Shown here: positions 1-64,000 of the stretch, piece by piece
Layout: every line of letters starts with the position of its first letter
Numbering within the stretch: position 1 is the stretch's first letter
Source: a virus
Lineage: Duplodnaviria > Caudoviricetes
IMG/VR virus record: IMGVR_UViG_3300021400_000193
Coordinates: 7,636-71,635 of that record
Length of the DNA: 64,000 nucleotides
Strand: one strand, 5' to 3'
Made by a program: the position numbers and the translations under genes
The notes under the pieces: generated by a model
The model's input: only the letters and a program-made list of their open reading frames with translations
What the model was told of the DNA's origin: nothing
Database searches by the model: none

Positions 1-265
1 AATCATGTGTTAAAACACGTTTCACCATTTCTGCTTCAATAATACTCTTTAGTGTATTTTGATTTTCAAGGTTTTTCAATTGTGAAGAAATAAAAGATGA
101 AACATCATTTCTTAAATCATCTTGACTTGTAATTCTTGTTACTTTATTTTCATCTAAATTGTAAAGACTTTTTAAAAGTTCCTTACTCTCTTCGACTAAA
201 GTGTTTGTATCAGCGATAGATAAGTTCATAGATTCAACTTCGTTTTCTTCAAATTCATCTGACAT
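1..265 (-). CDS. hypothetical protein, 5' part only (runs off the window start)
   Basis: ATG at 265 with GGAGG RBS at 271-276; open frame MSDEFEENEVESMNLSIADTN... to the window edge. Confidence 0.7.
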   Translation of the reverse strand, partial: MSDEFEENEVESMNLSIADTNTLVEESKELLKSLYNLDENKVTRITSQDDLRNDVSSFISSQLKNLENQNTLKSIIEAEMVKRVLTHD

Positions 266-286
266 ATATTTCCTCCATATCAATCA

Positions 287-305
287 TAACTATTCTAAAT
301 AGTTA
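287..305. promoter_or_regulatory. overlapping opposed phage late-type promoter motifs (TAACTAT on both strands)
   Basis: taactat at 287-293 (+) and atagtta at 299-305 (-) between divergent genes; the motif recurs upstream of structural genes. Confidence 0.55.
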
Positions 306-763
306 TGGAAACAGAAAAACAACCAAATGAACTTTTTAATTCTGTAGAATTTCTCTTTGCAAAACCTTGTTATCAAGGTCATTATATGTATGCTTTGGAT
401 AATTTGGAGTCTATGTCAGTAATTGATAAAGATTCTTTAAGACAATTATTGGTTCAATTGAAATGTTATGATTTTATACGAACCAATTATCTATTAGACA
501 GAAACTTACCTATATTTTTTAATGCTAAAGAAAAGAGAATTGAAGAATTTGAAGATATTGGGGAATTAGATTCTGCTACAATTAAAAAAATGATACACGA
601 AGAATTAACAATAAACGCAATTCCACAACAAAAATCAAATTATGAAAGATTTTTTGGAAAAGACAGTAAATTATATCAGCAAAATTTTAATGAGGAGATG
701 TTAAATTATGGCAATAATCAATCAATACAAAGCAATTTATCCAATCACAAATTCAAGATTTGA
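305..763 (+). CDS. hypothetical protein
   Basis: 152-aa ORF after a TAACTAT motif. Confidence 0.6.
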   Translation: METEKQPNELFNSVEFLFAKPCYQGHYMYALDNLESMSVIDKDSLRQLLVQLKCYDFIRTNYLLDRNLPIFFNAKEKRIEEFEDIGELDSATIKKMIHEELTINAIPQQKSNYERFFGKDSKLYQQNFNEEMLNYGNNQSIQSNLSNHKFKI

Positions 764-1208
764 AAATGAAGATGTTTATATAAACGCTACTTCTATGGAA
801 AAAGCGGTAAATATGATTACTACTGAAAAAGGTAGTGAACCCATGATGATTTCAAAAATTCACGATAATGTTCTTACAGAACCTACGGAAGAAACAACCG
901 TAGCGTTTGAAATAAAATCATATCATATTGATGAAGAAAGTGGTGAAGAAATCGAAGTTCCAAACTGCATAGCATATCCTACTTCTGTTCCGAGTTGTAC
1001 AAGAGGAAGCACACTTTATATGCAGACACCTAATTATTCACTCAAAGAAGAAATTGAGGATGAGGAAGTTACCGTAAATTATACTTTTGAGAAGTGGGTT
1101 TATGGTGAAATTGAATACACTAATAATCCTCAGATTTTCACGATTCCATTAGATGAAGAAATAAGTTCGGTCAGCGTAAAGGCGATTTATACAAGAAGTG
1201 TGGAATAA
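708..1208 (+). CDS. hypothetical acidic protein, possibly virion-associated
   Basis: 166 aa, GAGGAG RBS, acidic beta-rich C-terminus. Confidence 0.65.
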   Translation: MAIINQYKAIYPITNSRFENEDVYINATSMEKAVNMITTEKGSEPMMISKIHDNVLTEPTEETTVAFEIKSYHIDEESGEEIEVPNCIAYPTSVPSCTRGSTLYMQTPNYSLKEEIEDEEVTVNYTFEKWVYGEIEYTNNPQIFTIPLDEEISSVSVKAIYTRSVE

Positions 1209-1574
1209 TCAAATTACTTGAAATCGTGAGTAAAATTCCATTTGTTCTATAATTTTTGGAAATTCTTTAACATTAAAACAATCAAATTCTAATTTGTACG
1301 GACTATGACAAAATAAGCAATACCATCTTACATTCATAGTCAATGTACAATAAATTTTATTTTTCATAAAGTTAAAATACATTAAGATTATAGGATTTCC
1401 TTTAAAACTAAGTGTTTTTTCAAAAGTTATTTTAATCTTATAACCTTCTTTTAACATATAAATTAATGCTAAAAGAAATTTAACATACCCAACTATTGTG
1501 AAAAATTGTAATTTTAAATATTTCATAAAATTATTTTCCGAACATTTCTTCATACACACTTTCAGTCCATTCAT
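1209..1574 (-). CDS. hypothetical protein
   Basis: ORF coupled to the helicase; true start uncertain. Confidence 0.45.
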   Translation of the reverse strand: MNGLKVCMKKCSENNFMKYLKLQFFTIVGYVKFLLALIYMLKEGYKIKITFEKTLSFKGNPIILMYFNFMKNKIYCTLTMNVRWYCLFCHSPYKLEFDCFNVKEFPKIIEQMEFYSRFQVI

Positions 1575-2949
1575 TATTTTTCACATAATTTAGACTCTCT
1601 TGTGTAGCGTGAATATCTCGCATTTTTATAGGCTTTGCTAACCCGAAATCATTAATTGATTTGAATCTCGACAACGCAACATAAATTCCGTTGTCTGGAA
1701 CCCAATGATTATAGTCTATATATGCTCTCGATAAGGTCATTCCTTGAACCTTATGTATAGTAGATGCGCTACAAACTTTAATTGGTATATTATCATACGA
1801 ACCTACAATCTTACTTTTTACAACAGTATGACCGTCTTCTTCCACAAGTTCATATTCATAATTATTTATAACCGCCCTTTCAACTTTAACTTCTCTATCA
1901 CCCAAATCAACAATAGCAAAATCATCATTACAAGAAACCAAAGTTCCCATGCTACCGTTATAATAATCACGAGTTCCTTCTTCATTAATCGGAGCGTTAC
2001 GGGTAATCATGATAGGGCAACCAATCTTTACCCAAATCTTTTCAGCATAAAAGCCGTTTTTGAATTCAGCAGTTTCTCGGAATGTTCCTGTAATTTTGGC
2101 AGTAAGACAAATAAACTTTCCATCAATAGCGTCCAATGCAATCTGATTATATTTTTGCACATCTTTGTTTGTAGACACAATTCTCAAAAAAGATTCATTT
2201 TGCATAATATAATCTTCTTCACTCATAACCCTTTGATTCAAATAATCAAGGTCGGCTTGTGTTTGTTCACATACACGAATTCTATTCAAGACATCTTTAA
2301 ATTTTTCATCAGTATCGTTTTGACGATATATTTTTGTAAGCAAGAACGTAGCAAATCCCATATCTCTAAATGCAAATGAAGAAAAGAATTCTACATTTCC
2401 ATTGTAGTTTATCATATAATAATCTTTTACTTGTGGGTCGTCCATTTTTACAACACATTGAAGTTGCAAGCAGTCCCCGAACAAAATAACTCTTGTTGGT
2501 TTTCCTCTTCGACATACACGAATAATGGACATTATGTAATCGAACATATCACAACTGACCATAGAAACTTCATCAAAAATAAAGCAATCAATGTTTCCAA
2601 TCAAATCTTTCTGTGAATAAGAAGAGTTTGTAAATGTACCGAAAATGTCAGTTGGTTTTAATTTGAATAGGCTATGAATCGTGGTAGCACCAAGGTTTGT
2701 TCCATTATTTAACAAAGCACTTGCAACACCTGTAGAAGAAGCAATTGCAACATTCGTTCTCTTGTTTTCAACATCATCAGAAAACATATAATTAATGATT
2801 TTAAGCAGTGTTGACTTACCTGACCCAGCATTCCCTTGAATTGAGAGTTTAGCATTCTCATCTTCCCTTATATATTTCAGAATTTCCATATACTTGTCTG
2901 AAAATTCAATACCTTCAAAATGTTCTTTTAGTTCTTCGATTGTTTTCAT
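1531..2949 (-). CDS. PIF1/RecD-like SF1B DNA helicase
   Basis: Walker A GNAGSGKS, TIHSLF, DEVSM, GDCLQL, YRQ, TIHKVQGMTL and YVALSR motifs. Confidence 0.92.
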   Translation of the reverse strand: MKTIEELKEHFEGIEFSDKYMEILKYIREDENAKLSIQGNAGSGKSTLLKIINYMFSDDVENKRTNVAIASSTGVASALLNNGTNLGATTIHSLFKLKPTDIFGTFTNSSYSQKDLIGNIDCFIFDEVSMVSCDMFDYIMSIIRVCRRGKPTRVILFGDCLQLQCVVKMDDPQVKDYYMINYNGNVEFFSSFAFRDMGFATFLLTKIYRQNDTDEKFKDVLNRIRVCEQTQADLDYLNQRVMSEEDYIMQNESFLRIVSTNKDVQKYNQIALDAIDGKFICLTAKITGTFRETAEFKNGFYAEKIWVKIGCPIMITRNAPINEEGTRDYYNGSMGTLVSCNDDFAIVDLGDREVKVERAVINNYEYELVEEDGHTVVKSKIVGSYDNIPIKVCSASTIHKVQGMTLSRAYIDYNHWVPDNGIYVALSRFKSINDFGLAKPIKMRDIHATQESLNYVKNNEWTESVYEEMFGK

Positions 2950-3037
2950 ATATTTATCCTTATAAATAAAAACTACAGACCTTGAAAATCTGTAGTTTTA
3001 CATTATCATAATAAATAAAAATTGTCTAGTGATTTTA

Positions 3038-3424
3038 TTAAAAATCTCCGTTCAAAACTTTATTTTCTGCTCTTTTTCTCAAAAATTCATCATTTTGTAT
3101 TTTAGTAAGTTCTGCATAGTCTTTTGAATTCATATCTGATACAAACAACCAAGACGCTTCATCATCATAATGTACCTTTTTCTCAAAATCTGAAAGAAAA
3201 ACTTTATATTTCTTCAAATCATCCATTCGGTCTTTCAATGCAACTGAAACTTCTTCTTCGTATTTGAATAAGAAATTATTAAACTCTTGAATCAATGCAA
3301 ATAAAACGGCATAGTTTTCAAGTTCTTTATCTTTATTTTCATCTTTTGCTTTGGATATTGCAAAATTAAAGGACTTCTCAAATTCTCTTTTAGCATTATA
3401 AAATGTCTTTGGTAATTCTTTCAT
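3038..3424 (-). CDS. hypothetical protein
   Basis: 128 aa with GGAGG RBS. Confidence 0.7.
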   Translation of the reverse strand: MKELPKTFYNAKREFEKSFNFAISKAKDENKDKELENYAVLFALIQEFNNFLFKYEEEVSVALKDRMDDLKKYKVFLSDFEKKVHYDDEASWLFVSDMNSKDYAELTKIQNDEFLRKRAENKVLNGDF

Positions 3425-3454
3425 ATAATTCCTCCATATAAATCCAAATTGTAT

Positions 3455-3619
3455 TTATTTTTCTTCGTTTGGCACGATTCCGAAATCTGTTTCTTTTTCA
3501 GGTTCATCCGCAGTTGTATTTACTTCTTCTGTTTCACCGTCAGAAGCAATTACCAATTCAGTTCCCTCGCAGAATTTCCTACCCTCTAGTATATAAGGTT
3601 TTGTAAGTTTTATTGTCAT
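3455..3619 (-). CDS. small acidic protein (54 aa, not in the ORF track)
   Basis: MTIKLTKPYILEGRKFCEGTELVIASDGETEEV...NEEK*; RBS and TAACTAT motif upstream; N-terminus resembles that of 38639..39298. Confidence 0.7.
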   Translation of the reverse strand: MTIKLTKPYILEGRKFCEGTELVIASDGETEEVNTTADEPEKETDFGIVPNEEK

Positions 3620-3691
3620 AATTCCATCTCCATAAATTTAAAATCGTCTACTTATGCAGACGATGTAAATAGTTATTTTAAACCGCCTATT

Positions 3692-4048
3692 TTATTCAGA
3701 TTTTTTAAATATGTTTTCAAATATATTTTCAATCTTTTCTGATGCTTTACAAATAAGTTTATTAATAGACTTCAAAATAACTTCATATCCAAATACAGAA
3801 AATCCAAACATACTTCCTTCGATGAAAATCATAAGCATCCAATCAACTTTAAAAACAAATTTAAGTGCTACTGAGAATCCGCAAGAAAAGATAAAAGGCA
3901 ACCAAACTTTGTAGCCTTTAAGTTTATCATTTTTATCGAACTTTTTCACAATTTCTGAAAACATGATTGTACATGCAATCGAAACAATGTACAAAATCAC
4001 AAACACCTTAGTGTTCTGCAAAAGATATTCCATAGAAAATTCCTCCAT
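3692..4048 (-). CDS. membrane protein, holin-like
   Basis: 118 aa, three hydrophobic segments, charged C-terminus. Confidence 0.5.
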   Translation of the reverse strand: MEEFSMEYLLQNTKVFVILYIVSIACTIMFSEIVKKFDKNDKLKGYKVWLPFIFSCGFSVALKFVFKVDWMLMIFIEGSMFGFSVFGYEVILKSINKLICKASEKIENIFENIFKKSE

Positions 4049-4091
4049 ACAACACGAATATAAAATAAATAGTTCTGTTTATCAAGACTTT

Positions 4092-6098
4092 TTACAAATC
4101 AACTATTGTTTCTTCCTTGTTTTCCGTTTTAAGATGTTTTTCTTTATTTTGGTCAAACCATGAAACATCCAAACCTTTTAAACGAAGTTCTTCGATTTTA
4201 GAAAGGATATAAGAATTGCGTTCTGAGGAAGAACATTTTATATAAGTGTGTCCATAAATTTTAGATTTAGTATTCACTCTGCGATGTAATATTTCAAACC
4301 ATTCAAAATTAAAATGAAATTCATTCGTTTCAATACAACGAAACATTTCTGAATTTTTAGCAAGAGATTGTTTTAAATGACTCATGTATTTTATATCGTT
4401 TTCATCAATATTTCCTACTAATTCTTTCATATATTTTACAAATGAATATTTTTCATGAAAATAATAACGCATATGTTTATAAATTCCATTCTCATCAAAT
4501 TCACTTGATAAAATCATTTCAACATTATTTTCAATCATACAGTCATATTTTTCTTGCCAACTTTTCTTACGAAAATACGGTTTTCCATTTTCATCAAATT
4601 GAATATCACCTTTAATTTCAACCAATTTTCCATCTACCATAAAATCAACTTCATATCTTCTTTTCTTTCCAGTAGAGTCTAAATAATATAAATTTAATGG
4701 ATGATGTTTAATATCATGATTATGGTCTTTCATATAACAATAATAATATGCTTCTGCTTTCGAATCAAATTCCATGTTATTTAATTCTCGAACATAAACT
4801 TTATTTTGCCTTATACTAGGATACTTATCCATAAATACTTTCATCTTATCAGCGAATTCATAAGTATAATATTCACCATCAAATTCTTCAGAATTAGGTT
4901 TGAAATATTGGAGATAATTACTTAATTTATTTCGTGATATTTTTAGATAAATAGCAAATTTATTAAATGTTAAATGAGTTTTCTTTTTTAATGCCAATTT
5001 TCTTTGTCCATCTAAATATAATTTTAATATTTTTCTACTCTCATTATCATAAACATTTATATTTTTATATCTTTTAGGATTTAAGTTTAATTTATTACTT
5101 TTGATTGCGTTGGTTATCACATTAACAGAAACATTAAATTCTTTACATAATTTAGGCAACGTTAATAATTCAGGTTTTATTATTTCAGATATAACATTCA
5201 AATCTAATGCTTTAATAAAATTAAAATCTTCTCTAGTTATATAAAATATATTATGAATTTTTTCGACATTTATTTTATAGTGTGATGTCAATTTTAATAA
5301 ATTTTTAGTTGTTAAATTAAGAATATTGTTTAATTCTATAATTTTAATAAGACCATCTTCATTTATTTTATATGTTGAATATATTTCTTTATTATTAGTC
5401 AATTCTATTAATTTTAATTTAACCGATTTTGAACAAAATTCCAAATCTCCATATTTAATTGTATCTAAGTTATAAGTATTTATTACATCTTTTATTTTTT
5501 CTCGGTCTATGTGAAATTCTTTACTTAATTCACTAAGACTATAGCAATTATTTTTTATTTTAAATTCATCAACTTTAATGTTTACTTGATTTTCAAATTT
5601 TTCTTTTAATTTATCAGCATATTCATAAGTATAATATTTTCCATCAAATTCATCTTCTGTAGGAGGTAATTGATTTAATAGTGTATTTAATCTATTTCTC
5701 GAAACTTTTAAATATTTGGATAATGCGAATTTTGCTAATTTATTATTATTTATAGGTTGGTATTTGTTTTCATTTAAAAATTTTCTTAATACTTGTTCGT
5801 CATTTTCATTATAAAAAGAAAATCTACCTAAAACTAATGGATTGAATTTGATTTTATTATCATTATTTCTTCGTCTAACCCAATCAAAAGAAACATTACA
5901 TTTTTTACATAAATTATCTAATGTTGTGTGATTTTTATAAAATTCAGCAAGTTGTAAATATGAGTTATAATTTATACTAAAATTTCTACCATCTTTGGAA
6001 TATTCTATACCTAAATATTCTGATACTTTACGAATAGAATCCATACTAATTTTCCAATCTTTGGAAATTTCTTTAATTAAAAATACATCTTTTTCCAT
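4092..6098 (-). CDS. free-standing homing-endonuclease-like protein: repeated HTH-like units plus PD-(D/E)XK nuclease
   Basis: internal repeats (KFA..L..SRN.L...L.....EEFDG.YYTYE.ADK); nuclease motif FDSKAE...YEVDF..DGKLVEIKG. Confidence 0.75.
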   Translation of the reverse strand: MEKDVFLIKEISKDWKISMDSIRKVSEYLGIEYSKDGRNFSINYNSYLQLAEFYKNHTTLDNLCKKCNVSFDWVRRRNNDNKIKFNPLVLGRFSFYNENDEQVLRKFLNENKYQPINNNKLAKFALSKYLKVSRNRLNTLLNQLPPTEDEFDGKYYTYEYADKLKEKFENQVNIKVDEFKIKNNCYSLSELSKEFHIDREKIKDVINTYNLDTIKYGDLEFCSKSVKLKLIELTNNKEIYSTYKINEDGLIKIIELNNILNLTTKNLLKLTSHYKINVEKIHNIFYITREDFNFIKALDLNVISEIIKPELLTLPKLCKEFNVSVNVITNAIKSNKLNLNPKRYKNINVYDNESRKILKLYLDGQRKLALKKKTHLTFNKFAIYLKISRNKLSNYLQYFKPNSEEFDGEYYTYEFADKMKVFMDKYPSIRQNKVYVRELNNMEFDSKAEAYYYCYMKDHNHDIKHHPLNLYYLDSTGKKRRYEVDFMVDGKLVEIKGDIQFDENGKPYFRKKSWQEKYDCMIENNVEMILSSEFDENGIYKHMRYYFHEKYSFVKYMKELVGNIDENDIKYMSHLKQSLAKNSEMFRCIETNEFHFNFEWFEILHRRVNTKSKIYGHTYIKCSSSERNSYILSKIEELRLKGLDVSWFDQNKEKHLKTENKEETIVDL

Positions 6099-6167
6099 AA
6101 CGAGTTCTCCTATAAATTATCATATGCTATTACCGATAGCAATACAAATAGTTAATATTTTAAAATA

Positions 6168-6245
6168 AAAAAGGAACGAAGATTTGTGTTTTAGAGAACT
6201 CATTAAAGCACACGACTCGGTAAATCGTCATCTTCGTTCCTTTTG
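6168..6245 (-). ncRNA. structured dual-loop antisense-like RNA element, copy A
   Basis: 16-bp outer inverted repeat enclosing two hairpins; loops complementary to the RBS (6101-6109) and leader hairpin loop (6130-6136) of 4092..6098; U-tract follows on the minus strand. Confidence 0.75.
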
Positions 6246-6265
6246 GAATTAACTAATTATTTGTC

Positions 6266-7669
6266 TTAGCAAAATTCTACACCACAGAACGGACAAGCAG
6301 TTTCAATTCCGTCCGCCAACTCGTGATTACACTGAGGGCAAAGAGCAGTATCACCTTTGAACTTAGGTGAACCATCTTCATTTACACCAATGATAAATGA
6401 ACGGTCATTGTCTGTGAGTTTATCTACGAATGGAAGAACTGTACTCTTCAAACTCATAGGGTCAAACTTGGCAATTTTAGCAACTTTTGCTACCTTCTGA
6501 ATTGGAGCGGTTGGTGTAGGTTCTTCAACCTCACTCGGAAGTTCATCATCTTCTGAAGATTCTGTTTCAACTGTTTTCATAGAATCAAAATTTGGTGTTT
6601 CAGTTGAAGTTGTTTCTTCTGTAACTTCTTCATCTTCTGATTCTACTTCTGTAGAAGTATCTTCTGTTGATTCGGTTTCCTTTGTTTCGGATTTCTTGGC
6701 TTCCCATTCTTTCTTCTCTTTTTCAATCCATTCGGCAAAATCACTCTGAAGATTAGTACCAAAATCAATATCTGCTTGTTTGATGAGTTTACCAAGCACC
6801 TTGTTTACATAAGATGCTGATGTTGGACGAGAAATAAAAGGTATATCTTCCAACTTATATTTCTCATAATTTTCCTCATCTTCTGTAAGATAATTCATGG
6901 TTACTTTATTTGGGTCTAAACCAATCTGTGAAATCTTTGACTTTTCTTCAGGTGAGAAAATCTGAATCCAAGATTCACCAAGTTTCTTACTTAAACGCTT
7001 AACAACAACATCAAATTCGTCATACATACGATTAAGAGCAGTACACTGTTCATCGAAGATGTTGTTATAAAGACTTGGTTTGATTCCGTATGTTGGATAT
7101 TCAACGGTCTTTCCATCAACTTCCTTAGTTGTAGAATCCCAACAAAGAAGTTTTGTATGCTTATTTTCAGCGCACCAATTATCCGTCCTGTCAATACAGT
7201 TAAACAGATAAAATGTATCTGTCATCATGCCTTTTTCTGAAGCCAAACAATCTTCTGCTTTCTTACCGTTGTGGATAAATCTTTCGAATGAAGGTTTACC
7301 TTTATTGTCGAAAATTTTTGTCTTATTTTCTTTGTCGTATTTGTACTTACCAATAATTGTTCGCCATAACTTATTTACAGGATGGTCACGGTCCTCAGAC
7401 ATGATAATTGTAGTCCATTTATCATCATCAGTTTTAACGAACGCACGTTTTACAATAAGAGGGTCATAAACCGATTCACGCATGAGTGGTGAATTCCCCA
7501 CGAGTCTTAGAATTTTAGGAGTATCTTTTTTTAAGACGCACACCTTAAAATCAGGAACATCTTCTTTTGGAAAATCCCCATGTGATTTAGCCTGTTCGGC
7601 TTTCTTTTTTGCTTCTTGGAACTTCGCCAAGCGAGCCTTTGCCTTCTCTTCAGCACTTAACTCTGCCAT
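6266..7669 (-). CDS. putative single-stranded DNA-binding protein (gp32-like) with acidic linker and C-terminal Zn ribbon
   Basis: likely start MAELS with GAGGAG RBS; LRLVG and FNCIDR beta motifs, long acidic tract, CPQC..CPFC; replication context. Confidence 0.55.
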   Translation of the reverse strand: MAELSAEEKAKARLAKFQEAKKKAEQAKSHGDFPKEDVPDFKVCVLKKDTPKILRLVGNSPLMRESVYDPLIVKRAFVKTDDDKWTTIIMSEDRDHPVNKLWRTIIGKYKYDKENKTKIFDNKGKPSFERFIHNGKKAEDCLASEKGMMTDTFYLFNCIDRTDNWCAENKHTKLLCWDSTTKEVDGKTVEYPTYGIKPSLYNNIFDEQCTALNRMYDEFDVVVKRLSKKLGESWIQIFSPEEKSKISQIGLDPNKVTMNYLTEDEENYEKYKLEDIPFISRPTSASYVNKVLGKLIKQADIDFGTNLQSDFAEWIEKEKKEWEAKKSETKETESTEDTSTEVESEDEEVTEETTSTETPNFDSMKTVETESSEDDELPSEVEEPTPTAPIQKVAKVAKIAKFDPMSLKSTVLPFVDKLTDNDRSFIIGVNEDGSPKFKGDTALCPQCNHELADGIETACPFCGVEFC

Positions 7670-7799
7670 AATTTTTCTCCTCGACCATATAAAAATATGG
7701 TACTTCACGGTAATAAATCTATTCTTTGGTCAACGACCTATAATCCTAATATAGTTAGATTTATGTAATTTGTCAACATAAATCTAAAAATATTTTTAA

Positions 7800-8246
7800 T
7801 TACTTTCCGCTACTTCCAAATCCACCAACTCGTTCTTCGCTGATAGGGTCATCGTCTACTGTAATCAGATAATGTGTGAACATACCTTGTGCAATTCTAT
7901 CGCCTTTCTCAATGGTCTGTACTTCATCTGAAATATTACGCAAGAACACACCGATATTTCCATCATTCTTTTCATTAGAATAATAATCGCTATCTATCCA
8001 ACCTTGCGTATTTGCCAATTCCCATTTACCGCAGGCTGACGAACGAACATTAATCAATAAAATAACATCCTTATCCATTTCTGCCTTTACATCTGTCCAA
8101 ATCTTTACAATTTCATTTGGCTTTACTGTGTAATTTGTCTTTGCATAAAAGTCATACGCACCACTACCTTTTGTGGCACGTCTAGGTAGAGAAGTTTCTC
8201 CTTCAACTTTCTGCATAGGTTCAATTACTTCATGAAATTTAATCAT
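7800..8246 (-). CDS. dut: dUTPase (trimeric)
   Basis: GAYDF, RSS, GWIDSDY, RIAQG, RVGGFGSSG motifs. Confidence 0.95.
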   Translation of the reverse strand: MIKFHEVIEPMQKVEGETSLPRRATKGSGAYDFYAKTNYTVKPNEIVKIWTDVKAEMDKDVILLINVRSSACGKWELANTQGWIDSDYYSNEKNDGNIGVFLRNISDEVQTIEKGDRIAQGMFTHYLITVDDDPISEERVGGFGSSGK

Positions 8247-8366
8247 ATATTTCCTCCATATAAATATAATCTATTTCTTTTTAGATTTACCAAACATATA
8301 ACCCAATCCAAAAGAAGTCAATAATAAAATTAAAATAATCAAAACATCGTGATTCATACAATTTCC

Positions 8367-9146
8367 TTACAAATCAAACAAACCTTTTTCCAAATTATTG
8401 TTACTTGATTTTCCAACTGTGAATAATTTTTCAACTGCAATTTCACCTTTTTCTCTATCTGATTTTTGCATTACTTTTCTTTCTTTACTCCAAATACATT
8501 TGAAATCGGAAGGCATATAATATTCAGAAATGAAAACATAATTATTCTTTCCTAATTTTTTACACCAATCATAAAATAAATCATAAGGAAATCCATCTTT
8601 ACCATTATAAATTTTTGTATCTCTGTATGGTGGGTCTAAATAAAACAAACATTGATTAAAATAATTAGGGTCATAATCTTCAAAAGAATGTATACCAAAT
8701 TCTATTCCTTTCAATAAGGATGCTTGTTCTTTTGCGTATTCTAATCTCTCATGATAAATATTTCTTTTACCGCTAGGGTCTTTTCCATAACCACCATCGA
8801 AATATCTTCCGCCAAAACTAGCAAAATATCCAATTCCGCTTGTATAAGGAATAGAATATTTATTTGTTTTATTCTTTCTGTTTTCTCTTACATCAGCATA
8901 ATGCTCAAAAGAACAATCTTGTGGGAATACATCAAGATTAGGATTATCTCTCATATATTTCAAAAGTTCAATCAATTCGGAATTTATATCAGAACCAATT
9001 CTATTTTTACATTGAATATGGTCAATCATATTTGCCCCGCCTACAAAACATTCAATATAAGTTTCGATATGATTTTCATTTATACAATTCTGTAAAATTG
9101 GTAAAATATATTTTCTTAATTTTGCTTTACTTCCTTGATATATCAT
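8367..9146 (-). CDS. DNA adenine methyltransferase (Dam/D12 class)
   Basis: YQGSK, ECFVGG, YLDPPY; start at MIYQ preferred because of AGGAG RBS. Confidence 0.9.
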   Translation of the reverse strand: MIYQGSKAKLRKYILPILQNCINENHIETYIECFVGGANMIDHIQCKNRIGSDINSELIELLKYMRDNPNLDVFPQDCSFEHYADVRENRKNKTNKYSIPYTSGIGYFASFGGRYFDGGYGKDPSGKRNIYHERLEYAKEQASLLKGIEFGIHSFEDYDPNYFNQCLFYLDPPYRDTKIYNGKDGFPYDLFYDWCKKLGKNNYVFISEYYMPSDFKCIWSKERKVMQKSDREKGEIAVEKLFTVGKSSNNNLEKGLFDL

Positions 9147-9156
9147 ATTTCTCCTT

Positions 9157-9824
9157 TTACAAATCAAATAAATTAGTATTACTTTCTTCTATTCGTTTCT
9201 TAGCAATATTGTAATAATTTTCGTCTAATTCAACTCCAATAAAGTTTCTATTTGTATTCGCACAAGCAATTCCACAAGTTCCACTTCCCATACAAGTATC
9301 CAAAACCAAATCTCCTTTATTTGTATTATTTTCAACCAATTCAGTTATCAATTTTAAATTTTTTTGTGTAGGATGTACTTTACTTCCACCACAAGGATAT
9401 TCAAAAACATTTGATTTACAAAATGCATTAAATGTTTTCCAACCTTTAGGCTTAAACCAAACACAAAGTTCTACACCGCTTAAATAAATATGTTGACCGT
9501 TCATAGGAGAAGGATTCGTTTTTTTCCAAACAATACATCTAACAGTTCCTTCTTTTTGTGAAAAGAAATCATATATTTTTGAAAATTGTTTCATTCCACA
9601 AAATATACAAATGCTACCTTTACACACTCTATAGCATTGAATCAAAAACTCATCTAAATCAAATGTACAGACATCAGCATTTGTTTTATCTAATTTTCTC
9701 AACCCTTGTGATTTTCGATTAACTTCATCATAAGGAATGTCTGTGCAAATAAAATCAATAGATTTATCTTTCACCCCCCCATAAATTTAATACAATCATC
9801 GTTATATAATTTAATATCTGACAT
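9157..9824 (-). pseudogene. N6/N4 DNA methyltransferase frameshifted in a G7 tract (possibly phase-variable)
   Basis: MSDIKLYNDDCIKFMGG* then the other frame VKDKSIDFICTDIPY...HPTQK...DTCMGSG; one extra G restores colinearity with paralog 51702..52433. Confidence 0.85.
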
Positions 9825-9838
9825 TTTTATAACTCCTC

Positions 9839-10657
9839 TTAATCATCCCAAATATTTTTCATGGTTTCTTCTATTTCTTCCTTGGTGATATAATCTGAAT
9901 ACTTGTCTTTAAATTCAAATCTTCCGAATTTCGTCTCTCTGTCAAGCATGTCACCAAATAATTCTCCAAATTTACTTTCTTTCTGTTCTTCCATAGAATC
10001 GTTTGAAATAAACCATGTTGACTTTCTGACAACTTCAAGACGTTCTTTCAACCAAACAATAAGCAAACGTTCCTTGTATCCGCTCTGCCATAAACAACAT
10101 CTTTGTTCCTCGAATTCATCGATTACCAAAACATCAACATTTTTAATGTAATCTAACTTCTTTTTCAATTCTTCATCTCGTTCAGAATCATGAAGTAATG
10201 AAATCAAATCTTTAGCAAAAATGTAATAAACTGATTTTCCCTTGATTGCCAACTTTGTCAAAACACCTTTTGTAGTGTATGACTTTTGTGTACCTTGCCC
10301 ACCCCATACATAACAGTGTAAATGCTTAAAAGGTTTTTTATCTGAATCAAATTCTTCTACATATTTCTGTAACTTTTTCAGATTTCCGTTTTCATCTTTT
10401 CCACGATAATCAGACCAATCAAAATCAATCAGTTTCTTGAAATCTTCATAAGTAGAGTTTTCATCAAGTAATCCGCTTTTGGAAAGAATATTACTCGCTT
10501 TGAGTTCATATTCATATTTCATTCTACATGAACATTTCACTGCTGAACTCTCACCAACGATGAATCCATTTGAATCGCATTTATCACATTTTACTTCTGA
10601 AAACGGTTTTAAAATTCCCATATTATTCCTACATTTATAAAAAATTCTTTCCTTCAA
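9839..10657 (-). CDS. DnaC/IstB-like AAA+ helicase loader
   Basis: N-terminal CxxC..CxC, degenerate Walker A GGQGTQKS, Walker B VLVIDEF, ISN sensor. Confidence 0.75.
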   Translation of the reverse strand: MKERIFYKCRNNMGILKPFSEVKCDKCDSNGFIVGESSAVKCSCRMKYEYELKASNILSKSGLLDENSTYEDFKKLIDFDWSDYRGKDENGNLKKLQKYVEEFDSDKKPFKHLHCYVWGGQGTQKSYTTKGVLTKLAIKGKSVYYIFAKDLISLLHDSERDEELKKKLDYIKNVDVLVIDEFEEQRCCLWQSGYKERLLIVWLKERLEVVRKSTWFISNDSMEEQKESKFGELFGDMLDRETKFGRFEFKDKYSDYITKEEIEETMKNIWDD

Positions 10658-10710
10658 TATATCATTAAAGGAAAGAATAAAACAATACTAAATTGAAAAA
10701 TTTCCATTCA

Positions 10711-10995
10711 TTAAAAGAAAATTATAATATCATTAATTATATCATATTCTATCCAAAACAAAGGCAACTTACCTTTATCAGCATCTACTCTAATAGAGAG
10801 TTTGTTTTTATCAATTTGAATAACTCCTCCACAATCAGCACGTCTTACTGTAAAAATAATATCTTCCAAATTATCTAGTTGAGTCAAAGAAAGATATAAC
10901 TGATTCCAATATTTAAAATCTTCATTATTGTCTTTAATAAAAAATTCATGGTCTGAATATTTTAATTTACTTTGTGCTATTTCTAAATTATTCAT
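10711..10995 (-). CDS. hypothetical protein
   Basis: 94-aa ORF with RBS. Confidence 0.55.
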   Translation of the reverse strand: MNNLEIAQSKLKYSDHEFFIKDNNEDFKYWNQLYLSLTQLDNLEDIIFTVRRADCGGVIQIDKNKLSIRVDADKGKLPLFWIEYDIINDIIIFF

Positions 10996-11125
10996 AATTC
11001 ACCATCCTATTAATATAATTTATCAAAGTTTAGGTCTACAATATATTCACCTAAAATTTTTACATAATTATCATATCTGCAATACTGATATAAATAGTTA
11101 ATGTTTATATAAGATAGTTAAAAAA

Positions 11126-11192
11126 GATTGAAAGGTTAGACAGAACTAGGATATTCTATCAATAGGTTGACCGCCTATCATTCCTTTCAATC
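11126..11192 (-). ncRNA. structured dual-loop RNA element, copy B (no cognate leader hairpin found)
   Basis: outer stem gattgaaagg/cctttcaatc, two inner hairpins (8-nt and 7-nt loops), U-tract then TAACTAT on the minus strand. Confidence 0.7.
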
Positions 11193-11220
11193 AAAATAAT
11201 AATATCAAATTTAATTTATT

Positions 11221-11886
11221 TTATCTAGCATGATTCTTATTCTTTGGGTCGCAAACATCATAGAAAAATTGCAATTTTTCAAGATATTCTTTACTTGGAT
11301 TTTTTACAGAAATATTACCGTTTTTAGCAAATGTAACAGATATATTATCTAATTCAGAAACAGTTCCTTTGAAATGGAATTTTTCATTATAGTTATTACC
11401 GTCTTTTATTAAATATTCACTAGCAGTATCGAATGCCCAATCCATATTATCATGATATTTTCCAAAAACCATAAAGTATAGTGCTTCCCAAACACGTTTT
11501 TGTGAATAATCATCATATGCTTTCCAATGACCATCACCTTCATAGTATGGAGACATTTCTGTATGAGAAAATGTATATGCCCATTGATTAGCAAGTTTAT
11601 TGGTATCTACACCAAACTCATTCTCTTGAGCATTTTCTGACAAAAACTTTTCGATATCTTTCAGCAGATTATCATAAGTAGTAATTGTGGAGGTTGGAAT
11701 CTTGAATCCAATTTCATCATTATACAAATAACCATTCTCTACTCTAAAGTGAATATCCGTATCTTTGCTCAACTTCTGTGAAAGCATATAAAGATAAGCG
11801 TCAATAATACTATAAGAAACATATCCTTCATCGACTAATTCCCAAAAGAAATCTCTATCAATATTTTCCAATCCAAATCTTGCCAT
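11221..11886 (-). CDS. hypothetical protein
   Basis: 221 aa, AGGAG RBS. Confidence 0.7.
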   Translation of the reverse strand: MARFGLENIDRDFFWELVDEGYVSYSIIDAYLYMLSQKLSKDTDIHFRVENGYLYNDEIGFKIPTSTITTYDNLLKDIEKFLSENAQENEFGVDTNKLANQWAYTFSHTEMSPYYEGDGHWKAYDDYSQKRVWEALYFMVFGKYHDNMDWAFDTASEYLIKDGNNYNEKFHFKGTVSELDNISVTFAKNGNISVKNPSKEYLEKLQFFYDVCDPKNKNHAR

Positions 11887-11899
11887 AATTTATTTTCTC

Positions 11900-12352
11900 C
11901 TATTCAATTTCATATAAATTATATCTCTTTAAGATAGTATTTTCATCTGTATTAGGAAATACTTCTTCAAGATATATTTTAATTGCAAACAGATAAGTAT
12001 TTACGACTTCTTTGAAATGTGTTGTAGCGTTTATTAAGATGTTTCGTTTTACTGTATCTTTACAATTATTACAAATGTAGTTTAATCCGTTCAATGCTTT
12101 CAAAGCCTTTTCTTTGGTTATAGAAACATCATGTAAAGACCTATCCAATATTCCGTTATTTGATAAAAATTCTCTATTATCCAAAATTTTTTCAAGAGTG
12201 TTGCTATATGAATTTAATAAAGATACAAAAGTTTTAACATCGACTTTCATATCTTCATTGAGAAATGATTCCGTCAATAAATTCGAACAAATTTTATTTG
12301 CTTCACCAATTATACGAAGTAAATCAATTGTTAAAGAATTTAAAGTAATCAT
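11900..12352 (-). CDS. hypothetical protein
   Basis: 150 aa, GGAGG RBS, sigma70-type promoter upstream. Confidence 0.7.
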   Translation of the reverse strand: MITLNSLTIDLLRIIGEANKICSNLLTESFLNEDMKVDVKTFVSLLNSYSNTLEKILDNREFLSNNGILDRSLHDVSITKEKALKALNGLNYICNNCKDTVKRNILINATTHFKEVVNTYLFAIKIYLEEVFPNTDENTILKRYNLYEIE

Positions 12353-12372
12353 GATTCGTTCCTCCTACACAT

Positions 12373-12402
12373 AATATATCACAACTAAATGTAATCTGTC
12401 AA
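12373..12402 (-). promoter_or_regulatory. sigma70-like early promoter
   Basis: TTGACA-N18-TATATT; similar TAATTTT(A/T)CTTGACA heads near 34216, 38143, 49050, 51475 and 62816. Confidence 0.7.
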
Positions 12403-12518
12403 GTAAAATTATTAAAAAATTAAGCAACTTGATTGATTCTTGCAAGAAATTAAATTGAATTTCAAAACAAACAGAGGTTGCTTGTAAATATAGTTATTTA
12501 ATTTTAACTATTTGATAT

Positions 12519-13310
12519 ATGGATATAAATACAACGTCTACTACAAATCCAAATCCTCATTTTATGACAAAACCTCAACCATTTTATTATGGCGAACAAA
12601 TGAAAAAATGGGCAAATACACCCATGTCATACGCTATGGATATTGCTATAGAAAATCATTTTTCGGAGGTTCTTGAATTTCCACTTGATAGAATAATATA
12701 CGCTTCAAATGAATACTGTTTTAGAGAAAGAACTAGAACTAACGCTGGTGAATTAAATTTACCATTCTTGAATTATTATAGAATTGGATTTGAAGATGCC
12801 GAAAGACCTTGGAAAAATGATTATTCTAATCGTTTTGGATTAATTGACCGTGAAAATAAATTCACATCAACATTAGGTGGAAGAATGAGAATTTATCCTA
12901 TAACCATAAGTTATGAAGGAACTGCTTTCTTTGCACAAAATAAAGATTGCGAATATGCAATGAACAAACTTTTATTTGATAATTCAAATGAAACCATTGT
13001 TAAACCTCAAGTCGAAACCAATGATGGAGATATTATAACAAACGCTGGTCTCATGAATTTTGACATAGAATACAATCCGACCTATCAAGAATCAGATTGG
13101 CTTGAACAAAACAGAATTTGGACTATCGGAATAGATTTTACAATTACAACATATATGATTGGAAATTTTGATACAAATCCTGATAATTTACATGTGGCTA
13201 AAAGTGTACTTCTTGAATTTTTTACCGCTAAAAAACTTAATTATGAAAATTATAAAGATAGTGAACAGATGGAAATGTTTTTAACTGAATATTTTGGAGA
13301 AACAAATTAA
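12519..13310 (+). CDS. putative tail completion/sheath terminator protein (T4 gp15-like)
   Basis: directly upstream of the sheath gene, TAACTAT at 12505, YPITISYE...IDFTITTY pattern. Confidence 0.5.
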   Translation: MDINTTSTTNPNPHFMTKPQPFYYGEQMKKWANTPMSYAMDIAIENHFSEVLEFPLDRIIYASNEYCFRERTRTNAGELNLPFLNYYRIGFEDAERPWKNDYSNRFGLIDRENKFTSTLGGRMRIYPITISYEGTAFFAQNKDCEYAMNKLLFDNSNETIVKPQVETNDGDIITNAGLMNFDIEYNPTYQESDWLEQNRIWTIGIDFTITTYMIGNFDTNPDNLHVAKSVLLEFFTAKKLNYENYKDSEQMEMFLTEYFGETN

Positions 13311-13374
13311 ATTTTTATAACTATCTAAAACATAAAATTGTAAATAAAATTTTTAATTATAGGAGAATAAAATT

Positions 13375-15228
13375 ATGGCTCAATCTTGGAGATTACAAAC
13401 AGTTGAACAAGATAATACAGAAAAAGCAAATGTGAGTACACCTACTGTTGGTGCTATAGCAATCGTTTCACCTAAAGGACCAAAAACTTTTACTAAATTT
13501 AACAAAGGTGATACACAAGGTATTTTGAATACATTTGGTTATCCTTCAAAAGATTATCCAACAATTCAAGATGCTCTTGATGTTGTACAGAAATGTACAA
13601 TGTATGTCGCTAGTCCATACAAAGGTGGTACTTACGGTGGAGTATTTGTAACAAAGTCTATGGGTACAATTCCTTTTAATCAAGGAGTATCGAATAAAGA
13701 AATTTCGGACTATAATTCCGTTGCTTTTATAGATAATGTAGGAATTGGAAATGGAACAACATTATCATATTCTTATACAATCAAATACATTGAAAAATAT
13801 AAACCTGAAACACTGACACTTAGTATAGGTGGTGTGGCACATGATATATCGATTAGTGTCAACGATAATATAGAAACTTTGTCTGACGATGGCAATCTTT
13901 TAGACGAAGGCTGTACTTTAAACACCGAGACAGGTGTATTAAACTTGACATTCTTACAAGCACCTTCTACAGGAACTACGATTTCTATTGGTTATGACAT
14001 GGATATGTCTGACACTTATTTCGTTCTTTTCGATAAAAACATGCAAGAAGATGATTTGCAAGTTCAAGTAACTTTATCTGAAGATGTCGAAAATGCTTTT
14101 GAAATTGTAGTTGCTCGTTATGACCCTATCAATCTTGAATACACAGAAGTAACCAATAGTCCTTTTATTGTGGGTCTTTCCGAAACATCAAAAGATAGTT
14201 ACGGCGACAATATTTACATCAATAATATTTTTGGAGACAATCAGACTTTATTTGATGCTCATGTTGTAACTTCAATTGTAGATGGATTCATGAATGATGA
14301 TTCTATGGTTAATCTTAGTGGTGGTTCTCGTGGTGAGGAAGTTGATGGTGCTGATGTCGCAAATCTTTATGAACAGTTGATTGACACAAACAAGTTCCAA
14401 TTGAAATTCTGTGTTGACGGAACAAATTATAGTGAAGTTATTGCTAAATTTGAAAATCTTAGAAACAGTTATCAGAAACGTTGCAGATTCATTTATTGTA
14501 CCGCCGATGTTGATGGTAATACAATTGTTGAAAATCCAAATGATTATAATTTCGGCATTACTGCAAACAGAGGTATGTATCAGTATTGTTTAAATTGGGG
14601 TATCCACAAAGATATTTATCAAGGTAACGATTTCAAATGTTCTAACATGGGTTTAATTGCTAGTAGAATCGTAGATTACTTGGATAATGAAGCAAATACA
14701 ACCTCTGCTCCTGCTTATATTGATGAGAACGGCGTAGGTGGTATTCTTGGTTCAAGTATCGTAAAACTCACGCAAGACACAACCTCTGAAGATGTTCTCG
14801 AAACACTTGATAATATTAACTTCAATGCGGTAATCAACGATTACAACTATGGTGCTATGATTGGTGGATGGAGAACTCGTCAAGTAAAGAAAACAGATTT
14901 GTCAAATATTCCAATTTCTTCTTTGGTTGATACTCTCATCGAACAGATTGAAAAGAATGTACTCCCTAGTCGAATTGGTAAAATGATTGATGAAGCATCT
15001 TATTCTGTTGTAAGAAGTGGTTGTAATTCAATTCTCGGAACATATTCTAATCGTCTTGAAGATTATTATGTATGGTGTGATTCCGATAACAATACTGCCG
15101 AAACAAGAAATCAAGAAAGATTAGTAGTTGCGGTAGGTATTGTTCCTAAAAAGTTTGCAAGAACTATTTTACTCAATTTTAATGTTTACAAATCGGGCGT
15201 CAACGTTAAAGTTGAGATGACAAAATAA
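13375..15228 (+). CDS. contractile tail sheath protein
   Basis: FG.P N-terminal motif, LSGGSRG, C-terminal VWCDSDNNT....ERLVVAVGIVP typical of sheath proteins. Confidence 0.9.
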   Translation: MAQSWRLQTVEQDNTEKANVSTPTVGAIAIVSPKGPKTFTKFNKGDTQGILNTFGYPSKDYPTIQDALDVVQKCTMYVASPYKGGTYGGVFVTKSMGTIPFNQGVSNKEISDYNSVAFIDNVGIGNGTTLSYSYTIKYIEKYKPETLTLSIGGVAHDISISVNDNIETLSDDGNLLDEGCTLNTETGVLNLTFLQAPSTGTTISIGYDMDMSDTYFVLFDKNMQEDDLQVQVTLSEDVENAFEIVVARYDPINLEYTEVTNSPFIVGLSETSKDSYGDNIYINNIFGDNQTLFDAHVVTSIVDGFMNDDSMVNLSGGSRGEEVDGADVANLYEQLIDTNKFQLKFCVDGTNYSEVIAKFENLRNSYQKRCRFIYCTADVDGNTIVENPNDYNFGITANRGMYQYCLNWGIHKDIYQGNDFKCSNMGLIASRIVDYLDNEANTTSAPAYIDENGVGGILGSSIVKLTQDTTSEDVLETLDNINFNAVINDYNYGAMIGGWRTRQVKKTDLSNIPISSLVDTLIEQIEKNVLPSRIGKMIDEASYSVVRSGCNSILGTYSNRLEDYYVWCDSDNNTAETRNQERLVVAVGIVPKKFARTILLNFNVYKSGVNVKVEMTK

Positions 15229-15244
15229 AATAATAAAGTAAAAT

Positions 15245-15276
15245 AAAAGCACCAAGTTTATTCTTGGTGCTTTTTT
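15245..15276. terminator. bidirectional intrinsic terminator
   Basis: aaaagcaccaag...cttggtgctttttt between convergent genes. Confidence 0.8.
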
Positions 15277-15277
15277 A

Positions 15278-17497
15278 TTATTCATAAATTACTTTCGTAG
15301 TTCCACAATCATAAATTCTATATATCTTATTTTCTTTCATTATTTCATGTTCCGTTTTATTTGAATCATAAAATTTCAACTCACCTCTTTCAAACATTTT
15401 TTTAATTTTATTCTTTCGAAAATGAGATTTATGAACTCGTCTACCATTTACAACATATGAATAAGAAGGACTATTTTCTTTAACAATCTTAAATCCACTC
15501 TCAATATATCCTTTTCCATTAAACCACGCTTTGTATACATAACTTGTGATTGATTTATATTCAATAAAATTAGAAATATGTTTCATTAACTTGCTGAATC
15601 CACCAACAACTTGAGTGTTTAATTTTGTAACCATTCTCGTAAGTTCTACATTCCCATCGTGCCAACCTTTCTTATTTATACAAACGCATTGTACAAGTTC
15701 ATCATTAAAAGTAAGACCCAAATATAAATCACCATAAGCAAAACCTTGTAAATGATTTTCATCGAAGAATATCTTTGCTTGGTCTTTTTCAATTTCCTTT
15801 ATTTGACATTTACGAGCAAAAATCTTTTCTTTGTAAACACCAAGTCTGCTTGCAATCATAGATTTCACAATTTCTTTATGTTCCAACCAATCATCTTCAA
15901 AGACATGAATTAAATCTATCCCTTTTTCATTACACATATTCGTTTTTACAAGATGATAATTTTTATCAACATGATTTTCATCATGCCAATGCAAACCGTT
16001 ATATTCTATTGCGAGTTTCATTTTAGGAATATAAATATCTAATTCCTTTGGTGAAATTATTCTCTTTGTATTTTCCATAACTTCATCGGAACATATTGAT
16101 TTTACAAAGTCAACTAATTCTTTTTCAGAATAAGACTTTCCACACGCATCAGTTTTTGAAAAGAAATCAGATAAGATTGGTAAATCCGATTCATTTATAT
16201 AATAATGTTCATCTCGATTAAAACGCACAACGGATATATTTAATCTTTCAACCGCATTCAATATGGTTTTGTCATGTCTATTAAATTTCATTGATAATTC
16301 GTCAACTGTTAATAAATTCTGAGATTTTGCAAAATTTATTTTATTTTCTTTTGTAATTTTCACTTTGTTCAAAACTTCGTTACTATATAACGGATGTTCA
16401 ACACCATAATTATTCAATAAAGTTTTTCTTGCTTTATCTTTAACTTCTTTTGTTAATATGGGATATTCCACTCCCCATTTTTTCAAATTAGTATTTTTTG
16501 TTTTTTCTTTTACTTGTTTACTTTGAGTAGCGTGTTCTTTTCCATATCTTTCAAGATTTGTCTCTTTAATTTTATTTTTCACATTTTCATTTTGAGAAAT
16601 AAATTCTACACCATAAACTTTGAGATTTGTATATTTTCGTTTTTCTTCAATTTCTTTTAACTCTGCTTCGGATTTAGAATTCCAAGTTTCAGCACATTTT
16701 TCACCATTAGTATAAGTTTCATCTCCATATAATTTTAATTTTGTAGATTTAATTTTATTTACAAATTCTTGAATTTCTTCTTCTGATTTATTATACCAAG
16801 ATTGTTTCATTTTATTAGCGATTTCTTCATTCTGTGTTGGAACTTCTACACCATATTTCAATAAACTAGTTTCTTTACGTTTATTTACAATTTCTTCGAT
16901 TTCTTTATCTGTTTTTGATAACCAAGTTTGAGATGATTTTTCCGAATTATTATAAAGTTCATCTCCATATCGTTCAAATTTTGTTTTCTTTGCTTTTTCA
17001 GCACTAGATTTGTGTGCTTTTTCTACAGAACCAAAATGTTTAATTTGAGTTAATTTATTCTTTTCAGAATTATTATAATTTTCATCACCATATCTTTCCA
17101 ATTTAGTCGCTTTACTTTGTTCAAGTCTTGATTCTTTATTATTTTCCCAAGATTTTAAGTTTGATTCTGAAATCTTTTCTTTATTAACATAATTTGGGTC
17201 TCCATATCTTTCCATTTTTGTTTTGCGAGATTTTTCATTCTTTTGTTTATAAAAATTTTCAAGACTTCCGTATTTTTCAATACGACTCATATCTCTAAAA
17301 ATAATTTCTTTATTTGGAGTATTTTTTACAAAATCTTTAATTTGATTTACTTGTTCATCAGAATAAACATCTACTTCTTTATGTGCCTTTTCATGATACA
17401 TTTTTTTAGATTCTAATTTAAGATATTTTATTGTATTTTTAACTGTAGAATCTGATAAATTTAATAAACTACAAATTTCCTTTTTAGTATAATTCAT
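15278..17497 (-). CDS. Hef-like free-standing homing endonuclease with (K/E)TxLERYG repeats
   Basis: many T.LE(R/K)YG repeats; ELDIYIP..LAIEYNGLHWH nuclease; IFARKC...NHLQG...IYDCG tail; start MNYTKK preferred by RBS. Confidence 0.85.
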   Translation of the reverse strand: MNYTKKEICSLLNLSDSTVKNTIKYLKLESKKMYHEKAHKEVDVYSDEQVNQIKDFVKNTPNKEIIFRDMSRIEKYGSLENFYKQKNEKSRKTKMERYGDPNYVNKEKISESNLKSWENNKESRLEQSKATKLERYGDENYNNSEKNKLTQIKHFGSVEKAHKSSAEKAKKTKFERYGDELYNNSEKSSQTWLSKTDKEIEEIVNKRKETSLLKYGVEVPTQNEEIANKMKQSWYNKSEEEIQEFVNKIKSTKLKLYGDETYTNGEKCAETWNSKSEAELKEIEEKRKYTNLKVYGVEFISQNENVKNKIKETNLERYGKEHATQSKQVKEKTKNTNLKKWGVEYPILTKEVKDKARKTLLNNYGVEHPLYSNEVLNKVKITKENKINFAKSQNLLTVDELSMKFNRHDKTILNAVERLNISVVRFNRDEHYYINESDLPILSDFFSKTDACGKSYSEKELVDFVKSICSDEVMENTKRIISPKELDIYIPKMKLAIEYNGLHWHDENHVDKNYHLVKTNMCNEKGIDLIHVFEDDWLEHKEIVKSMIASRLGVYKEKIFARKCQIKEIEKDQAKIFFDENHLQGFAYGDLYLGLTFNDELVQCVCINKKGWHDGNVELTRMVTKLNTQVVGGFSKLMKHISNFIEYKSITSYVYKAWFNGKGYIESGFKIVKENSPSYSYVVNGRRVHKSHFRKNKIKKMFERGELKFYDSNKTEHEIMKENKIYRIYDCGTTKVIYE

Positions 17498-17552
17498 AAT
17501 ATCCTCATCCTTAATTTCATTTCTGACCATTGGTAGTGGTCACATTAAATAG

Positions 17553-17619
17553 TAAGAGTTAGATAGAAACGGATGAAGTAGTTTCTATCAAATGTGCTAC
17601 CAACACATCTGTCCTCTTA
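17553..17619 (-). ncRNA. structured dual-loop antisense-like RNA element, copy C
   Basis: loops complementary to the RBS (17503-17510) and leader hairpin loop (17530-17536); TTGATT-N17-TACTCT promoter at 17653-17625. Confidence 0.75.
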
Positions 17620-17690
17620 AATCAAGAGTATCAAATTTTGAGAATTTAATCAAGTGAAATCATAAATTTAAAGAGAAATAATTAAAAAAT

Positions 17691-18899
17691 TTATTCTTCG
17701 TTCGCCTTTACATTCCAAATCGGCTTTATAATTTTCAAAACTTCACAAGTATCTCCAATAGTTTCAAGAATCTGTTCCATAGGTTTGTAAGCCATGGGTG
17801 ATTCATCTATAGTTCCTACACAAACAGAAGTTGTGTAAACATCTTTCATTGACTTCTTGAAATCTTCCATTTTAAGAGATTCTTTAGCCATAGAACGTGA
17901 CATAAGACGACCTGCACCATGAGGAGCAGAACAATTTCTATCTTCGTTTCCTTTACCTTTTACAATTAAAGAACCGTCAGCCATGTTCATAGGAATAATT
18001 GCAATTTCATCTTTGTATGCTGAGATAGAACCTTTACGAATAATCTTATTTTTAATATCTACATAATTATGAACTGTACAGAATTCATCAAGAATATGTT
18101 TCTTCTTAATATTCAATGCTTTACAAATTTCATCTTGCATAGCCTTTCTTGACCAATAAGCAAAATTTTGTGCAATTTCCATATCATGTAAATATCCTTT
18201 CAAATCTTCACCTTCAAGATATGCAAGTTCATTTGGAACTTTTTCAAATTCTAGTTTATCAAGTTCAGACTGAATTTCTTTTTCACGACCTTCTCTCTTA
18301 AGTCGTTCAATGATTTCAGTTTTTTCCTTGATGTGATTTTTATGATATTCGATTGCTTTATTCTGCCAATATTTACAAACTTCAATTCCTAAATGTCGAG
18401 AACCGCTATGAATTACAAGATAATAATTCCCTTCTTTATCGATATCTAATTCGCCAAAATGATTTCCTCCACCTAATGAGCCAAGAGCAAGTAATTCTTT
18501 TTCTTTGTTAATTGGTGTAATAATATTATCGAGATTTATATTTTCGCAGAATTTATGTTTTGTACTTCTGTGTGCCATTCCCATAGGAATGTTCGCTCGC
18601 CATACTTTATCCAAGTTTTTTAAATCAAAATGAAAATCTTTAGATATTTTAAGAACTTGCATTCCACAACCAATATCTACTCCAACCAAATTTGGAACAA
18701 TTTTATTAACAATTGTTTGAGTAAAACCAATTACACATCCACTTCCTGCATGACAATCTTCCATAATTCTGATTTGTGAACCTTCTGAAAATTTCTGATT
18801 CAACAAATTCAAAATCTGTTTATAACACGCTTCTTCCAACTTGTCATAATCATCTACGAAAACTTTAGCATTGTTATATTTTCCTTTAATTTCAATCAT
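17691..18899 (-). CDS. rtcB: RtcB RNA 3'-phosphate ligase
   Basis: DCHAG, VGVDIGCG, GSLGGGNHF, HSGSR, HNY, HGAGR, DESPMAYK. Confidence 0.95.
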   Translation of the reverse strand: MIEIKGKYNNAKVFVDDYDKLEEACYKQILNLLNQKFSEGSQIRIMEDCHAGSGCVIGFTQTIVNKIVPNLVGVDIGCGMQVLKISKDFHFDLKNLDKVWRANIPMGMAHRSTKHKFCENINLDNIITPINKEKELLALGSLGGGNHFGELDIDKEGNYYLVIHSGSRHLGIEVCKYWQNKAIEYHKNHIKEKTEIIERLKREGREKEIQSELDKLEFEKVPNELAYLEGEDLKGYLHDMEIAQNFAYWSRKAMQDEICKALNIKKKHILDEFCTVHNYVDIKNKIIRKGSISAYKDEIAIIPMNMADGSLIVKGKGNEDRNCSAPHGAGRLMSRSMAKESLKMEDFKKSMKDVYTTSVCVGTIDESPMAYKPMEQILETIGDTCEVLKIIKPIWNVKANEE

Positions 18900-18908
18900 A
18901 TTATTCTC

Positions 18909-19095
18909 CTATTTATATTCCATTTTCACAGTACCGCAATCGTAAACGCAGTTCTGTCGGCATATTTCCAATTCAATCATATTATGAGAATATATTTTAA
19001 TCTTTCCTTTATCAAGTATTTTTTTAATTTGTCTTTTCTAAATCCGTTTTTATGAAATCTCTTTTTATTCAATATATAAATAAGGTGGTACAATT
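18909..19095 (-). pseudogene. remnant C-terminus of a Hef-like homing endonuclease
   Basis: PPYLYILNKKRFHKNGFRKD / frameshift / IKKILDKGKIKIYSHN...CVYDCGTVKMEYK* parallels the C-terminus of 15278..17497. Confidence 0.75.
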
Positions 19096-19123
19096 AAAGT
19101 GAAATACAAACCAAATTAAAATA

Positions 19124-19155
19124 AAAAGACCTATAAAAATCATCTAGGTCTTTTT
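19124..19155. terminator. hairpin terminator, near-identical to 38586-38614
   Basis: aaaagaccta...catctaggtcttt at both sites. Confidence 0.7.
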
Positions 19156-19204
19156 ATTTTAACTATCTTATAAAACAATTAATTTTTATTAAAAGAGGTA
19201 CATT

Positions 19205-19513
19205 ATGAGATTTAAAATAACAAGTGTGGGTTTTGGCGGAGATTTAGAACCTTTTATGCGAGGTTTAAAAAATTATGAAATTTTTGGCGAAAATGCTCTT
19301 CTTGATACATTAGAAATTGCTGATAAATTTTTATCATTTTCTAAAATAGGTTTTATTGATGGCTATGAAGATGATATCGAAATTATAGTATCAAATAAAA
19401 ACGGAGATTATATAGAATTTAAAATAGACGATGGAACGGATGAAGATTATCAATATATTTTAGATTTAATCAAAGATGCTTCTAATTTAAATGTAAAAGT
19501 TAAAAAATATTAA
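19205..19513 (+). CDS. hypothetical protein
   Basis: 102 aa, GAGG RBS, TAACTAT upstream. Confidence 0.7.
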   Translation: MRFKITSVGFGGDLEPFMRGLKNYEIFGENALLDTLEIADKFLSFSKIGFIDGYEDDIEIIVSNKNGDYIEFKIDDGTDEDYQYILDLIKDASNLNVKVKKY

Positions 19514-19768
19514 CTATTTATTATGTTGGATGTTAATAAAAAATATTAACTATTTATTATAAAGAAAAGTTTAATTGGCAATAAACCGTCAAGATTTTTA
19601 TATGAGGTGCGGTTGATACGAAGTCGAAATTATATGCTTTGATTTTTAAAAATGTATCAGTGAGATTTTTTAGAATTTGTTAGAAATCTTTTGTTCATGC
19701 CGATAACTATATATCTTATAGGTATTTTAGTAATTCTTTCGTGTAAAGCAAACTAAAAACCTCAATCG

Positions 19769-21343
19769 ATGAAACAAAAGGTGAAAACTATGGGTTTCGG
19801 AAAAGTTATGAGAATGAGCGAAGATAAGGCTCGTTCAATTTACAATGAAAAACTCTCAGAAAGAGAGAATAAAATCCTTAAACTGAAGGAAAAATATTCA
19901 AAATCAAAGGGTCTCGCACTCGGAAAGGGTAAACTTGAAGAGATGTTCGAGAAGGATGCTAAAAAGGCTGAAAATCTTATTTTGTTCCTTGAGAACTCTG
20001 AAATTCAGGCTCGTAGAAATCCTACAATCGCACAGAATGTTCTCCAAGAACAGGCTATCAAATCAATGACAGAAGGTCAGATGAAAGAAGCAATGCAGAC
20101 TGGTGGAACAATGGCTCTCATGTTGCCAACCGATATCGTAAAGATTTCTCGTATTGCTTACACAAACTCAATCGCACAAGATGTATTTGATGTTTGGGGT
20201 ATGTCATCAATGAAAGATAGCCTTTACAAGTTGGAAACAACTTACGGTTCAACTGCTCGTGGTGCAACAGAAGGCAATGTAGTTTATGAAAACTACGGCG
20301 AAGGTCGTTATCCTTCTACATTCGAGCAAGAAACACTTACTTCTGCTGATGCAGGTGTAACATGGACTGCTACACTTTCTTATGCTCCACTTATTCCTTT
20401 CAAGGTATCTGTATTCCTTGATGGTACACAAGTAGCAACTGATAATGGTAGTGGTGTTCTTGTTGGTGCTACTCTTGATACATCAACTCCTTCAACTGTA
20501 AACTACACAAGTGGTGCTATTTCTGTAGTATTTGCAAGTGCAGTAAGTGGTGGTGCTAGTGCTGAAGTTACAGTACAGTACGCTTATGATTTCGAAGACC
20601 CTGCCCTCTTCCCAAGAACAGGTTCTGTTCTCTTGAACTTGGTTGAATATCAGTTCTCTGCTATTCTTTACCCACTCGAAGTAGAATGGACACGTTTCTC
20701 TGAAGATTTGATGAATTCAAAACTCGGACTTTCTGCTAAAGATATGCTTATTGCAGGTGCAGGTGACGAATTCCGTAAAGCATTCGATGAAAGATGTATT
20801 GCAAAGGGTATCAAGGCTTCTACATGGCACGCTCCTGTAACATTTGATACAGACTTCGCAACTGCTGGTGCTGACTCTTCTTACGCTCACGCACAGTCAG
20901 TAATTTCTGCAATCATCAATGGTGAAAACCTCCCATATGATGCAATTGGTCGTCTTGCTGATGAAACAAACATCGTTTGTGATTCAACATCTTATTCTTA
21001 CCTTACAAAGCACAACAAGTTTGTTGGTGTTAAACCTACAAGCAAAGTTGGTATCTTCAAGGTAGGTGATATCGATGGTCGTGGAGTTTATATGGCTCCT
21101 AAATCAATCATCGGTAACGGTGCTAATGAAGGCAAACTCTATCTCTTCGGTAAGAGTACAGAAAGCAAGAATGTTGATGCACCTGTATCAATCGGAACTT
21201 ACGGAACAGGTATCACTACAAACCCAGTTGAACTTAAGAATTTTAATTCACAGATGGGTTTGGGTGTTTATGCTGATAGCAAAATTAACAACAAACACTT
21301 CGCTACTGTGGTTACTCTTGAAAACCTCACTGCAAATTCGTAA
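19769..21343 (+). CDS. major capsid protein (T4 gp23-like, with N-terminal propeptide)
   Basis: strong high-expression codon bias, three TAACTAT motifs upstream, charged propeptide with (L/M)xE sites, size, strong terminator; start may be 19790. Confidence 0.8.
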   Translation: MKQKVKTMGFGKVMRMSEDKARSIYNEKLSERENKILKLKEKYSKSKGLALGKGKLEEMFEKDAKKAENLILFLENSEIQARRNPTIAQNVLQEQAIKSMTEGQMKEAMQTGGTMALMLPTDIVKISRIAYTNSIAQDVFDVWGMSSMKDSLYKLETTYGSTARGATEGNVVYENYGEGRYPSTFEQETLTSADAGVTWTATLSYAPLIPFKVSVFLDGTQVATDNGSGVLVGATLDTSTPSTVNYTSGAISVVFASAVSGGASAEVTVQYAYDFEDPALFPRTGSVLLNLVEYQFSAILYPLEVEWTRFSEDLMNSKLGLSAKDMLIAGAGDEFRKAFDERCIAKGIKASTWHAPVTFDTDFATAGADSSYAHAQSVISAIINGENLPYDAIGRLADETNIVCDSTSYSYLTKHNKFVGVKPTSKVGIFKVGDIDGRGVYMAPKSIIGNGANEGKLYLFGKSTESKNVDAPVSIGTYGTGITTNPVELKNFNSQMGLGVYADSKINNKHFATVVTLENLTANS

Positions 21344-21377
21344 GTCTAACTTGAAATCTAACAAGATATAAATAGAT

Positions 21378-21409
21378 AAAAAATACCCTAGATTTTCTAG
21401 GGTATTTTT
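21378..21409. terminator. intrinsic terminator after the capsid gene
   Basis: aaaaataccctag/ctagggtattttt. Confidence 0.85.
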
Positions 21410-21485
21410 ACTTTCATCATTAACAAAATTAGGACAAAACAAATCATAAACAAAGTAAGATAGAATTAAATAGAATGTCAACAAA

Positions 21486-21959
21486 TCACAAATAATCTGA
21501 AAAATGTTCTCCATACAAATTATCCATTTCTTTTGCCAACAACGATAATTCTTCGACAGTTCCACATTGTTTTATTTTAGTACACCATTCGACACGGAAC
21601 AATTCAAAGTGTTTGTTCATTTCTTTAATATAATTTTTAGCATACTTTTCATTTTCACTTTTTGGGTCATGGTAAAGACATTTTAATCCAAAAAATTTAT
21701 CATTTTCAATCTTATCGAAAAGCATTTCTCGAAATATTTTCTTTAATTGTGGAACAGTTTTCTTCAAATTTTTCTCTTTCTGAATTTTAATCAATTCATT
21801 TCTAAATTCTTGCGAAGATTCAATTTTCATAACAATAGAATTATCGAATTTAGGTTTATGACTTTTTATATCATATGATGTTGGATGAAGATTAAATTTT
21901 TCAATCAATTTATCTGTCCAACCGTGTCTTTTCAATGTAATGTAATTAATTTCATTCAT
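21486..21959 (-). CDS. hypothetical protein
   Basis: 157 aa, AGGAG RBS. Confidence 0.65.
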   Translation of the reverse strand: MNEINYITLKRHGWTDKLIEKFNLHPTSYDIKSHKPKFDNSIVMKIESSQEFRNELIKIQKEKNLKKTVPQLKKIFREMLFDKIENDKFFGLKCLYHDPKSENEKYAKNYIKEMNKHFELFRVEWCTKIKQCGTVEELSLLAKEMDNLYGEHFSDYL

Positions 21960-21968
21960 AACTTTCTC

Positions 21969-22595
21969 CTATTCTTCAAACTTCCAACTTTTTGAAAATT
22001 CTTTATCAGCAAATAAACTAGCAAGACCTGTCAACTGTTTCAATCTTAATAATTCTTCTTTATCCATTCCCAATCTTCGCTGAATCTCATAATCAGACAG
22101 ACCACTTGAAACAAGTTCCGTAATAATATTCGACATAATATCGATATCGTGAGTTCCCTTACATCTATTATGCAAAATTGTAGCAAACATACGGTCATAT
22201 CGATTTTGGTCTTTATTCAACACTACGCAAGGAACTACACCTTTTTCACGAATATAAATATCCTTGTAGAGTGACATAATCAAAACTCTGTGAAAACCAT
22301 CAACCAACACATAGGGATGCTTGTCTTTATCTTCATCGTTATTTGGTGCTACAACACAAGGAAGCGTCCAACCACTTTCAATCATAGAAGTATGAAGAAG
22401 TTCAAAGATATTTTTATCCATAGCATTTGGATTATAATTATTTGCTTTAATCAATTCTATCGGAATTTTCTTCACTTCATAAATCGGTGAAACATAATCA
22501 GAGTTATTCATCTGTTCTATTTCTTCGTCTGTCAAATCCCAACATCTTTCAAAAGTATGAGTATTTTCATAATTCACCGTAATTTTCTTTTCCAT
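21969..22595 (-). CDS. ParB/Srx-domain protein, IbrB-like
   Basis: ANNYNPN, GWTLPCVV, LVDGFHR, TILHNRCKGTH, LGMDKEELLRLKQ. Confidence 0.88.
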   Translation of the reverse strand: MEKKITVNYENTHTFERCWDLTDEEIEQMNNSDYVSPIYEVKKIPIELIKANNYNPNAMDKNIFELLHTSMIESGWTLPCVVAPNNDEDKDKHPYVLVDGFHRVLIMSLYKDIYIREKGVVPCVVLNKDQNRYDRMFATILHNRCKGTHDIDIMSNIITELVSSGLSDYEIQRRLGMDKEELLRLKQLTGLASLFADKEFSKSWKFEE

Positions 22596-22597
22596 AA

Positions 22598-23929
22598 TTA
22601 CAACTCCTTAAATTTTTCCAATGCTATTTTTCTTTTTTCTGATTCCGTCTTGCTAGGTGAAAATCCCATTGTTTTACAAATGTAATCATTCTTCAAAATT
22701 GTTACACACATTCTCTTGTAAGACGGTAAATCCATCCATTTCTTACACAAACTTAAATCATCAGGGTAACTTTTAAACCTTACAAGATGTTTATTTTTAT
22801 ATCTAGAACTTTCTCCCAAATCTTCAATTTCAATATCTTTATAAAATTCGTGTATCTCATCGATGCTCTGTGGGTCAATGAATGCACCTTTTCCCTTACA
22901 CCAATAACTTATACTAGTAGTAAACTTTTCTATAAAATGATTTTTCACATCTTCGCTACAAGTGTTCAGCAAAAATTCACAGTAAGTTCTCCATGTGTAG
23001 TTTTTCGGAAGTTTACAATCTCTCCATCCCATAAGTTTTGTATCACCATAAAGGGAAACAAAGTTTGCACCTTGTACACGAGAAATCATTCTTCCCCACA
23101 TCGAAGGATTAATACACTTATAAAATTTTAATGTTGCATTGGCTTGATTATTGAATGGACTTGCTACACGCATTTGGTCTACTGAAAGACTTGCTTTATA
23201 ATACAAATCATACAACTTGTTATATGTCTTCCCACTCTTCGCAAAGTACACCCATACATCTTCTACAATCCAATCATAAATCGGATATGACATCGATGAA
23301 AGTTCATTTTCCACAATCCATCTGTTGCCACTTTCAATGCGGTGATTGTCAAAAGAATGTGAACCACTTGTAACCAACATGTAACGGTCATAAGATTCTT
23401 CTGCTCGAATGCCACAAGCATTCACAGATTTTCCATATTTACTAGAAAACCAATTTGAAAATGCAGATAACAAATCCTTATCCCACCATTCATAATCAAA
23501 ATTAAACGGACAATTTTCTTCCGTAACTACATAATCATAGTTCGGTAATTCTCTTACCCAAATTTCTCTCTGTTCTTTATTCCAAGGTCTCCAAAACCCC
23601 TTCGATTCCAACGAGCAACAATTCTGAGCCTTGAACGGTAGACACAACCAATATTTATGCTTTATATCAGACAATGATTTGAAGGTTTCATCAACAAATT
23701 CCGTAGTCATATCATACTGTGCTTCAAAATCTTCATGTACAATACAAACTCGGTCAATCAGATTATGTTTCCTAGCATAATCAACAACAAGATTTAGACA
23801 AACGGTTGAATCCTTACCACCACTGAATGGTACAATTATATTCTGATAACGGTCGAATAGAAATTCTATCCGTTTCTGAGATTCTTCAAACACATTGGTT
23901 TCGTTGTATATTTTCATGTATTTCTCCAT
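22598..23929 (-). CDS. PAPS-reductase-like PP-loop protein, IbrA-like (DUF3440)
   Basis: FSGGKDS, GIRAEES, YPIYDW, YNKLYD, MRVASPF, PSYKRMC..ILKND. Confidence 0.9.
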   Translation of the reverse strand: MEKYMKIYNETNVFEESQKRIEFLFDRYQNIIVPFSGGKDSTVCLNLVVDYARKHNLIDRVCIVHEDFEAQYDMTTEFVDETFKSLSDIKHKYWLCLPFKAQNCCSLESKGFWRPWNKEQREIWVRELPNYDYVVTEENCPFNFDYEWWDKDLLSAFSNWFSSKYGKSVNACGIRAEESYDRYMLVTSGSHSFDNHRIESGNRWIVENELSSMSYPIYDWIVEDVWVYFAKSGKTYNKLYDLYYKASLSVDQMRVASPFNNQANATLKFYKCINPSMWGRMISRVQGANFVSLYGDTKLMGWRDCKLPKNYTWRTYCEFLLNTCSEDVKNHFIEKFTTSISYWCKGKGAFIDPQSIDEIHEFYKDIEIEDLGESSRYKNKHLVRFKSYPDDLSLCKKWMDLPSYKRMCVTILKNDYICKTMGFSPSKTESEKRKIALEKFKEL

Positions 23930-23932
23930 AAA

Positions 23933-25141
23933 TCATCTTGTTTTAAACTGTTCTACATAATTTTTACCATATTTTTCATCTACAATTTTCATAATTTTAA
24001 TTATATCTTTCTTTATAATGAGTTTCACATTATTTTCTTCCATACATTTTTGTTTACACATATCCCATTCACGATTTTTCATTTGTTTAAGATTTCCATC
24101 TTCATCTAACAATTGTCCACCTTTAATTTCAATATTTTCACCATTTACTAAGAAATCACATTCATAACGATGAATATTACCATTATATTTATATTCAAAA
24201 ATCTTGCCTTTAGTTATATTATTTTTAAGAATATATTTATTATAAATATAAAAATAAACTTCCCATGAACTATGAAATTCTAATTTCTCAAACATATATT
24301 GATGCGTTACTGATAAAGTTCCGTGATTTTCAATTCTACTTTTCATTGATTTTTCTGAATCAGTAATTGAACGTTTACCATATTTCTTTAATTTGGTTTC
24401 TTCTATTTTCTTTTGTCTTTCATCAGTACAAGATTCTTTTACTTTTTCAGAAATCTTGTTTCTCGCTTCATTAGAACGAGAAGGATTATCAACTCCATAT
24501 TTTTTCATACAAGTTTGTTCTTGAAAAAATAATTTTCTTTCTTTTGCCGAACCAAATCCTTTAAGAAAATCTTCAAATTTTTCTTTCTGCTCTTCATTAA
24601 TGAAAGCAAATTGATGAGATGGTTTATAAACTTTAATTCCTAGATGTTCAAGAATCGCTAACGCAGTATTTTCACAAAAATCATATTTTTTACCAAGTTT
24701 ATCAATAATATTTCTTAATGGAATCCAACCATCTTTAGTATATTTCAAATCTCTTAATTCCGCACGATTAAACGTTGAGATACTTTTCATAAATTCATCA
24801 AATCTTTCACATTCTTCATTAGAATAAACATATTTGAATTCAAGATTAACATGTTCGCATTTTATTCTAAATTGTTTTTCATTTAGATTATATTTTTTAA
24901 GCAAATCTAAAAGAAGAGTACCTTCGTAAAAATTTTTAATATTATGTGATTTAATATATTTTATCTGATTCGTTGTATAAGTAGAAACAAATTTTTCAAT
25001 AATAGGAATGTTCTCAATGAGAACACATTTAGCATTATTTTCGATTTCAATAGGAATGTTCAAAAATTCAAGATAAGAAATAAACTGATAGAAATCAATT
25101 TTGTATTTTTCTGAAAGTTTTTTAACAGAGATATAATCCAT
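23933..25141 (-). CDS. homing-endonuclease-like PD-(D/E)XK protein
   Basis: TCMKKYGVDN repeat; FHSSWE...YECDF..NGENIEIKG, paralogous to the nuclease domain of 4092..6098. Confidence 0.75.
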   Translation of the reverse strand: MDYISVKKLSEKYKIDFYQFISYLEFLNIPIEIENNAKCVLIENIPIIEKFVSTYTTNQIKYIKSHNIKNFYEGTLLLDLLKKYNLNEKQFRIKCEHVNLEFKYVYSNEECERFDEFMKSISTFNRAELRDLKYTKDGWIPLRNIIDKLGKKYDFCENTALAILEHLGIKVYKPSHQFAFINEEQKEKFEDFLKGFGSAKERKLFFQEQTCMKKYGVDNPSRSNEARNKISEKVKESCTDERQKKIEETKLKKYGKRSITDSEKSMKSRIENHGTLSVTHQYMFEKLEFHSSWEVYFYIYNKYILKNNITKGKIFEYKYNGNIHRYECDFLVNGENIEIKGGQLLDEDGNLKQMKNREWDMCKQKCMEENNVKLIIKKDIIKIMKIVDEKYGKNYVEQFKTR

Positions 25142-25277
25142 AAATTCCTCCTACAATGCACTAAGTTCCGCTAAGAAATGCACCATAGGTTTTAGCGGAA
25201 CTTACGGATTATTTCTTACATATAATATAGTAGATTTTATAGAAAATGTCAAGATAATTTGAAGTTTATTTGAACCT

Positions 25278-25550
25278 TTATTTTCCTAAATATAATCCCA
25301 AAACATCACTCTTGAATAAATATATTACTTTAAGTTTCAAAATACCATTATAATCCAAGCATACTTCCATTAAATTATCATAAATCCAAATGTGCTGAAT
25401 ATTCAGTTTTGTTATCGAAACGATATCTTCTATAAATGTTTCCAAATCATTTACATATTTTATCTTTTTAAAGTCAAATTCCAAATCTGCTAGTTTTTCA
25501 TCATAACATTCAAAATCTTCAAATTTAATATCTTGATTATAAAGTTTCAT
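25278..25550 (-). CDS. hypothetical protein
   Basis: 90 aa with RBS. Confidence 0.6.
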   Translation of the reverse strand: MKLYNQDIKFEDFECYDEKLADLEFDFKKIKYVNDLETFIEDIVSITKLNIQHIWIYDNLMEVCLDYNGILKLKVIYLFKSDVLGLYLGK

Positions 25551-25585
25551 AATTCATACCTCTTAAAAATAATATATGAATATAG

Positions 25586-26347
25586 TTATAAATCAAAAAT
25601 ATTTTCCTTACATTTTTCTATTCTGTTTTTGGCAATTTCAAAATATTTATCATCTTTTTCTATTCCAATGAAATTACGATTAGTATTGATACAAGCAACT
25701 CCTGTACTTCCACTTCCCATACAATTGTCCAAGACAGTTTCATTTTCATTGGTGTATGTTTTGATGAGATTTTCCAAAAGATTTGTTGGTTTTTGAGTAG
25801 GATGTAATTTTCCATTTCTATTTGGAACTACATCGAATTTTAAAATATCAGACGGTTGTACAAAATTAGGGTCATATTTTTTCTTTATTTTATTTAATTT
25901 GAGATGATTAGAATTTCCACAATAATGTTCATAATTATAACATTCTTTACCTTTTCCAATTCTTTCCTTCATAATGGGATTATAAGTTGGAAGTTCTTTA
26001 TAAAATACTGAAATTGTTTCATAATATTTCATCGGTCTATATTTTGCAGATGACATTCCTGTAGGAACATTTTTTTCCCAAATTAAATTATATTTAAAAT
26101 CTTTTCTATTCGAGTTGATTAAATCTACAGTAAATAATCCACTTCCAAATAAAACAATTGCTCCATTATCTTTAATCACTCGATTATACTGTTCCCATAA
26201 CTTATCAAACGGAATTATATTATCCCATTTTAAAGTTTCAGATTTTAATTGACCATAAGGTAAATCACACAAAATCATATCCACCGATTTATCAGCAATT
26301 TTATTCATCTCAATAAGACAATCGCCTTTATATAATGTTTCTGTCAT
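25586..26347 (-). CDS. N6/N4 DNA methyltransferase (beta class)
   Basis: CDLPYG, HPTQKP, DNCMGSGST; start MTETLYKGDC with GAGG RBS. Confidence 0.9.
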   Translation of the reverse strand: MTETLYKGDCLIEMNKIADKSVDMILCDLPYGQLKSETLKWDNIIPFDKLWEQYNRVIKDNGAIVLFGSGLFTVDLINSNRKDFKYNLIWEKNVPTGMSSAKYRPMKYYETISVFYKELPTYNPIMKERIGKGKECYNYEHYCGNSNHLKLNKIKKKYDPNFVQPSDILKFDVVPNRNGKLHPTQKPTNLLENLIKTYTNENETVLDNCMGSGSTGVACINTNRNFIGIEKDDKYFEIAKNRIEKCKENIFDL

Positions 26348-26447
26348 ACATTCCTCAAAAATTCTTAATTTCATAAAATCCGTAGTTAAAGGGGTAAATT
26401 TGTCGATTTTTGGCAAATTTATCCCCTTAGCTACATAAAATCTCTAA

Positions 26448-28694
26448 TTAAAAGAATTCCTCAAACATACTAGGTCTTGCATCTATACCGAAATCTTCAA
26501 GACGGTCGTATATTAAATTTATATACCATTGTTTATCTAGCATTGGATATTCTGAACATTTTTTATCATGAATATCACCGTTTTCGATAAATACATGGTC
26601 TGATTGTCCTGCAAATTTTTCAATAGTATCGCTATCCGCTTTCTTTTTACCTAAATATGTATCTTTCAAATCTTTACTAGCAAATACACGATAACACTTA
26701 TTGGTATATTTTATTCCGTTATGATAAACTTCTTTATAATTACCACTCAACTTGAATGTTTTCATAAATCGCCAAAGTTCATCACAATTATTTATAAATT
26801 CTTCAACATTGATTTTGTGCATGATATATTCTCTGATACATTCATTCACAATAGGTAAATCATTATCCAAATCATTTGTCTCTTTTACATAAGAACCTTT
26901 TACTTCGATTTTACCATTAGCGAATTCAAACAAATAATTATTGACATCTTTAAAATAAGCATAGTTAATATCGTCACGAGCCAAACCCATCAAACTCCTA
27001 TGTTCCCAGTCTTGTCTAATCCTTTCTACAGTTTCAATATCTTTTTCAGAAAAACATTTTACTAGCAAGCCATCTGTATTTGAGTTCAAAATTCTACAAC
27101 ACTTTGCTTCTTCGAGATGTTCAATTAAGTCTACAAGATACATCTGTCCATAAACAGAAATTAATGTTGCACCTCTAGGATAATAAGCATTGGAATTTTT
27201 ATCACGGAGGATACCATATGTTCCGTTTAAAACAATTTTTAACGGTGCTTGTTCTTTCTTTTTACCTTCTCGTTTTAATTGTAATCGTTTTTCATAAATT
27301 TCTTTATAAATTTTATGACCTTCTTTACCAAAAGCAAGTTCAAAAATAGTCTTATCTTCTGGATATACTTTTGCAAAAATTCCAAGACTTGGGTAGTAAC
27401 TATTGACATCAAGATGCATTATAATTCCACCGTCTTTATTATCAATATATTCCTTTGCAACCGAAGCATGAATTCCACCCCATCCAATTGTATGTTTTAA
27501 TCCCATAATTTCAAAATCAGCCTTTTTACTCAAATCATGATTTTGAGGATTCAAAAACCAATCTATAACATATTTATATTTTTTTACTTGCAAATTTGGT
27601 GGACATACGATATTCCATTGGTCAGAATCATCATGTGTACCTTTCTTACATTTCAAAATATCCGCTACAATTTGCGCTGATGTTTTATTAATTTCATTGA
27701 ATGAAAGATAATCAAACATCTCAATTAAACCCATATGAGCGTCATAAGTATATGGACTTCTCTTAAATACTTCTATACAACTTTTTACATCATGGTCATT
27801 ATATTTTAAAATTTCAGTCCATTCATCATTAGTAAGCAATCTGTTTATATCAAACGGGGTGTGGTCCTCATTTATTTCCATTTGTAAAAATGATTCATAT
27901 TGTTTAAGACTATGCCCCAAAATATAACAATCGAAAGCATACAATTCTATATCTTTAAATTTATCTGAAATCTGAAATCCTTTAAGACCATCATAAACAA
28001 TTTTATCATTTATTTCTTTAGGATTCATTCCTAAAATAATACCCTTGAAAATAAAATTATCATAATTTCTATTGTTAAATGCAAAAAACAAATTGGACTT
28101 ATTTTTATAATAAAATTCAAGTAAAGATTTTCTTTGATTTACAATTACAGTCTTTTTGTAATTCATCACATCGTAGAATGTAACACACCAATCATACTTA
28201 TATACCTCAAAATCAAAAAAAATGGCATTTCTAGGAAATCTTTCTTTTGTAAAAAAATCCTTATAATCATCCGCATTCAAATCCGTAACTCTAGTGAACA
28301 CAATCTGCTTACTACAATCAACTTCCGAATCATCTATTACTTTTTCTACCACACACTTCTTCACCTTTTTCACAGTCGGCACATTAGCAGAACTAGGTGT
28401 TTCAATCTTACCACTTTCAAAATCACTGAAATCGCAAGGAGAATTGTTCATAGCATTAGACTTCACAGTAGATTCATCTTTCACAATCTTCTTTACTTTT
28501 TTTACTGCATTAGGACTTGTGGTATAATTTTCTTTTACTGTACTCATACCTACAAATTCGGCTTTACATATATTTACAACTTCCCCATTACAAGTTCCTA
28601 CATCATTACATTTACTGAAATCAACACCAATAAAATTCGGTTCACTCACAACTTTCTTGATTTTCTTTACAGTCTTTACATTTGTTTCGCTCAT
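26448..28694 (-). CDS. family B DNA polymerase
   Basis: Exo FFDFE, FNNRNYD, YNDHD; Pol DVNSYYPS, KIVLNGTYG, SNTDG. Confidence 0.92.
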   Translation of the reverse strand: MSETNVKTVKKIKKVVSEPNFIGVDFSKCNDVGTCNGEVVNICKAEFVGMSTVKENYTTSPNAVKKVKKIVKDESTVKSNAMNNSPCDFSDFESGKIETPSSANVPTVKKVKKCVVEKVIDDSEVDCSKQIVFTRVTDLNADDYKDFFTKERFPRNAIFFDFEVYKYDWCVTFYDVMNYKKTVIVNQRKSLLEFYYKNKSNLFFAFNNRNYDNFIFKGIILGMNPKEINDKIVYDGLKGFQISDKFKDIELYAFDCYILGHSLKQYESFLQMEINEDHTPFDINRLLTNDEWTEILKYNDHDVKSCIEVFKRSPYTYDAHMGLIEMFDYLSFNEINKTSAQIVADILKCKKGTHDDSDQWNIVCPPNLQVKKYKYVIDWFLNPQNHDLSKKADFEIMGLKHTIGWGGIHASVAKEYIDNKDGGIIMHLDVNSYYPSLGIFAKVYPEDKTIFELAFGKEGHKIYKEIYEKRLQLKREGKKKEQAPLKIVLNGTYGILRDKNSNAYYPRGATLISVYGQMYLVDLIEHLEEAKCCRILNSNTDGLLVKCFSEKDIETVERIRQDWEHRSLMGLARDDINYAYFKDVNNYLFEFANGKIEVKGSYVKETNDLDNDLPIVNECIREYIMHKINVEEFINNCDELWRFMKTFKLSGNYKEVYHNGIKYTNKCYRVFASKDLKDTYLGKKKADSDTIEKFAGQSDHVFIENGDIHDKKCSEYPMLDKQWYINLIYDRLEDFGIDARPSMFEEFF

Positions 28695-28767
28695 ATCTTA
28701 ATCCTTATGTTGTTTTATATGATTTTATGCTCTTTCTGAAATAATTTCAATTCTAAACTGAAAATTT

Positions 28768-29631
28768 TTACATATCAAACAAACTTTCATTTTGTTTTTC
28801 ACAACCTTTTACATATAAACTTTCATATACTATTTCATCAGTCTTATTTCCTATAACCCTTCTAAATGATGAATTTCCGTTTTTCAAATAAACATGTTTG
28901 TCATAAACAGACTTCGGCACATCATAAGTCGAGTCTTCATCTTCACAATACCCATCAAATGAAAAACAATATGAGCATTTTAAATTTTGAAGAAAGTTAA
29001 AAAATTTATTATTATTTATTGCACCAAAATACATTCCTTTAGTGTTAGCATAAGGTGGGTCGTAATAACAAAAATCATTTTCATTCGGACTGAATGTATC
29101 ATAACTTGCATTTATAAATTCCACATTATGATTATTCAATGTCTTATTCCATTCTTTTAATATCTTTTCCAATCTAAACGGCTCGATTCCATTTCTTGTT
29201 ACATGAAAAGAATTGTTGAATTCTCCATCAGAATTATATCTTGGCATACCGTTTGTGGTTGTACGCATTATGAACATGAAATCTTTAGGGTCATGTTTCT
29301 CATTCAATCTTTTTCTTATTTCTACAAAATACAGTTTCTTTCTTTCAAAATCAGAATCTTTGTTTAATTCATTCCATAAAAGTTCATAGTGAGAAATAAT
29401 TGACTTATAATCATTCTGTATGAGTTTATATAAATTTATCAAATCTGAATTCAAATCAGACAAAACAAATTTATCCACTTTTATATCGGAATTCATAAGT
29501 CTGTATGCTACAGAGCCACCACCAAGAAAAGACTCATAATAAGTTTCTATTTTTCTAGGGAAGTATGAAATAATTTCATCACATTGACTTCTTTTACTTC
29601 CACTCCATTTAATCGCTGGTTGAAAATTCAT
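28768..29631 (-). CDS. DNA adenine methyltransferase (Dam/D12 class)
   Basis: KWSGSK, ESFLGGGSV, YYDPPY. Confidence 0.92.
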   Translation of the reverse strand: MNFQPAIKWSGSKRSQCDEIISYFPRKIETYYESFLGGGSVAYRLMNSDIKVDKFVLSDLNSDLINLYKLIQNDYKSIISHYELLWNELNKDSDFERKKLYFVEIRKRLNEKHDPKDFMFIMRTTTNGMPRYNSDGEFNNSFHVTRNGIEPFRLEKILKEWNKTLNNHNVEFINASYDTFSPNENDFCYYDPPYANTKGMYFGAINNNKFFNFLQNLKCSYCFSFDGYCEDEDSTYDVPKSVYDKHVYLKNGNSSFRRVIGNKTDEIVYESLYVKGCEKQNESLFDM

Positions 29632-29645
29632 AATTTATTTTCCTA

Positions 29646-30482
29646 TTACATATCAAATATACTTTCTTCATTTCTTCTTATTCTGCTTCCGACATATTCT
29701 TTAACAAGTTCCTTGTCATAATTATTCAACCAATTATTTGCTTTATCATACATATCTTTATCAATTTCGCAACCAATGTAATTTCTACCACAAACAGAAC
29801 AAGCGATTCCACTAGAACAACTTCCACTGAATGGGTCAAACACAACATCATTTTTATCTGAACTAATCATCAATAATTCTACCCATAATAGAAAAGGTTT
29901 TTGTGTAGAATGAATTTGCGGTTCAAACTTATTTTTAAAAAACGGTGAGGTGAAAAACAAAGCATTTCCAACACCACTCCAACGAACACGCATACCTGTG
30001 TTTTGGTCTATCATCCACCCTCTAGGTTTTCCGTCTTTGATATAAGGCACTACAACTTCCCTTAAATATTCAACAGAATTCCATTTATAATTCTTACCTT
30101 TTGAAATATGCAAAACTTCTTCGCATTGACTTTTCAATTTATTCTTTGAACCCCTTCCTTTTGCTCTAACATAAGTAAGCCAATTGTCAAGATTAAGATT
30201 CAAATTATCAAACTTTTTTAATACATCAAACACAATTGGAATTTTTGTTCTACCGCAACATAACCAAATCGTTCCGTTATCTTTTAATATCCTTTCAAAT
30301 TCAAAAAATAGATGGAATAAAAAATCTGAATATTCTTCATCAGTCATATTATCCCATTCTGTATTTGAAGTTTGACCTTTAAATGAAATTCCATAAGGAG
30401 GGTCTGTCATTATCAAATCTATAGAATTATTTTCCATAGATTTCATTTTCTCAAAACAATCTATATTTTCAAAATCAATCAT
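29646..30482 (-). CDS. N6/N4 DNA methyltransferase
   Basis: TDPPYG, HSTQKP, DPFSGS. Confidence 0.9.
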   Translation of the reverse strand: MIDFENIDCFEKMKSMENNSIDLIMTDPPYGISFKGQTSNTEWDNMTDEEYSDFLFHLFFEFERILKDNGTIWLCCGRTKIPIVFDVLKKFDNLNLNLDNWLTYVRAKGRGSKNKLKSQCEEVLHISKGKNYKWNSVEYLREVVVPYIKDGKPRGWMIDQNTGMRVRWSGVGNALFFTSPFFKNKFEPQIHSTQKPFLLWVELLMISSDKNDVVFDPFSGSCSSGIACSVCGRNYIGCEIDKDMYDKANNWLNNYDKELVKEYVGSRIRRNEESIFDM

Positions 30483-30484
30483 AT

Positions 30485-30835
30485 TTATATCCTATTCATT
30501 TTACAATATTCTTTCAATTCCAAATCAGATAATTTATCTACAAAATAATTAATCTGAAATCCATTATCCAAATTGCACATAATTCTATATACTTCGTCTG
30601 CAACATCCTTTTCACTCCACACTTTTGCTTGAAACCAATTTGTAGCGTCCGCAAATATAACTCTATCATCAAGCAATCCAACAACAATAATTTTGTTACT
30701 AACTCTATTACGGATTCCATACAAATCAAATTTTAACATTTCTGCTACTTTCAAAATGTTGTTCAAAATCTGCATGTTTTTATCTTTGCCTTTATTTCTT
30801 AAAATCTCATTGACTTCCGCTAAATCTTCTTCCAT
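30485..30835 (-). CDS. hypothetical protein
   Basis: 116 aa, GGAGG RBS. Confidence 0.65.
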   Translation of the reverse strand: MEEDLAEVNEILRNKGKDKNMQILNNILKVAEMLKFDLYGIRNRVSNKIIVVGLLDDRVIFADATNWFQAKVWSEKDVADEVYRIMCNLDNGFQINYFVDKLSDLELKEYCKMNRI

Positions 30836-31035
30836 ATGTCCTCCAATTATCTTATAACCTTATTCATATCTTTTGCCAATATAGGACAATCACACAATTC
30901 ACAATAAATGATGTTATGCGTAAAATCACTTGATTTACAAATTATTTTCTTTTCACATTGACAAAAAGGTTCATCAGTCCAAATAGGATTATCCAAATAT
31001 TCTTCCATTACTTTTATATTCTGCATTTATATCTC

Positions 31036-31272
31036 CTACATATCTTCTTCGATAAAAGTGATTTTACAAACTTTACTTTTATTCATATCAAAATTTTTTC
31101 TTTGTCCATTCCATTGAAAAAATTCTTGCATTCTAGCATAACCTTCTTCATATGAAGGAAATCTATCGGCAATGTAAATCGCCTTATAAGGACTTTCCGC
31201 ACATAAATAACTGTATCCGTTAAATTTTATGGAAAATAATTTCACCACATAATATGCTTTAGTTTCACTCAT
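31036..31272 (-). CDS. hypothetical protein
   Basis: 78 aa, AAGGA RBS. Confidence 0.6.
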   Translation of the reverse strand: MSETKAYYVVKLFSIKFNGYSYLCAESPYKAIYIADRFPSYEEGYARMQEFFQWNGQRKNFDMNKSKVCKITFIEEDM

Positions 31273-31329
31273 ATTCTATCCTTTAATTAAAAAAACTTCT
31301 GCGATAAATATATCACAGAAGTTTTATTG

Positions 31330-31361
31330 TTTCAATAATTTTATAAATTTTTTAATTAAAA
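31330..31361. repeat. ~32-nt AT-rich direct repeat, second copy at 43681-43712
   Basis: tttcaataattttataaattttttaattaaaa at both sites; includes a TTGAAA -35-like hexamer on the minus strand. Confidence 0.6.
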
Positions 31362-32159
31362 CGGCAACACAGTAATTGTATGTTCTTTAAGAAGTTTATT
31401 CAGTACATTATGTACGCTAACTTCAAACATATCATCTACAGAATCATAAATGCCATCAACATCATCAAAAGCCATATTAAACTCTTCTTGAATTGTATCA
31501 TCATGAATCAAATCCAACAAAGCACGTTCTATAATTTTCAATGATTTAGCAACAGTAATTTTTTCTTTCAAAGATTTTCTGATAGATTTCTTTGATTCCG
31601 TATAATCACGTGTTTTAGGCAAAATAATCATAATCTGCTTATTTTTAACAACTACATTAAAATCATGGTTATAATAAAGTAAACCGTTGATTGCATCAGA
31701 ATATAAAAAATCATACAAATCATCTGATTTAATTTTATTAAAATCTTTACCTTTACAGATATAAATATATGACACATTTAACGCTTTAGCCATTCCACTA
31801 TCAATTATTTTTACATCATAACCTTTATTTTCAAAATATAATTCTATATCATCTTGAATTAATTCTAAAGTTATAGGGTCATATCTTAGTCTTTCTGTAA
31901 GAGATTTTCTTGCAGACTTCTTTAATTCTTCAAACCCTTCCAACCAATTTACAGAATTGATATATTTGCAAATGTTTTTATTATAATCATTATCAATTAC
32001 ATAATCACACAATGCTTTCTTCACATCTTTTTCTGTACCACTATCTAAAGCACGAGTGATATCATCACCAACTTCACCATAATGCAAGCAAGCATAATAA
32101 AAATCTCTTGCATTATATTCTTCACCGTCTTTTCTATCCAAAATTAAATCAATAATCAT
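31356..32159 (-). CDS. putative internal head polyprotein
   Basis: linkers ELKKSARKSLTE and ESKKSIRKSLKE. Confidence 0.5.
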   Translation of the reverse strand: MIIDLILDRKDGEEYNARDFYYACLHYGEVGDDITRALDSGTEKDVKKALCDYVIDNDYNKNICKYINSVNWLEGFEELKKSARKSLTERLRYDPITLELIQDDIELYFENKGYDVKIIDSGMAKALNVSYIYICKGKDFNKIKSDDLYDFLYSDAINGLLYYNHDFNVVVKNKQIMIILPKTRDYTESKKSIRKSLKEKITVAKSLKIIERALLDLIHDDTIQEEFNMAFDDVDGIYDSVDDMFEVSVHNVLNKLLKEHTITVLPF

Positions 32160-32175
32160 ACTATTTTCTCCTACA

Positions 32176-33387
32176 TTACCATGCTACAAATCTGATAAAT
32201 ACATAATCATTTTCTGTAAATTTATCATCTTCATACACAAATTGATAACCAAAATCAATATTCATATCGGACATAAACTCGATTAATGTTCTAGGCATAC
32301 AACTAGTTACAATATCATCAAATACATCTAAATCTATGCTTTCATTGACCCACACTCTGAATACAATTTCATCATCGCCAATTGATTCAATAGAAACATC
32401 TTTAAGTTCTTTATTGATATTTTTAACCCATTCTTTTACAAAAGAGTCGTGTTTATTAAGGTCATAAAGTGAAAAATCTTCATCTGTTGATTCTTTCAAA
32501 CTCTCCTTAAAAGAATTAATCATATTTACTGTTGATTTGATAGCGTTATTGATTTCATCAAATTCGTTAGAGTTTTTATAGATTTCATAATTCTGTTCTA
32601 AAACTTTAATTTCTTTTTTAGAAAAATCATGTTTCTGAAATTTATTTAACTGTTCTTCTGTTATATAATGTACATCATATAAATCTTGAATAAATCTAAA
32701 TAATTTTGTAGTCATTGCTTCTTCTTTTAAACTCTTTTTAGCAGATTTCTTTGATTCATAAAAATCATCTTCATCTGATTCAGAACTTGCAACATCATAA
32801 GCAACAAATGCATCTGTAGAGTCACAAGTAAATTCGTCGACTGAAATAATATTATAATCGTCAGAAATTCCAATTCCCCATTTATCATTAGATTTCAATT
32901 CAACTTTACCGTTTTCAAAATCCCATTTATTAGAAACAGTATCAACTTCAATATTCGGCAAATACAAATAATCTTCACAGAATGTCATAAAATCTTTAAT
33001 TTCATCTTTTGGCATTTCCTTAAAGAAATCATCCCAAAATAATGAACCGTCTGCATAATTATTACCATTAAATTCTATTCTTTCTTCACCATCACCGATG
33101 AATCGTTTACCCCAATCACTAATGGCTTTTCCATTAGTCTGTCTGAATTCACCATTAATAATTCTTTCAACCAAGTCACCCAAATCTACAGTAGCGAACA
33201 TTTCACCTTTTGAGAATTCACAATCTTCATCTTCAATGTAAACAGAATTATAACTGTCGTTCATCGTCATGAAGAACTCACCTTTAATGTTTGTGAAATG
33301 TAAATCTAATCCACCGTCACCATCATAATCAAAATCAAGATTATAAGTTGGTTTATAAAATTCTAAAATCAAGTTATGTTCTGACAT
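32176..33387 (-). CDS. putative internal head polyprotein
   Basis: acidic domains joined by ESKKSAKKSLKEE and FKESLKES. Confidence 0.5.
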   Translation of the reverse strand: MSEHNLILEFYKPTYNLDFDYDGDGGLDLHFTNIKGEFFMTMNDSYNSVYIEDEDCEFSKGEMFATVDLGDLVERIINGEFRQTNGKAISDWGKRFIGDGEERIEFNGNNYADGSLFWDDFFKEMPKDEIKDFMTFCEDYLYLPNIEVDTVSNKWDFENGKVELKSNDKWGIGISDDYNIISVDEFTCDSTDAFVAYDVASSESDEDDFYESKKSAKKSLKEEAMTTKLFRFIQDLYDVHYITEEQLNKFQKHDFSKKEIKVLEQNYEIYKNSNEFDEINNAIKSTVNMINSFKESLKESTDEDFSLYDLNKHDSFVKEWVKNINKELKDVSIESIGDDEIVFRVWVNESIDLDVFDDIVTSCMPRTLIEFMSDMNIDFGYQFVYEDDKFTENDYVFIRFVAW

Positions 33388-33406
33388 AATATCACCTCAA
33401 AATAAT

Positions 33407-33775
33407 TTATTTTCCATATCCTTGAACTTTATCAAGATTATTAATGCGTAACCATTCAATATCTTCAATTTTTCCACCAAGACGAAGTACCAAGAAATCA
33501 CCGTTAGGAAATTGAATATCTATCCATTGGTCGTGCATGGAAACTTCACTACCTTTCAATGGAGCAAAAATACAAAACCATGAATTTTTAATGTAAACTC
33601 TAAATGTTAAACTTTTACTGTCTTGTTCAATATCAACACCATCAACATCAGTCATATTTGGAAAGTAAACAGAAGAACTTTCGTACATAATTCCATTTGC
33701 ACCAAGTTCTCTAAGACAACTTGAAATATCAGTAATTACATACATACCATCCAATTTATATTTAGTTTCAGCCAT
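33407..33775 (-). CDS. hypothetical protein
   Basis: 122 aa, RBS, TAACTAT upstream near 33818-33824. Confidence 0.65.
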   Translation of the reverse strand: MAETKYKLDGMYVITDISSCLRELGANGIMYESSSVYFPNMTDVDGVDIEQDSKSLTFRVYIKNSWFCIFAPLKGSEVSMHDQWIDIQFPNGDFLVLRLGGKIEDIEWLRINNLDKVQGYGK

Positions 33776-33821
33776 AATTCAATTTTCTCCTAAAAATATA
33801 TTTATTATTTATATTATATAG

Positions 33822-34166
33822 TTACTTTACAAAAACATATTCGCCGTTTTCTTTCACAATCTTTCCACTTCCAATAGACAATTCAATTAACTGTTTGGCA
33901 TATTTTGGCATGTGTTTCTTCACTACATTCATCTGTTTAGGAGAAAGCCAACCTTTTGTAGTGTATTGTTCAGCAAAACTAGAAAGGATGTCTGAATCAA
34001 TTGAAGAAAATCCCATTCCATTGAATTCTTTAGTATATCCTTCACATTTTTCTTCATTAGTCTGAAAACTATAAATTGTAAGTAAACCTTTAATTGCTTG
34101 ATTTTCTCTAGTTGCGAGTTGTTCTTTGAGAGCCTTAATCAACGAATCTTTTGAAGTAAATGCCAT
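33822..34166 (-). CDS. hypothetical protein
   Basis: 114 aa, AAGGAG RBS, TTGACA promoter upstream. Confidence 0.7.
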   Translation of the reverse strand: MAFTSKDSLIKALKEQLATRENQAIKGLLTIYSFQTNEEKCEGYTKEFNGMGFSSIDSDILSSFAEQYTTKGWLSPKQMNVVKKHMPKYAKQLIELSIGSGKIVKENGEYVFVK

Positions 34167-34267
34167 AAAAATAAATCTCCTTTATATTAATATAATAACA
34201 TAAAGAAGATTGTTTTGTCAAGTAAAATTATCAAAAATCTATTTCTTTGATTCACCAGTCAATTTAT

Positions 34268-37200
34268 TTACTCTTTAAATTGAGGATGTTCTATTAAAAA
34301 TTTTTGCAAGTCTTTTTCAGCATTTTCAATATTTTCTAGTTTTTCATAATATTGTTCATCAAGAGGTTTGAAAAAAGCATCTCTAATTACACACGTTACC
34401 GCAATACATGAAAATATAATAAAACTACAAAAAGCAATTATTGCTATTCTAAAAGAACTACGTTTCGTAAATACTATATATACAACAATCGATGATAATA
34501 CCGTTCCTATTAAACCGATTACCCTAAGTTTTTCAAAAATATTCATAAATTACTCCTTTTGTATTTTATAACTCATCTATTTCTCTCCAACGATTCAATT
34601 ATATTATAAACTTCTTTAGGTTCAATTCCAAGTGTTTCTTTACACTCCATTAAAAAATCATCCATTTTATTTTTATAATATTTATAATTATCTTTTATAA
34701 ATTCTTTAATTGCATCATTCTTGGCATTTTCCAATTGTTCTTCTGACCATCCTTTAATATCTTCTTTTCTAATTATATATTCATCAGAATATTCACAACA
34801 ATTATAATCTGATAAATCAAACTTTGTAATTGGTCTATGAAAATCCGCATGTGCAATCAAACATGCTTCTAATTCATAATCGGCTTCAACATGAACTATA
34901 TTATCACAATTTCCTAATGGATTAAAATAACTTACAGTATATAGCATATTATATTCTCCTTTACATTTTATCTATGTATTTTCTACATTTTTCTTCTGTT
35001 CCATAAAATAAAACTTCGTGTGCTGATAATAAATATTTACCATGAATTACTTTTATTTCTTGTGTATAATTATCATCTACAACACAAAAATAATCTTCCA
35101 AACTAACAACATCATCATTACTTAACAATTCATCTTGAAAAGGATAAATCATTGATTTTTTATTCAGAATTGTTTTATCCAATAATTCTCGTTTATTCTT
35201 AAAAGTAGCAGTAAGAACATCATCATCAATTGAAAAATAAAGTTCTATATTATCGCTAACTCTCGATTGTTTTGATAATTCAATATAAACATGTTCATTC
35301 TTATAAATTGTAGTTTTTCCTAATTCATAATCATTAATAATCTGTCGTAAAGATTTAGTCATATCAATCTTCCTTTTTTAACACACTCTTTTCTTTCATA
35401 TACAAAATTCCACCAATCCAATTTTTAATCCATCTATGTGGTAAAATCAAATCCCACAAAGGATTCATCCAAAAAGTTTTCCATTTACCATATTCACCGA
35501 TTAAAAGATGTCGCATACTTTTATATTCATTCATTCTGAAATTAAATAAAAAATTTACGCAACTTTTAATACATCCAAACCAAGTTTTATCATACTCTTT
35601 CCACCAAGGTTTTACGCATTTGATACAAGGTTCGATTTTTACATATTCTACATCGCCATCTTCAATTTCTTTCCAAAATAAACATTCTAGTGTTTCTGCA
35701 AATTCTGAAAAATCTTGCCATAAACAAGCATGTTTCTTTTCAACATCTTTTGTCCAAATATCATCTTCATAACCTACAATATCTATATAAACTTTATCTT
35801 TTCTATTTGGATATTTAATCCAAGCACGATAACAGATTCTTGGAAGATAAAATCGTTTCTTTTTAGAGAAATATTTTTTCAAATTTTTATCAAGTCCATA
35901 AGCCATTTTCACTTTCCTTATCTACTAAATTAATTTTATGTACGACACATACATAATCTGTAGAATCTTTAATTATAGGATGACCCATAAATTGCATATT
36001 TTCTATGTCATATTTATATCTATCACTCAAATATAATCTATCCATAGTAATTTGACTCAAATGTACTTCTATTGTAAAATGAATACTCATTTCTCCTAAA
36101 TGTCGTAGCAAATCTGTTTCTCTACAAATGGCTATAACTAAATCGTTAAACATTTTTTTACTCCTTAATTTCATAAACTCTACCACGATACCAAAACGGA
36201 TATTTCTTTGGATTCCCTTTTCTATCCGCAATATAACTATGCCATTCCTCTTGTTCTTCCATAGATGTATCTTCATGAGCAGTTCTTGTTTTCATTTTAT
36301 ATTTACATCTAATGGGAGTTAAGAAGGTATCCATGTCATTAAAATTATGAGCCATCACAATAAATTTTCTTCCATCTTTTGTTCCGCACAAATAAGCACA
36401 AACAGTAAAAGAATGTTTGAATATCCACGAATATTCAAATTTCTTGTCTCTATTACATGCTAATGTTTTATATTCTTTATGTTCTTTATTTACCAAATCT
36501 TTAACTTTCATATTTTATTCCTCTTCATATCCACAATCCATGCAAACCCAAATGCCTATTCTATCAAGATATTTCATTTTCAATCCGCACTTTGGACAAA
36601 TTCTGTTACGATAAATCATTTTATATTTCCTCTTTCTTTGCTATTTCCTCTACTTCTTTTGTAAGTTTGTTAAAATTAATGTCGGCATTTAATTCTTTGA
36701 CAATTTTTATCGAATCTTCTAATAATCCAATACTTATATAAGGGTCACCTTCTATACTAATTATTCCCAAACTTTCTGCTTCTTTAAGAAGTTCTTTTCT
36801 TCGTTTATCTTCATTTGTCACATCATTATTCCTTTATGAATTTTTTTGTATCTTCTATAAATTTTTCAATCCTTTTATCATTTATAGCCTTATTTAATCT
36901 ATCAAATGTTTCATCGTTTGTTATCATAAGATAATCTCTTATTGCGTTGTATAAACTTAAAACAACCTCTCTTCCTTCAATAAGTTTCTTCTCAACATAA
37001 GCATTATGTATCTTCAAACCTGTATTCTCTCTAAGGCGAGTATCATACTTTTTTTCAAGTATCAAGTAAGCATGAAAAGCATATTTTCCATATTCTTCAC
37101 TTGATTTTAACTCGTCTTCGAGGTCTTCAACACAACTCAGCATATTAATTTGTCTCCTTATTTTCATATTTCTCTTTTAATCTTAAATATTCTTTATATT

Positions 37201-38098
37201 CATTCTGTTCAGCGAATTCGTCTAAAAGTTCGGACATATTTTCTTGATGTAATGAACCTCTATTTACTTTAGGATTAATGAACATAGAGTCTTCACAAGA
37301 ATAAACAAAATAACCATCTTGTTTAATTGCACTTAAATCTTCAAGCAAATCTTCTTTTGAAAGATATACACCTCTCAAATCAAAATGAGATTCTAAGTCG
37401 TCACACTCATAAATTGCAAAATAAATTTTCATATAATTCTCCTTTAATTCATACAACTTGGAAGAAATGTTCGCCATTTACAAACATCACAAATTATTTC
37501 GTTATCTTGATTAAACCAATGATTTTCTACTTCATCGAATTTAGCGAAATCATACTTACCGTTTGCTCGTTTAACAATCATCAATTTATTAATTTCTGAT
37601 GGTACACCGTCAAACCAATTTTTATATTCTGTAAAACGAATATCACCAAAAGTAGAATCATCTTTATCTACAAGATAATTCAAAACCATATTACAAAATC
37701 CTTGTTTGGTTAAATCATCATCCTTTAAATATGTAAAAGCAGGAATATTTAATCTACTAATTTCTTTGAGAACTTTATATCCAAACAGAGTTAAAGATTG
37801 TCTAAGCAAAGAAACAAGTTTATTCTCTTTTCCAAATTTATCTTCTGATTTTTCAAGTTCTTTATTTACTAAATCTGTAATGTTCATTATTTACTCCTTA
37901 ATCACCACTAATCATAGACTGTGTATGAAAATTATTAGCATAATCATGTTCTTTTCGATAATTTTCACATTCATCATATGAATTAAATTCCAAAGCGTCA
38001 GAAGGAACATCTGTAATTGTTTCGTCAGCCTTCAGGTACCAATAATGATGAAATTCGTAATCAACTTTGTTCATTTCAATCTGATATGTTCTTTTCAT
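34268..38098 (-). other. run of about 12 small, tightly coupled hypothetical early ORFs (34268-34546, 34573-34947, 34961-35362, 35364-35912, 35890-36153, 36158-36511, 36621-36821, 36826-37167, 37145-37432, 37444-37887, 37898-38098)
   Basis: same strand, overlapping stops/starts, GGAG RBSs, sigma70-like promoter at 38120-38148. Confidence 0.65.
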
Positions 38099-38157
38099 GA
38101 TACTTACTCCTTGTAAAGTACAATATCACACTTAATTGAGAATGTCAAGAAAAATTA

Positions 38158-38562
38158 TTAAAATTTTGAATATTTCGAAGAATCTAATGTAAAATGTTCA
38201 TCAGTTGAATCATTTATATAAGCAGTAATTACTCTATTTCCACGAATAACTACAGAAATATCCTCAAACATATTACATCTGTCACGCACAACATATTTTG
38301 TTACTTTTTCTTTTCCATTAAAATTTTCTGTTTCTATTTCAAAAGGAATTATAGGTTTTTCTTTTAATTTGCTTAAAACATTCCATACTTTTTCAGCAGT
38401 TACCGAATTATGAGAACGGTCTTTACATTCAATTCTTTCTATAAGATGTTTGGTGAATACAAAATTTGTAGTATTTTGTTGTTGATAAATTGCTTGATTG
38501 ATTAAATCTTGTGGTAGGTAAATGTCTTTATGGTAAAGTTTTGTGTTTATATTTCTAAGCAT
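38158..38562 (-). CDS. hypothetical protein, possibly DUF4258/RelE-like fold
   Basis: FTKHLIER...VITAY pattern; weak. Confidence 0.4.
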   Translation of the reverse strand: MLRNINTKLYHKDIYLPQDLINQAIYQQQNTTNFVFTKHLIERIECKDRSHNSVTAEKVWNVLSKLKEKPIIPFEIETENFNGKEKVTKYVVRDRCNMFEDISVVIRGNRVITAYINDSTDEHFTLDSSKYSKF

Positions 38563-38638
38563 ATGAATGAATAGTTATAAAAAGAAAAAGACCTAGAAAT
38601 TCATCTAGGTCTTTCAATCAACTAAAGATTAGATTGAC

Positions 38639-39298
38639 TTAGTTCTTGCACTTTTCAGCACAAACTCCGTCATCATCACCTTCATCTTCTTCGTCAAGAG
38701 TTTCATCGCTCTCTTCAACTTCATCTTCAGCCTTCTTTGCTTTGCGAAGTTTAGCCAATTTTGCACGTCTTATAGCCTGAATTTCATCTGCTGGGAATTC
38801 TTTCGGTTCATCGTTCTCATCAGCAGTTACAGTTTCGCCACCTTCAGCCTTCTTCAAAGCCTTAATTCTCTTAATTCTTGCCAAACGAGCCTTTTTCTTT
38901 TCATCTACAGTTTCTTCTTCTGTAACTTCATCCTCTTCATCAAGAGTTTCGTCTTCTGCTTTACGAGCCTTTCTAGCCAATTTCATCATTCTGAGTTTTC
39001 TAGCACGTCTGAGTGCCTGAATTTCATCAGCAGGGAATTCTTTAACAGGTTCGTCATTTTCATCCGCAGTTATAACTTCACCTTCTGCCTTTTTTGCTTT
39101 CAAAGCCTTGATTTTGCGGATTCTAGCCAATCTTGCACGTCTAGCCTTTGCTACATCAACATCATCTTCCATATTAGCAGATGTATCGAGAGTTGTTCCT
39201 ACATCTTCAACGTCTTCGTTTTCAACGAGGATTCTTGCACCCTTGGAAATAATCTTTCCTTCTACCATAATTGATTTTCTCAAACGAATTGATTTCAT
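38639..39298 (-). CDS. scaffold/prohead-core-like low-complexity protein
   Basis: alternating acidic and R/K blocks; duplicated TADENDEP(V)KEFPADEIQA(L/I)RRA and DETLDEED; high-expression codon usage. Confidence 0.55.
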   Translation of the reverse strand: MKSIRLRKSIMVEGKIISKGARILVENEDVEDVGTTLDTSANMEDDVDVAKARRARLARIRKIKALKAKKAEGEVITADENDEPVKEFPADEIQALRRARKLRMMKLARKARKAEDETLDEEDEVTEEETVDEKKKARLARIKRIKALKKAEGGETVTADENDEPKEFPADEIQAIRRAKLAKLRKAKKAEDEVEESDETLDEEDEGDDDGVCAEKCKN

Positions 39299-39390
39299 TT
39301 TAATTTCTCCTATATAGGTTTGTGTTAAAAAATAATATATTATTTTAGAGATAAACTACCTCTTTAATACACATTAAATAGTAACAAATT

Positions 39391-39954
39391 TTAAACTGAC
39401 GGATAAATGATATTGAAACAGTTTAAAGTTACATCCACAGTCAACGGTTCTCCACTTTCTTCATCAAATTCAAGTCCACCTAATGAAGTAGGGAAACATC
39501 CTTCACATGTCCAAATAGAGTTTGGAGTACCAGCAATGTTGTTATCATCAAGATTATCGATTGCCCAAATTTCAATAGGCGCACGGAATAAACTTGCACC
39601 ACCTTCACCATTAGCACCACTATCAGAAGCCATAAACATGGTTTCATTGTTCTGAATATAATTCATCCAATTAGAAAGTGCCTTGTAAGTAACAAGTTTC
39701 TTGTCTGGTCTGAATGTGAATGAGATTTCACGAGACTGCTCACTTAAACCATTTGGTCTGTCAAACTGACGACCACGTTTTGTGATTGTATAAGTGCCGA
39801 TTGTTTTTTCAGGAATTGATACATTCGTGATACGGAATGTAAGTTGGTCATTAACGCCTGCCAACTGTGATACAGTGGTTGGTAAAATTATGGAATATTT
39901 GTTGGCAAGGGCATCTTCACCCAGCGAACTTAGCACATCAAGAATATGAGCCAT
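39391..39954 (-). CDS. tail tube protein (T4 gp19-like)
   Basis: VSIPE..I, ISFTF, LSNWM, GCFPTSLGGLEFD...VDVTL; TAACTAT motifs upstream. Confidence 0.8.
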   Translation of the reverse strand: MAHILDVLSSLGEDALANKYSIILPTTVSQLAGVNDQLTFRITNVSIPEKTIGTYTITKRGRQFDRPNGLSEQSREISFTFRPDKKLVTYKALSNWMNYIQNNETMFMASDSGANGEGGASLFRAPIEIWAIDNLDDNNIAGTPNSIWTCEGCFPTSLGGLEFDEESGEPLTVDVTLNCFNIIYPSV

Positions 39955-40117
39955 ATTATCTTCTCCTATCTAAATAAAATAGTTAATAAAATTTCTTTTA
40001 TTAAGATAGTTAAGATAGTTATTGTTTGAGGAAAAATAGTTTTTGGTGTGTAAATTATTCAATCTTTTTTTTATAAATTTTAACTATCTGTATTGATATG
40101 AACAAAGGTATATACGG

Positions 40118-42259
40118 ATGCGGTATATACTGAAAAATCCAAGCGTAAGGGAGGTGAACAATATGCAACAACAAGAATTAAATAATCTTATCGACATGGA
40201 AAAAGATATAATTTCGCACCCAGCAGATGATTTGCATTACTTGGATAATATATTAAATTCTGATTTATTTACAGAATCAGAAGTTGAAGATATTAATTCG
40301 GCATTGAGTATAATTTTACATAATGAAAAATTATCTGAAAGAGAAAAAGGGAATCTTCTTGAAAACAGTTGGAAAATAAATCATAAATTCAAACCGCCAA
40401 CAGTAGAAGAATTTTTAACAGAAGAATGGATTGGACCACAAGCGAAAGAAGTTTTTCCTCATTGTAAAGAAACTTTTATTAAATATTTTGACCCATCTGT
40501 AAATAAGAACACTTTAATTACTTATTGTTGTACTTAGATTGGTTGGGGTAAATCTACGCTCTTGGCTATGATTAAATTTTATAGAGCGGTTCTTACAATA
40601 TCTTATAGAAACCCAAAGCAGTATCTTAAATTGGGTGAAAGTACACGTTTAACAGACGCTACAATTTCTTTTACTAAAGGGTCTGCTTATGACCTTGTAA
40701 TAAAAGGACTTGACAGTTTATTACAAACATCTCCGAAATGTCAAAAATTGCATTATGAAAGAGATATGACCAATCCTGAATATACAGAAAGTGGAAAAAT
40801 ACTTTTTTGTAATACTTCTAAAGGTAACTCTATTTTGAGAGTTGGTGATATTTTTTACGATTGTATTTCTGAACCCATTCAACTCGTAGGTAGAAACCTA
40901 ATTTCAGTTTCCGCCACTGAACTTTCTTTTTTGAAAGAAGTTATGCCAGAAGAAAAAGTTATGAAACTTGTAGATGAAATGTTTTCTCGTGTTCATAACC
41001 GTTTTGGATATAACAATCCCAATGTTTCATTAATTGTAGATTCATCTCCTAACTCTATGGAAGGATTAGCCGACCAATGGATTGAAAAACATAAAAATGA
41101 TAAAGACAAATTATTTATTAATGATAAAAAATGGGAACTTCCTACATTTTCATGGATGTTTCCTATATATGAAAAAGATAAAAAAAATAATGTATTTCCT
41201 ATCTTTAAAGGAACTTCCACTCAACCTACAAAAATCATTACAAAAGAAGAAGTTAAAAACTTTAATGAAGAAGACATTATTTGGACACCTAATGACCTTT
41301 ACGAACTTGCAAAAGATAATGTAACAAAGATTATGCGTGATTTTGGTGCAACTCCAACCGCAGGTTCTGATACAAAACTCTTCACCAATCACGAATTGAT
41401 TGAAAAATGTTTCGTGCCAAATCTTAAAAACTTTTATATGTTTGAATATGCAAGTTATTTATTGTCACCTGAAACATTATTGTGGGATAAAGTCAGGCCT
41501 TTATTCTATGTCTACACAGGAAAACAAAATTCTTTCAGATTAAAACGTTATCCTTCTGCTGAACGTTTTGTTCATATCGATATGGCTGAAACGAAAGATA
41601 TGGCTGGTATTTCTATGGTACATCTCGAAACAGATAAAATTGGAAGAAAGATGTATGTTGCCGATTTTACTTTACCAATCATGAGTAAAAAAGATGATAA
41701 GATAAACTTGGATAGTTTTAAATATTTAGTTTATTGTATGAAGATTTACGGAAATACCAATATCAAAAAAGCAACATATGATGGATTTGAATCAAAAAGT
41801 TCTATTCAATTTTTAGAAAGAAATGGTATTGAATGCGAAAGATTATCATTGGATTCAACACCTGATTATTATTTGTCATTTGCTAGTTGGGTAATGCAAG
41901 GACGAGTAAAAATCGGTAAAAACTTGGTTATGAAGAATAACATGAAATCTTTAATCACGACAAACGAAGGTCATAATGGTAAAGAAAGTAAGAGTGGAAA
42001 ACTTATTGTAGACCATGTTCAAGGTGATTGGATAGATTTGGAAAACTCTGATTGGGAAAAATCAAAATGTGGTTATTTTGGAAAAGATTTGTCAGATTCA
42101 TTCGTTGGTGCTTGTACAAATGCTGATAAAAGTAATGTAAATTACGCTACATTCTTATACGATGATACTGATGAAAAAGAAGATTGTTCACAAAAAAATG
42201 AAAAGAAACTCCAAGATGAACTGTATGAAAAATTCGGCTTAAAGTTTAAGAAAAGATAA
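40118..42259 (+). CDS. terminase large subunit, interrupted by one in-frame TAG at 40535-40537
   Basis: 40118..40537 and 40562..42259 share a frame; read-through gives YCCT*IGWGKST (Walker A), ATELSF (Walker B), VDSS, HIDMA and KDLSDS nuclease motifs. Confidence 0.85.
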
Positions 42260-42271
42260 AAATTATTAAAA

Positions 42272-42508
42272 TCAACAATCTTCCCATCCGCACAAAACAC
42301 AATACCATTTATAATAATTATGTTTTGTCAGACAATTTGAATTATGGCAACTAGGGCATATCATGGGATTTTGAATCCAAGTGTTTGATGTTCTTGAGTT
42401 TCTTTTTCTACTACCATCATCAATTACCACATCTCTATAGGTATCGTTTCCTATGATAGAAACTGTGTTATATTCATATATCATACATTTCTCCTTTTTA
42501 CAAGACAA
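42272..42508 (-). CDS. small Zn-ribbon protein
   Basis: CPSC...CVLC. Confidence 0.5.
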   Translation of the reverse strand: MSCKKEKCMIYEYNTVSIIGNDTYRDVVIDDGSRKRNSRTSNTWIQNPMICPSCHNSNCLTKHNYYKWYCVLCGWEDC

Positions 42509-42637
42509 TCACCTTTATATAAAATAACATCTGACATTTATTCACCCTCTTCATTTTTTACCGTTAGGGAATAATTTGTACAATTTGGGTTAATTTCGTA
42601 CTCAATTTTACCGATAGGTAAAATTTCAATTCTAATT

Positions 42638-43666
42638 TTATGTCCAAAAAATTTCATCAGATTTATTGTTTGATAATTTTCGAATCGCCTTATCAATAGA
42701 CATTGTATGATTTATATATTCTTGAATTTCTTGTAATGTGCAATCGTTCATATCAAAACCTTTAATTTCTGAACCCTTTTTATAAAATTTTGGACAGAAT
42801 GTTGCTCTTAAATTTCCCACATAACCTTCTTTTAATTTTTGAGCCATGAGTAATCCGCCATCATCATTATCTAAAAAAACAAGAAGATTAGGTATTTTAT
42901 TTAACATCCTCATTTTTATATCTGTGATTTGATTTCCAAAAGTAGATATGACGTTTTTGTTTACAGTCCAGCATTTTCCGATATTCTTTATTCCTTCAGA
43001 TAAAATTACTTCTTTATTCAAGTCAATATCATCGATTCCATATATCAAATTACTCGAACAACCTTTTACATATTTTACTTTTATAGGATTATCATCAAAT
43101 GTTCGACATTCATAATTCACAAGTTTTCCGTCTTTATAAATCGGTATGCAAATTCTGTTCTCCATAACTGTCGGCTTTTCATCAATATCATTTACAATAT
43201 TTTCACCAATCATCTCACAATATCGACAATACTTTACACCCTTTTCTTCAATAAACTCATCCGACCAACCGATTCCATGCAAGAAATTCATAACTTTATT
43301 ATCATAAAAAGGGTCGTAAAGTTTTCCATAAACAATTGGTTTAGTATACACGATTTCTTCTTTCTTTGGCTTCAGTGATTTAGCAAATTCATAATTTACA
43401 TCACCTTTATATTCCAACTTTTCACCGAGTAATTTATTAAATGAAAATATATTTACTGCACAACCGCAACTAAAACAATGACCAACACCTTTAATCGTAT
43501 CAAAAGAAAACGAACCTACGTGTTTATCATTATGATTAGGGTTAGGACATAAACATAAAATTTTATTTCCTTTCTTTTGATATTTTATACCATGAGTCAA
43601 TAATAACTGTTCAACATCTTGAATCATAAAAAATCCTTGCTTTATATTCTGCAAGGATTTTAACAC
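42638..43666 (-). CDS. DNA primase (Zn finger plus TOPRIM)
   Basis: CPNPNH..CFSC, RICIP, KY, SEG, LDNDDGG; start probably MIQD near 43627. Confidence 0.88.
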   Translation of the reverse strand: MLKSLQNIKQGFFMIQDVEQLLLTHGIKYQKKGNKILCLCPNPNHNDKHVGSFSFDTIKGVGHCFSCGCAVNIFSFNKLLGEKLEYKGDVNYEFAKSLKPKKEEIVYTKPIVYGKLYDPFYDNKVMNFLHGIGWSDEFIEEKGVKYCRYCEMIGENIVNDIDEKPTVMENRICIPIYKDGKLVNYECRTFDDNPIKVKYVKGCSSNLIYGIDDIDLNKEVILSEGIKNIGKCWTVNKNVISTFGNQITDIKMRMLNKIPNLLVFLDNDDGGLLMAQKLKEGYVGNLRATFCPKFYKKGSEIKGFDMNDCTLQEIQEYINHTMSIDKAIRKLSNNKSDEIFWT

Positions 43667-43712
43667 ATTTTGTATTAAACTTTCAATAATTTTATAAATT
43701 TTTTAATTAAAA

Positions 43713-43973
43713 TTATTCATCATTTTCAATTTTATCTTCTACAACTTCTGTTTTCGATTCTACAACATCCGATTTGATTACAAGGTATTTCTGCATAGGA
43801 ATAATCTTAGCGAATTCATCTACAGTTTCGATAACAGTATCTTTATATGTATAAAGTTCAACATTATTATAAACCACCTTATCTTGATTTGCAGGATTTG
43901 GCTTAATCAATCTTACTTTAATAGGATAAACTCTTTTATCGTTATTTGTTGTTTTATAATTTTTCTTTGCCAT
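43713..43973 (-). CDS. hypothetical protein
   Basis: 86 aa, AAGGAG RBS. Confidence 0.65.
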   Translation of the reverse strand: MAKKNYKTTNNDKRVYPIKVRLIKPNPANQDKVVYNNVELYTYKDTVIETVDEFAKIIPMQKYLVIKSDVVESKTEVVEDKIENDE

Positions 43974-43984
43974 AATTTATCTCC

Positions 43985-45064
43985 TTATTTTTTGAATGGT
44001 TTACAAATTTTATCAAATCTGTTCCAAAAGTCATTTTCCTTTTTAACAAATGTTTTGTCGTCAGCAATTGCCATTGCTTCCCATGCATCAAGAAGTTCTT
44101 CATCTTTCTTTGCGATATCAAGAACTTTTTTGAAGTTTTCTTTTGCAACATAATCTTCTGATTCCAATGTTTCTTCAAGCATGTCTAACATATCACCAAG
44201 TCCATCTACTTCTTTTTCTGTAAGGGATTCTGTGATTTTATTATCTTTTAATATATTTTCAAAAGCATAATAAATTGCATCTTTTTTGAAAGATACATCG
44301 TATTCTAACAAATCACCTTCACCTTTAAGTACATCAGTTACAACATAAGCATATTCTTTAGGACTAACTTCACCGAAAATAAATGTCTTGTCTTTTCCGT
44401 TATTTTTTACAATTACATTTTTCTGAAAAACATGTTCGATAAATCCATACTTGGTATTATATCCGAAATGGAGATTATCTACATCAACATAAGGTTTTAT
44501 ATCATCTTCCGATTCATTCAATTCTGTCTTATATTTGTTGATAAAATCTTCAATTTCATCGTCACTGTAGTTTGTGCCAAGTTTGTTTAATTCAGCCTTG
44601 ATAAACTCGAATCTTTCATGTTCATCTGTGATTTCTTGTGCTTTATCCCAAATCTCCGTTGGTAAAAAGTCCAACTTCTCTTTCAGTGTAATCAATGTTC
44701 CTTTTGAAACAATGTTTCCTTCAATAAGGTAATTTTTTGTAAGTGTTATAGTTTTCATTTTGTTATTCTCCATTAATTTCTTAAAATCTTCAGCCGTATA
44801 AGGTACACGACTTTTCCATACATTGATTTTATGTTCTTCGTTATCAGAATTTGACACCATGCTTAAATATGTTCCCACCTTTGCAGAACGACATTTATTG
44901 TTATTTTCACCATCCTTTGCTTTAATGCGTCTACATACTTTTTTAATATCTTCGATATCACCTTTTACAAAATATGAATTCTCACCATCAACAGTGATTC
45001 GCCAATTATTATCATCTGTATGAGCGATTGTTATAGGAATCAATCTTTTATTTTCATCTGCCAT
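43985..45064 (-). CDS. putative internal head polyprotein
   Basis: TAACTAT upstream; LKE/LNES/ITESLTE linkers; internal MKTITLTKNYLIEG motif. Confidence 0.5.
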   Translation of the reverse strand: MADENKRLIPITIAHTDDNNWRITVDGENSYFVKGDIEDIKKVCRRIKAKDGENNNKCRSAKVGTYLSMVSNSDNEEHKINVWKSRVPYTAEDFKKLMENNKMKTITLTKNYLIEGNIVSKGTLITLKEKLDFLPTEIWDKAQEITDEHERFEFIKAELNKLGTNYSDDEIEDFINKYKTELNESEDDIKPYVDVDNLHFGYNTKYGFIEHVFQKNVIVKNNGKDKTFIFGEVSPKEYAYVVTDVLKGEGDLLEYDVSFKKDAIYYAFENILKDNKITESLTEKEVDGLGDMLDMLEETLESEDYVAKENFKKVLDIAKKDEELLDAWEAMAIADDKTFVKKENDFWNRFDKICKPFKK

Positions 45065-45128
45065 AAAAATTTCTCCAATTTACAAAATAAATAGTTAATA
45101 TAAATTATATAGTTAAATTATTACTCTT

Positions 45129-46454
45129 TTACAAATTTATTTGAAAATATTTTTTAAGTTCTTTTTCGATAGTTTTATAATTTTTAAGTCTTAAAAGGTT
45201 AATTCCATTATTTTTACAATAATTCGTTTTAATTTCATCATGTCTTTGAACATAATTTAATTTTTCTTTTGCTTGTTCATCCGTCATTTCTTTACTTCGC
45301 TTTATGGGTTTAAAATGACCTTCTCCATCAAATTCTATACATAAATTATAAAGTGGTATGTAAAAATCAAACGGTAATTGTCGTTCATCTTTACAATCAT
45401 TAAATTTCTTTTGTTCTTCAAATTCTATTTTACATTCTGTTAAAAATTTTCTAATTGCAATTTCACCTTTATAATTATTACATTTTGGACATCCTTCTCC
45501 GCTTACATGATTGTTAGGTTGTTGTGGAAAATCACCATGTTTTGGACAAGTTATAATTACATCTGTATACATATTTATATAATTTACTTTAGAATAATCA
45601 TATGTTCCGATTCCGTGAACTTCGTTCGCTCTTTCTATAAATTCTTCTAAAGTCAAATTATATAAAGTTGCTTTCTTTTCTTCCCAACAATCAGGACAAC
45701 CTGCACCTTTAAAATGATTACTAGGTGTTTGTGGAAAATCACCATGTTTTGAGCAAGTTATAATTACCTCAGTTTTATAATTTGTGTAAATAACCTTTGA
45801 ATAATCATAAGTTCCTTTACCATGAATTTTATTCGCCCTTTCTACAAATTCTTTTAAATCTAATTTTTGAGTTCCGTAACAAATAGGACAACCACTACCA
45901 TTTAAATGACTGCGAGGTTTTTGTGGAAATTCGTAAGGTTCATCATGATTTGGACAGATTATAATCACCTCTGTATCATTATTTACATAAATAACCTTAG
46001 AATAATCATATCTTCCTTTATCATGTATCATATTGGATTTTTCTATAAATTCTTCCAAAGTTAATTTTAATTTTTCATGACATTTTATATTTCCACAAAG
46101 TTTACAACCTTTGCCACTCAAATGATTACTTGGTTTTTGTGGAAATGGTTTATGACCCTCAACTCTACAAATTATTTCCACATCAATTTTTGCTTTTACA
46201 TAAATCACATTTGAATAATCATACCTATTGCCATGTTTTCTTAAAGCCTTTCTGATGAAAGTTTTTGTTTTGTCGTCTTTGTTAAAATATCTTTCATTAA
46301 TAATTTGTTCGATTTCTTCTTCAGATAATTTTGGATATTCAACGATTTGATTTTTCAAATCTACATTTTCAGCAGAAACACATTTTTTACAATTACAATT
46401 TTCTTGATTAATTTTTGTCTTATCATAAGACATCATTCGATTCATTAAATTCAT
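45129..46454 (-). CDS. homing-endonuclease-like protein with Zn-binding repeats and a Vsr/DUF559-like nuclease
   Basis: four repeats of FI.(K/R)A...H...YDYS.V.Y......V.I.C..H..FPQ.P..H..G.GC..C; LPFDFYIP...IEFDGEGH. Confidence 0.82.
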   Translation of the reverse strand: MNLMNRMMSYDKTKINQENCNCKKCVSAENVDLKNQIVEYPKLSEEEIEQIINERYFNKDDKTKTFIRKALRKHGNRYDYSNVIYVKAKIDVEIICRVEGHKPFPQKPSNHLSGKGCKLCGNIKCHEKLKLTLEEFIEKSNMIHDKGRYDYSKVIYVNNDTEVIIICPNHDEPYEFPQKPRSHLNGSGCPICYGTQKLDLKEFVERANKIHGKGTYDYSKVIYTNYKTEVIITCSKHGDFPQTPSNHFKGAGCPDCWEEKKATLYNLTLEEFIERANEVHGIGTYDYSKVNYINMYTDVIITCPKHGDFPQQPNNHVSGEGCPKCNNYKGEIAIRKFLTECKIEFEEQKKFNDCKDERQLPFDFYIPLYNLCIEFDGEGHFKPIKRSKEMTDEQAKEKLNYVQRHDEIKTNYCKNNGINLLRLKNYKTIEKELKKYFQINL

Positions 46455-46528
46455 AAATCTAATCTCCTATAAGATAATTTTAATTTTTAAGTCATCGTCA
46501 CTGACTTCATATTAAATAGTTAAAAAAA

Positions 46529-46592
46529 GAGGTGTGATTGAGTGAGATTAGTAACTCAATCAACGTATAGGGTGACGACCTATACTCACCTC
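46529..46592 (-). ncRNA. structured dual-loop antisense-like RNA element, copy D
   Basis: perfect stems; loops complementary to the RBS (46459-46466) and leader hairpin loop (46495-46501); U7 tract. Confidence 0.8.
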
Positions 46593-46611
46593 AAATAATC
46601 AAATAGTTTAT

Positions 46612-46884
46612 TTATGCCGACTTTAAAACTAATTCCTTAAATTCTTCAAAATCTTTTTTTGCGATAAATGTTCCATCAAGTTCCAAGTCTTCAAAAGGTT
46701 CATTTACATCGATAACATATTCATCGAATGTTTCTTGGTCTAACCATTCTACTGCAAATTTTTTAACAGATTTATTATATAAAATGGAAACATAATCCGA
46801 AATAGCATATTCAATTGTATCATCAAATTCCATAACAAAATTTGAATCGTCAATACCAACATCAATCAAATCTAATTTTTCCAT
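46612..46884 (-). CDS. hypothetical protein
   Basis: 90 aa, AAGGAG RBS. Confidence 0.65.
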   Translation of the reverse strand: MEKLDLIDVGIDDSNFVMEFDDTIEYAISDYVSILYNKSVKKFAVEWLDQETFDEYVIDVNEPFEDLELDGTFIAKKDFEEFKELVLKSA

Positions 46885-46914
46885 AAATATCTCCTTTTAT
46901 AAATAATCTATCTT

Positions 46915-47643
46915 TTATTTATATTTTACAATACCACGTTTTAATAAAAAATTCAGTATACATAAAATAACCTTGTCAAAATACGGATAATTTATACCTT
47001 GAGTTGGTTGAGCATACCAATCTCTACCATACAAACATTGAAATTTATTCATTATGTAAAAATCACGAAAATACGAATCAAGGAAAATTCCTAATTCTTG
47101 AGCAATATAGTCTGCGTCTGAAACATAAGGTGCTAATTTGCGAATTTTATCCAAAAATTGTTTAATTTTAATATCCCTTTCTTTTTTTGGAAGTTTAGAA
47201 TATTTTCTTTCAAGTCGCTCTTTTGTTGATTTGTGAATTTGTTTTACCTTATTTTGAGGAATATATTTAGGATACTTTTTTTGTGAACCTGTTCTCCAGA
47301 TTATTTTACTGTTCCAAAAATCGTAGCCATTCTCTGTATCTTGAATTGCTATAAAACAATCATAAGGGTGTTTTATTTTTCTTTGTTTTTTAGCATTATT
47401 GGATTTTATTTTAAGATATTTTCCATATTGCGGATTTGAAACTGCTCGAACTACTAAAAGTGTGGAAGGTGCGCTCCATTTTCCTTCTTTATTTTTCTTG
47501 TATACAATACGTCTACTTATCGACACTCTTGTTTTTAACATATCTCGCTCTTCATTTTTGAAACGAGATTGAGTATGTCTATTTCTATAAGTATATTGAT
47601 ACACCTCAAAAATTTTAGGACAGTTCTCTTTGAATTCTATCAT
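46915..47643 (-). CDS. basic hypothetical protein
   Basis: 242 aa, TAACTAT immediately upstream. Confidence 0.65.
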   Translation of the reverse strand: MIEFKENCPKIFEVYQYTYRNRHTQSRFKNEERDMLKTRVSISRRIVYKKNKEGKWSAPSTLLVVRAVSNPQYGKYLKIKSNNAKKQRKIKHPYDCFIAIQDTENGYDFWNSKIIWRTGSQKKYPKYIPQNKVKQIHKSTKERLERKYSKLPKKERDIKIKQFLDKIRKLAPYVSDADYIAQELGIFLDSYFRDFYIMNKFQCLYGRDWYAQPTQGINYPYFDKVILCILNFLLKRGIVKYK

Positions 47644-47654
47644 AATTCAAATAG

Positions 47655-47924
47655 TTATTCTCCTCTATCCGCCAAAATTATTTCATCACATAAGTCTTCG
47701 ACCTCATCTAAATCTTTCAAACCTTTAGCATATTTCAACAGAAACGCTTCTTCATAACCATCATCAAATAAAATATTCTTACTGATAACAACATCAAATA
47801 ATTTATTATTTTCATAAGCACATGTCTCTATATAAGTCTGTACTTCATACTCACAATCTTCATCATCTTTAATATATTCTAATTGAATTGGTGTTTTCAT
47901 ATATAAATACGGAACTTTAACCAT
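47655..47924 (-). CDS. hypothetical protein
   Basis: 89 aa, coupled to the upstream gene. Confidence 0.6.
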   Translation of the reverse strand: MVKVPYLYMKTPIQLEYIKDDEDCEYEVQTYIETCAYENNKLFDVVISKNILFDDGYEEAFLLKYAKGLKDLDEVEDLCDEIILADRGE

Positions 47925-48549
47925 TTTGTTTCTCCTTGAATTTTTTCTTAAATTCTTCCCTCATCTTTTTAGCATATTCTCTCTGCTGACGCTTATGTTC
48001 TTCAATTTCGTCTTTGTGTTCTTCATTCCATTTTTCTTTATATGCTTTCTGTTGCTCCTTATACATCTCTTTTCGTTCACTTTGTGTTACATAATGGTCG
48101 ATTTGATTAGGTTCAGCATTTTCTTCAATGAGTCTGCCGATTTCTTTTATTTCATCAAGAGTATAAGAAGATAAAGGTCTTGAATAATCATTAATTAAAG
48201 TACAGAAAGCATTAAGAGAATCATATTCATAAATTGTTCCTCTCAATGCCATAGCAAGATAATAATGTGCTAAAACATGATACAGAATTCTCAACTTACA
48301 TATGTTATCATTCGGTTTAAAAGTTTCGTCCAATTTTTCAATCGTATGATAACGATTCTTTTCTCCAATTATCTGTTTATAAATAAAACTTGGGAATAAA
48401 TGATGATGATGAAATTTATCTGATTTACAAGGATTTATAAAACTCTGTTTATATATGTTTATGTAAGCGTCCAAATATTGTTTACATTGTGGGTCAAATG
48501 AATTGTATTTGTCTTTAAACATTTCTTCTATTTGTTCATCTGTATACAT
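47917..48549 (-). CDS. HNH-like protein (possibly degenerate homing endonuclease)
   Basis: HHHHLFPS...NICKL...HVLAHYYL pattern plus coiled-coil tail. Confidence 0.55.
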   Translation of the reverse strand: MYTDEQIEEMFKDKYNSFDPQCKQYLDAYINIYKQSFINPCKSDKFHHHHLFPSFIYKQIIGEKNRYHTIEKLDETFKPNDNICKLRILYHVLAHYYLAMALRGTIYEYDSLNAFCTLINDYSRPLSSYTLDEIKEIGRLIEENAEPNQIDHYVTQSERKEMYKEQQKAYKEKWNEEHKDEIEEHKRQQREYAKKMREEFKKKFKEKQNG

Positions 48550-48635
48550 TTTAATTTTCTCCTTAAATAAAAAAGAGTGAACTTTTTATTCACTCTTTTT
48601 ATATCACATTTGATTATTTCAAAACAAGATTAAAA

Positions 48636-48968
48636 TTAAGAAATATTAGCATAAATAATTTCAAATCCAAAAGTATATTCTCCGTTCAATCTATTTGGAC
48701 AACTCCAATCAAATATAATTTCATTATCCTTTAATTCCAAAGAATACGGAACATAAGAAGGGATTCCTTTTATAAATTCAGCAAGAGTATCTGATTTATA
48801 AATCTTGTTTAACCAAGGTTTAGTCCATTCATTTGCTTCTTTCCAAGTTTCGTCTGTAATTTTCTTTGATTTCCATGATTCTACTCCATCTTCATCATAA
48901 AAATCTCTAAATCCATGTGAAGCACCACTGTAAATTCGAACATCTCTAAAATCAACGTTAAATATCAT
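48636..48968 (-). CDS. hypothetical protein
   Basis: 110 aa, RBS, TAACTAT. Confidence 0.65.
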   Translation of the reverse strand: MIFNVDFRDVRIYSGASHGFRDFYDEDGVESWKSKKITDETWKEANEWTKPWLNKIYKSDTLAEFIKGIPSYVPYSLELKDNEIIFDWSCPNRLNGEYTFGFEIIYANIS

Positions 48969-49076
48969 AATTTTATTCTCCTATATACTAAAGATAGTTA
49001 ATATAAAAAATCTCCTTACGATTATTATAATATCATAAGGAGATTTATCTGTCAAGTAAAATTATCAATTATTTAA

Positions 49077-50366
49077 CTAAAGTTCACCAAATGTGAAATT
49101 CGCACTCGATGTATAAGGGTCAGCATACCAATCATTCTTCTTAGCAAGACGGTCTATTTCTTCTCTTACAAAACCTACATCATCAAACATATCAAGAGTT
49201 CCTTCAGAATCATAAACTACAAATATTTCATCTGTATCATCAAAACGATATTTGAAATTATACATTTTACCATACTTTTTAGTAAATCTTTCAGCATCAG
49301 CATCAACATAATGAATTTTCTCATCACAGAATTTATTAAGTTCATCTACAAATTTTGCTACATTCTTTTCATTGATTGGTTTTGCTGATTCTTTCAGACT
49401 TTTTCTTAATGATTTCTTTTTAGATTCTGCCAATGAAAAATCTAATGGATAAACATCACAAGTCAAATAAATGGCAAATCCAAAATTCCACATTTCATCT
49501 TGTTCATAAATATTACCATTGATTCTGATTACACATTCATCAATTGATTTGGATAAACTTTCAACATCACCTATCAATCCACCAACATTGAAAACAAGGT
49601 CGATTCTATTTCCAACTGAATTATGAGCGATATGAAGTGCAGTACCATCGAGATTTTCCAATTTGTATGAACGAACCGCTTTTTTAATTTCGTTTTCAAC
49701 AGTGGCAACATCTGTGTCGAATCCTTCTGAATCAAAAAGAGATTGAAGTGTTTTCTCGTTTACAATGTTTCCATTAAAAAAATACTCAATATGATGAACA
49801 TTTTTTACTACCCATTTACCCCATGTAGTTCTATCTATTTCCTCTTTAAATGATTTTTTATTTTCTTTCAATTCAGAATTAAGCATATCTACAACTTCTT
49901 CTGCTCTCGATTCATCTTTCCAACGTTTTGCATAAGTATGGTCAGAACTCCAAGAACTATCTTCAATATTTTTTGCAAGTTTTGAAAGATAATATTTTTT
50001 ACCATCTTCAATCATACAAACTTCATATCCTTGCCAAGTTTTACTACCAACAAAGAATTCTTTTGATTCTTTCAAAGATTCAGAAATATCATATTCATTC
50101 ACTTCACCAAGATAATCCAAATATTCTTCCAATGCTTCATCATCAGAATTAGCGGTAAAATAACGACCGTTCGCCCAAGAAATCTGTGGGTCTTTTTCCG
50201 TTCCACTTAATTCATAACTTTGAGCAACAACGTATCTATTTCCTTTAGAATCAAGATAATTCAAAAGACAATCTGTGTAAGATTTATCCCAAGAAATAAC
50301 CTTTAGTTTATCTTTACCGTTGGTTACTCTCATTCTTTCCATAATATCTTTGTTTTTCAAATTCAT
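49077..50366 (-). CDS. putative internal head polyprotein
   Basis: linkers ISESLKES, LKENKKSFKEE, ESKKKSLRKSLKES. Confidence 0.5.
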   Translation of the reverse strand: MNLKNKDIMERMRVTNGKDKLKVISWDKSYTDCLLNYLDSKGNRYVVAQSYELSGTEKDPQISWANGRYFTANSDDEALEEYLDYLGEVNEYDISESLKESKEFFVGSKTWQGYEVCMIEDGKKYYLSKLAKNIEDSSWSSDHTYAKRWKDESRAEEVVDMLNSELKENKKSFKEEIDRTTWGKWVVKNVHHIEYFFNGNIVNEKTLQSLFDSEGFDTDVATVENEIKKAVRSYKLENLDGTALHIAHNSVGNRIDLVFNVGGLIGDVESLSKSIDECVIRINGNIYEQDEMWNFGFAIYLTCDVYPLDFSLAESKKKSLRKSLKESAKPINEKNVAKFVDELNKFCDEKIHYVDADAERFTKKYGKMYNFKYRFDDTDEIFVVYDSEGTLDMFDDVGFVREEIDRLAKKNDWYADPYTSSANFTFGEL

Positions 50367-50390
50367 AATTTATGTTCTCCTATTTAATAT

Positions 50391-50945
50391 CTATATGTTT
50401 TCTTTAATAGTTTGATTATCTAATTCAAAAATTTCTAAACCATCCTTAATTTCATTATCTTCTCTAAATCCTAAAATATTAACACACCCTTTTAGAATTT
50501 CATCTTTATATGGTAAATAATCCTCCCTCATTGAATTTAAATCTCGATTTGCAGTTCTTTTGTTAATACTACCAATTCTCCATACAAAAGATTCAAGATG
50601 ATATTTATTAATAAAATCTTTCATTTCTTTAACTTGAGATTTCATATCATCACATTCATTAAGAATTTTCTTATATACTTTTGAAACAACATCATGAATT
50701 TCTGTCATTTCATTATTAAAATAATCCCCAAAACTTGTATCTGTAGAATAATAACCTTCTCCATCTTCCATATCCTTAAATAAAACAGATTTCAAAGAAT
50801 TATTATACACTTCATTTATAAACCTATCGAAAATACCTTTATTTAATTCCGCAAATTCAACAACATCTTGCATCTTTTTAACATCATTAAAATAATAATT
50901 TGCGTGATTCTTAAAATAATAAATTGTCCGCCGTACGTCAACCAT
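50391..50945 (-). CDS. hypothetical protein
   Basis: 184 aa, RBS. Confidence 0.65.
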   Translation of the reverse strand: MVDVRRTIYYFKNHANYYFNDVKKMQDVVEFAELNKGIFDRFINEVYNNSLKSVLFKDMEDGEGYYSTDTSFGDYFNNEMTEIHDVVSKVYKKILNECDDMKSQVKEMKDFINKYHLESFVWRIGSINKRTANRDLNSMREDYLPYKDEILKGCVNILGFREDNEIKDGLEIFELDNQTIKENI

Positions 50946-50963
50946 AACTTTTATCTCCTATAA

Positions 50964-51353
50964 TTAAATTAAAAATCCGTTTTCGATTTCTTTATAAAGG
51001 TTATCTTCAATATTAAGAATATCTTCCGTAATGTTATCAACTATACCACCTAAAGAATTCGCTTTTGATTTAACTTCTACGCTTCCTCCACCTTTTGCAT
51101 CCGATTCGATAAAATAAGAATCGTAGTTTTTAGAAAGTCCAATTCTAATTTCAACATCCTCATTATTTTCAAGATGAACATAATTATAAATAACACGACC
51201 TATTTTATCATATTCCCATTCTTTACTATAAAGATTTACTTCATAATTAAATACCATCTGTGCATTATAAGAAACATATTGTTTGAAATAATTTAGTATT
51301 AATTCATAAATAGCATCTATAATTGTGTTATCAAAATCACTATATTTTGCCAT
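50964..51353 (-). CDS. hypothetical protein
   Basis: 129 aa, RBS, TAACTAT. Confidence 0.65.
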   Translation of the reverse strand: MAKYSDFDNTIIDAIYELILNYFKQYVSYNAQMVFNYEVNLYSKEWEYDKIGRVIYNYVHLENNEDVEIRIGLSKNYDSYFIESDAKGGGSVEVKSKANSLGGIVDNITEDILNIEDNLYKEIENGFLI

Positions 51354-51516
51354 AATTTTATTTCTCCTTTTATTAAAAATAAATAGTTATGTTTTATTTA
51401 ATATATTTTCTTAAAAGAATTCTACAATCTTCTTCTCTTCAAGATAGTTATAAGATACACGAAAACAAACCATTTGTCAAGGAAAATTATCAATAAATTT
51501 TATAACTATTTATATT

Positions 51517-51705
51517 ATGGAAAAATTAAAAGAAAAAGCACAAATGGAATTTAATTGCAAAACAATAGAGCAACTCATTGAAGTTCTTGAAGACATAAGA
51601 ACTGTTATGGGAGATGATGTACGAGTGGGTAGAGTAAATACACTAAAACCTTCTATAAATGTACAATTATTTAATTACAACGATGCTATAGTTGTTCTGA
51701 ATTAA
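51517..51705 (+). CDS. hypothetical protein, probably leaderless
   Basis: ATG 7 nt after TAACTAT (51503-51509). Confidence 0.55.
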   Translation: MEKLKEKAQMEFNCKTIEQLIEVLEDIRTVMGDDVRVGRVNTLKPSINVQLFNYNDAIVVLN

Positions 51706-52433
51706 AAATCAAAAATATCTTCTTTAGAATTATCAACATAATTTCCATTATGTTCTATTCTGTTCTTCGCTATCTCAAAATATTTAGGGTCTATTTCACA
51801 ACCTACGAAATTCCTATTCAACATTTTACTTGCTATTCCGCAACTTCCAATCCCCATAAATGGGTCTAAAACTGTTTCACCTTCATTGGTTGAGTTTTCT
51901 ATAAGTATTTTCATCAATTCAATCGGTTTTTCTGTATCATGTAGATTGTTTCCGTTTTCATCTTTGAGTTTCTTGATTGGAATAGAAAGAATGTCGGATG
52001 TACCACAATTATTAATTGGTCTGTCACCACCTTTACGGAACAAACAAATATATTCAAATTGATTCATATAATAACGACCACAAATTTTATTCTGTTTATC
52101 CCAAATTAGACACTTTACAAAATGAAAACCAACTTTAGTTGCTTCATTCAACATTTCTTGTAAATTAAGATTATTTATCATGATATAACAATGGGTTTTG
52201 TCTTTCAGAATACGATAAAAATGCGGAAGATAATCCGATGGTTTAATCGAATTATTTTCAAATATTTTTCCACTCATTGCCAATTTACTTGTAACATATC
52301 CACCCATACTACCGCTATTTCCTCTACTCGTTACAAGATACGGCACATCACTACAAATAAGGTCTATAGAATTATCAGCGACCTCCCCCATTACCTTCAA
52401 ACAATCTTCGTTATATAATTTTATCTCAGACAT
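51702..52433 (-). CDS. N6/N4 DNA methyltransferase
   Basis: SDVPY, HDTEKP, DPFMGIG. Confidence 0.88.
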   Translation of the reverse strand: MSEIKLYNEDCLKVMGEVADNSIDLICSDVPYLVTSRGNSGSMGGYVTSKLAMSGKIFENNSIKPSDYLPHFYRILKDKTHCYIMINNLNLQEMLNEATKVGFHFVKCLIWDKQNKICGRYYMNQFEYICLFRKGGDRPINNCGTSDILSIPIKKLKDENGNNLHDTEKPIELMKILIENSTNEGETVLDPFMGIGSCGIASKMLNRNFVGCEIDPKYFEIAKNRIEHNGNYVDNSKEDIFDF

Positions 52434-53438
52434 TTAATTCTCCTTATACCCTAATTCAAAGATTTCCTTACTTTCAAGTTTCTTTACGAAATCTTTCATA
52501 TTGTCTACTAACTCGTCTGAAATCCCGCAAGCATTCTCATGACCCTTGCAGTAGTTTAAATCCAACAAATTAAAATCTTCACGACTTCGCAAACTTATTT
52601 TCGGATTTTCTTTATCGTAATTATTTATGCAGATTACATAAGTAAGTTTTTTATATTTTGCTAAAAGCCGATTACAAATTGCTGAAATTTTAGAATTACA
52701 ATGAAATATTGCAAAATAAAGACCTTTTGAATCTTTTCTTGTACTAATTTCTTTTGGTGCATTATTTATAAGACCTTCAAACAACTGATTTTCTTTTGAA
52801 ATATCAGCATTAATTTTACTTTGTTCAAGAGTATTAAAAAAGAAATGGTCAGCGTTCTGCATTTTCCAAAGCATGTTGTTTATAAAGAATTCAAAACATT
52901 TGAAACGGTCATCTTTGATGTAAAATTTACCTGTGCAATAGAGCAATCTGTTTAAGGCTTCAGCATTACTCCATAATTCATCATTCTGTCTGTACAAATC
53001 ATAAGTGTTTGTCAGATTTACAATATGTTCTACAATAGAATTTGTCTTATCTTTATAACCATTTTCCATAAGATAATCATAATATATCTTTGTGCCACAT
53101 CGGTTGTTATCAAAGATATACTCAACTTTAGGATACGATTTACACCATTCTTCAATTTCTTCCTTTACTGCAAGGTGATGGTCTAAAATTAGAACATTTA
53201 TCTGTTTTTCTTCAATTACTTTACGAATTGATTCAGACGGAGTAAAATCTATATAAATTACATTCTGATAATTATTATTTTTTATAGGTTCTAACTCAAG
53301 TAATTCCCCATAATTCGTACTTATAGAATCGGTAAAGTTTATCTCAAAAAATTTATTTAGAATGTATGGGCAAATACCGTCTAAATCTACATGAAAAATT
53401 CCAAGGGTTTTATTTAAATCAATTTCGTTTAACTTCAT
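52434..53438 (-). CDS. DHH-family phosphoesterase
   Basis: HVDLDG, YIDF, LDHH, YDL, SLRS, GHENACG. Confidence 0.9.
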   Translation of the reverse strand: MKLNEIDLNKTLGIFHVDLDGICPYILNKFFEINFTDSISTNYGELLELEPIKNNNYQNVIYIDFTPSESIRKVIEEKQINVLILDHHLAVKEEIEEWCKSYPKVEYIFDNNRCGTKIYYDYLMENGYKDKTNSIVEHIVNLTNTYDLYRQNDELWSNAEALNRLLYCTGKFYIKDDRFKCFEFFINNMLWKMQNADHFFFNTLEQSKINADISKENQLFEGLINNAPKEISTRKDSKGLYFAIFHCNSKISAICNRLLAKYKKLTYVICINNYDKENPKISLRSREDFNLLDLNYCKGHENACGISDELVDNMKDFVKKLESKEIFELGYKEN

Positions 53439-53582
53439 AAAAAATTCCTTATATTTTAATAAAAATTATAGTATATGTCTAAAGCAAATTCAATACTTAT
53501 TTTAACTATTTAATACGGATTAGGAAGAATCTGCAAATTCTTCCTAATCCTAAACATAATTCACAATAAAGGAGTGTAAATT

Positions 53583-53768
53583 ATGCCTAGAAAAAAGTTT
53601 ACAGAAAATTTAATTTATTTGCAATTCTTTAGTTTTGAAGTTTTGGATTACTTCGATTCAATTTGTACAGATGAAAATTATGAATGGATTGAAAAATACT
53701 TTGATGTTTTAATGAAAGAAGAAAATAAAACTGCTGAAAAATTTAACGAACATCATATTCGTCCTTGA
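53583..53768 (+). pseudogene. truncated HNH-like homing endonuclease
   Basis: good RBS and TAACTAT; ends abruptly at EHHIRP, where foreign DNA begins. Confidence 0.65.
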
Positions 53769-53932
53769 TGTCTTATTCAGCAAGAAGACTTCTGACGATT
53801 TCTCTTTTGCCTTCTGTCATTACGACTTTGTGTGGTGGAATTTTTTCTTTTGCCATAAGTAGGCTCCTGTGTTTATTTTACCACAGTACCTACTTTTTTT
53901 AGGAATTTACAGAAAGACTTTCACAGAGTCTC
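53760..53932 (-). mobile_element. IS256-family left end with transposase 5' fragment
   Basis: end GAGACTCTGTGAAAGTCTTTCTGTAAAT; RBS and MAKEKIPPHKVVMTEGKREIVRSLLAE*DIKD resembling IS256 transposase N-termini as recalled. Confidence 0.65.
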
Positions 53933-54826
53933 AGAATCTGCTAAACGTTTTTTTGCTATATCATAATACTCTTGACATATTTCAATTCCTAAATAATGTA
54001 TGCCTAAATTTTTGCAAGCCAATGCCGTTGTTCCACTACCAACAAAAGGGTCCAAAACAATATTTGAATCATTTTTAGGAATTGTTAGATTTATTAATTT
54101 TTCAATTAAATTTAAAGGTTTTACTGTGCAATGTATATTATAATCGTCTAAATTATCTCTTTTTATATTCTCAATAATATTCGACTGAAACCCCATATCA
54201 TTTTTCGCATTAAACAGACCAACACCATACTCTTCTAAAGTTGTTATATAATTATTTATCAATGGCTTTTGTACAACGCTTATAGCCTCCCATTCATTGC
54301 GTAAACAACTGTGCCAACCTTCCCATTTTTTATAATCTTTGTATCCAAGATTTTCTAATTTTTTTGATATATTTAATCCTTTAGGAATCCCACTTTGTCT
54401 TCTCCAGACAATAATATCTCTAGCATAAAACCCAACATTTTCCATTGAAACTTGAACTTGCGCAATAGTTCTTGTGCTATTAAATATTAATACTAAAGCC
54501 CCTGGTTTTACGATTCTAAAAAGTTCTTTTCCCCATTCTTCACACCATGCCTGATAGTCTAAAATATTTTTTCTATTTTTTTCATACCAAGCTTCATTTC
54601 TTACACCGCCAGCAAGACCACTTCCATATGGAATATTTTTTACTAACGTTGAGTTAGATTTTTTTGCATTCTCAATTCTTCGTTTTATTTCTTCAGAATT
54701 CCAGTCTTTACCAATAAATTCATAATTATATGGTGGGTCGGTAATACATCCAGCAATAGAGTTTTCTGGAATATTTTTCATAATGTCTATACAATTGCCT
54801 AAATAAAGTTCATCTTTCAAATTCAT
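53921..54826 (-). CDS. N6/N4 DNA methyltransferase of probable bacterial origin
   Basis: TDPPYN, HCTVKP, DPFVGSGTT; own TAGACA-N17-TATAAT promoter; stop lies inside the IS end. Confidence 0.88.
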   Translation of the reverse strand: MNLKDELYLGNCIDIMKNIPENSIAGCITDPPYNYEFIGKDWNSEEIKRRIENAKKSNSTLVKNIPYGSGLAGGVRNEAWYEKNRKNILDYQAWCEEWGKELFRIVKPGALVLIFNSTRTIAQVQVSMENVGFYARDIIVWRRQSGIPKGLNISKKLENLGYKDYKKWEGWHSCLRNEWEAISVVQKPLINNYITTLEEYGVGLFNAKNDMGFQSNIIENIKRDNLDDYNIHCTVKPLNLIEKLINLTIPKNDSNIVLDPFVGSGTTALACKNLGIHYLGIEICQEYYDIAKKRLADSETL

Positions 54827-55257
54827 AAATCTATTATACAGAAAATGTTGTTTATTGTCTATATTGTAACATATAATTAGCGCCCCAGTGCGGGCGTCCA
54901 CATAACAAGATTTCTCCGTATCGTTTGTAAGAATCTTGTACTACAAAAGAGACAGCGTAGATTTATAACGCAGAATTCTTATAATTTTATATTTCCACAT
55001 AATAGCAATATTTCAAGAACCTTATTTGAATAACGATATCCTATTATACTCTTCGCAATACATCTGCGGACACTCAATAGAACTATCCGTTCCGCGAATC
55101 AATTCAGAAGCAATCTAGAGCCCGTTTTTGTAAGGCTTTTCTTTTATCGTTTGTGTTATTTTTTCAAATGACAAAACTTTCTATATATTTACTAATCCAA
55201 GTCATGGTCCCGGCATGTAGTTCCAATAATTCGATGAGGCAATATAATCGAAATATT

Positions 55258-55680
55258 TCAAAGTTTTTCCAATTCAGCGATTCTTTTATCACAAATACTG
55301 ATGATTTCTTCATAATCAGAAACACGGTCTTTTATATTTGGATAAAGAATTCTTGTCAGAATAACAACATCATCGGAAGTCAAATCGTAATCTTCAATCA
55401 TTTCTCCTAAAGTAATATCTTTTGGTTCTTCACAAACAATGGGAAAAACATTCTCGTTATTCTGAAACTGTCTGATTCTCTCTAAACACACATGACGAAT
55501 TTTTTTCAAATCGAGAAGTCTACCATCGGTTTTCTTGATACGCAGAACTCTTTTAGTCAAGTCACAATCAAAACCATTGTTGATTTTATATTTAATCCAA
55601 AAATCCCATACTTGGTACTTATGCTTATTATAATCACTCGCTCCGTTGACATAACTTCTTACATTGTTTACTTCATTCAT
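55258..55680 (-). CDS. hypothetical protein (DUF3310-like N-terminus)
   Basis: GASDY.KHKYQVWDFW...DLKK pattern. Confidence 0.5.
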   Translation of the reverse strand: MNEVNNVRSYVNGASDYNKHKYQVWDFWIKYKINNGFDCDLTKRVLRIKKTDGRLLDLKKIRHVCLERIRQFQNNENVFPIVCEEPKDITLGEMIEDYDLTSDDVVILTRILYPNIKDRVSDYEEIISICDKRIAELEKL

Positions 55681-55684
55681 ATTT

Positions 55685-56581
55685 TTATTCCTCCTTAAAG
55701 GTATCTTCCCTTCTCACATACGGATAGACCTTATTCAATTCCAAAAACTTTCTTCTCAATAACTTGGTTTCTTTCTTATCTTTCCCTAGAACATAAGCAT
55801 ACTTTCTTTTACTAGGAACTTCAACTAGTTCCGATTCCGCTTGTTTCTTTTTAGAATATTCTCGCAATTTCTGTTCAACATCATTCGGAATATTTTCCCA
55901 TAAAATCTTGCTATCTTTGTTCCAATTTTTCTGCCACTCTATACCTAATTCTTTAGCATACTTTTTATAAAAACTTCTACATCTGAATTGTCTATCACTC
56001 ATTAGTTTACCATTATAAGGATTAATGTATTTCTTTGTTCCACCACTACCTTCACCGAGATAATAAAAATTACAAGCAGTATAAATTTGACCGCACTCTT
56101 TACTTTCCAAATCCGAATAAGCAGTAAACAATCTATATTCTGTGTTTTGTACCATCCATTTGATGCAAAACATAATAAAATGACTTCCTAGATTTTTAGG
56201 ACTCCAAGAAATACATGCACCACGAGAAATCAATCTTTCTAATTTTGGTGTTTCTTCACCTAATAATTTTGAAAAAGAGTTTGGCTGACTCATGATAATA
56301 ACACCTGCAAGAATTCCTTTATATCGACAAGCAAACCAATCACTAGGGTAAAGTGGAAGAGTACCTAACCATTCATGACGTTTAATAAACTCACCCATTT
56401 CTTTATGTTCATTTTCATTATCAGTATGATACATATCAAAATCAGTAGGTTTTAAATTGACGATTTCTTCATCTGAAAGCATAGACCAAAACTTGTCATC
56501 TTCAAGATTCTTCAATCTTATGTCATACTGCCAACACCAAGGCTTGTCATAATCAGCATGTATTTTATGTGCGTTATTCAT
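55685..56581 (-). CDS. Mom-like GNAT-fold DNA modification protein
   Basis: FIKRHEWLG, LISRG, AYSD..E.GQIYTACNFYYLG. Confidence 0.65.
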   Translation of the reverse strand: MNNAHKIHADYDKPWCWQYDIRLKNLEDDKFWSMLSDEEIVNLKPTDFDMYHTDNENEHKEMGEFIKRHEWLGTLPLYPSDWFACRYKGILAGVIIMSQPNSFSKLLGEETPKLERLISRGACISWSPKNLGSHFIMFCIKWMVQNTEYRLFTAYSDLESKECGQIYTACNFYYLGEGSGGTKKYINPYNGKLMSDRQFRCRSFYKKYAKELGIEWQKNWNKDSKILWENIPNDVEQKLREYSKKKQAESELVEVPSKRKYAYVLGKDKKETKLLRRKFLELNKVYPYVRREDTFKEE

Positions 56582-57209
56582 TGTATTAATTTCATCTCCA
56601 ATAATTAAAATACAAAGGCAAAATAATCATAGCACCAAAAATCAAATTAGATATTACTTTTGAAATCAAAACACAGATTATAGCAGTCTTTCCTTCTGCC
56701 TTAAAATCAATGTTCAAAATGATACAAATAAATCCGATAACAACACAAGCAATTTCCAATCCTTTCATCAAATAACTCCTATAAAATTATTTGTCTTTAT
56801 TATAAAAGATTTTCCACACTTATTGCAAACACATTTTTCTTTTTCTTCAAACCAATCTTATTCGACAACTTCAATTGACTCTCCGCAATAAGGACAATTA
56901 ATAAATACGTGATAACATTCTATCCAATCATCATCTTCAATTTCTACAGTTTTAAGTTTCATAAATCACCTCTGATTAAGCAATTCTTCATAATTGAAGT
57001 TTCTTTCCTTACACTAATCTCCAAGATTATTTTCCACCCACTGAATCAATTCACAAAAATCAACAAAGAAGATTCTACCCTAAAGAGTGGAATAGGAATT
57101 ACTTGTTATAAATATATTATAAAAAGAAAACTAAATTTGTCAAGTTTATTTCGCAGAAGAAATTATTAAAATCCAAAAGAACTTTAACTATTATAACTAT
57201 ATAATGAGA

Positions 57210-58609
57210 AAGGGATTCGTATGAATCCCTAACATCAAACTATAACTGGTACTTATAGAATGACAGAGAAGATAGTTAATAGAGCGTTAAAAGTTAGAAT
57301 TTATCCTACTCAAGAACAAAAGACTTTTCTTGATAAAAGTTTGGGATGTTCCCGCTTTTTCTATAATTATCGTTTGAATGAGCAGATTGAATTTTATAAA
57401 AACGAAATAGAACCGATTAAAGATAATGAAAAATTAAAGAAAGAAAAATATAAATCATTCAAACCGACATCAAAGAAACAATTCAAGGAAAAGTTTGAAT
57501 GGATAAAAGAATGTTCAGACGATTGCTTGAATTCAACAGAAAGAAATTTACAGTCCGCTTTCAACAATTTTTTCAAAAGTCTGAATAAATCAAGAAAAGG
57601 AAAGATGGGATTTCCAAAATTCCGTTCTAAAAAGCAACACAAAGATTCTTACACAGAATGTCATGTTAAGAAAAATGCTTTTGATTTTCATAACAGAAAA
57701 ATCAACATTTCAAAATGTACTCCAATTTATTTCAAGCATAGAGAAAAATTACCAAAATGGTACAGTAAAGAAACTTGTAAATTAAAATCAATAACAATAT
57801 CTAAAAATTCTAGTGGAGAATATTATGCTAGTTTATTATTTGAACTACCTAGTTTTTATGCTAATCCTAAACCAATTGACGAAAATCAAGCAATTGGATT
57901 AGATTGGTCTCCATCAGAATTTTACATAGATTCTGAATGTCATTCGGGAAAAGATTATGGTTACGAACCACAAAAGCAAAAACATCATAAACAACTTGCA
58001 AAGTTACAACGAAGATTAGCAAGAAAAGCAAAAGGTTCTAAGAATTACGAAAAAGCGAGAATTGAGGTTGCTAGATTAGAAAAACATATCGCTAATTCTC
58101 GTAGATGGTGGATTGAGAATGAATCTCTTAGACTTACTAAGAATTATTTCACAATTGGAATTGAAGATTTGAATCTTCAAGGAATTGCAAAATTCCTTAG
58201 AAATGCCAAAAATGTAAACGATTGTGGATATGGAATTTTCGTTAATCGTCTGATTCAAAAAGGCGATGAACAAGGAACATCTGTTGTTAAAGTTGACAGA
58301 TATTTTCCTAGTTCTCAACTTTGTCATTGTTGTGGTTATCAGAATCGTAATCTGAAACTTTCAGACAGAACTTGGACTTGTCCTTCTTGTGGTGAACACC
58401 ACATAAGAGATTACAATGCAAGCATAAATCTGAAAAATGAAGCATTAAACATACGCATGAGACGTGCGGAATTTAAGCCTATGGAGAATGTTGAAGATAT
58501 TCATTTGCTTGCTTTGCAAGCATTGTCTATTGGAGCATTTGATGAAGTAGGAAGTGGAGTTTGTGAAAACCCACGGAAAGCCTACGGTTTTTTAGACTGT
58601 AAGTAGTTT
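57210..58609 (+). mobile_element. solo-TnpB IS200/IS605-superfamily element (no TnpA)
   Basis: left hairpin agggattc-gtat-gaatccct; tnpB; structured right end ending ...gtagtttac; boundaries approximate. Confidence 0.7.
57260..58606 (+). CDS. tnpB: TnpB RNA-guided endonuclease
   Basis: RIYPT..Q...GCSRF.YN HTH, GFPKFRSK, RuvC GLD / IEDL / RDYNASIN, Zn finger CHCC..CPSC. Confidence 0.93.
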   Translation: MTEKIVNRALKVRIYPTQEQKTFLDKSLGCSRFFYNYRLNEQIEFYKNEIEPIKDNEKLKKEKYKSFKPTSKKQFKEKFEWIKECSDDCLNSTERNLQSAFNNFFKSLNKSRKGKMGFPKFRSKKQHKDSYTECHVKKNAFDFHNRKINISKCTPIYFKHREKLPKWYSKETCKLKSITISKNSSGEYYASLLFELPSFYANPKPIDENQAIGLDWSPSEFYIDSECHSGKDYGYEPQKQKHHKQLAKLQRRLARKAKGSKNYEKARIEVARLEKHIANSRRWWIENESLRLTKNYFTIGIEDLNLQGIAKFLRNAKNVNDCGYGIFVNRLIQKGDEQGTSVVKVDRYFPSSQLCHCCGYQNRNLKLSDRTWTCPSCGEHHIRDYNASINLKNEALNIRMRRAEFKPMENVEDIHLLALQALSIGAFDEVGSGVCENPRKAYGFLDCK

Positions 58610-58630
58610 ACAAGCGTATACATAATTTGG
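58450..58630 (+). ncRNA. putative TnpB omega/reRNA overlapping the tnpB 3' end
   Basis: cgcatgagacgtgcggaatttaagcctatgga and further hairpins in the non-conserved C-terminal coding tail. Confidence 0.55.
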
Positions 58631-58797
58631 AGAAATTGTTTTTTTTTGTATCTTCGATTATATTATAAACAATACTATTCAAGTCAAAACTATTAAATTC
58701 TTCCTTCAAAAATTCATATATTTCATCAACAGAAAAGTGGTAAGATAAATTTCACCCTAAAGGAATTACATCTTATGAAATCTATTTTATGTCAATT

Positions 58798-61654
58798 TCA
58801 TTCTTTAATACTCCTTTTAATTCTTTCTTTAACTTCTTCAACTGTCATTCCGTTATTTGCTTTATTGAAAACTTCTCGGCAAACAATAGGAAAACATCTG
58901 TCACAGAAATCTTGTTCCTCATATGGAAATATTTCCATTTCTTTATCGCAACAAAGACATTTCTTTTTAATTCTTTCAATTGGTCTGATAACAATATCAT
59001 TTCCCATCTTTTAACCCCAAATTTATTAATCTTTGCTTTGCTACACCCAAAGATACATTAAAATATTCAGCAATTGCTCCCCAATTTCCATTCTTTTCTT
59101 CAAATACTTTTCGCACCTCTTTTTCAGGCATAAGAAAAGCAAATGCGAAAGTGTTTGCTTCTTTTTCTTGTTCTTCCGTCCAATTCATATTTTATTCTTA
59201 TACATCCACCGTTAAAACATATTTATCACCATAATTTTTCGAATCATAATGAGCGATAAAATATTTTACTTTCTTTTTCAAATACTTTTCAATATCAGTA
59301 TCGTTCCAAAATGAATTAAAAACAATAACGTCTTTTTTAAATACTTCCAAAATAATATCATTTGTATCTAATGATAAACGTTCTATAAGTTGCCGAATAT
59401 TTAATTTCATATTTGCCACCTCTTTTTATATTCTCTAATTACCTTACATTCATCTTCGCAAAATAATTCTTTCTCTTTTGTAATTTTCAACCAATCAAGA
59501 AAGTCCTTGAAAGTTACATCCACATTCCAATCACACCAATTAAGGTATGCTTGATAACGTCTTTTACTTCTGCTTGGTTTGTTTTCTTTCTTTTTCTTGT
59601 ACCATAAATCAACTACATAATCTTTACCAATGTCTGTGACAGAATAAACTTCTTCTTTCCAATCGGTAATTCCGTCTTTCTGCATGTAGCCTTTTTCGAC
59701 AAGAGATTTAATTGCTATATAATCTCCATTATCTTCATTAGGATATATGCCGAACCAATTCCGATAACCGCCTTTATCATCATTCCATCTTGGCTGATAA
59801 TCATAACCTAATGTGTGGAACATCACTTTTTCTTCTTTTTCAGTAATTTCCATAATTATTGCCTCATTATCTTATCTTTTCAAAAAGTCTAAAACTAACA
59901 GGAATTGCAAAAACTTTCTTCATAAAATCTTCATCAACCATTCCATAAGTGTGATACTTATCGTAATCGTATGTACATTCCAAATCGTCTTTTGTATATT
60001 CTCCTAAACCTTTTTCCATAAAGGCATCATATTCTTCATATTCATAACAAGTATTCTCCCATTCATAATGCATGAATCCAAAATTATCCTTTCCTTTATT
60101 AAAAGAAAAAATAACATAAATGATTTGTGGTCTGAAAATCCTTTTATATCGTATTCTTTTATTTGACTTAAATATCTTTGAAAATTTCTTACAATAAAAG
60201 AATTTTCTACGAAAATAAACTTTTATTTTCGTAATTATTCTAAAAATAGAATATGGTATAAAAGTAAAAAATAAAATCAAATATTTCATTTTATCCCCTC
60301 TTAATAAACTTTTCAGCAATCATTCGTATTTCATCTGATGGTTCTTGAATATACGGATGGTTCTTTGGAATGAAAATTAATAATTGTTTTATTATATCTT
60401 TTGCTTCATGAAAACATTCACAGTAACCTAAATTGAATGCTCTCTGTAAATTATCTTCCGCATAATGAGCGATATTTGCCCAATCAGAAGCATCTTCATT
60501 ATCCGAATAAGGTTCTGTTGGACGACCCTCATTATATTCTTTTTCAAACTCTAAATAATCCACATATTACTCCTTATAAATTAATCTGTAAATTGTAACA
60601 TTCTTCGTTTTATATCCGAAACGATGACTCCATTCTTCAAAATATTCTGAAATCTTAACATCTTTTGTTTCAATATTTATCACATCTTCATCTTTTAGAT
60701 TAAATAAAAATTCATTCAAAGAATCTAAAGATTTAAATTCTCTAATATTAACTTTCATATTATCTCTAATATCTGTTAGAAATCATATAATCGTATGCGT
60801 ATTGACTGCAAATTGTAATTTCATTTCCTTTTACCGAAATTACTTTCACTAAATAACCTTCTTTATCGCTAAGTTCTTTTTCTAATTCTTTTATTTTCCA
60901 TTCATCATAAGTCATACTACACCTCCAATATGTCATATTTGCTCCTTATGAATAATCCCAATAAACTTTATCTTCTTTATTCAAGATAGAATCCACCAAA
61001 GCATCGACAAATAAATCACAAGCCATTTTACAATTTTCATGTACTTTTTCAAAAGTATCATCTTCATAAAATTTATAACCTTCTACAAAATTTGGTTTGA
61101 GATTACTATTATAATAAACTGCATTTAAATCATTTTTCAAACTTTGAACAATTATAGCCAACTGTTCGATTGAAACATGTTTATCTTCATTTGGAATATC
61201 GTCTACACTAACTCCATCTGCAATTTGTGAAACACATTTAATCATATCAAACATTATATGAGATACACCTTTGCAAGTGCTATCTGAACAACCTATTGAA
61301 AAATCTCTTCCCATAATTTAATCTCCTTATTATTCTATAAAATTAATTCTTTATTTCACCATTTCGACATTTCTGCAAAAATTGATACACTCTATCACAC
61401 CCATAATCATTCATATATTCTGATAAAATATCATAACTTAAAGCATTATCATTCCATTCATCAACACAATATTTCCAATATTTATTGGCAAGTTCATTAC
61501 AAGTATTACAAGTATAATATTTGAAAAATTTACCGTCTTGTTTTCCTTTATGAAAATATGCAGAAAATCCTTTTGGAATTTTTCTTCCACATAATTCACA
61601 TTGATGAATTTTTCTAATTGAATTTATTCGTTTTTCTTCATAAAGTTCAAGCAT
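58798..61654 (-). other. run of small hypothetical ORFs (58798-59007, 59198-59419, 59407-59853, 59867-60289, 60291-60563, 60567-60758, 60946-61314, 61343-61654)
   Basis: same strand, coupled, with RBSs. Confidence 0.6.
58997..59188 (-). CDS. ImmA/IrrE (DUF955) C-terminal-like mini-protein
   Basis: EKEANTFAFAFLMP...IAEYFNVS....QRL without the HEXXH half. Confidence 0.65.
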   Translation of the reverse strand: MNWTEEQEKEANTFAFAFLMPEKEVRKVFEEKNGNWGAIAEYFNVSLGVAKQRLINLGLKDGK

Positions 61655-61669
61655 AATAACAACCCATCC

Positions 61670-62116
61670 TTATTTCAGCAAATAGCCAAATTTATCTTCG
61701 ATAACTTTCCATTCATCTTTAGGAATTCCACCACAATCATACTTTTCTTGAAGATTGAAAAGACACTGTTTCAAATATCTTTCGTTGTGCCAATCTGTAA
61801 AAAGAACTCTTTCTAAAGAACCACCAATCAATGATTCATTTGGGTCAGCGAACTTTTCAAAGTTAGAAAGAAAATTATTCATTGCTTTTTGTGAAACTTT
61901 ATAATTTCTTCGTTCCATTTCAGAAATAACCAATCTAGTATATTCCATAAAATGAACAAATTCATAATCCATTATTTTATTTACAAGAATATGATTTGGT
62001 GTTCCATTATCAGCAATATTTTTTGCAATACAACAACATTCCCGCCACTGAGAAATTAACTGTAATCTTGGAAGATATGGAATAAGGGTCTTATGCCAGC
62101 ATCTCATTTTATTCAC
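61670..62116 (-). CDS. pyrimidine-dimer DNA glycosylase / endonuclease V-like protein
   Basis: MRCWHKTLIPYLPRLQLISQWRE...HN..YL..C..NL.EK. Confidence 0.75.
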   Translation of the reverse strand: MNKMRCWHKTLIPYLPRLQLISQWRECCCIAKNIADNGTPNHILVNKIMDYEFVHFMEYTRLVISEMERRNYKVSQKAMNNFLSNFEKFADPNESLIGGSLERVLFTDWHNERYLKQCLFNLQEKYDCGGIPKDEWKVIEDKFGYLLK

Positions 62117-62383
62117 TCCTTATGTTCTATCTTGTATAAAATATCATAACACAAACTATCCAATTTATCTGCTTCTTGATTATATCCAAACTCTTTTGTA
62201 AGAGTTATAAGTTTTTGAGCCAAATCATCAAATTTATCAATCATTGTAATTTTTTCAAATTCATCAAGTTTTCTACACCTTCACATAAAAATCTATTATC
62301 TCCATCATGTTCACCAATATTCTCTTTATGAATTTTGTTATCTAAAAAATAAAAATCATCTTTCACATTCACCCCTCCAACAT

Positions 62384-62764
62384 TTATGCTTCTCTCCAAC
62401 CTATTATATCTTCGATTGGCTCTGCTGAAAACGAAGTGTAATCATCATTATCATCGATATCAATGAATACCTCTTCTGAAGTTCCATCTTTATAAAAGAA
62501 AATATAAGTACCATCATACCAAGGAAGGTCACGTTTATCTTTAACTTCATGCATTCCGATTTTAGAATGGCTCTTACCTTCATCTATAGGAACAACTTTT
62601 TCAACTATCCAATCATAATCCACATTTTCTTGGGTATTTTTCAAAACAGTTTCAACATAAGTTTCCACTTGTTCTAAGGTATCAAATCTTACCTTAAAAT
62701 CATCAGCATAATTCATATCATTATAAAAACGTGAAACTTTAATAATAAAATATTCTTTTTGCAT
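62384..62764 (-). CDS. hypothetical protein
   Basis: 126 aa, AAGGAG RBS, TTGACA promoter. Confidence 0.65.
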   Translation of the reverse strand: MQKEYFIIKVSRFYNDMNYADDFKVRFDTLEQVETYVETVLKNTQENVDYDWIVEKVVPIDEGKSHSKIGMHEVKDKRDLPWYDGTYIFFYKDGTSEEVFIDIDDNDDYTSFSAEPIEDIIGWREA

Positions 62765-62830
62765 AATTTTACTCCTTGTCTCATATACAAGGAGAATATC
62801 ACACGTTTATTCAAATGTCAAGAAAAATTA

Positions 62831-63211
62831 TTAAATTTCTGAGTCAGTTTCTTCTTTTACCTTTTCTTCAACAACCTTATTCATAATTTCATTTCTATGC
62901 TTAATCACATCTTCCATCATTTTGTCTGTCTTCTTATCAAACTCTTCCGCAATTTCATCAATAGAATCTTCTTTCTTTGCCACCAAATAAGGAATGATGT
63001 TATTAATCAATGCTGATGATAAAATTGTGTGAGCGTTCTTTGGTTCAGCCTTACCAAATGAAAGTATCATTCTACTTGCAAAAGCGTTTTCAATAAGATA
63101 TTTTTCTTCATCTTCCTTTTTACAATCTTTCAATCCTTGAAAGAAAGCCACTACTGTTGCAATTGCCTTTTCTTCTTTTTCTGTAAGTTTGATGTTTACT
63201 GTTTTATCCAT
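62831..63211 (-). CDS. hypothetical protein
   Basis: 126 aa, GAGGAG RBS. Confidence 0.65.
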   Translation of the reverse strand: MDKTVNIKLTEKEEKAIATVVAFFQGLKDCKKEDEEKYLIENAFASRMILSFGKAEPKNAHTILSSALINNIIPYLVAKKEDSIDEIAEEFDKKTDKMMEDVIKHRNEIMNKVVEEKVKEETDSEI

Positions 63212-63293
63212 AATAAATTCTCCTCAAATAATAATTAAATTATTACGTATTTTGAAATAATTTGCAACTATGTTTTTTTTATATAAAATTTAA

Positions 63294-63542
63294 TTGAACG
63301 GTTTGATTGAAGAATGCGGAATTATAGATTTAAAAACTTATCCTACGGGTACTCAAACATACAAATTTAATATCATATTTACACAAAAACCAACAGTAGC
63401 GATTACTATAGATACTTCAAGTTATGATGATAATTCAACTCATTTTGTACAAGTTCACAATGTAACAGAAACAAGATTTCAAATTAAAAGACCTGAAACA
63501 AGTGGAACTTGGTTATTAAATTATATAACAATTGGTTACTAA
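63294..63542 (+). other. start-less tail-fibre tip cassette (gp53-like C-terminal domain)
   Basis: NGLIEECG...F...FT..P.V...NYITIGY*; no ATG or RBS. Confidence 0.7.
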
Positions 63543-63561
63543 TTCGTAATAATACAAAGAG

Positions 63562-63814
63562 TTAGTAACCAATAGCCTTCCAAGTATAAGTTCCCCAAGT
63601 TGGAACTGCATAATACTGAAAATTTTGAGTGGTGATATAACTAGGAAACATACGAACTTGTATCGTATCTCGCTGGTCAGCGGTAGCACTATTTCCACGT
63701 TGAGGGTGTCCTATTATAGTTGGATAATTATTAGAAAAATTAATTTTAAGATTAACCGTAGTCCACCCTTCTGTAGTTGGAGTTTCAAATGCCCATTGTT
63801 CAATCAAACCGTTC
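63562..63814 (-). other. start-less tail-fibre tip cassette, inverted
   Basis: NGLIEQWA...F....P.I...WKAIGY*; shares 5' 16-mer and 3' 12-mer with the + cassette. Confidence 0.72.
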
Positions 63815-64000
63815 CTATGAATTATATAATTAATTCAAGATACTTCATTAATTAAATTCTCATATAAAATTTATCATAGATTTCAAATAAAAGAAAGAAA
63901 ATTTAAATCATAAATTTAATTAGAAAAGTATCCTAATTAAAAATTTTATAATTTTATAGTAAATCTTTATTATAAAATTTGAAATATTTATTAATTGTAT

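Follow-up and report, generated by a model that had tools for sequence, protein, structure and literature searches.

Three-way-junction elements and their downstream genes

The window, the whole 64,000-nt stretch of phage DNA analysed here, carries on its minus strand four three-way-junction (3WJ) elements, E1 to E4, of 62-76 nt each. A putative phage promoter motif (TAACTATTT) is located 3' of each of the four, and beyond it E1, E2 and E3 continue with a leader hairpin, a Shine-Dalgarno (SD) sequence and a mobile gene. An earlier note on this DNA had described such a layout upstream of three genes, and we found it in place for all three. The features are as follows.

4092..6098, minus strand: gene 1 (668 aa), multi-HTH/NUMOD1-like protein
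6096..6141, minus strand: E1 leader; hairpin 6141-6125 with loop UCGGUAA (6136-6130), SD GGAGAACUCG (6110-6101), ATG 6098-6096
6146..6154, minus strand: putative promoter motif TAACTATTT between E1 and its leader
6173..6240, minus strand: 3WJ element E1; outer stem of 11 bp, then a U6 tract (6172-6167); loop 1 UUACCGA (6223-6217), anti-SD segment at about 6203-6191
11126..11192, minus strand: orphan 3WJ element E4; U6 tract; loop 1 CGGUCAA (11173-11167)
15278..17497, minus strand: gene 2 (739 aa), homing-endonuclease family protein
17495..17542, minus strand: E2 leader; hairpin 17542-17524 with loop CUACCAA (17536-17530), SD region GGAUGAGGA (17510-17502), ATG 17497-17495
17547..17555, minus strand: putative promoter motif TTACTATTT between E2 and its leader
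17553..17619, minus strand: 3WJ element E2; outer stem of 6 bp, no U tract; loop 1 UUGGUAG (17603-17597), loop 2 UACUUCAUCC (17580-17571)
45129..46454, minus strand: gene 3 (441 aa), endonuclease family protein with a treble-clef zinc finger
46452..46507, minus strand: E3 leader; hairpin 46507-46489 with loop GUGACGA (46501-46495), SD/spacer GAGAUUAG (46466-46459), ATG 46454-46452
46514..46522, minus strand: putative promoter motif TAACTATTT between E3 and its leader
46529..46592, minus strand: 3WJ element E3; outer stem of 6 bp, U7 tract (46528-46522); loop 1 UCGUCAC (46578-46572), loop 2 UACUAAUCUC (46553-46544)
46601..46610, minus strand: promoter-like TAAACTATTT, 8 nt 5' of the E3 outer stem

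RNAfold predicted a 3WJ for all four elements, at -23 kcal/mol for E1 (6240-6173; z -3.9), -20.3 kcal/mol for E2 (17619-17553), -24.6 kcal/mol for E3 (46592-46529; z -5.7) and -24.2 kcal/mol for E4 (11192-11126; z -4.9). E1, E2 and E4 begin directly after the stop codon of the upstream gene. In E2 the 3' strand overlaps with the promoter motif, which accounts for the missing U tract. The other three have a terminator-like anatomy by eye (11 bp and U6 in E1, 6 bp and U7 in E3, 10 bp and U6 in E4); a terminator consensus scan, which accepts only loops of 3-8 nt, does not list them. A search near E4 for a partner of its loop 1 found none. Loop 2 of E4 (UAUCCUAG) could form a 6-nt pairing with UAGGAU, the SD of a 94-aa ORF (10711-10995), and E4 is homologous to an element 5' of a nuclease gene in a relative (locus L026), where the genomic position is identical.

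Gene 2 matched phrog_3339 ('homing endonuclease') at 1.9e-117 and is about 34% identical to Campylobacter phage Hef genes; a bidirectional terminator follows it at 15245-15274. Gene 3 matched phrog_559/681 at E-76 and E-71. A nuclease domain was also sought in gene 1, for which Pfam gave only weak NUMOD1/HTH matches, PHROGs and PDB gave nothing, and the atlas value of 0.83 is a lead only. Gene 1 was not accepted as a nuclease on these four sources. Thus, the description of the three as unrelated nuclease genes agrees with the endonuclease family matches of genes 2 and 3 and does not extend to gene 1.

The elements had been said to share no sequence. A covariance model built from the E3 family (see below) contradicted this: it found E4 in the window at 39.5 bits (E 5e-7), with E2 in fourth place at 17.9 bits (E 0.11) and E1 in seventh at 15.3 bits (E 0.48); E2, E3 and E4 are divergent homologues. 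No Rfam 15 family matched within the window at its gathering score, and the comparison with Rfam proposed in the earlier note placed the motif in no described family. The Rfam C4 model (RF01695; gathering score 45 bits) found nothing at E <= 10 across the entire 71.6-kb genome and was absent among the Rfam matches at E <= 10 to the E3 region; as a positive control, the P1 record scored 68.8 bits with this model.

The two loops pair and co-vary with their own leader

Loop 1 matches the loop of its own leader as an exact 7-nt complement in each of the three complete copies, as had been claimed (UUACCGA with UCGGUAA in E1, UUGGUAG with CUACCAA in E2 and UCGUCAC with GUGACGA in E3). The target 7-mers are rare, with 2-6 occurrences each on the sense strand of the 71.6-kb genome, and the chance of meeting one in a given 120-nt stretch is ~0.003-0.01 per element. 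The claim that the loops themselves are 7 nt long held for the complementarity but not for every fold, since RNAfold closed the E1 leader loop to 5 nt by an extra A-U pair; loop 1 of E1 and of E2 was also partly closed in the predicted structures. RNAduplex paired loop 2 with the translation start region over 13 bp in E1 (-18.3 kcal/mol), 9 bp including one G-U in E2 (-11.2 kcal/mol) and 8 bp in E3 (-9.3 kcal/mol), bearing out the pairing of the second loop over its own SD across 8-13 nt. In RNAfold structures of the leaders the SD was unpaired or weakly paired and was not locked in a stable local structure.

Relatives were collected from IMG/VR, JGI metagenomes and GTDB genomes using a pattern that contained only the conserved leader flank (AGTCA-N7-TGACTTAAAAAYTAAAAT) and left the loops unspecified; the leader stem and the next 18 nt are fixed by this pattern, and conservation there is no evidence. 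Collapsing identical copies gave 15 distinct loci including E3 of the window, one of which (L054) is truncated by the beginning of its contig. In 14/14 evaluable loci, loop 1 of the 3WJ contained the leader loop's exact reverse complement, at a distance of 68-103 nt upstream in the 13 loci measured. There are 10 distinct loop pairs in the E3 family, and 12 when E1 and E2 are counted. In a 13-locus alignment (A1), all 7 pairs of the kissing helix had changed on both sides and 91/91 cells were Watson-Crick with no G-U, while in the anti-SD helix 5 of the 7 pairs had changed on both sides and 84.7% of cells were paired. For the whole structure, 93.4% of cells were paired compared to 32-43% with partners slid and 83.6% in shuffles, 0/500 of which reached the observed value, a count that is not a probability because the loci are related to each other. 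The kissing columns differed at 0.45 per site compared to 0.18-0.27 in the 3WJ stems, yet remained fully paired. The earlier note had asked whether both loops co-vary with the leader loop and the SD; in this alignment they do, and for loop 1 they do so in every evaluable locus.

Pairing was also specific. Cognate loop 1 and leader loop paired at 7/7 positions in 15/15 elements compared to a mean of 3.65 of 7 for non-cognate combinations, and the non-cognate 7/7 matches (10/210 pairs) were every one between loci sharing a loop sequence. Duplexes of loop 2 with the start region averaged -9.4 kcal/mol for cognate and -4.9 kcal/mol for non-cognate partners, with clear compensatory cases in L056 and L064 (10/10 each). 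Loop 2 cross-reacted: because SDs within the family are alike, the cognate target was not the best duplex in 9/15 elements. The anti-SD pairing was weak in L026 and L088, at about 5-7 bp only. The argument that G-U positions single out the sense strand proved weak, with 21 G-U compared to 13 A-C cells in the 13-locus alignment. Collectively, these comparisons strongly support the predicted pairing scheme, in which a kissing loop and an anti-SD loop are each cognate to their own leader.

The module is part of a mobile cassette

RtcB relatives of 88-93% identity contain neither the 3WJ nor gene 2; empty sites after RtcB were found in L004-L006, and the site that holds E3 and gene 3 is empty in L036. 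A search for relatives of the gene 1 site found none. Different ORFs follow the same module in L057 and L064, and duplicate copies of the promoter motif flank the cassette at its two borders. Comparison of these occupied and empty sites shows that the 3WJ, the putative promoter, the leader and the gene form a single inserted cassette.

Promoter motif and candidate small RNA

TWACTATTT occurs 16 times in the window compared to 5.2 expected, and 0/100 shuffles reached 16. For the broader T[AT]ACTAT[TC]T, 24/26 sites fall between genes, with 87% of the window coding. Copies in the correct orientation are found at divergent strand-switch regions (12505+, 19160+, 40081+ with 40012-, and 51389- with 51503+). 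From this enrichment and positioning we infer that the motif behaves as a promoter. It lies between the anti-SD element and the SD in 17/17 elements.

The core [AT]ACTAT also starts 15-26 nt before the outer stem in 11/17 elements, against a background of 0.026 per 40-nt window, and is lacking in the other 6/17; its spacing to the 3WJ resembles that of the inner promoter to the leader hairpin. In most elements the outer stem is followed by at least 6 U. These features make it plausible that a separate ~80-nt RNA is produced from its own promoter, and the upstream core in 11/17 elements favours a separate small RNA over read-through. A discrete, terminated small RNA cannot be general, because the U tracts are uneven (none in E2, and 3-4 U in L049 and L052). 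The element was not resolved in Logan contigs of gut metatranscriptomes, which carry no information on transcript ends or strand. The upstream promoter may be resident, the cassette having been inserted beside a pre-existing promoter.

Proposed mechanism and alternatives

We consider it fairly probable that an antisense module in each cassette, cognate to the mobile homing-endonuclease-type gene beside it, keeps translation of that gene low, and from the layout and the pairing we infer the following course. The 3WJ would be transcribed from a promoter ~10 nt upstream, or as the 3' end of the mRNA of the upstream gene; in most copies the RNA would end at the U tract after the outer stem, and it would present its two antisense segments in hairpin loops. 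The mRNA of the gene would start at the TAACTATTT promoter between the 3WJ and the leader. Loop 1 (7 nt) would kiss the 7-nt loop of the 5'-terminal hairpin of this mRNA, and loop 2 would next pair with the Shine-Dalgarno/spacer region, blocking 30S binding. Read-through transcripts containing the 3WJ would be silent too, because the same pairing would form within one molecule. The two routes suggested in the earlier note, a tandem small RNA and read-through transcripts, could both operate in this scheme. A bolder version, which we offer as tentative and rather unlikely, is that the 3WJ is a stable, separately transcribed small RNA acting in trans as a cassette-specific 'antidote', with the rapid but fully compensated turnover of the 7-nt kissing loops, of which 12 specificities were seen, reflecting selection for orthogonality. 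If this is true, orthogonality would be needed both among the several cassettes of a genome and among phages infecting the same cell; every mobile nuclease gene would possess an immunity RNA of its own, similar to what is seen in P1/P7 heteroimmunity or plasmid incompatibility; and the family would be a natural library of orthogonal translational repressors.

A purely intramolecular mechanism, as in T4 I-TevI silencing, accounts for the pairing equally well. In this elaborated I-TevI/mobE scheme the 3WJ would never be a separate RNA: transcripts entering from upstream would carry it and it would fold back onto the leader loop and SD to block translation, and transcripts from the inner TAACTATTT promoter would be free of it and translated, giving temporal control. 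In 17/17 elements the promoter motif separates the anti-SD element from the SD, the topology that two reports give for T4 I-TevI, segB and Aeh1 mobE (PMC2988022, PMC3014915). The weak or absent U tracts in E2, L049 and L052 favour read-through, and E1, E2 and E4 adjoin the stop codon of the upstream gene. We nevertheless regard silencing in cis only as possible but unlikely. A promoter core at a fixed short distance upstream in 11/17 elements, together with mostly at least 6 U, is the anatomy of a small RNA gene, and a simple local hairpin would be enough in cis. Moreover, the kissing loops, perfectly paired throughout, evolve at about double the rate of the adjoining stems, which is easier to understand under selection for between-molecule specificity.

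The kissing complexes CopA/CopT and hok/sok are cleaved by RNase III, and the 3WJ/leader complex could act on the fate of the RNA rather than on ribosome access, by making a processing or decay site (e.g. for a double-strand-specific RNase) or by stabilising or activating the mRNA. Processing also controls T4 seg and mob transcripts (PMC2988022). This explanation appears improbable, since in all complete copies the direct pairing partner of loop 2 is the SD and spacer, with which it also co-varies, pointing to ribosome exclusion, and leaders folded alone have no stable SD-locking structure for the pairing to open. We give very little credence to a signal at the DNA level, in which the inverted 7-mers and hairpins would serve as protein-binding or single-stranded-DNA structures (an operator, homing site or recombination site). 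It would fit the duplicated motif at the cassette borders, the wobble statistics, which pick no clear strand (21 G-U vs 13 A-C), and the binding of I-TevI to an operator overlapping its own late promoter (PMC2988022). However, the co-varying sites change as reverse complements of each other, lie 68-103 nt apart with a spacing that varies, and in every case fall in hairpin loops; the SD/spacer of the gene is the second partner; and U tracts follow the outer stem on the sense strand only. Repression of translation by a cognate antisense module is the reading that we prefer.

Significance

Homing endonuclease genes must stay nearly silent for the host genome to tolerate them. In the searchable literature, the controls that we found described come from T4-like phages and comprise local RBS hairpins, terminators, RNase processing and autorepression. 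A portable RNA module that travels with the nuclease gene and is absent from Rfam 15 is apparently unrecorded. New features are the pair of loops, one kissing over 7 nt and one acting as anti-SD, whose covariation is unusually clean, and the setting of c4-type antisense control on mobile nucleases of an uncultured gut myovirus-like phage. The 12 natural cognate pairs offer material for studying how short kissing loops set specificity and, if action in trans is true, a set usable as orthogonal riboregulators.

Relation to described antisense systems

The RBS-sequestering hairpins of T4 I-TevI, I-TevII, I-TevIII and segB and of Aeh1 mobE regulate homing endonucleases, as here, and their inhibitory sequence likewise lies 5' of a phage promoter, so that promoter-proximal transcripts escape (PMC2988022, PMC3014915). 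In T4, a single local hairpin contains the RBS, whereas the leaders here did not fold in this way. The anti-SD here instead belongs to a loop within a separate, stable 3WJ at a distance of 70-100 nt and is helped by a kissing loop, and the 3WJ has its own putative promoter core in 11/17 copies and a U tract in most.

Recognition through hairpin loops of ~7 nt, as proposed here, is used by OxyS/fhlA, ColE1 RNA I/RNA II and R1 CopA/CopT. In such two-site or loop-loop antisense systems the loop sequence sets specificity, as in plasmid incompatibility. OxyS, a host small RNA encoded in trans at a distant site, has two loops, one of which acts at the RBS; in ColE1 and R1 the regulator comes from the strand opposite its target and has full complementarity to it. 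In contrast to all three, regulator and target here are arranged in tandem on one strand and travel together. We therefore rejected a cis-encoded antisense RNA of the CopA/CopT type, the regulator and target segments being on the same strand 68-103 nt apart. In tisB/istR-1 and zorO/orzO, the small RNA has as its partner a short segment in the 5' UTR of the adjacent, potentially toxic gene, as here, and paralogous pairs are orthogonal. Those small RNAs are divergently encoded, pair through one linear stretch of 18-21 nt and control small membrane toxins. Unlike these type I toxin-antitoxin pairs, the cassettes here imply no addiction phenotype.

By analogy, the closest known system is the P1/P7 c4 antisense RNA, which acts on icd/ant. 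In the P1 record, the C4 RNA is 77 nt long; target a2 (7 nt) follows it at 4 nt, and target b2 (8 nt) stops 10 nt short of the icd start. For c4, RNAfold predicted a 3WJ with b' in a hairpin loop. The elements here resemble c4 in being structured 3WJ RNAs of similar length (~77 nt), located 5' of the target in the same orientation, with two short antisense segments (7 + 8 nt in c4) directed at two downstream sites on the same strand, the second at the RBS. Unlike c4, which holds a' in a junction strand, they present both segments in hairpin loops; their first target is itself a hairpin loop, so that a true loop-loop kiss would form; and the promoter motif separates the RNA from its target. Most copies here would be terminated by a U tract; c4 is processed by RNase P. 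The regulated gene is of the mobile endonuclease type rather than an antirepressor operon. In P1/P7, specificity differences between relatives underlie heteroimmunity (PMC12197685). The novelty implied in the earlier note therefore stands as far as the motif is absent from Rfam, and the logic is already that of P1/P7 c4: the module is a different form of c4-type control rather than a categorically new system.

Three-way junctions upstream of three minus-strand genes

An earlier note on this DNA had described one upstream layout shared by three minus-strand genes (gene 1, 4092..6098; gene 2, 15278..17497; gene 3, 45129..46454), in which a three-way-junction (3WJ) RNA element is followed by a promoter-like motif and by a leader made up of a hairpin and the Shine-Dalgarno (SD) sequence. 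The layout is present on the minus strand at all three places (elements E1, E2 and E3), and the 3WJ has a fourth copy, E4.

Three-way-junction elements of the window
6240-6173, minus strand: 3WJ of E1, upstream of gene 1 (RNAfold, z -3.9, 0/200 shuffles as stable)
17619-17553, minus strand: 3WJ of E2, upstream of gene 2 (same fold, -20.3 kcal/mol once the short outer stem is included)
46592-46529, minus strand: 3WJ of E3, upstream of gene 3 (RNAfold, z -5.7, 0/200 shuffles as stable)
11192-11126, minus strand: 3WJ of E4, the fourth copy (RNAfold, z -4.9, 0/200 shuffles as stable)

In an unbiased sliding-window scan across the genome, the minus-strand two-hairpin junctions of highest stability included E1, E3 and E4. 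As had been claimed, the first hairpin loop (loop 1) of E1, E2 and E3 is exactly reverse-complementary to the seven apical nt of the leader hairpin, and this target hairpin sits just 3' of a TWACTATTT motif. The sense strand of the genome contains each target word only 2-6 times, and its chance of falling in a given 120-nt stretch is ~0.003-0.01. The proposed pairing of the second arm (loop 2) with the SD region was also recovered, over 13 bp in E1 (-18.3 kcal/mol), 9 bp in E2 (-11.2) and 8 bp in E3 (-9.3). The observation is thereby confirmed and goes far beyond what chance would give. A tRNA-like element was rejected, as ARAGORN found no tRNA in the window, and so were a hammerhead or other ribozyme and a HEARO/omega RNA, as no Rfam 15 family reached its gathering score there.

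The window, 64 kb of a 71,635-bp viral contig (41% complete by CheckV), has a G+C content of 29%, carries most of its genes on the minus strand and encodes a tail sheath (phrog_23). No close relative was found in INPHARED by megablast of 4000-8000 or tblastn of the tail sheath. Gene 2 and the tail sheath gene converge on a perfect 12-bp hairpin, a bidirectional terminator (15245-15274), and an RtcB-type RNA ligase is encoded at 17691-18899 on the minus strand (Pfam 1.5e-56).

The description of the downstream genes as three unrelated nucleases stands for two of them. Searches with gene 2 gave phrog_3339 'homing endonuclease' (1.9e-117) and DUF7487; it is ~34% identical to homing endonucleases annotated in Campylobacter phages and has many homologues in the protein search, including P0004-P0023 at 83-93% identity. 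For gene 3 the matches are endonuclease PHROGs (E-76) and a treble-clef zinc finger; it has only one weak local match in common with gene 2 (E 0.008 for the pair). Gene 1 gave only sub-threshold NUMOD1/HTH matches and no nuclease match; neither a PHROG nor a PDB relative was found, and the atlas lead stood at 0.83.

Covariation of both loops with their targets

Gene 3 has protein relatives at 62-63% identity in IMG/VR, with the same upstream layout and different loops. We searched for related loci with the conserved leader flank alone, the 7 loop positions being set to N, in IMG/VR, JGI metagenome contigs and GTDB genomes. After identical copies were merged, 15 distinct loci were obtained, E3 included, one of them (L054) truncated by the contig start; L047, which matched only a shorter 21-nt leader pattern, lacked the hairpin and adjoins tRNA-like sequence, was left out before counting. 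No relatives of the gene 1 and gene 2 loci were found in IMG/VR, where the 480-aa upstream protein has relatives at 25-26% only.

The exact reverse complement of the leader loop was found in loop 1 of the upstream 3WJ at all 14 evaluable loci, 68-103 nt away in the 13 loci measured. The E3 family holds ten different loop pairs, twelve with E1 and E2. In a 13-locus alignment, all seven pairs of the kissing helix formed by loop 1 and the leader loop changed on both sides, with 100% of cells Watson-Crick and no G-U. Five of the seven anti-SD pairs also changed on both sides, with 84.7% of cells paired, part of the shortfall arising because loops of unequal length were aligned. Anti-SD compensation is clear in L056 and L064 (10/10 complementary each), in L053 (8/8) and in a lone C/G to U/A exchange in this helix that sets L024 apart from the window. 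Over the whole structure 93.4% of cells were paired, compared with 83.6% in column shuffles (0/500 reaching 93.4%, a count that is not a probability because the alignment rows are related) and 32-43% when partners were slid by 1-3 columns. A stronger argument than the shuffle count is how many different loop pairs are compensated. Covariation across these loci, whose rows are related, confirms both predicted intermolecular helices.

Cognate and non-cognate pairings were also compared. Loop 1 matched its own leader at 7/7 positions in 15/15 elements, whereas the non-cognate mean was 3.65/7, and the 10 non-cognate pairs out of 210 that reached 7/7 were all between loci with an identical loop. 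The predicted duplex of loop 2 with the start region averaged -9.4 kcal/mol for cognate and -4.9 kcal/mol for non-cognate partners; within the close family, where the SDs resemble one another, the cognate was for this reason not the sole best partner of nine of the 15 elements. The invariance of the leader stem and the next 18 nt is uninformative because it was fixed by the search pattern. The 3WJ stems, which the pattern did not fix, showed 0.18-0.27 differences per site compared with 0.45 in the kissing columns, where pairing was never lost; this hints at, but does not prove, selection for change in the loop sequence. The earlier argument for the sense strand from G-U wobbles is weak, as the counts leave the strand undecided.

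Family relationship and cassette context

The elements had been thought to share no sequence. A covariance model built from 13 members of the E3 family (R1) instead places them in one diverged family, with scores in the window of 39.5 bits for E4 (E 5e-7), 17.9 bits for E2 (E 0.11, ranked fourth) and 15.3 bits for E1 (E 0.48, ranked seventh among all window matches). The R1 search found no convincing copy in the window beyond E1-E4, and none outside its training set among 35 loci. A 16-mer from the 3' side of the 3WJ matched 22 IMG/VR loci, of which 20 were unrelated chance contexts and two the already-known L045 and L048.

On other viral contigs with an RtcB 88-93% identical to that of the window, a different gene follows directly, and the 3WJ and gene 2 are both absent. 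At the related locus L036, the window's 90-aa gene is followed directly by one promoter motif and a 'MADE...' gene; at this type of site the window carries an inserted 3WJ, promoter, leader and gene 3, with a promoter motif on both sides. L049, L050 and L052 share a common cassette type, and their upstream flanks become unalignable just before the TAACTAT core. The module also lies upstream of other ORFs, in L057 (a treble-clef zinc-finger protein) and L064. These comparisons show that the module is part of a mobile cassette.

E4 has no loop 1 partner near any gene start, and the ORF downstream of it encodes 94 aa of unknown family. The element resembles that of L026, which precedes a gene 3 homologue after a gene with identical terminal residues. 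E4 is therefore probably the relic of a lost cassette, with its anti-SD loop kept and its kissing partner gone. In L050 (924-1295) the ORF behind an intact module ends at 123 aa and endonuclease-like sequence runs on past the stop, so that this looks like a decaying copy with its paired loops retained. The same module, with the loop pair UUGCGAG/CUCGCAA, is found on L088, a 3.4-kb contig in a MAG titled uncultured Lachnospiraceae; the binning is a weak hint of Lachnospiraceae as host group, and L088 may equally be a phage fragment binned by chance.

Probable promoter motifs and possible transcription of the three-way junction

TWACTATTT occurs 16 times in the window compared with 5.2 expected, and 24 of the 26 copies of the relaxed motif T[AT]ACTAT[TC]T fall in the 13% of the window that is non-coding on a crude ORF map. 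Correctly oriented copies stand at divergent strand switches (12505+; 19160+; 40081+ with 40012-; 51389- with 51503+), and the same motif precedes ordinary genes on related contigs. The relaxed motif thus marks gene starts and probably serves as promoter for a class of phage-directed transcripts; a promoter is also the most likely role of the copy that separates each element from its leader. A sigma-70 consensus scan of this AT-rich DNA (124 sites, 107 expected) was uninformative. Copies of the relaxed motif are often tandem-paired, and further sites include 19511+, 19547+, 39985- and 45097-. Promoter-proximal 5' hairpins with no upstream 3WJ follow TAACTATTT at 3643-3664 (-) and 53517-53550 (+), so that transcripts of this kind seem generally to carry a 5' stem-loop, perhaps with a role in stability.

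A core [AT]ACTAT also starts 15-26 nt before the outer stem of the 3WJ in 11 of 17 elements (ten at 15-19), the background being 0.026 per 40-nt window. This spacing is about the same as that from the inner promoter to the leader hairpin, so the 3WJ and the leader hairpin would each sit at a transcript 5' end. Most copies have at least 6 U after the outer stem. Together, the upstream core and the U tract are, as read from sequence, the anatomy of an ~80-nt small RNA gene. Against this, the core is absent in 6/17 elements, and the U tract is missing from E2 and limited to 3-4 U in L049 and L052. It may also be that the upstream promoter is a resident one beside the landing site of the cassette. 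Some transcript should nevertheless carry the 3WJ in every case. Metatranscriptome runs X1-X3 and X6 (Logan contigs; shares 0.06-0.20) yielded short pieces, none usefully spanning the element, and have no bearing on its transcription. In one X6 contig the stretch from the U tract to the leader (window 46515-46522) is 37 letters longer and gains a second promoter motif, as in L056, so promoter copy number is polymorphic.

Proposed mechanism and comparison with known systems

The best-supported interpretation is that the element is a cognate translational repressor. The 3WJ would present two antisense segments: loop 1 would rapidly and specifically kiss the hairpin loop at the 5' end of the gene's mRNA, and loop 2 would next cover the SD and spacer, keeping the 30S subunit out. 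On a read-through RNA the same contacts would be intramolecular. The analyses establish the folds, the loop matches, their covariation and the cassette; we infer transcription of the 3WJ, repression and action in trans. We regard a c4-like RNA able to act both in trans and in cis as somewhat likely, and action in cis only as rather unlikely.

The closest known system is the c4 RNA of P1/P7, in which, according to passages of PMC12197685, translation is blocked around the ribosome-binding site (RBS), the complementary segments are probably in loops, and heteroimmunity between P1 and P7 has its basis. The Rfam C4 model finds the C4 gene on the P1 record (68.8 bits), where C4 is annotated as 77 nt, with target a2 (7 nt) starting 4 nt past its end and target b2 (8 nt) reaching to 10 nt before the start of icd. 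In the three-way junction that RNAfold predicts for P1 c4, segment b' falls in a hairpin loop and segment a' in the junction. The window elements have no match to the C4 model and so lie outside the C4 family, though on the same plan.

Parts of PMC2988022 and PMC3014915 report that T4-type RBS hairpins (I-TevI, I-TevII, I-TevIII, segB; Aeh1 mobE) form on read-through transcripts only, because the late promoter lies inside the structure. The nearest literature item is CfrI of cyanophage S-PM2, an antisense RNA that connects psbA with F-ChpI (PMC12197685) in an arrangement different from that of the window modules. Endonuclease genes preceded by a 3WJ or a kissing module seem not to be described in the openly accessible papers that our searches retrieved, judged by their abstracts and by passages of PMC12197685, PMC3014915, PMC8201110 and PMC2988022. 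In contrast to the T4 and Aeh1 precedents, the window modules have a separate 3WJ scaffold, an additional loop-loop kiss, a gap of about 70-100 nt that holds the promoter, and an apparent promoter and terminator of their own. Functional analogues are OxyS/fhlA, ColE1 RNA I/II, CopA/CopT and the adjacent antitoxin RNAs of type I systems. The proposal of a new system thus holds for the RNA family, which is new, and not for the regulatory plan, which was already known; the modules are a new use of that plan.

Follow-up and report, generated by a model that had tools for sequence, protein, structure and literature searches.

Homing endonuclease genes are the commonest selfish genes of large phages. 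To our knowledge, their restraint is understood in detail for only a few T-even examples, all of which rely on a plain hairpin. The insertion sequences IS10 and IS200 shield their transposase from read-through, either by fold-back inhibition or by a left-end terminator combined with a stem-loop at the ribosome-binding site (RBS). Protection in these elements consists of simple local hairpins, without a kissing loop or an exchangeable specificity carried on a loop. Loop-loop helices of ~7 nt are the first, specificity-giving contact in OxyS-fhlA, S. aureus RNAIII-rot, ColE1 RNA I/II, and R1 CopA/CopT. Two-site kissing and plasmid antisense regulators place one contact at the RBS, and single loop changes create new specificities. 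Regulators of the OxyS, RNAIII, RNA I, or CopA type are transcribed from another genomic locus or from the opposite strand, and we know of none among these four systems that is a component of a homing-endonuclease cassette.

According to the part of PMC2988022 that deals with T-even endonuclease genes, sequestration of the RBS silences transcripts that started upstream, while an internal late promoter gives translatable RNA. The same part describes cassettes, from T-even phages and Aeh1 mobE, in which terminators and promoters of the neighboring genes travel along (PMC2988022). The c4 antisense RNA (immI) of phages P1 and P7, which forms the Rfam C4 family, is, in the portions of the P1 record and papers that describe it, a 77-nt structured RNA encoded on the same strand as, and directly upstream of, its target icd (NC_005856; PMC5320573, PMC12197685). 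Its targets are a2 (7 nt) and b2 (8 nt), the latter reaching the icd RBS (NC_005856; PMC5320573). The upstream element confers specificity, the other occludes the RBS, and differences in these elements define heteroimmunity (PMC5320573, PMC12197685).

We analyzed a 64,000-nt stretch (the window; positions 7,636 to 71,635) of the IMG/VR phage record IMGVR_UViG_3300021400_000193. It holds a forked RNA module in four copies, A to D. The minus strand is the coding strand of all genes around copy D, where the RNA is read from 46592 to 46452 and comprises the following features:

46529..46592, minus strand: forked module, copy D, an outer stem around hairpins 1 and 2 (fold and covariation)
46592-46587 with 46534-46529, minus strand: outer stem (sequence and ViennaRNA fold)
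46585-46579 and 46571-46565, minus strand: stem of hairpin 1 (sequence and ViennaRNA fold)
46572..46578, minus strand: hairpin-1 loop UCGUCAC (7 nt), the kissing or specificity loop, complementary to 46501-46495
46562-46554 and 46543-46535, minus strand: stem of hairpin 2 (sequence and ViennaRNA fold)
46544..46553, minus strand: hairpin-2 loop UACUAAUCUC (10 nt), the anti-Shine-Dalgarno (anti-SD) loop, of which 8 nt (CUAAUCUC) pair with 46466-46459
46522..46528, minus strand: U7 tract directly 3' of the outer stem, a likely intrinsic-terminator tail
46509..46521, minus strand: AACTATTTAATAT, presumed promoter of the endonuclease gene between module and leader (motif counts and conserved position)
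46489..46507, minus strand: leader hairpin AAGUCA-GUGACGA-UGACUU, whose loop (46501-46495) is complementary to that of hairpin 1
46459..46467, minus strand: Shine-Dalgarno (SD) region GGAGAUUAG, target of the anti-SD loop (complementarity)
45129..46454, minus strand: 441-aa homing-endonuclease-like gene (phrog_559 'HNH endonuclease', E 5e-76; phrog_9084 'homing endonuclease', E 6e-23)

A sequence-only reading of this stretch had proposed a 64-nt, dual-loop RNA with fully Watson-Crick stems, and the coordinates bear this out: the module spans 64 nt, both ends of the outer stem included, and all three stems consist of Watson-Crick pairs. Both loop pairings that it had put forward are also perfect, with UCGUCAC and the leader loop GUGACGA complementary at 7/7 positions and CUAAUCUC of loop 2 complementary at 8/8 positions to GAGAUUAG (46466-46459), which overlaps the GGAG core. 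The ATG of the endonuclease gene follows at 46454-46452. The SD of copy D has its complement in a hairpin loop 75-90 nt upstream, across the U-tract and the leader hairpin. ViennaRNA folds copy D exactly as described, with a minimum free energy of -24.6 kcal/mol (z -5.14) that none of 200 shuffles reached. Loop 2 against its own SD region gives -9.3 kcal/mol, a value reached by 25 of 2000 shuffled loops. The U7 (46528-46522) adjoins AACTATTTAATAT (46521-46509), as the claim that it abuts TAACTAT had stated. The terminator-like features at this site are a 6-bp, G+C-rich outer stem that closes a three-way junction, and then the U7; a simple sigma-70/terminator scan flagged neither a promoter nor a terminator at D, its terminator rule being blind to forked stems.

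The remaining copies of the window fold like copy D in prediction:

6096..6240, minus strand: copy A, hairpin-1 loop (6223-6217) complementary at 7/7 positions to the leader loop 6136-6130; z -4.10
11120..11192, minus strand: copy B, an orphan module (comparison with the related locus L088); z -4.93
17495..17619, minus strand: copy C, hairpin-1 loop (17603-17597) complementary at 7/7 positions to the leader loop 17536-17530; z -3.37

In copy A, the anti-SD loop pairs with 8-10 nt at the SD, a T6 follows the module, and the ATG at 6098 starts a 668-aa gene with weak NUMOD1/HTH matches. Copy C has no U-tract, and the ATG at 17497 starts a 739-aa homing-endonuclease-like gene. Its anti-SD loop measures 10 nt and, like that of copy D, begins with UAC, a resemblance that the earlier reading had rightly pointed out. 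The predicted folds of copies A and C close two extra pairs within loop 1. A search of IMG/VR found no relatives of the endonucleases from copies A and C, so these two copies lack direct comparative support. Window-wide, there are 10 perfectly complementary 7-nt loop-loop hairpin pairs, whereas 30 dinucleotide shuffles gave between 1 and 7, with a mean of 3.5. Of these 10, five belong to copies A, C, and D, and the other five look like chance; one match, at 63506/63595, is no module and sits next to a long inverted repeat resembling a terminator.

Among the described systems, c4 resembles this arrangement in having two short elements that are complementary to two sites, one upstream of the RBS of the following same-strand gene and one at that RBS. 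The loop differences between copies here also recall the c4 elements that define P1/P7 heteroimmunity. The architectures differ, however. The predicted fold of c4 has a long outer stem and a small tetraloop hairpin, with b' in a hairpin loop and a' in a junction strand, whereas both elements of copy D are in hairpin loops. The order of elements is nested in c4 (b'-a', then a2-b2) but crossed in copy D (loop 1-loop 2, then leader loop-SD). The c4 target a2 does not lie in a hairpin loop on a conserved stem, unlike the leader loop here. Moreover, c4 is released by RNase P and controls the antirepressor operon of a temperate phage, whereas here a U-tract and a promoter-like motif lie between the RNA and its target, and the target is a homing endonuclease. 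No Rfam family matched the window at the gathering score. Relaxing the threshold to E 10 in 46380-46700 and to E 5 in 20 related loci brought up neither C4 nor another family, the only hits being chance-level snoRNA and miRNA matches.

In the problem posed and in layout, the locus is close to I-TevI, I-TevII, I-TevIII, segB, and Aeh1 mobE, with the promoter here being a presumed one. Those genes carry a single contiguous hairpin that contains the RBS, whereas here the anti-RBS element forms the loop of its own hairpin, which is an arm of a three-way junction. A second, loop-loop contact with the leader hairpin is also peculiar to this locus, as is a U-tract in most units, through which the inhibitor can be a separate RNA. 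With IS10 and IS200, the module would share a pairing of terminator and RBS occlusion that guards a mobile element's own nuclease or transposase gene.

To find out how far the two pairings are conserved, we aligned 17 D-type units drawn from IMG/VR, metagenomes, and the window itself. Not a single cell of the kissing helix is unpaired (100% pairing), and in six of its seven pairs both partners vary. Pairing reaches 99% in the outer stem and 92% in the leader-hairpin stem, where both partners vary in five of six pairs. Pairing in the anti-SD helices amounts to 72.7% and 82.2%, with compensatory changes, and these lower figures partly reflect misalignment. The structure as a whole is 92.3% paired versus 80.0% in shuffles, a level that 0 of 500 shuffles reached, and controls in which the partners were slid gave 28-43%. 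This covariation is decisive evidence that the pairing exceeds chance. It also strongly supports the two-loop scheme with exchangeable specificity loops that had been proposed from copy D. G-U pairs occur in the stems and in the anti-SD helix, which indicates that the structure forms in sense-strand RNA.

Conservation is distributed very unevenly over the module: identity is 0.52 in the kissing loop versus 0.96 in the outer stem. Within the kissing loop, the first position is invariant, the next two are nearly so, and the last four are the most variable. The 17 units contain 13 distinct kissing-loop pairs. Copies A and C and L004, L021, L066, L088, L154, L165, and L182 add further perfect pairs, and in all we read no fewer than 20 distinct loops, every one of them with a perfect partner. 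The anti-SD loop changes in step with the bases around GGAG or, in L155, L165, and L195, in step with the start codon itself. Cognate loop duplexes have predicted energies of -5.5 to -9.1 kcal/mol, and non-cognate duplexes reach -5.1 kcal/mol at best. A T-rich tail follows the outer stem in 15/17 D-type units (copy D and 14 of the 16 others, from the sequences as read), and short or absent U-tracts were seen in copy C (none), L067 (4 T), and L082 (3 T). At these three, the module would have to act in cis, a terminated trans-acting RNA being unlikely. In the leader alone, the SD of several units is predicted to pair partly with codons 8-13 (mean unpaired probability 0.12-0.83), and so the module is perhaps not the sole brake.

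Pattern scans added further units, with some unit counts made by reading the sequences directly. A scan with the D-type outer-stem pattern returned seven stretches, five of them already known and two (L061 and L062) GC-rich chance matches. The leader pattern matched 12 stretches and yielded one new unit, L048; L050, L052, L054, L055, and L056 are unrelated gene junctions. The C-type junction pattern matched 65 stretches, 15 of which passed the fold filter. We accepted L154, L155/L174, L165, L182, and L195 and left out L151/L156/L176/L181, L152/L194, L173, L183, and L201 as chance or doubtful matches.

The gene downstream of copy D is homing-endonuclease-like by its phrog matches and is optional at its site. 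It contains four internal repeats of about 200 nt each. In a relative, G002, the flanking genes of sites D and A are adjacent, with neither endonuclease gene nor module, giving two empty sites; in L080, the same site is occupied, and the loop code is a different one. By this sequence context, the module is the presumed 5' control part of a homing-endonuclease cassette that is mobile and free-standing and is carried by an uncultured phage of the rumen. Genes linked to the module include phrog_559, phrog_9084, and phrog_3339 matches, and in other phages the module precedes GIY-YIG and HNH/NUMOD3 genes. Among metagenome loci, we found it in 20 of the 22 whose endonuclease match begins at residue 1-10 and, in the same scan, in none of the other 58. 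The endonuclease family occurs in 1027 records of cultured phages, where the matches listed begin at about residue 38-66, and the copies in phiKp_21 and FpV4 leave no room for a module.

Two further sets of promoter-like motifs flank the cassette:

46601..46608, minus strand: promoter-like AACTATTT motif, ending 8 nt upstream of the copy D module
45085..45119, minus strand: two AACTAT motifs, 3' of the endonuclease stop codon

Between the U7 and the leader hairpin of copy D lies the promoter-like motif TAACTATTT, the position of which is conserved in the aligned units. TAACTATYT occurs 24 times in the 71.6-kb record; 20 of these occurrences are non-coding and within 120 nt upstream of an ORF on the same strand, and two lie in coding DNA, which accounts for 86% of the record. 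The motif is also found ahead of the tail sheath and tail tube genes. From its intergenic, orientation-specific placement and its location at the tail genes, we presume that it is a promoter. In 13 of the 22 distinct contexts read, a comparable ACTAT-type motif precedes the module by 5-17 nt, and the empty site of G002 has retained one between its two flanking genes. The AACTATTT motif is probably a resident promoter behind which the cassette inserted, and the two AACTAT motifs at the other end would provide the resident gene downstream, at 43985-45064, with a promoter again.

We consider it likely that the copy D module is a two-loop lock on endonuclease production, acting in cis and probably also in trans. 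Most likely, it serves to repress endonuclease translation. The module would fold as a three-way junction that presents two loops. Loop 1 would kiss the 7-nt loop of the hairpin with which the endonuclease leader begins, providing speed and specificity, and loop 2 would cover the SD region, keeping the 30S subunit from binding and the endonuclease from being translated. Most transcription arriving from upstream would be halted by the outer stem and U-tract. RNA begun at the TAACTATTT-type promoter between module and leader would be without the module, and the lock would on this account act in cis on read-through transcripts. For action in trans by a terminated RNA of ~70 nt, we see about even chances: such an RNA, started at the upstream promoter-like motif, would be complementary to promoter-proximal leaders, as P1 c4 is to its target. 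Constant repression in trans is hard to rationalize if both flanking promoters fire simultaneously.

An ordinary forked terminator of the upstream gene, with loop complementarities that are chance or an AT-rich by-product, would explain why U7 directly follows the outer stem. Short matches are abundant in AT-rich genomes, as the five chance-like loop-loop matches elsewhere in the window illustrate. Such an origin does not account for at least 20 different loops that are each perfectly matched, for pairing that neither shuffled nor slid controls reproduce, or for the module being missing at empty sites while the upstream genes remain. The covariation in 17 units refutes it, and we give it practically no credence. 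It is improbable, too, that the pairing governs the fate of the RNA rather than ribosome binding, either through cleavage or decay of the endonuclease mRNA or through stabilization of the 3' end of the upstream mRNA. The leader hairpin does sit at the presumed 5' end of the endonuclease mRNA, and kissing complexes of known antisense systems are often substrates for double-strand-specific RNases. Yet helices of 7-9 bp are short for double-strand cleavage, and loop 2 always aims at the SD or the start codon, across endonuclease families, which points to translation initiation as the controlled step.

Insulation in cis alone, as in T4, is a possible but less favored reading. Here, the module would combine a terminator with an anti-leader that acts on read-through, RNA from the internal promoter would escape, and the short RNA would be functionless. 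Units poor in U-tract (C, L067, and L082) can work in cis alone, and every aligned unit has a promoter-like motif between module and leader. A contig from an RNA library covers 46413-46659, a weak hint that may stem from DNA. This is moreover the established scheme for I-TevI, I-TevII, I-TevIII, segB, and Aeh1 mobE in the part of PMC2988022 that treats them. One hairpin would suffice for such insulation, yet a second, fast-evolving kissing contact stays perfectly matched in spite of its low identity (0.52, against 0.96 in the outer stem), and fast-evolving matched loops are typical of the specificity determinants of trans-acting antisense RNAs. From the T-rich tail in 15/17 units and the upstream motif in 13/22 contexts, a short terminated RNA is to be expected, and the c4 RNA of P1, built on the same logic of 7 + 8 nt, is trans-acting.

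With the two-loop lock as the preferred reading, the module is a distinct, widespread RNA device with strong covariation and no Rfam match. It travels with several unrelated endonuclease families (phrog_559 type, GIY-YIG/NUMOD3, and HNH-like/NUMOD3) and would be only the second natural family with a c4-like, same-strand, two-site logic. The units form a compact natural set of presumed translational repressors, in which the predicted duplexes between cognate loops surpass those between non-cognate loops in strength. Their two exchangeable loops make it possible to test control in cis versus in trans, the specificity of the loop code, and RNA interaction between cassettes in co-infection.

A bolder proposal, which we hold to be rather unlikely, is that the module is a free, trans-acting, programmable anti-endonuclease RNA, with a short loop code proper to every cassette and with loops that diversify fastest owing to encounters of related phages in co-infection, in an RNA-based immunity or arms race around homing. 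If so, a module already resident, even an orphan like copy B, would shut off any incoming endonuclease that has the same code and protect the genome from cutting. Endonucleases would escape by a change of code, in an arms race parallel to P1/P7 heteroimmunity. The loop of copy B found no leader-hairpin partner in the window (five matches versus 2.68 expected). At this copy, a 94-aa ORF replaces the endonuclease gene and leader, and homology to the intact L088 cassette stops right after the second AACTAT motif.

Copy D, a forked module ahead of a homing-endonuclease-like gene, is confirmed as a genuine, conserved RNA device carried by homing-endonuclease cassettes; all of the stems, loops and complementarities assigned to it in the sequence-only reading were found in place. 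The loop of its first hairpin (loop 1) pairs with a leader hairpin loop to form a kissing helix, and that of its second hairpin (loop 2) is an anti-SD. The window has a G+C content of 29% and carries most of its genes on the minus strand; its parent IMG/VR virus record (71.6 kb) is estimated by CheckV to be 41% complete.

Elements of copy D and positions of the other copies in the window
46612-46884, minus strand: 90-aa ORF, its stop codon just before the copy D elements
46608-46601, minus strand: AACTATTT motif, upstream of the module
46592-46529, minus strand: module, 64 nt
46528-46522, minus strand: U7 tract
46521-46509, minus strand: AACTATTTAATAT
46507-46489, minus strand: leader hairpin
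46467-46459, minus strand: SD region
46454, minus strand: ATG of a 441-aa ORF
6240-6096, minus strand: copy A
11192-11120, minus strand: copy B
17619-17495, minus strand: copy C

For copy D, ViennaRNA gives this fold as the minimum (-24.6 kcal/mol, z -5.14), and 0 of 200 shuffles were as stable. Copies A, B, and C share its forked shape (z -4.10, -4.93, and -3.37, respectively), with loop 1 narrowed in the predicted folds of A and C, and the sequence differs from copy to copy. Loop 1 (7 nt) of A, C, and D is a perfect complement of a 7-nt leader hairpin loop, and loop 2 of these copies pairs with the SD region over 8-10 nt; copy B lacks such a partner in a leader. Of the downstream genes, that of D matches phrog_559 "HNH endonuclease" (E 5e-76), that of C matches phrog_3339 "homing endonuclease" (E 2e-117), and that of A has weak NUMOD1/HTH matches only. 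A 94-aa ORF that follows B matched nothing. A 252-nt RNA-library contig, whose source may be DNA, spans 46413-46659. Separately, one contig of RNA-library run X18 matches the module only (46521-46592) and has unlike sequence on both sides, placing a D-type module in another genomic context within that sample.

Relatives of endonuclease D in IMG/VR bear the module with loops that are different yet matching (L002/L003, L004/L005, L025, L021, and L048). A profile search of metagenome contigs gave 80 loci, and the module is present in 20 of the 22 whose protein match begins at residue 1-10. Eighteen of these modules came from automated scanning for perfectly paired loops; those of L065 and L080, with a 9-nt leader loop, were recognised by reading. 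The scan detected no dual-loop module among the remaining 58 metagenome loci. Three loci (L140, L141, and L083) carry a simpler relative, with one loop pairing beside the SD. No close relatives of copies A and C were found in the collections searched.

We aligned 17 D-type units with MAFFT and counted pairs, treating the two long-range contacts as pseudoknots. Every cell of the kissing helix is paired (100%), and six of its seven pairs have changed on both sides, none on one side only. Over the whole structure 92.3% of cells are paired versus 80.0% for shuffled controls, of which 0 of 500 attain that level, and sliding the partners lowers pairing to 28-43%. Conservation is lowest in the two kissing loops (pairwise identity 0.52 versus 0.96 for the outer stem), which occur as 13 distinct pairs across the 17 units. 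A single compensated change separates L078 from L098. Cognate loop duplexes have energies of -5.5 to -9.1 kcal/mol, whereas the best non-cognate duplex reaches -5.1 kcal/mol and most lie above -3.5. G-U pairs in the stems and the anti-SD helix assign the structure to the sense-strand RNA.

A B/C-type conserved-junction pattern retrieved units in unrelated phage contigs, before GIY-YIG/NUMOD3 genes (L154, L165, and L182) and before NUMOD3 HNH-like genes (L155/L174 and L195). The second loop is directed at the start codon in L155, L165, and L195, and the bases around that codon covary with it. Across endonuclease families, the target of loop 2 is constant, either the SD or the start codon, and this constancy points to control of translation initiation by the module. 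Such control might operate in cis, where read-through transcripts from upstream would hold both partners and be silent, and RNA begun at the internal promoter would be open to translation; passages of PMC2988022 describe this scheme for I-TevI, I-TevII, I-TevIII, segB, and Aeh1 mobE. It might also operate in trans, where the upstream promoter-like motif and the U-tract would yield a terminated RNA of ~70 nt that could meet the leader of any transcript. The two possible settings are compatible with each other.

For action in trans, the nearest precedent is c4, the antisense RNA of phages P1 and P7. Annotated in the P1 record are a 77-nt RNA and, immediately before icd, the sites a2 (7 nt) and b2 (8 nt); in c4, according to the reviews PMC5320573 and PMC12197685, b' occludes the RBS and a' provides specificity. 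The folded P1 region differs from the module in topology and has the opposite element order, and the Rfam C4 model did not match the module. We therefore treat the module as an analogue of c4, not a family member. Full-text literature on homing endonucleases and RNA control yielded no description of such an element; the relevant passages of a 2025 review of phage small RNAs, which includes c4 and the cyanophage antisense RNA CfrI, hold nothing resembling it. The element is a new variation on an already known control logic.

The module is part of a mobile endonuclease cassette. In G002, a 160-kb relative, homologues of the genes flanking sites D and A adjoin each other with neither endonuclease gene nor module between them; at site D a single TAACTATTT motif separates the two genes. 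The same site in L080 is occupied by a cassette with another loop code. Site B holds an intact cassette in L088 and G002. Window copy B is ~98% identical to L088 through the module, the homology ending right after the second AACTAT motif, and has the 94-aa ORF in place of leader and endonuclease gene, which identifies it as a recent orphan. In G002, the homologue of window gene 43985-45064 (G002 137666-138416) gives a tblastn match in two pieces ~320 nt apart, which suggests an insertion, intron or frameshift there.

The 71.6-kb record contains TAACTATYT 24 times: 20 occurrences are non-coding and at most 120 nt ahead of an ORF on the same strand, and 2 lie in coding DNA, which accounts for 86% of the record. 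For the 44 occurrences in G002, 31 fall in the upstream non-coding class, the remaining corresponding counts being 5 and 8. The motif lies before the genes for tail sheath and tail tube, none was seen ahead of the DNA polymerase gene, and small genes are preceded by another repeated motif with TTGACA; from this distribution we infer that TAACTATYT is a middle- or late-class phage promoter. Aligned units have one TAACTATYT-type motif between module and leader. Upstream of the module, a related motif is present in 13 of 22 distinct contexts and a TATAAT hexamer alone in 4, either ending 5-17 nt before the module on reading of the sequences. Reading also showed a T-rich tail behind the outer stem for 15 of the 17 D-type units; L067 and L082 have a short one, and copy C has none.

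The TTGACA motif (~39 nt; 12384-12422, 34203-34241, 49037-49075, and 51462-51500) has, on the minus strand, an A/T-rich upstream part, precedes small ORFs, and probably represents the phage's early, host-type class of promoters. At 48969-49076 (minus), a strong hairpin whose loop contains the -10 region of a TTGACA promoter is followed by a T-run and directly by a AACTATCT motif. Downstream of another TTGACA-type promoter, a long leader hairpin (25139-25283, minus) has an apical part complementary to the next gene's SD region; its architecture is unlike the module. A perfect 15-bp inverted repeat at 63546-63590, terminator-like, lies between converging reading frames. An RtcB-type RNA ligase gene (17691-18899) sits directly upstream of copy C, and its G002 homologue, 88% identical, has another genomic neighbourhood.

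Endonuclease D contains four tandem repeats of ~200 nt (45480-46226; DNA identity 63-80%) encoding repeated Cys-rich, treble-clef-like (DUF4379) units, and repeat number varies among its relatives (381-516 aa). Its coding start holds a conserved inverted repeat (46417-46431, minus; codons 8-13, MSYDK region). Predictions for several relatives have this repeat either folding into a separate hairpin or paired with the SD region, and it might act as a second translational control layer. Pairing of the SD with codons 8-13 is predicted for the leader by itself in some units.
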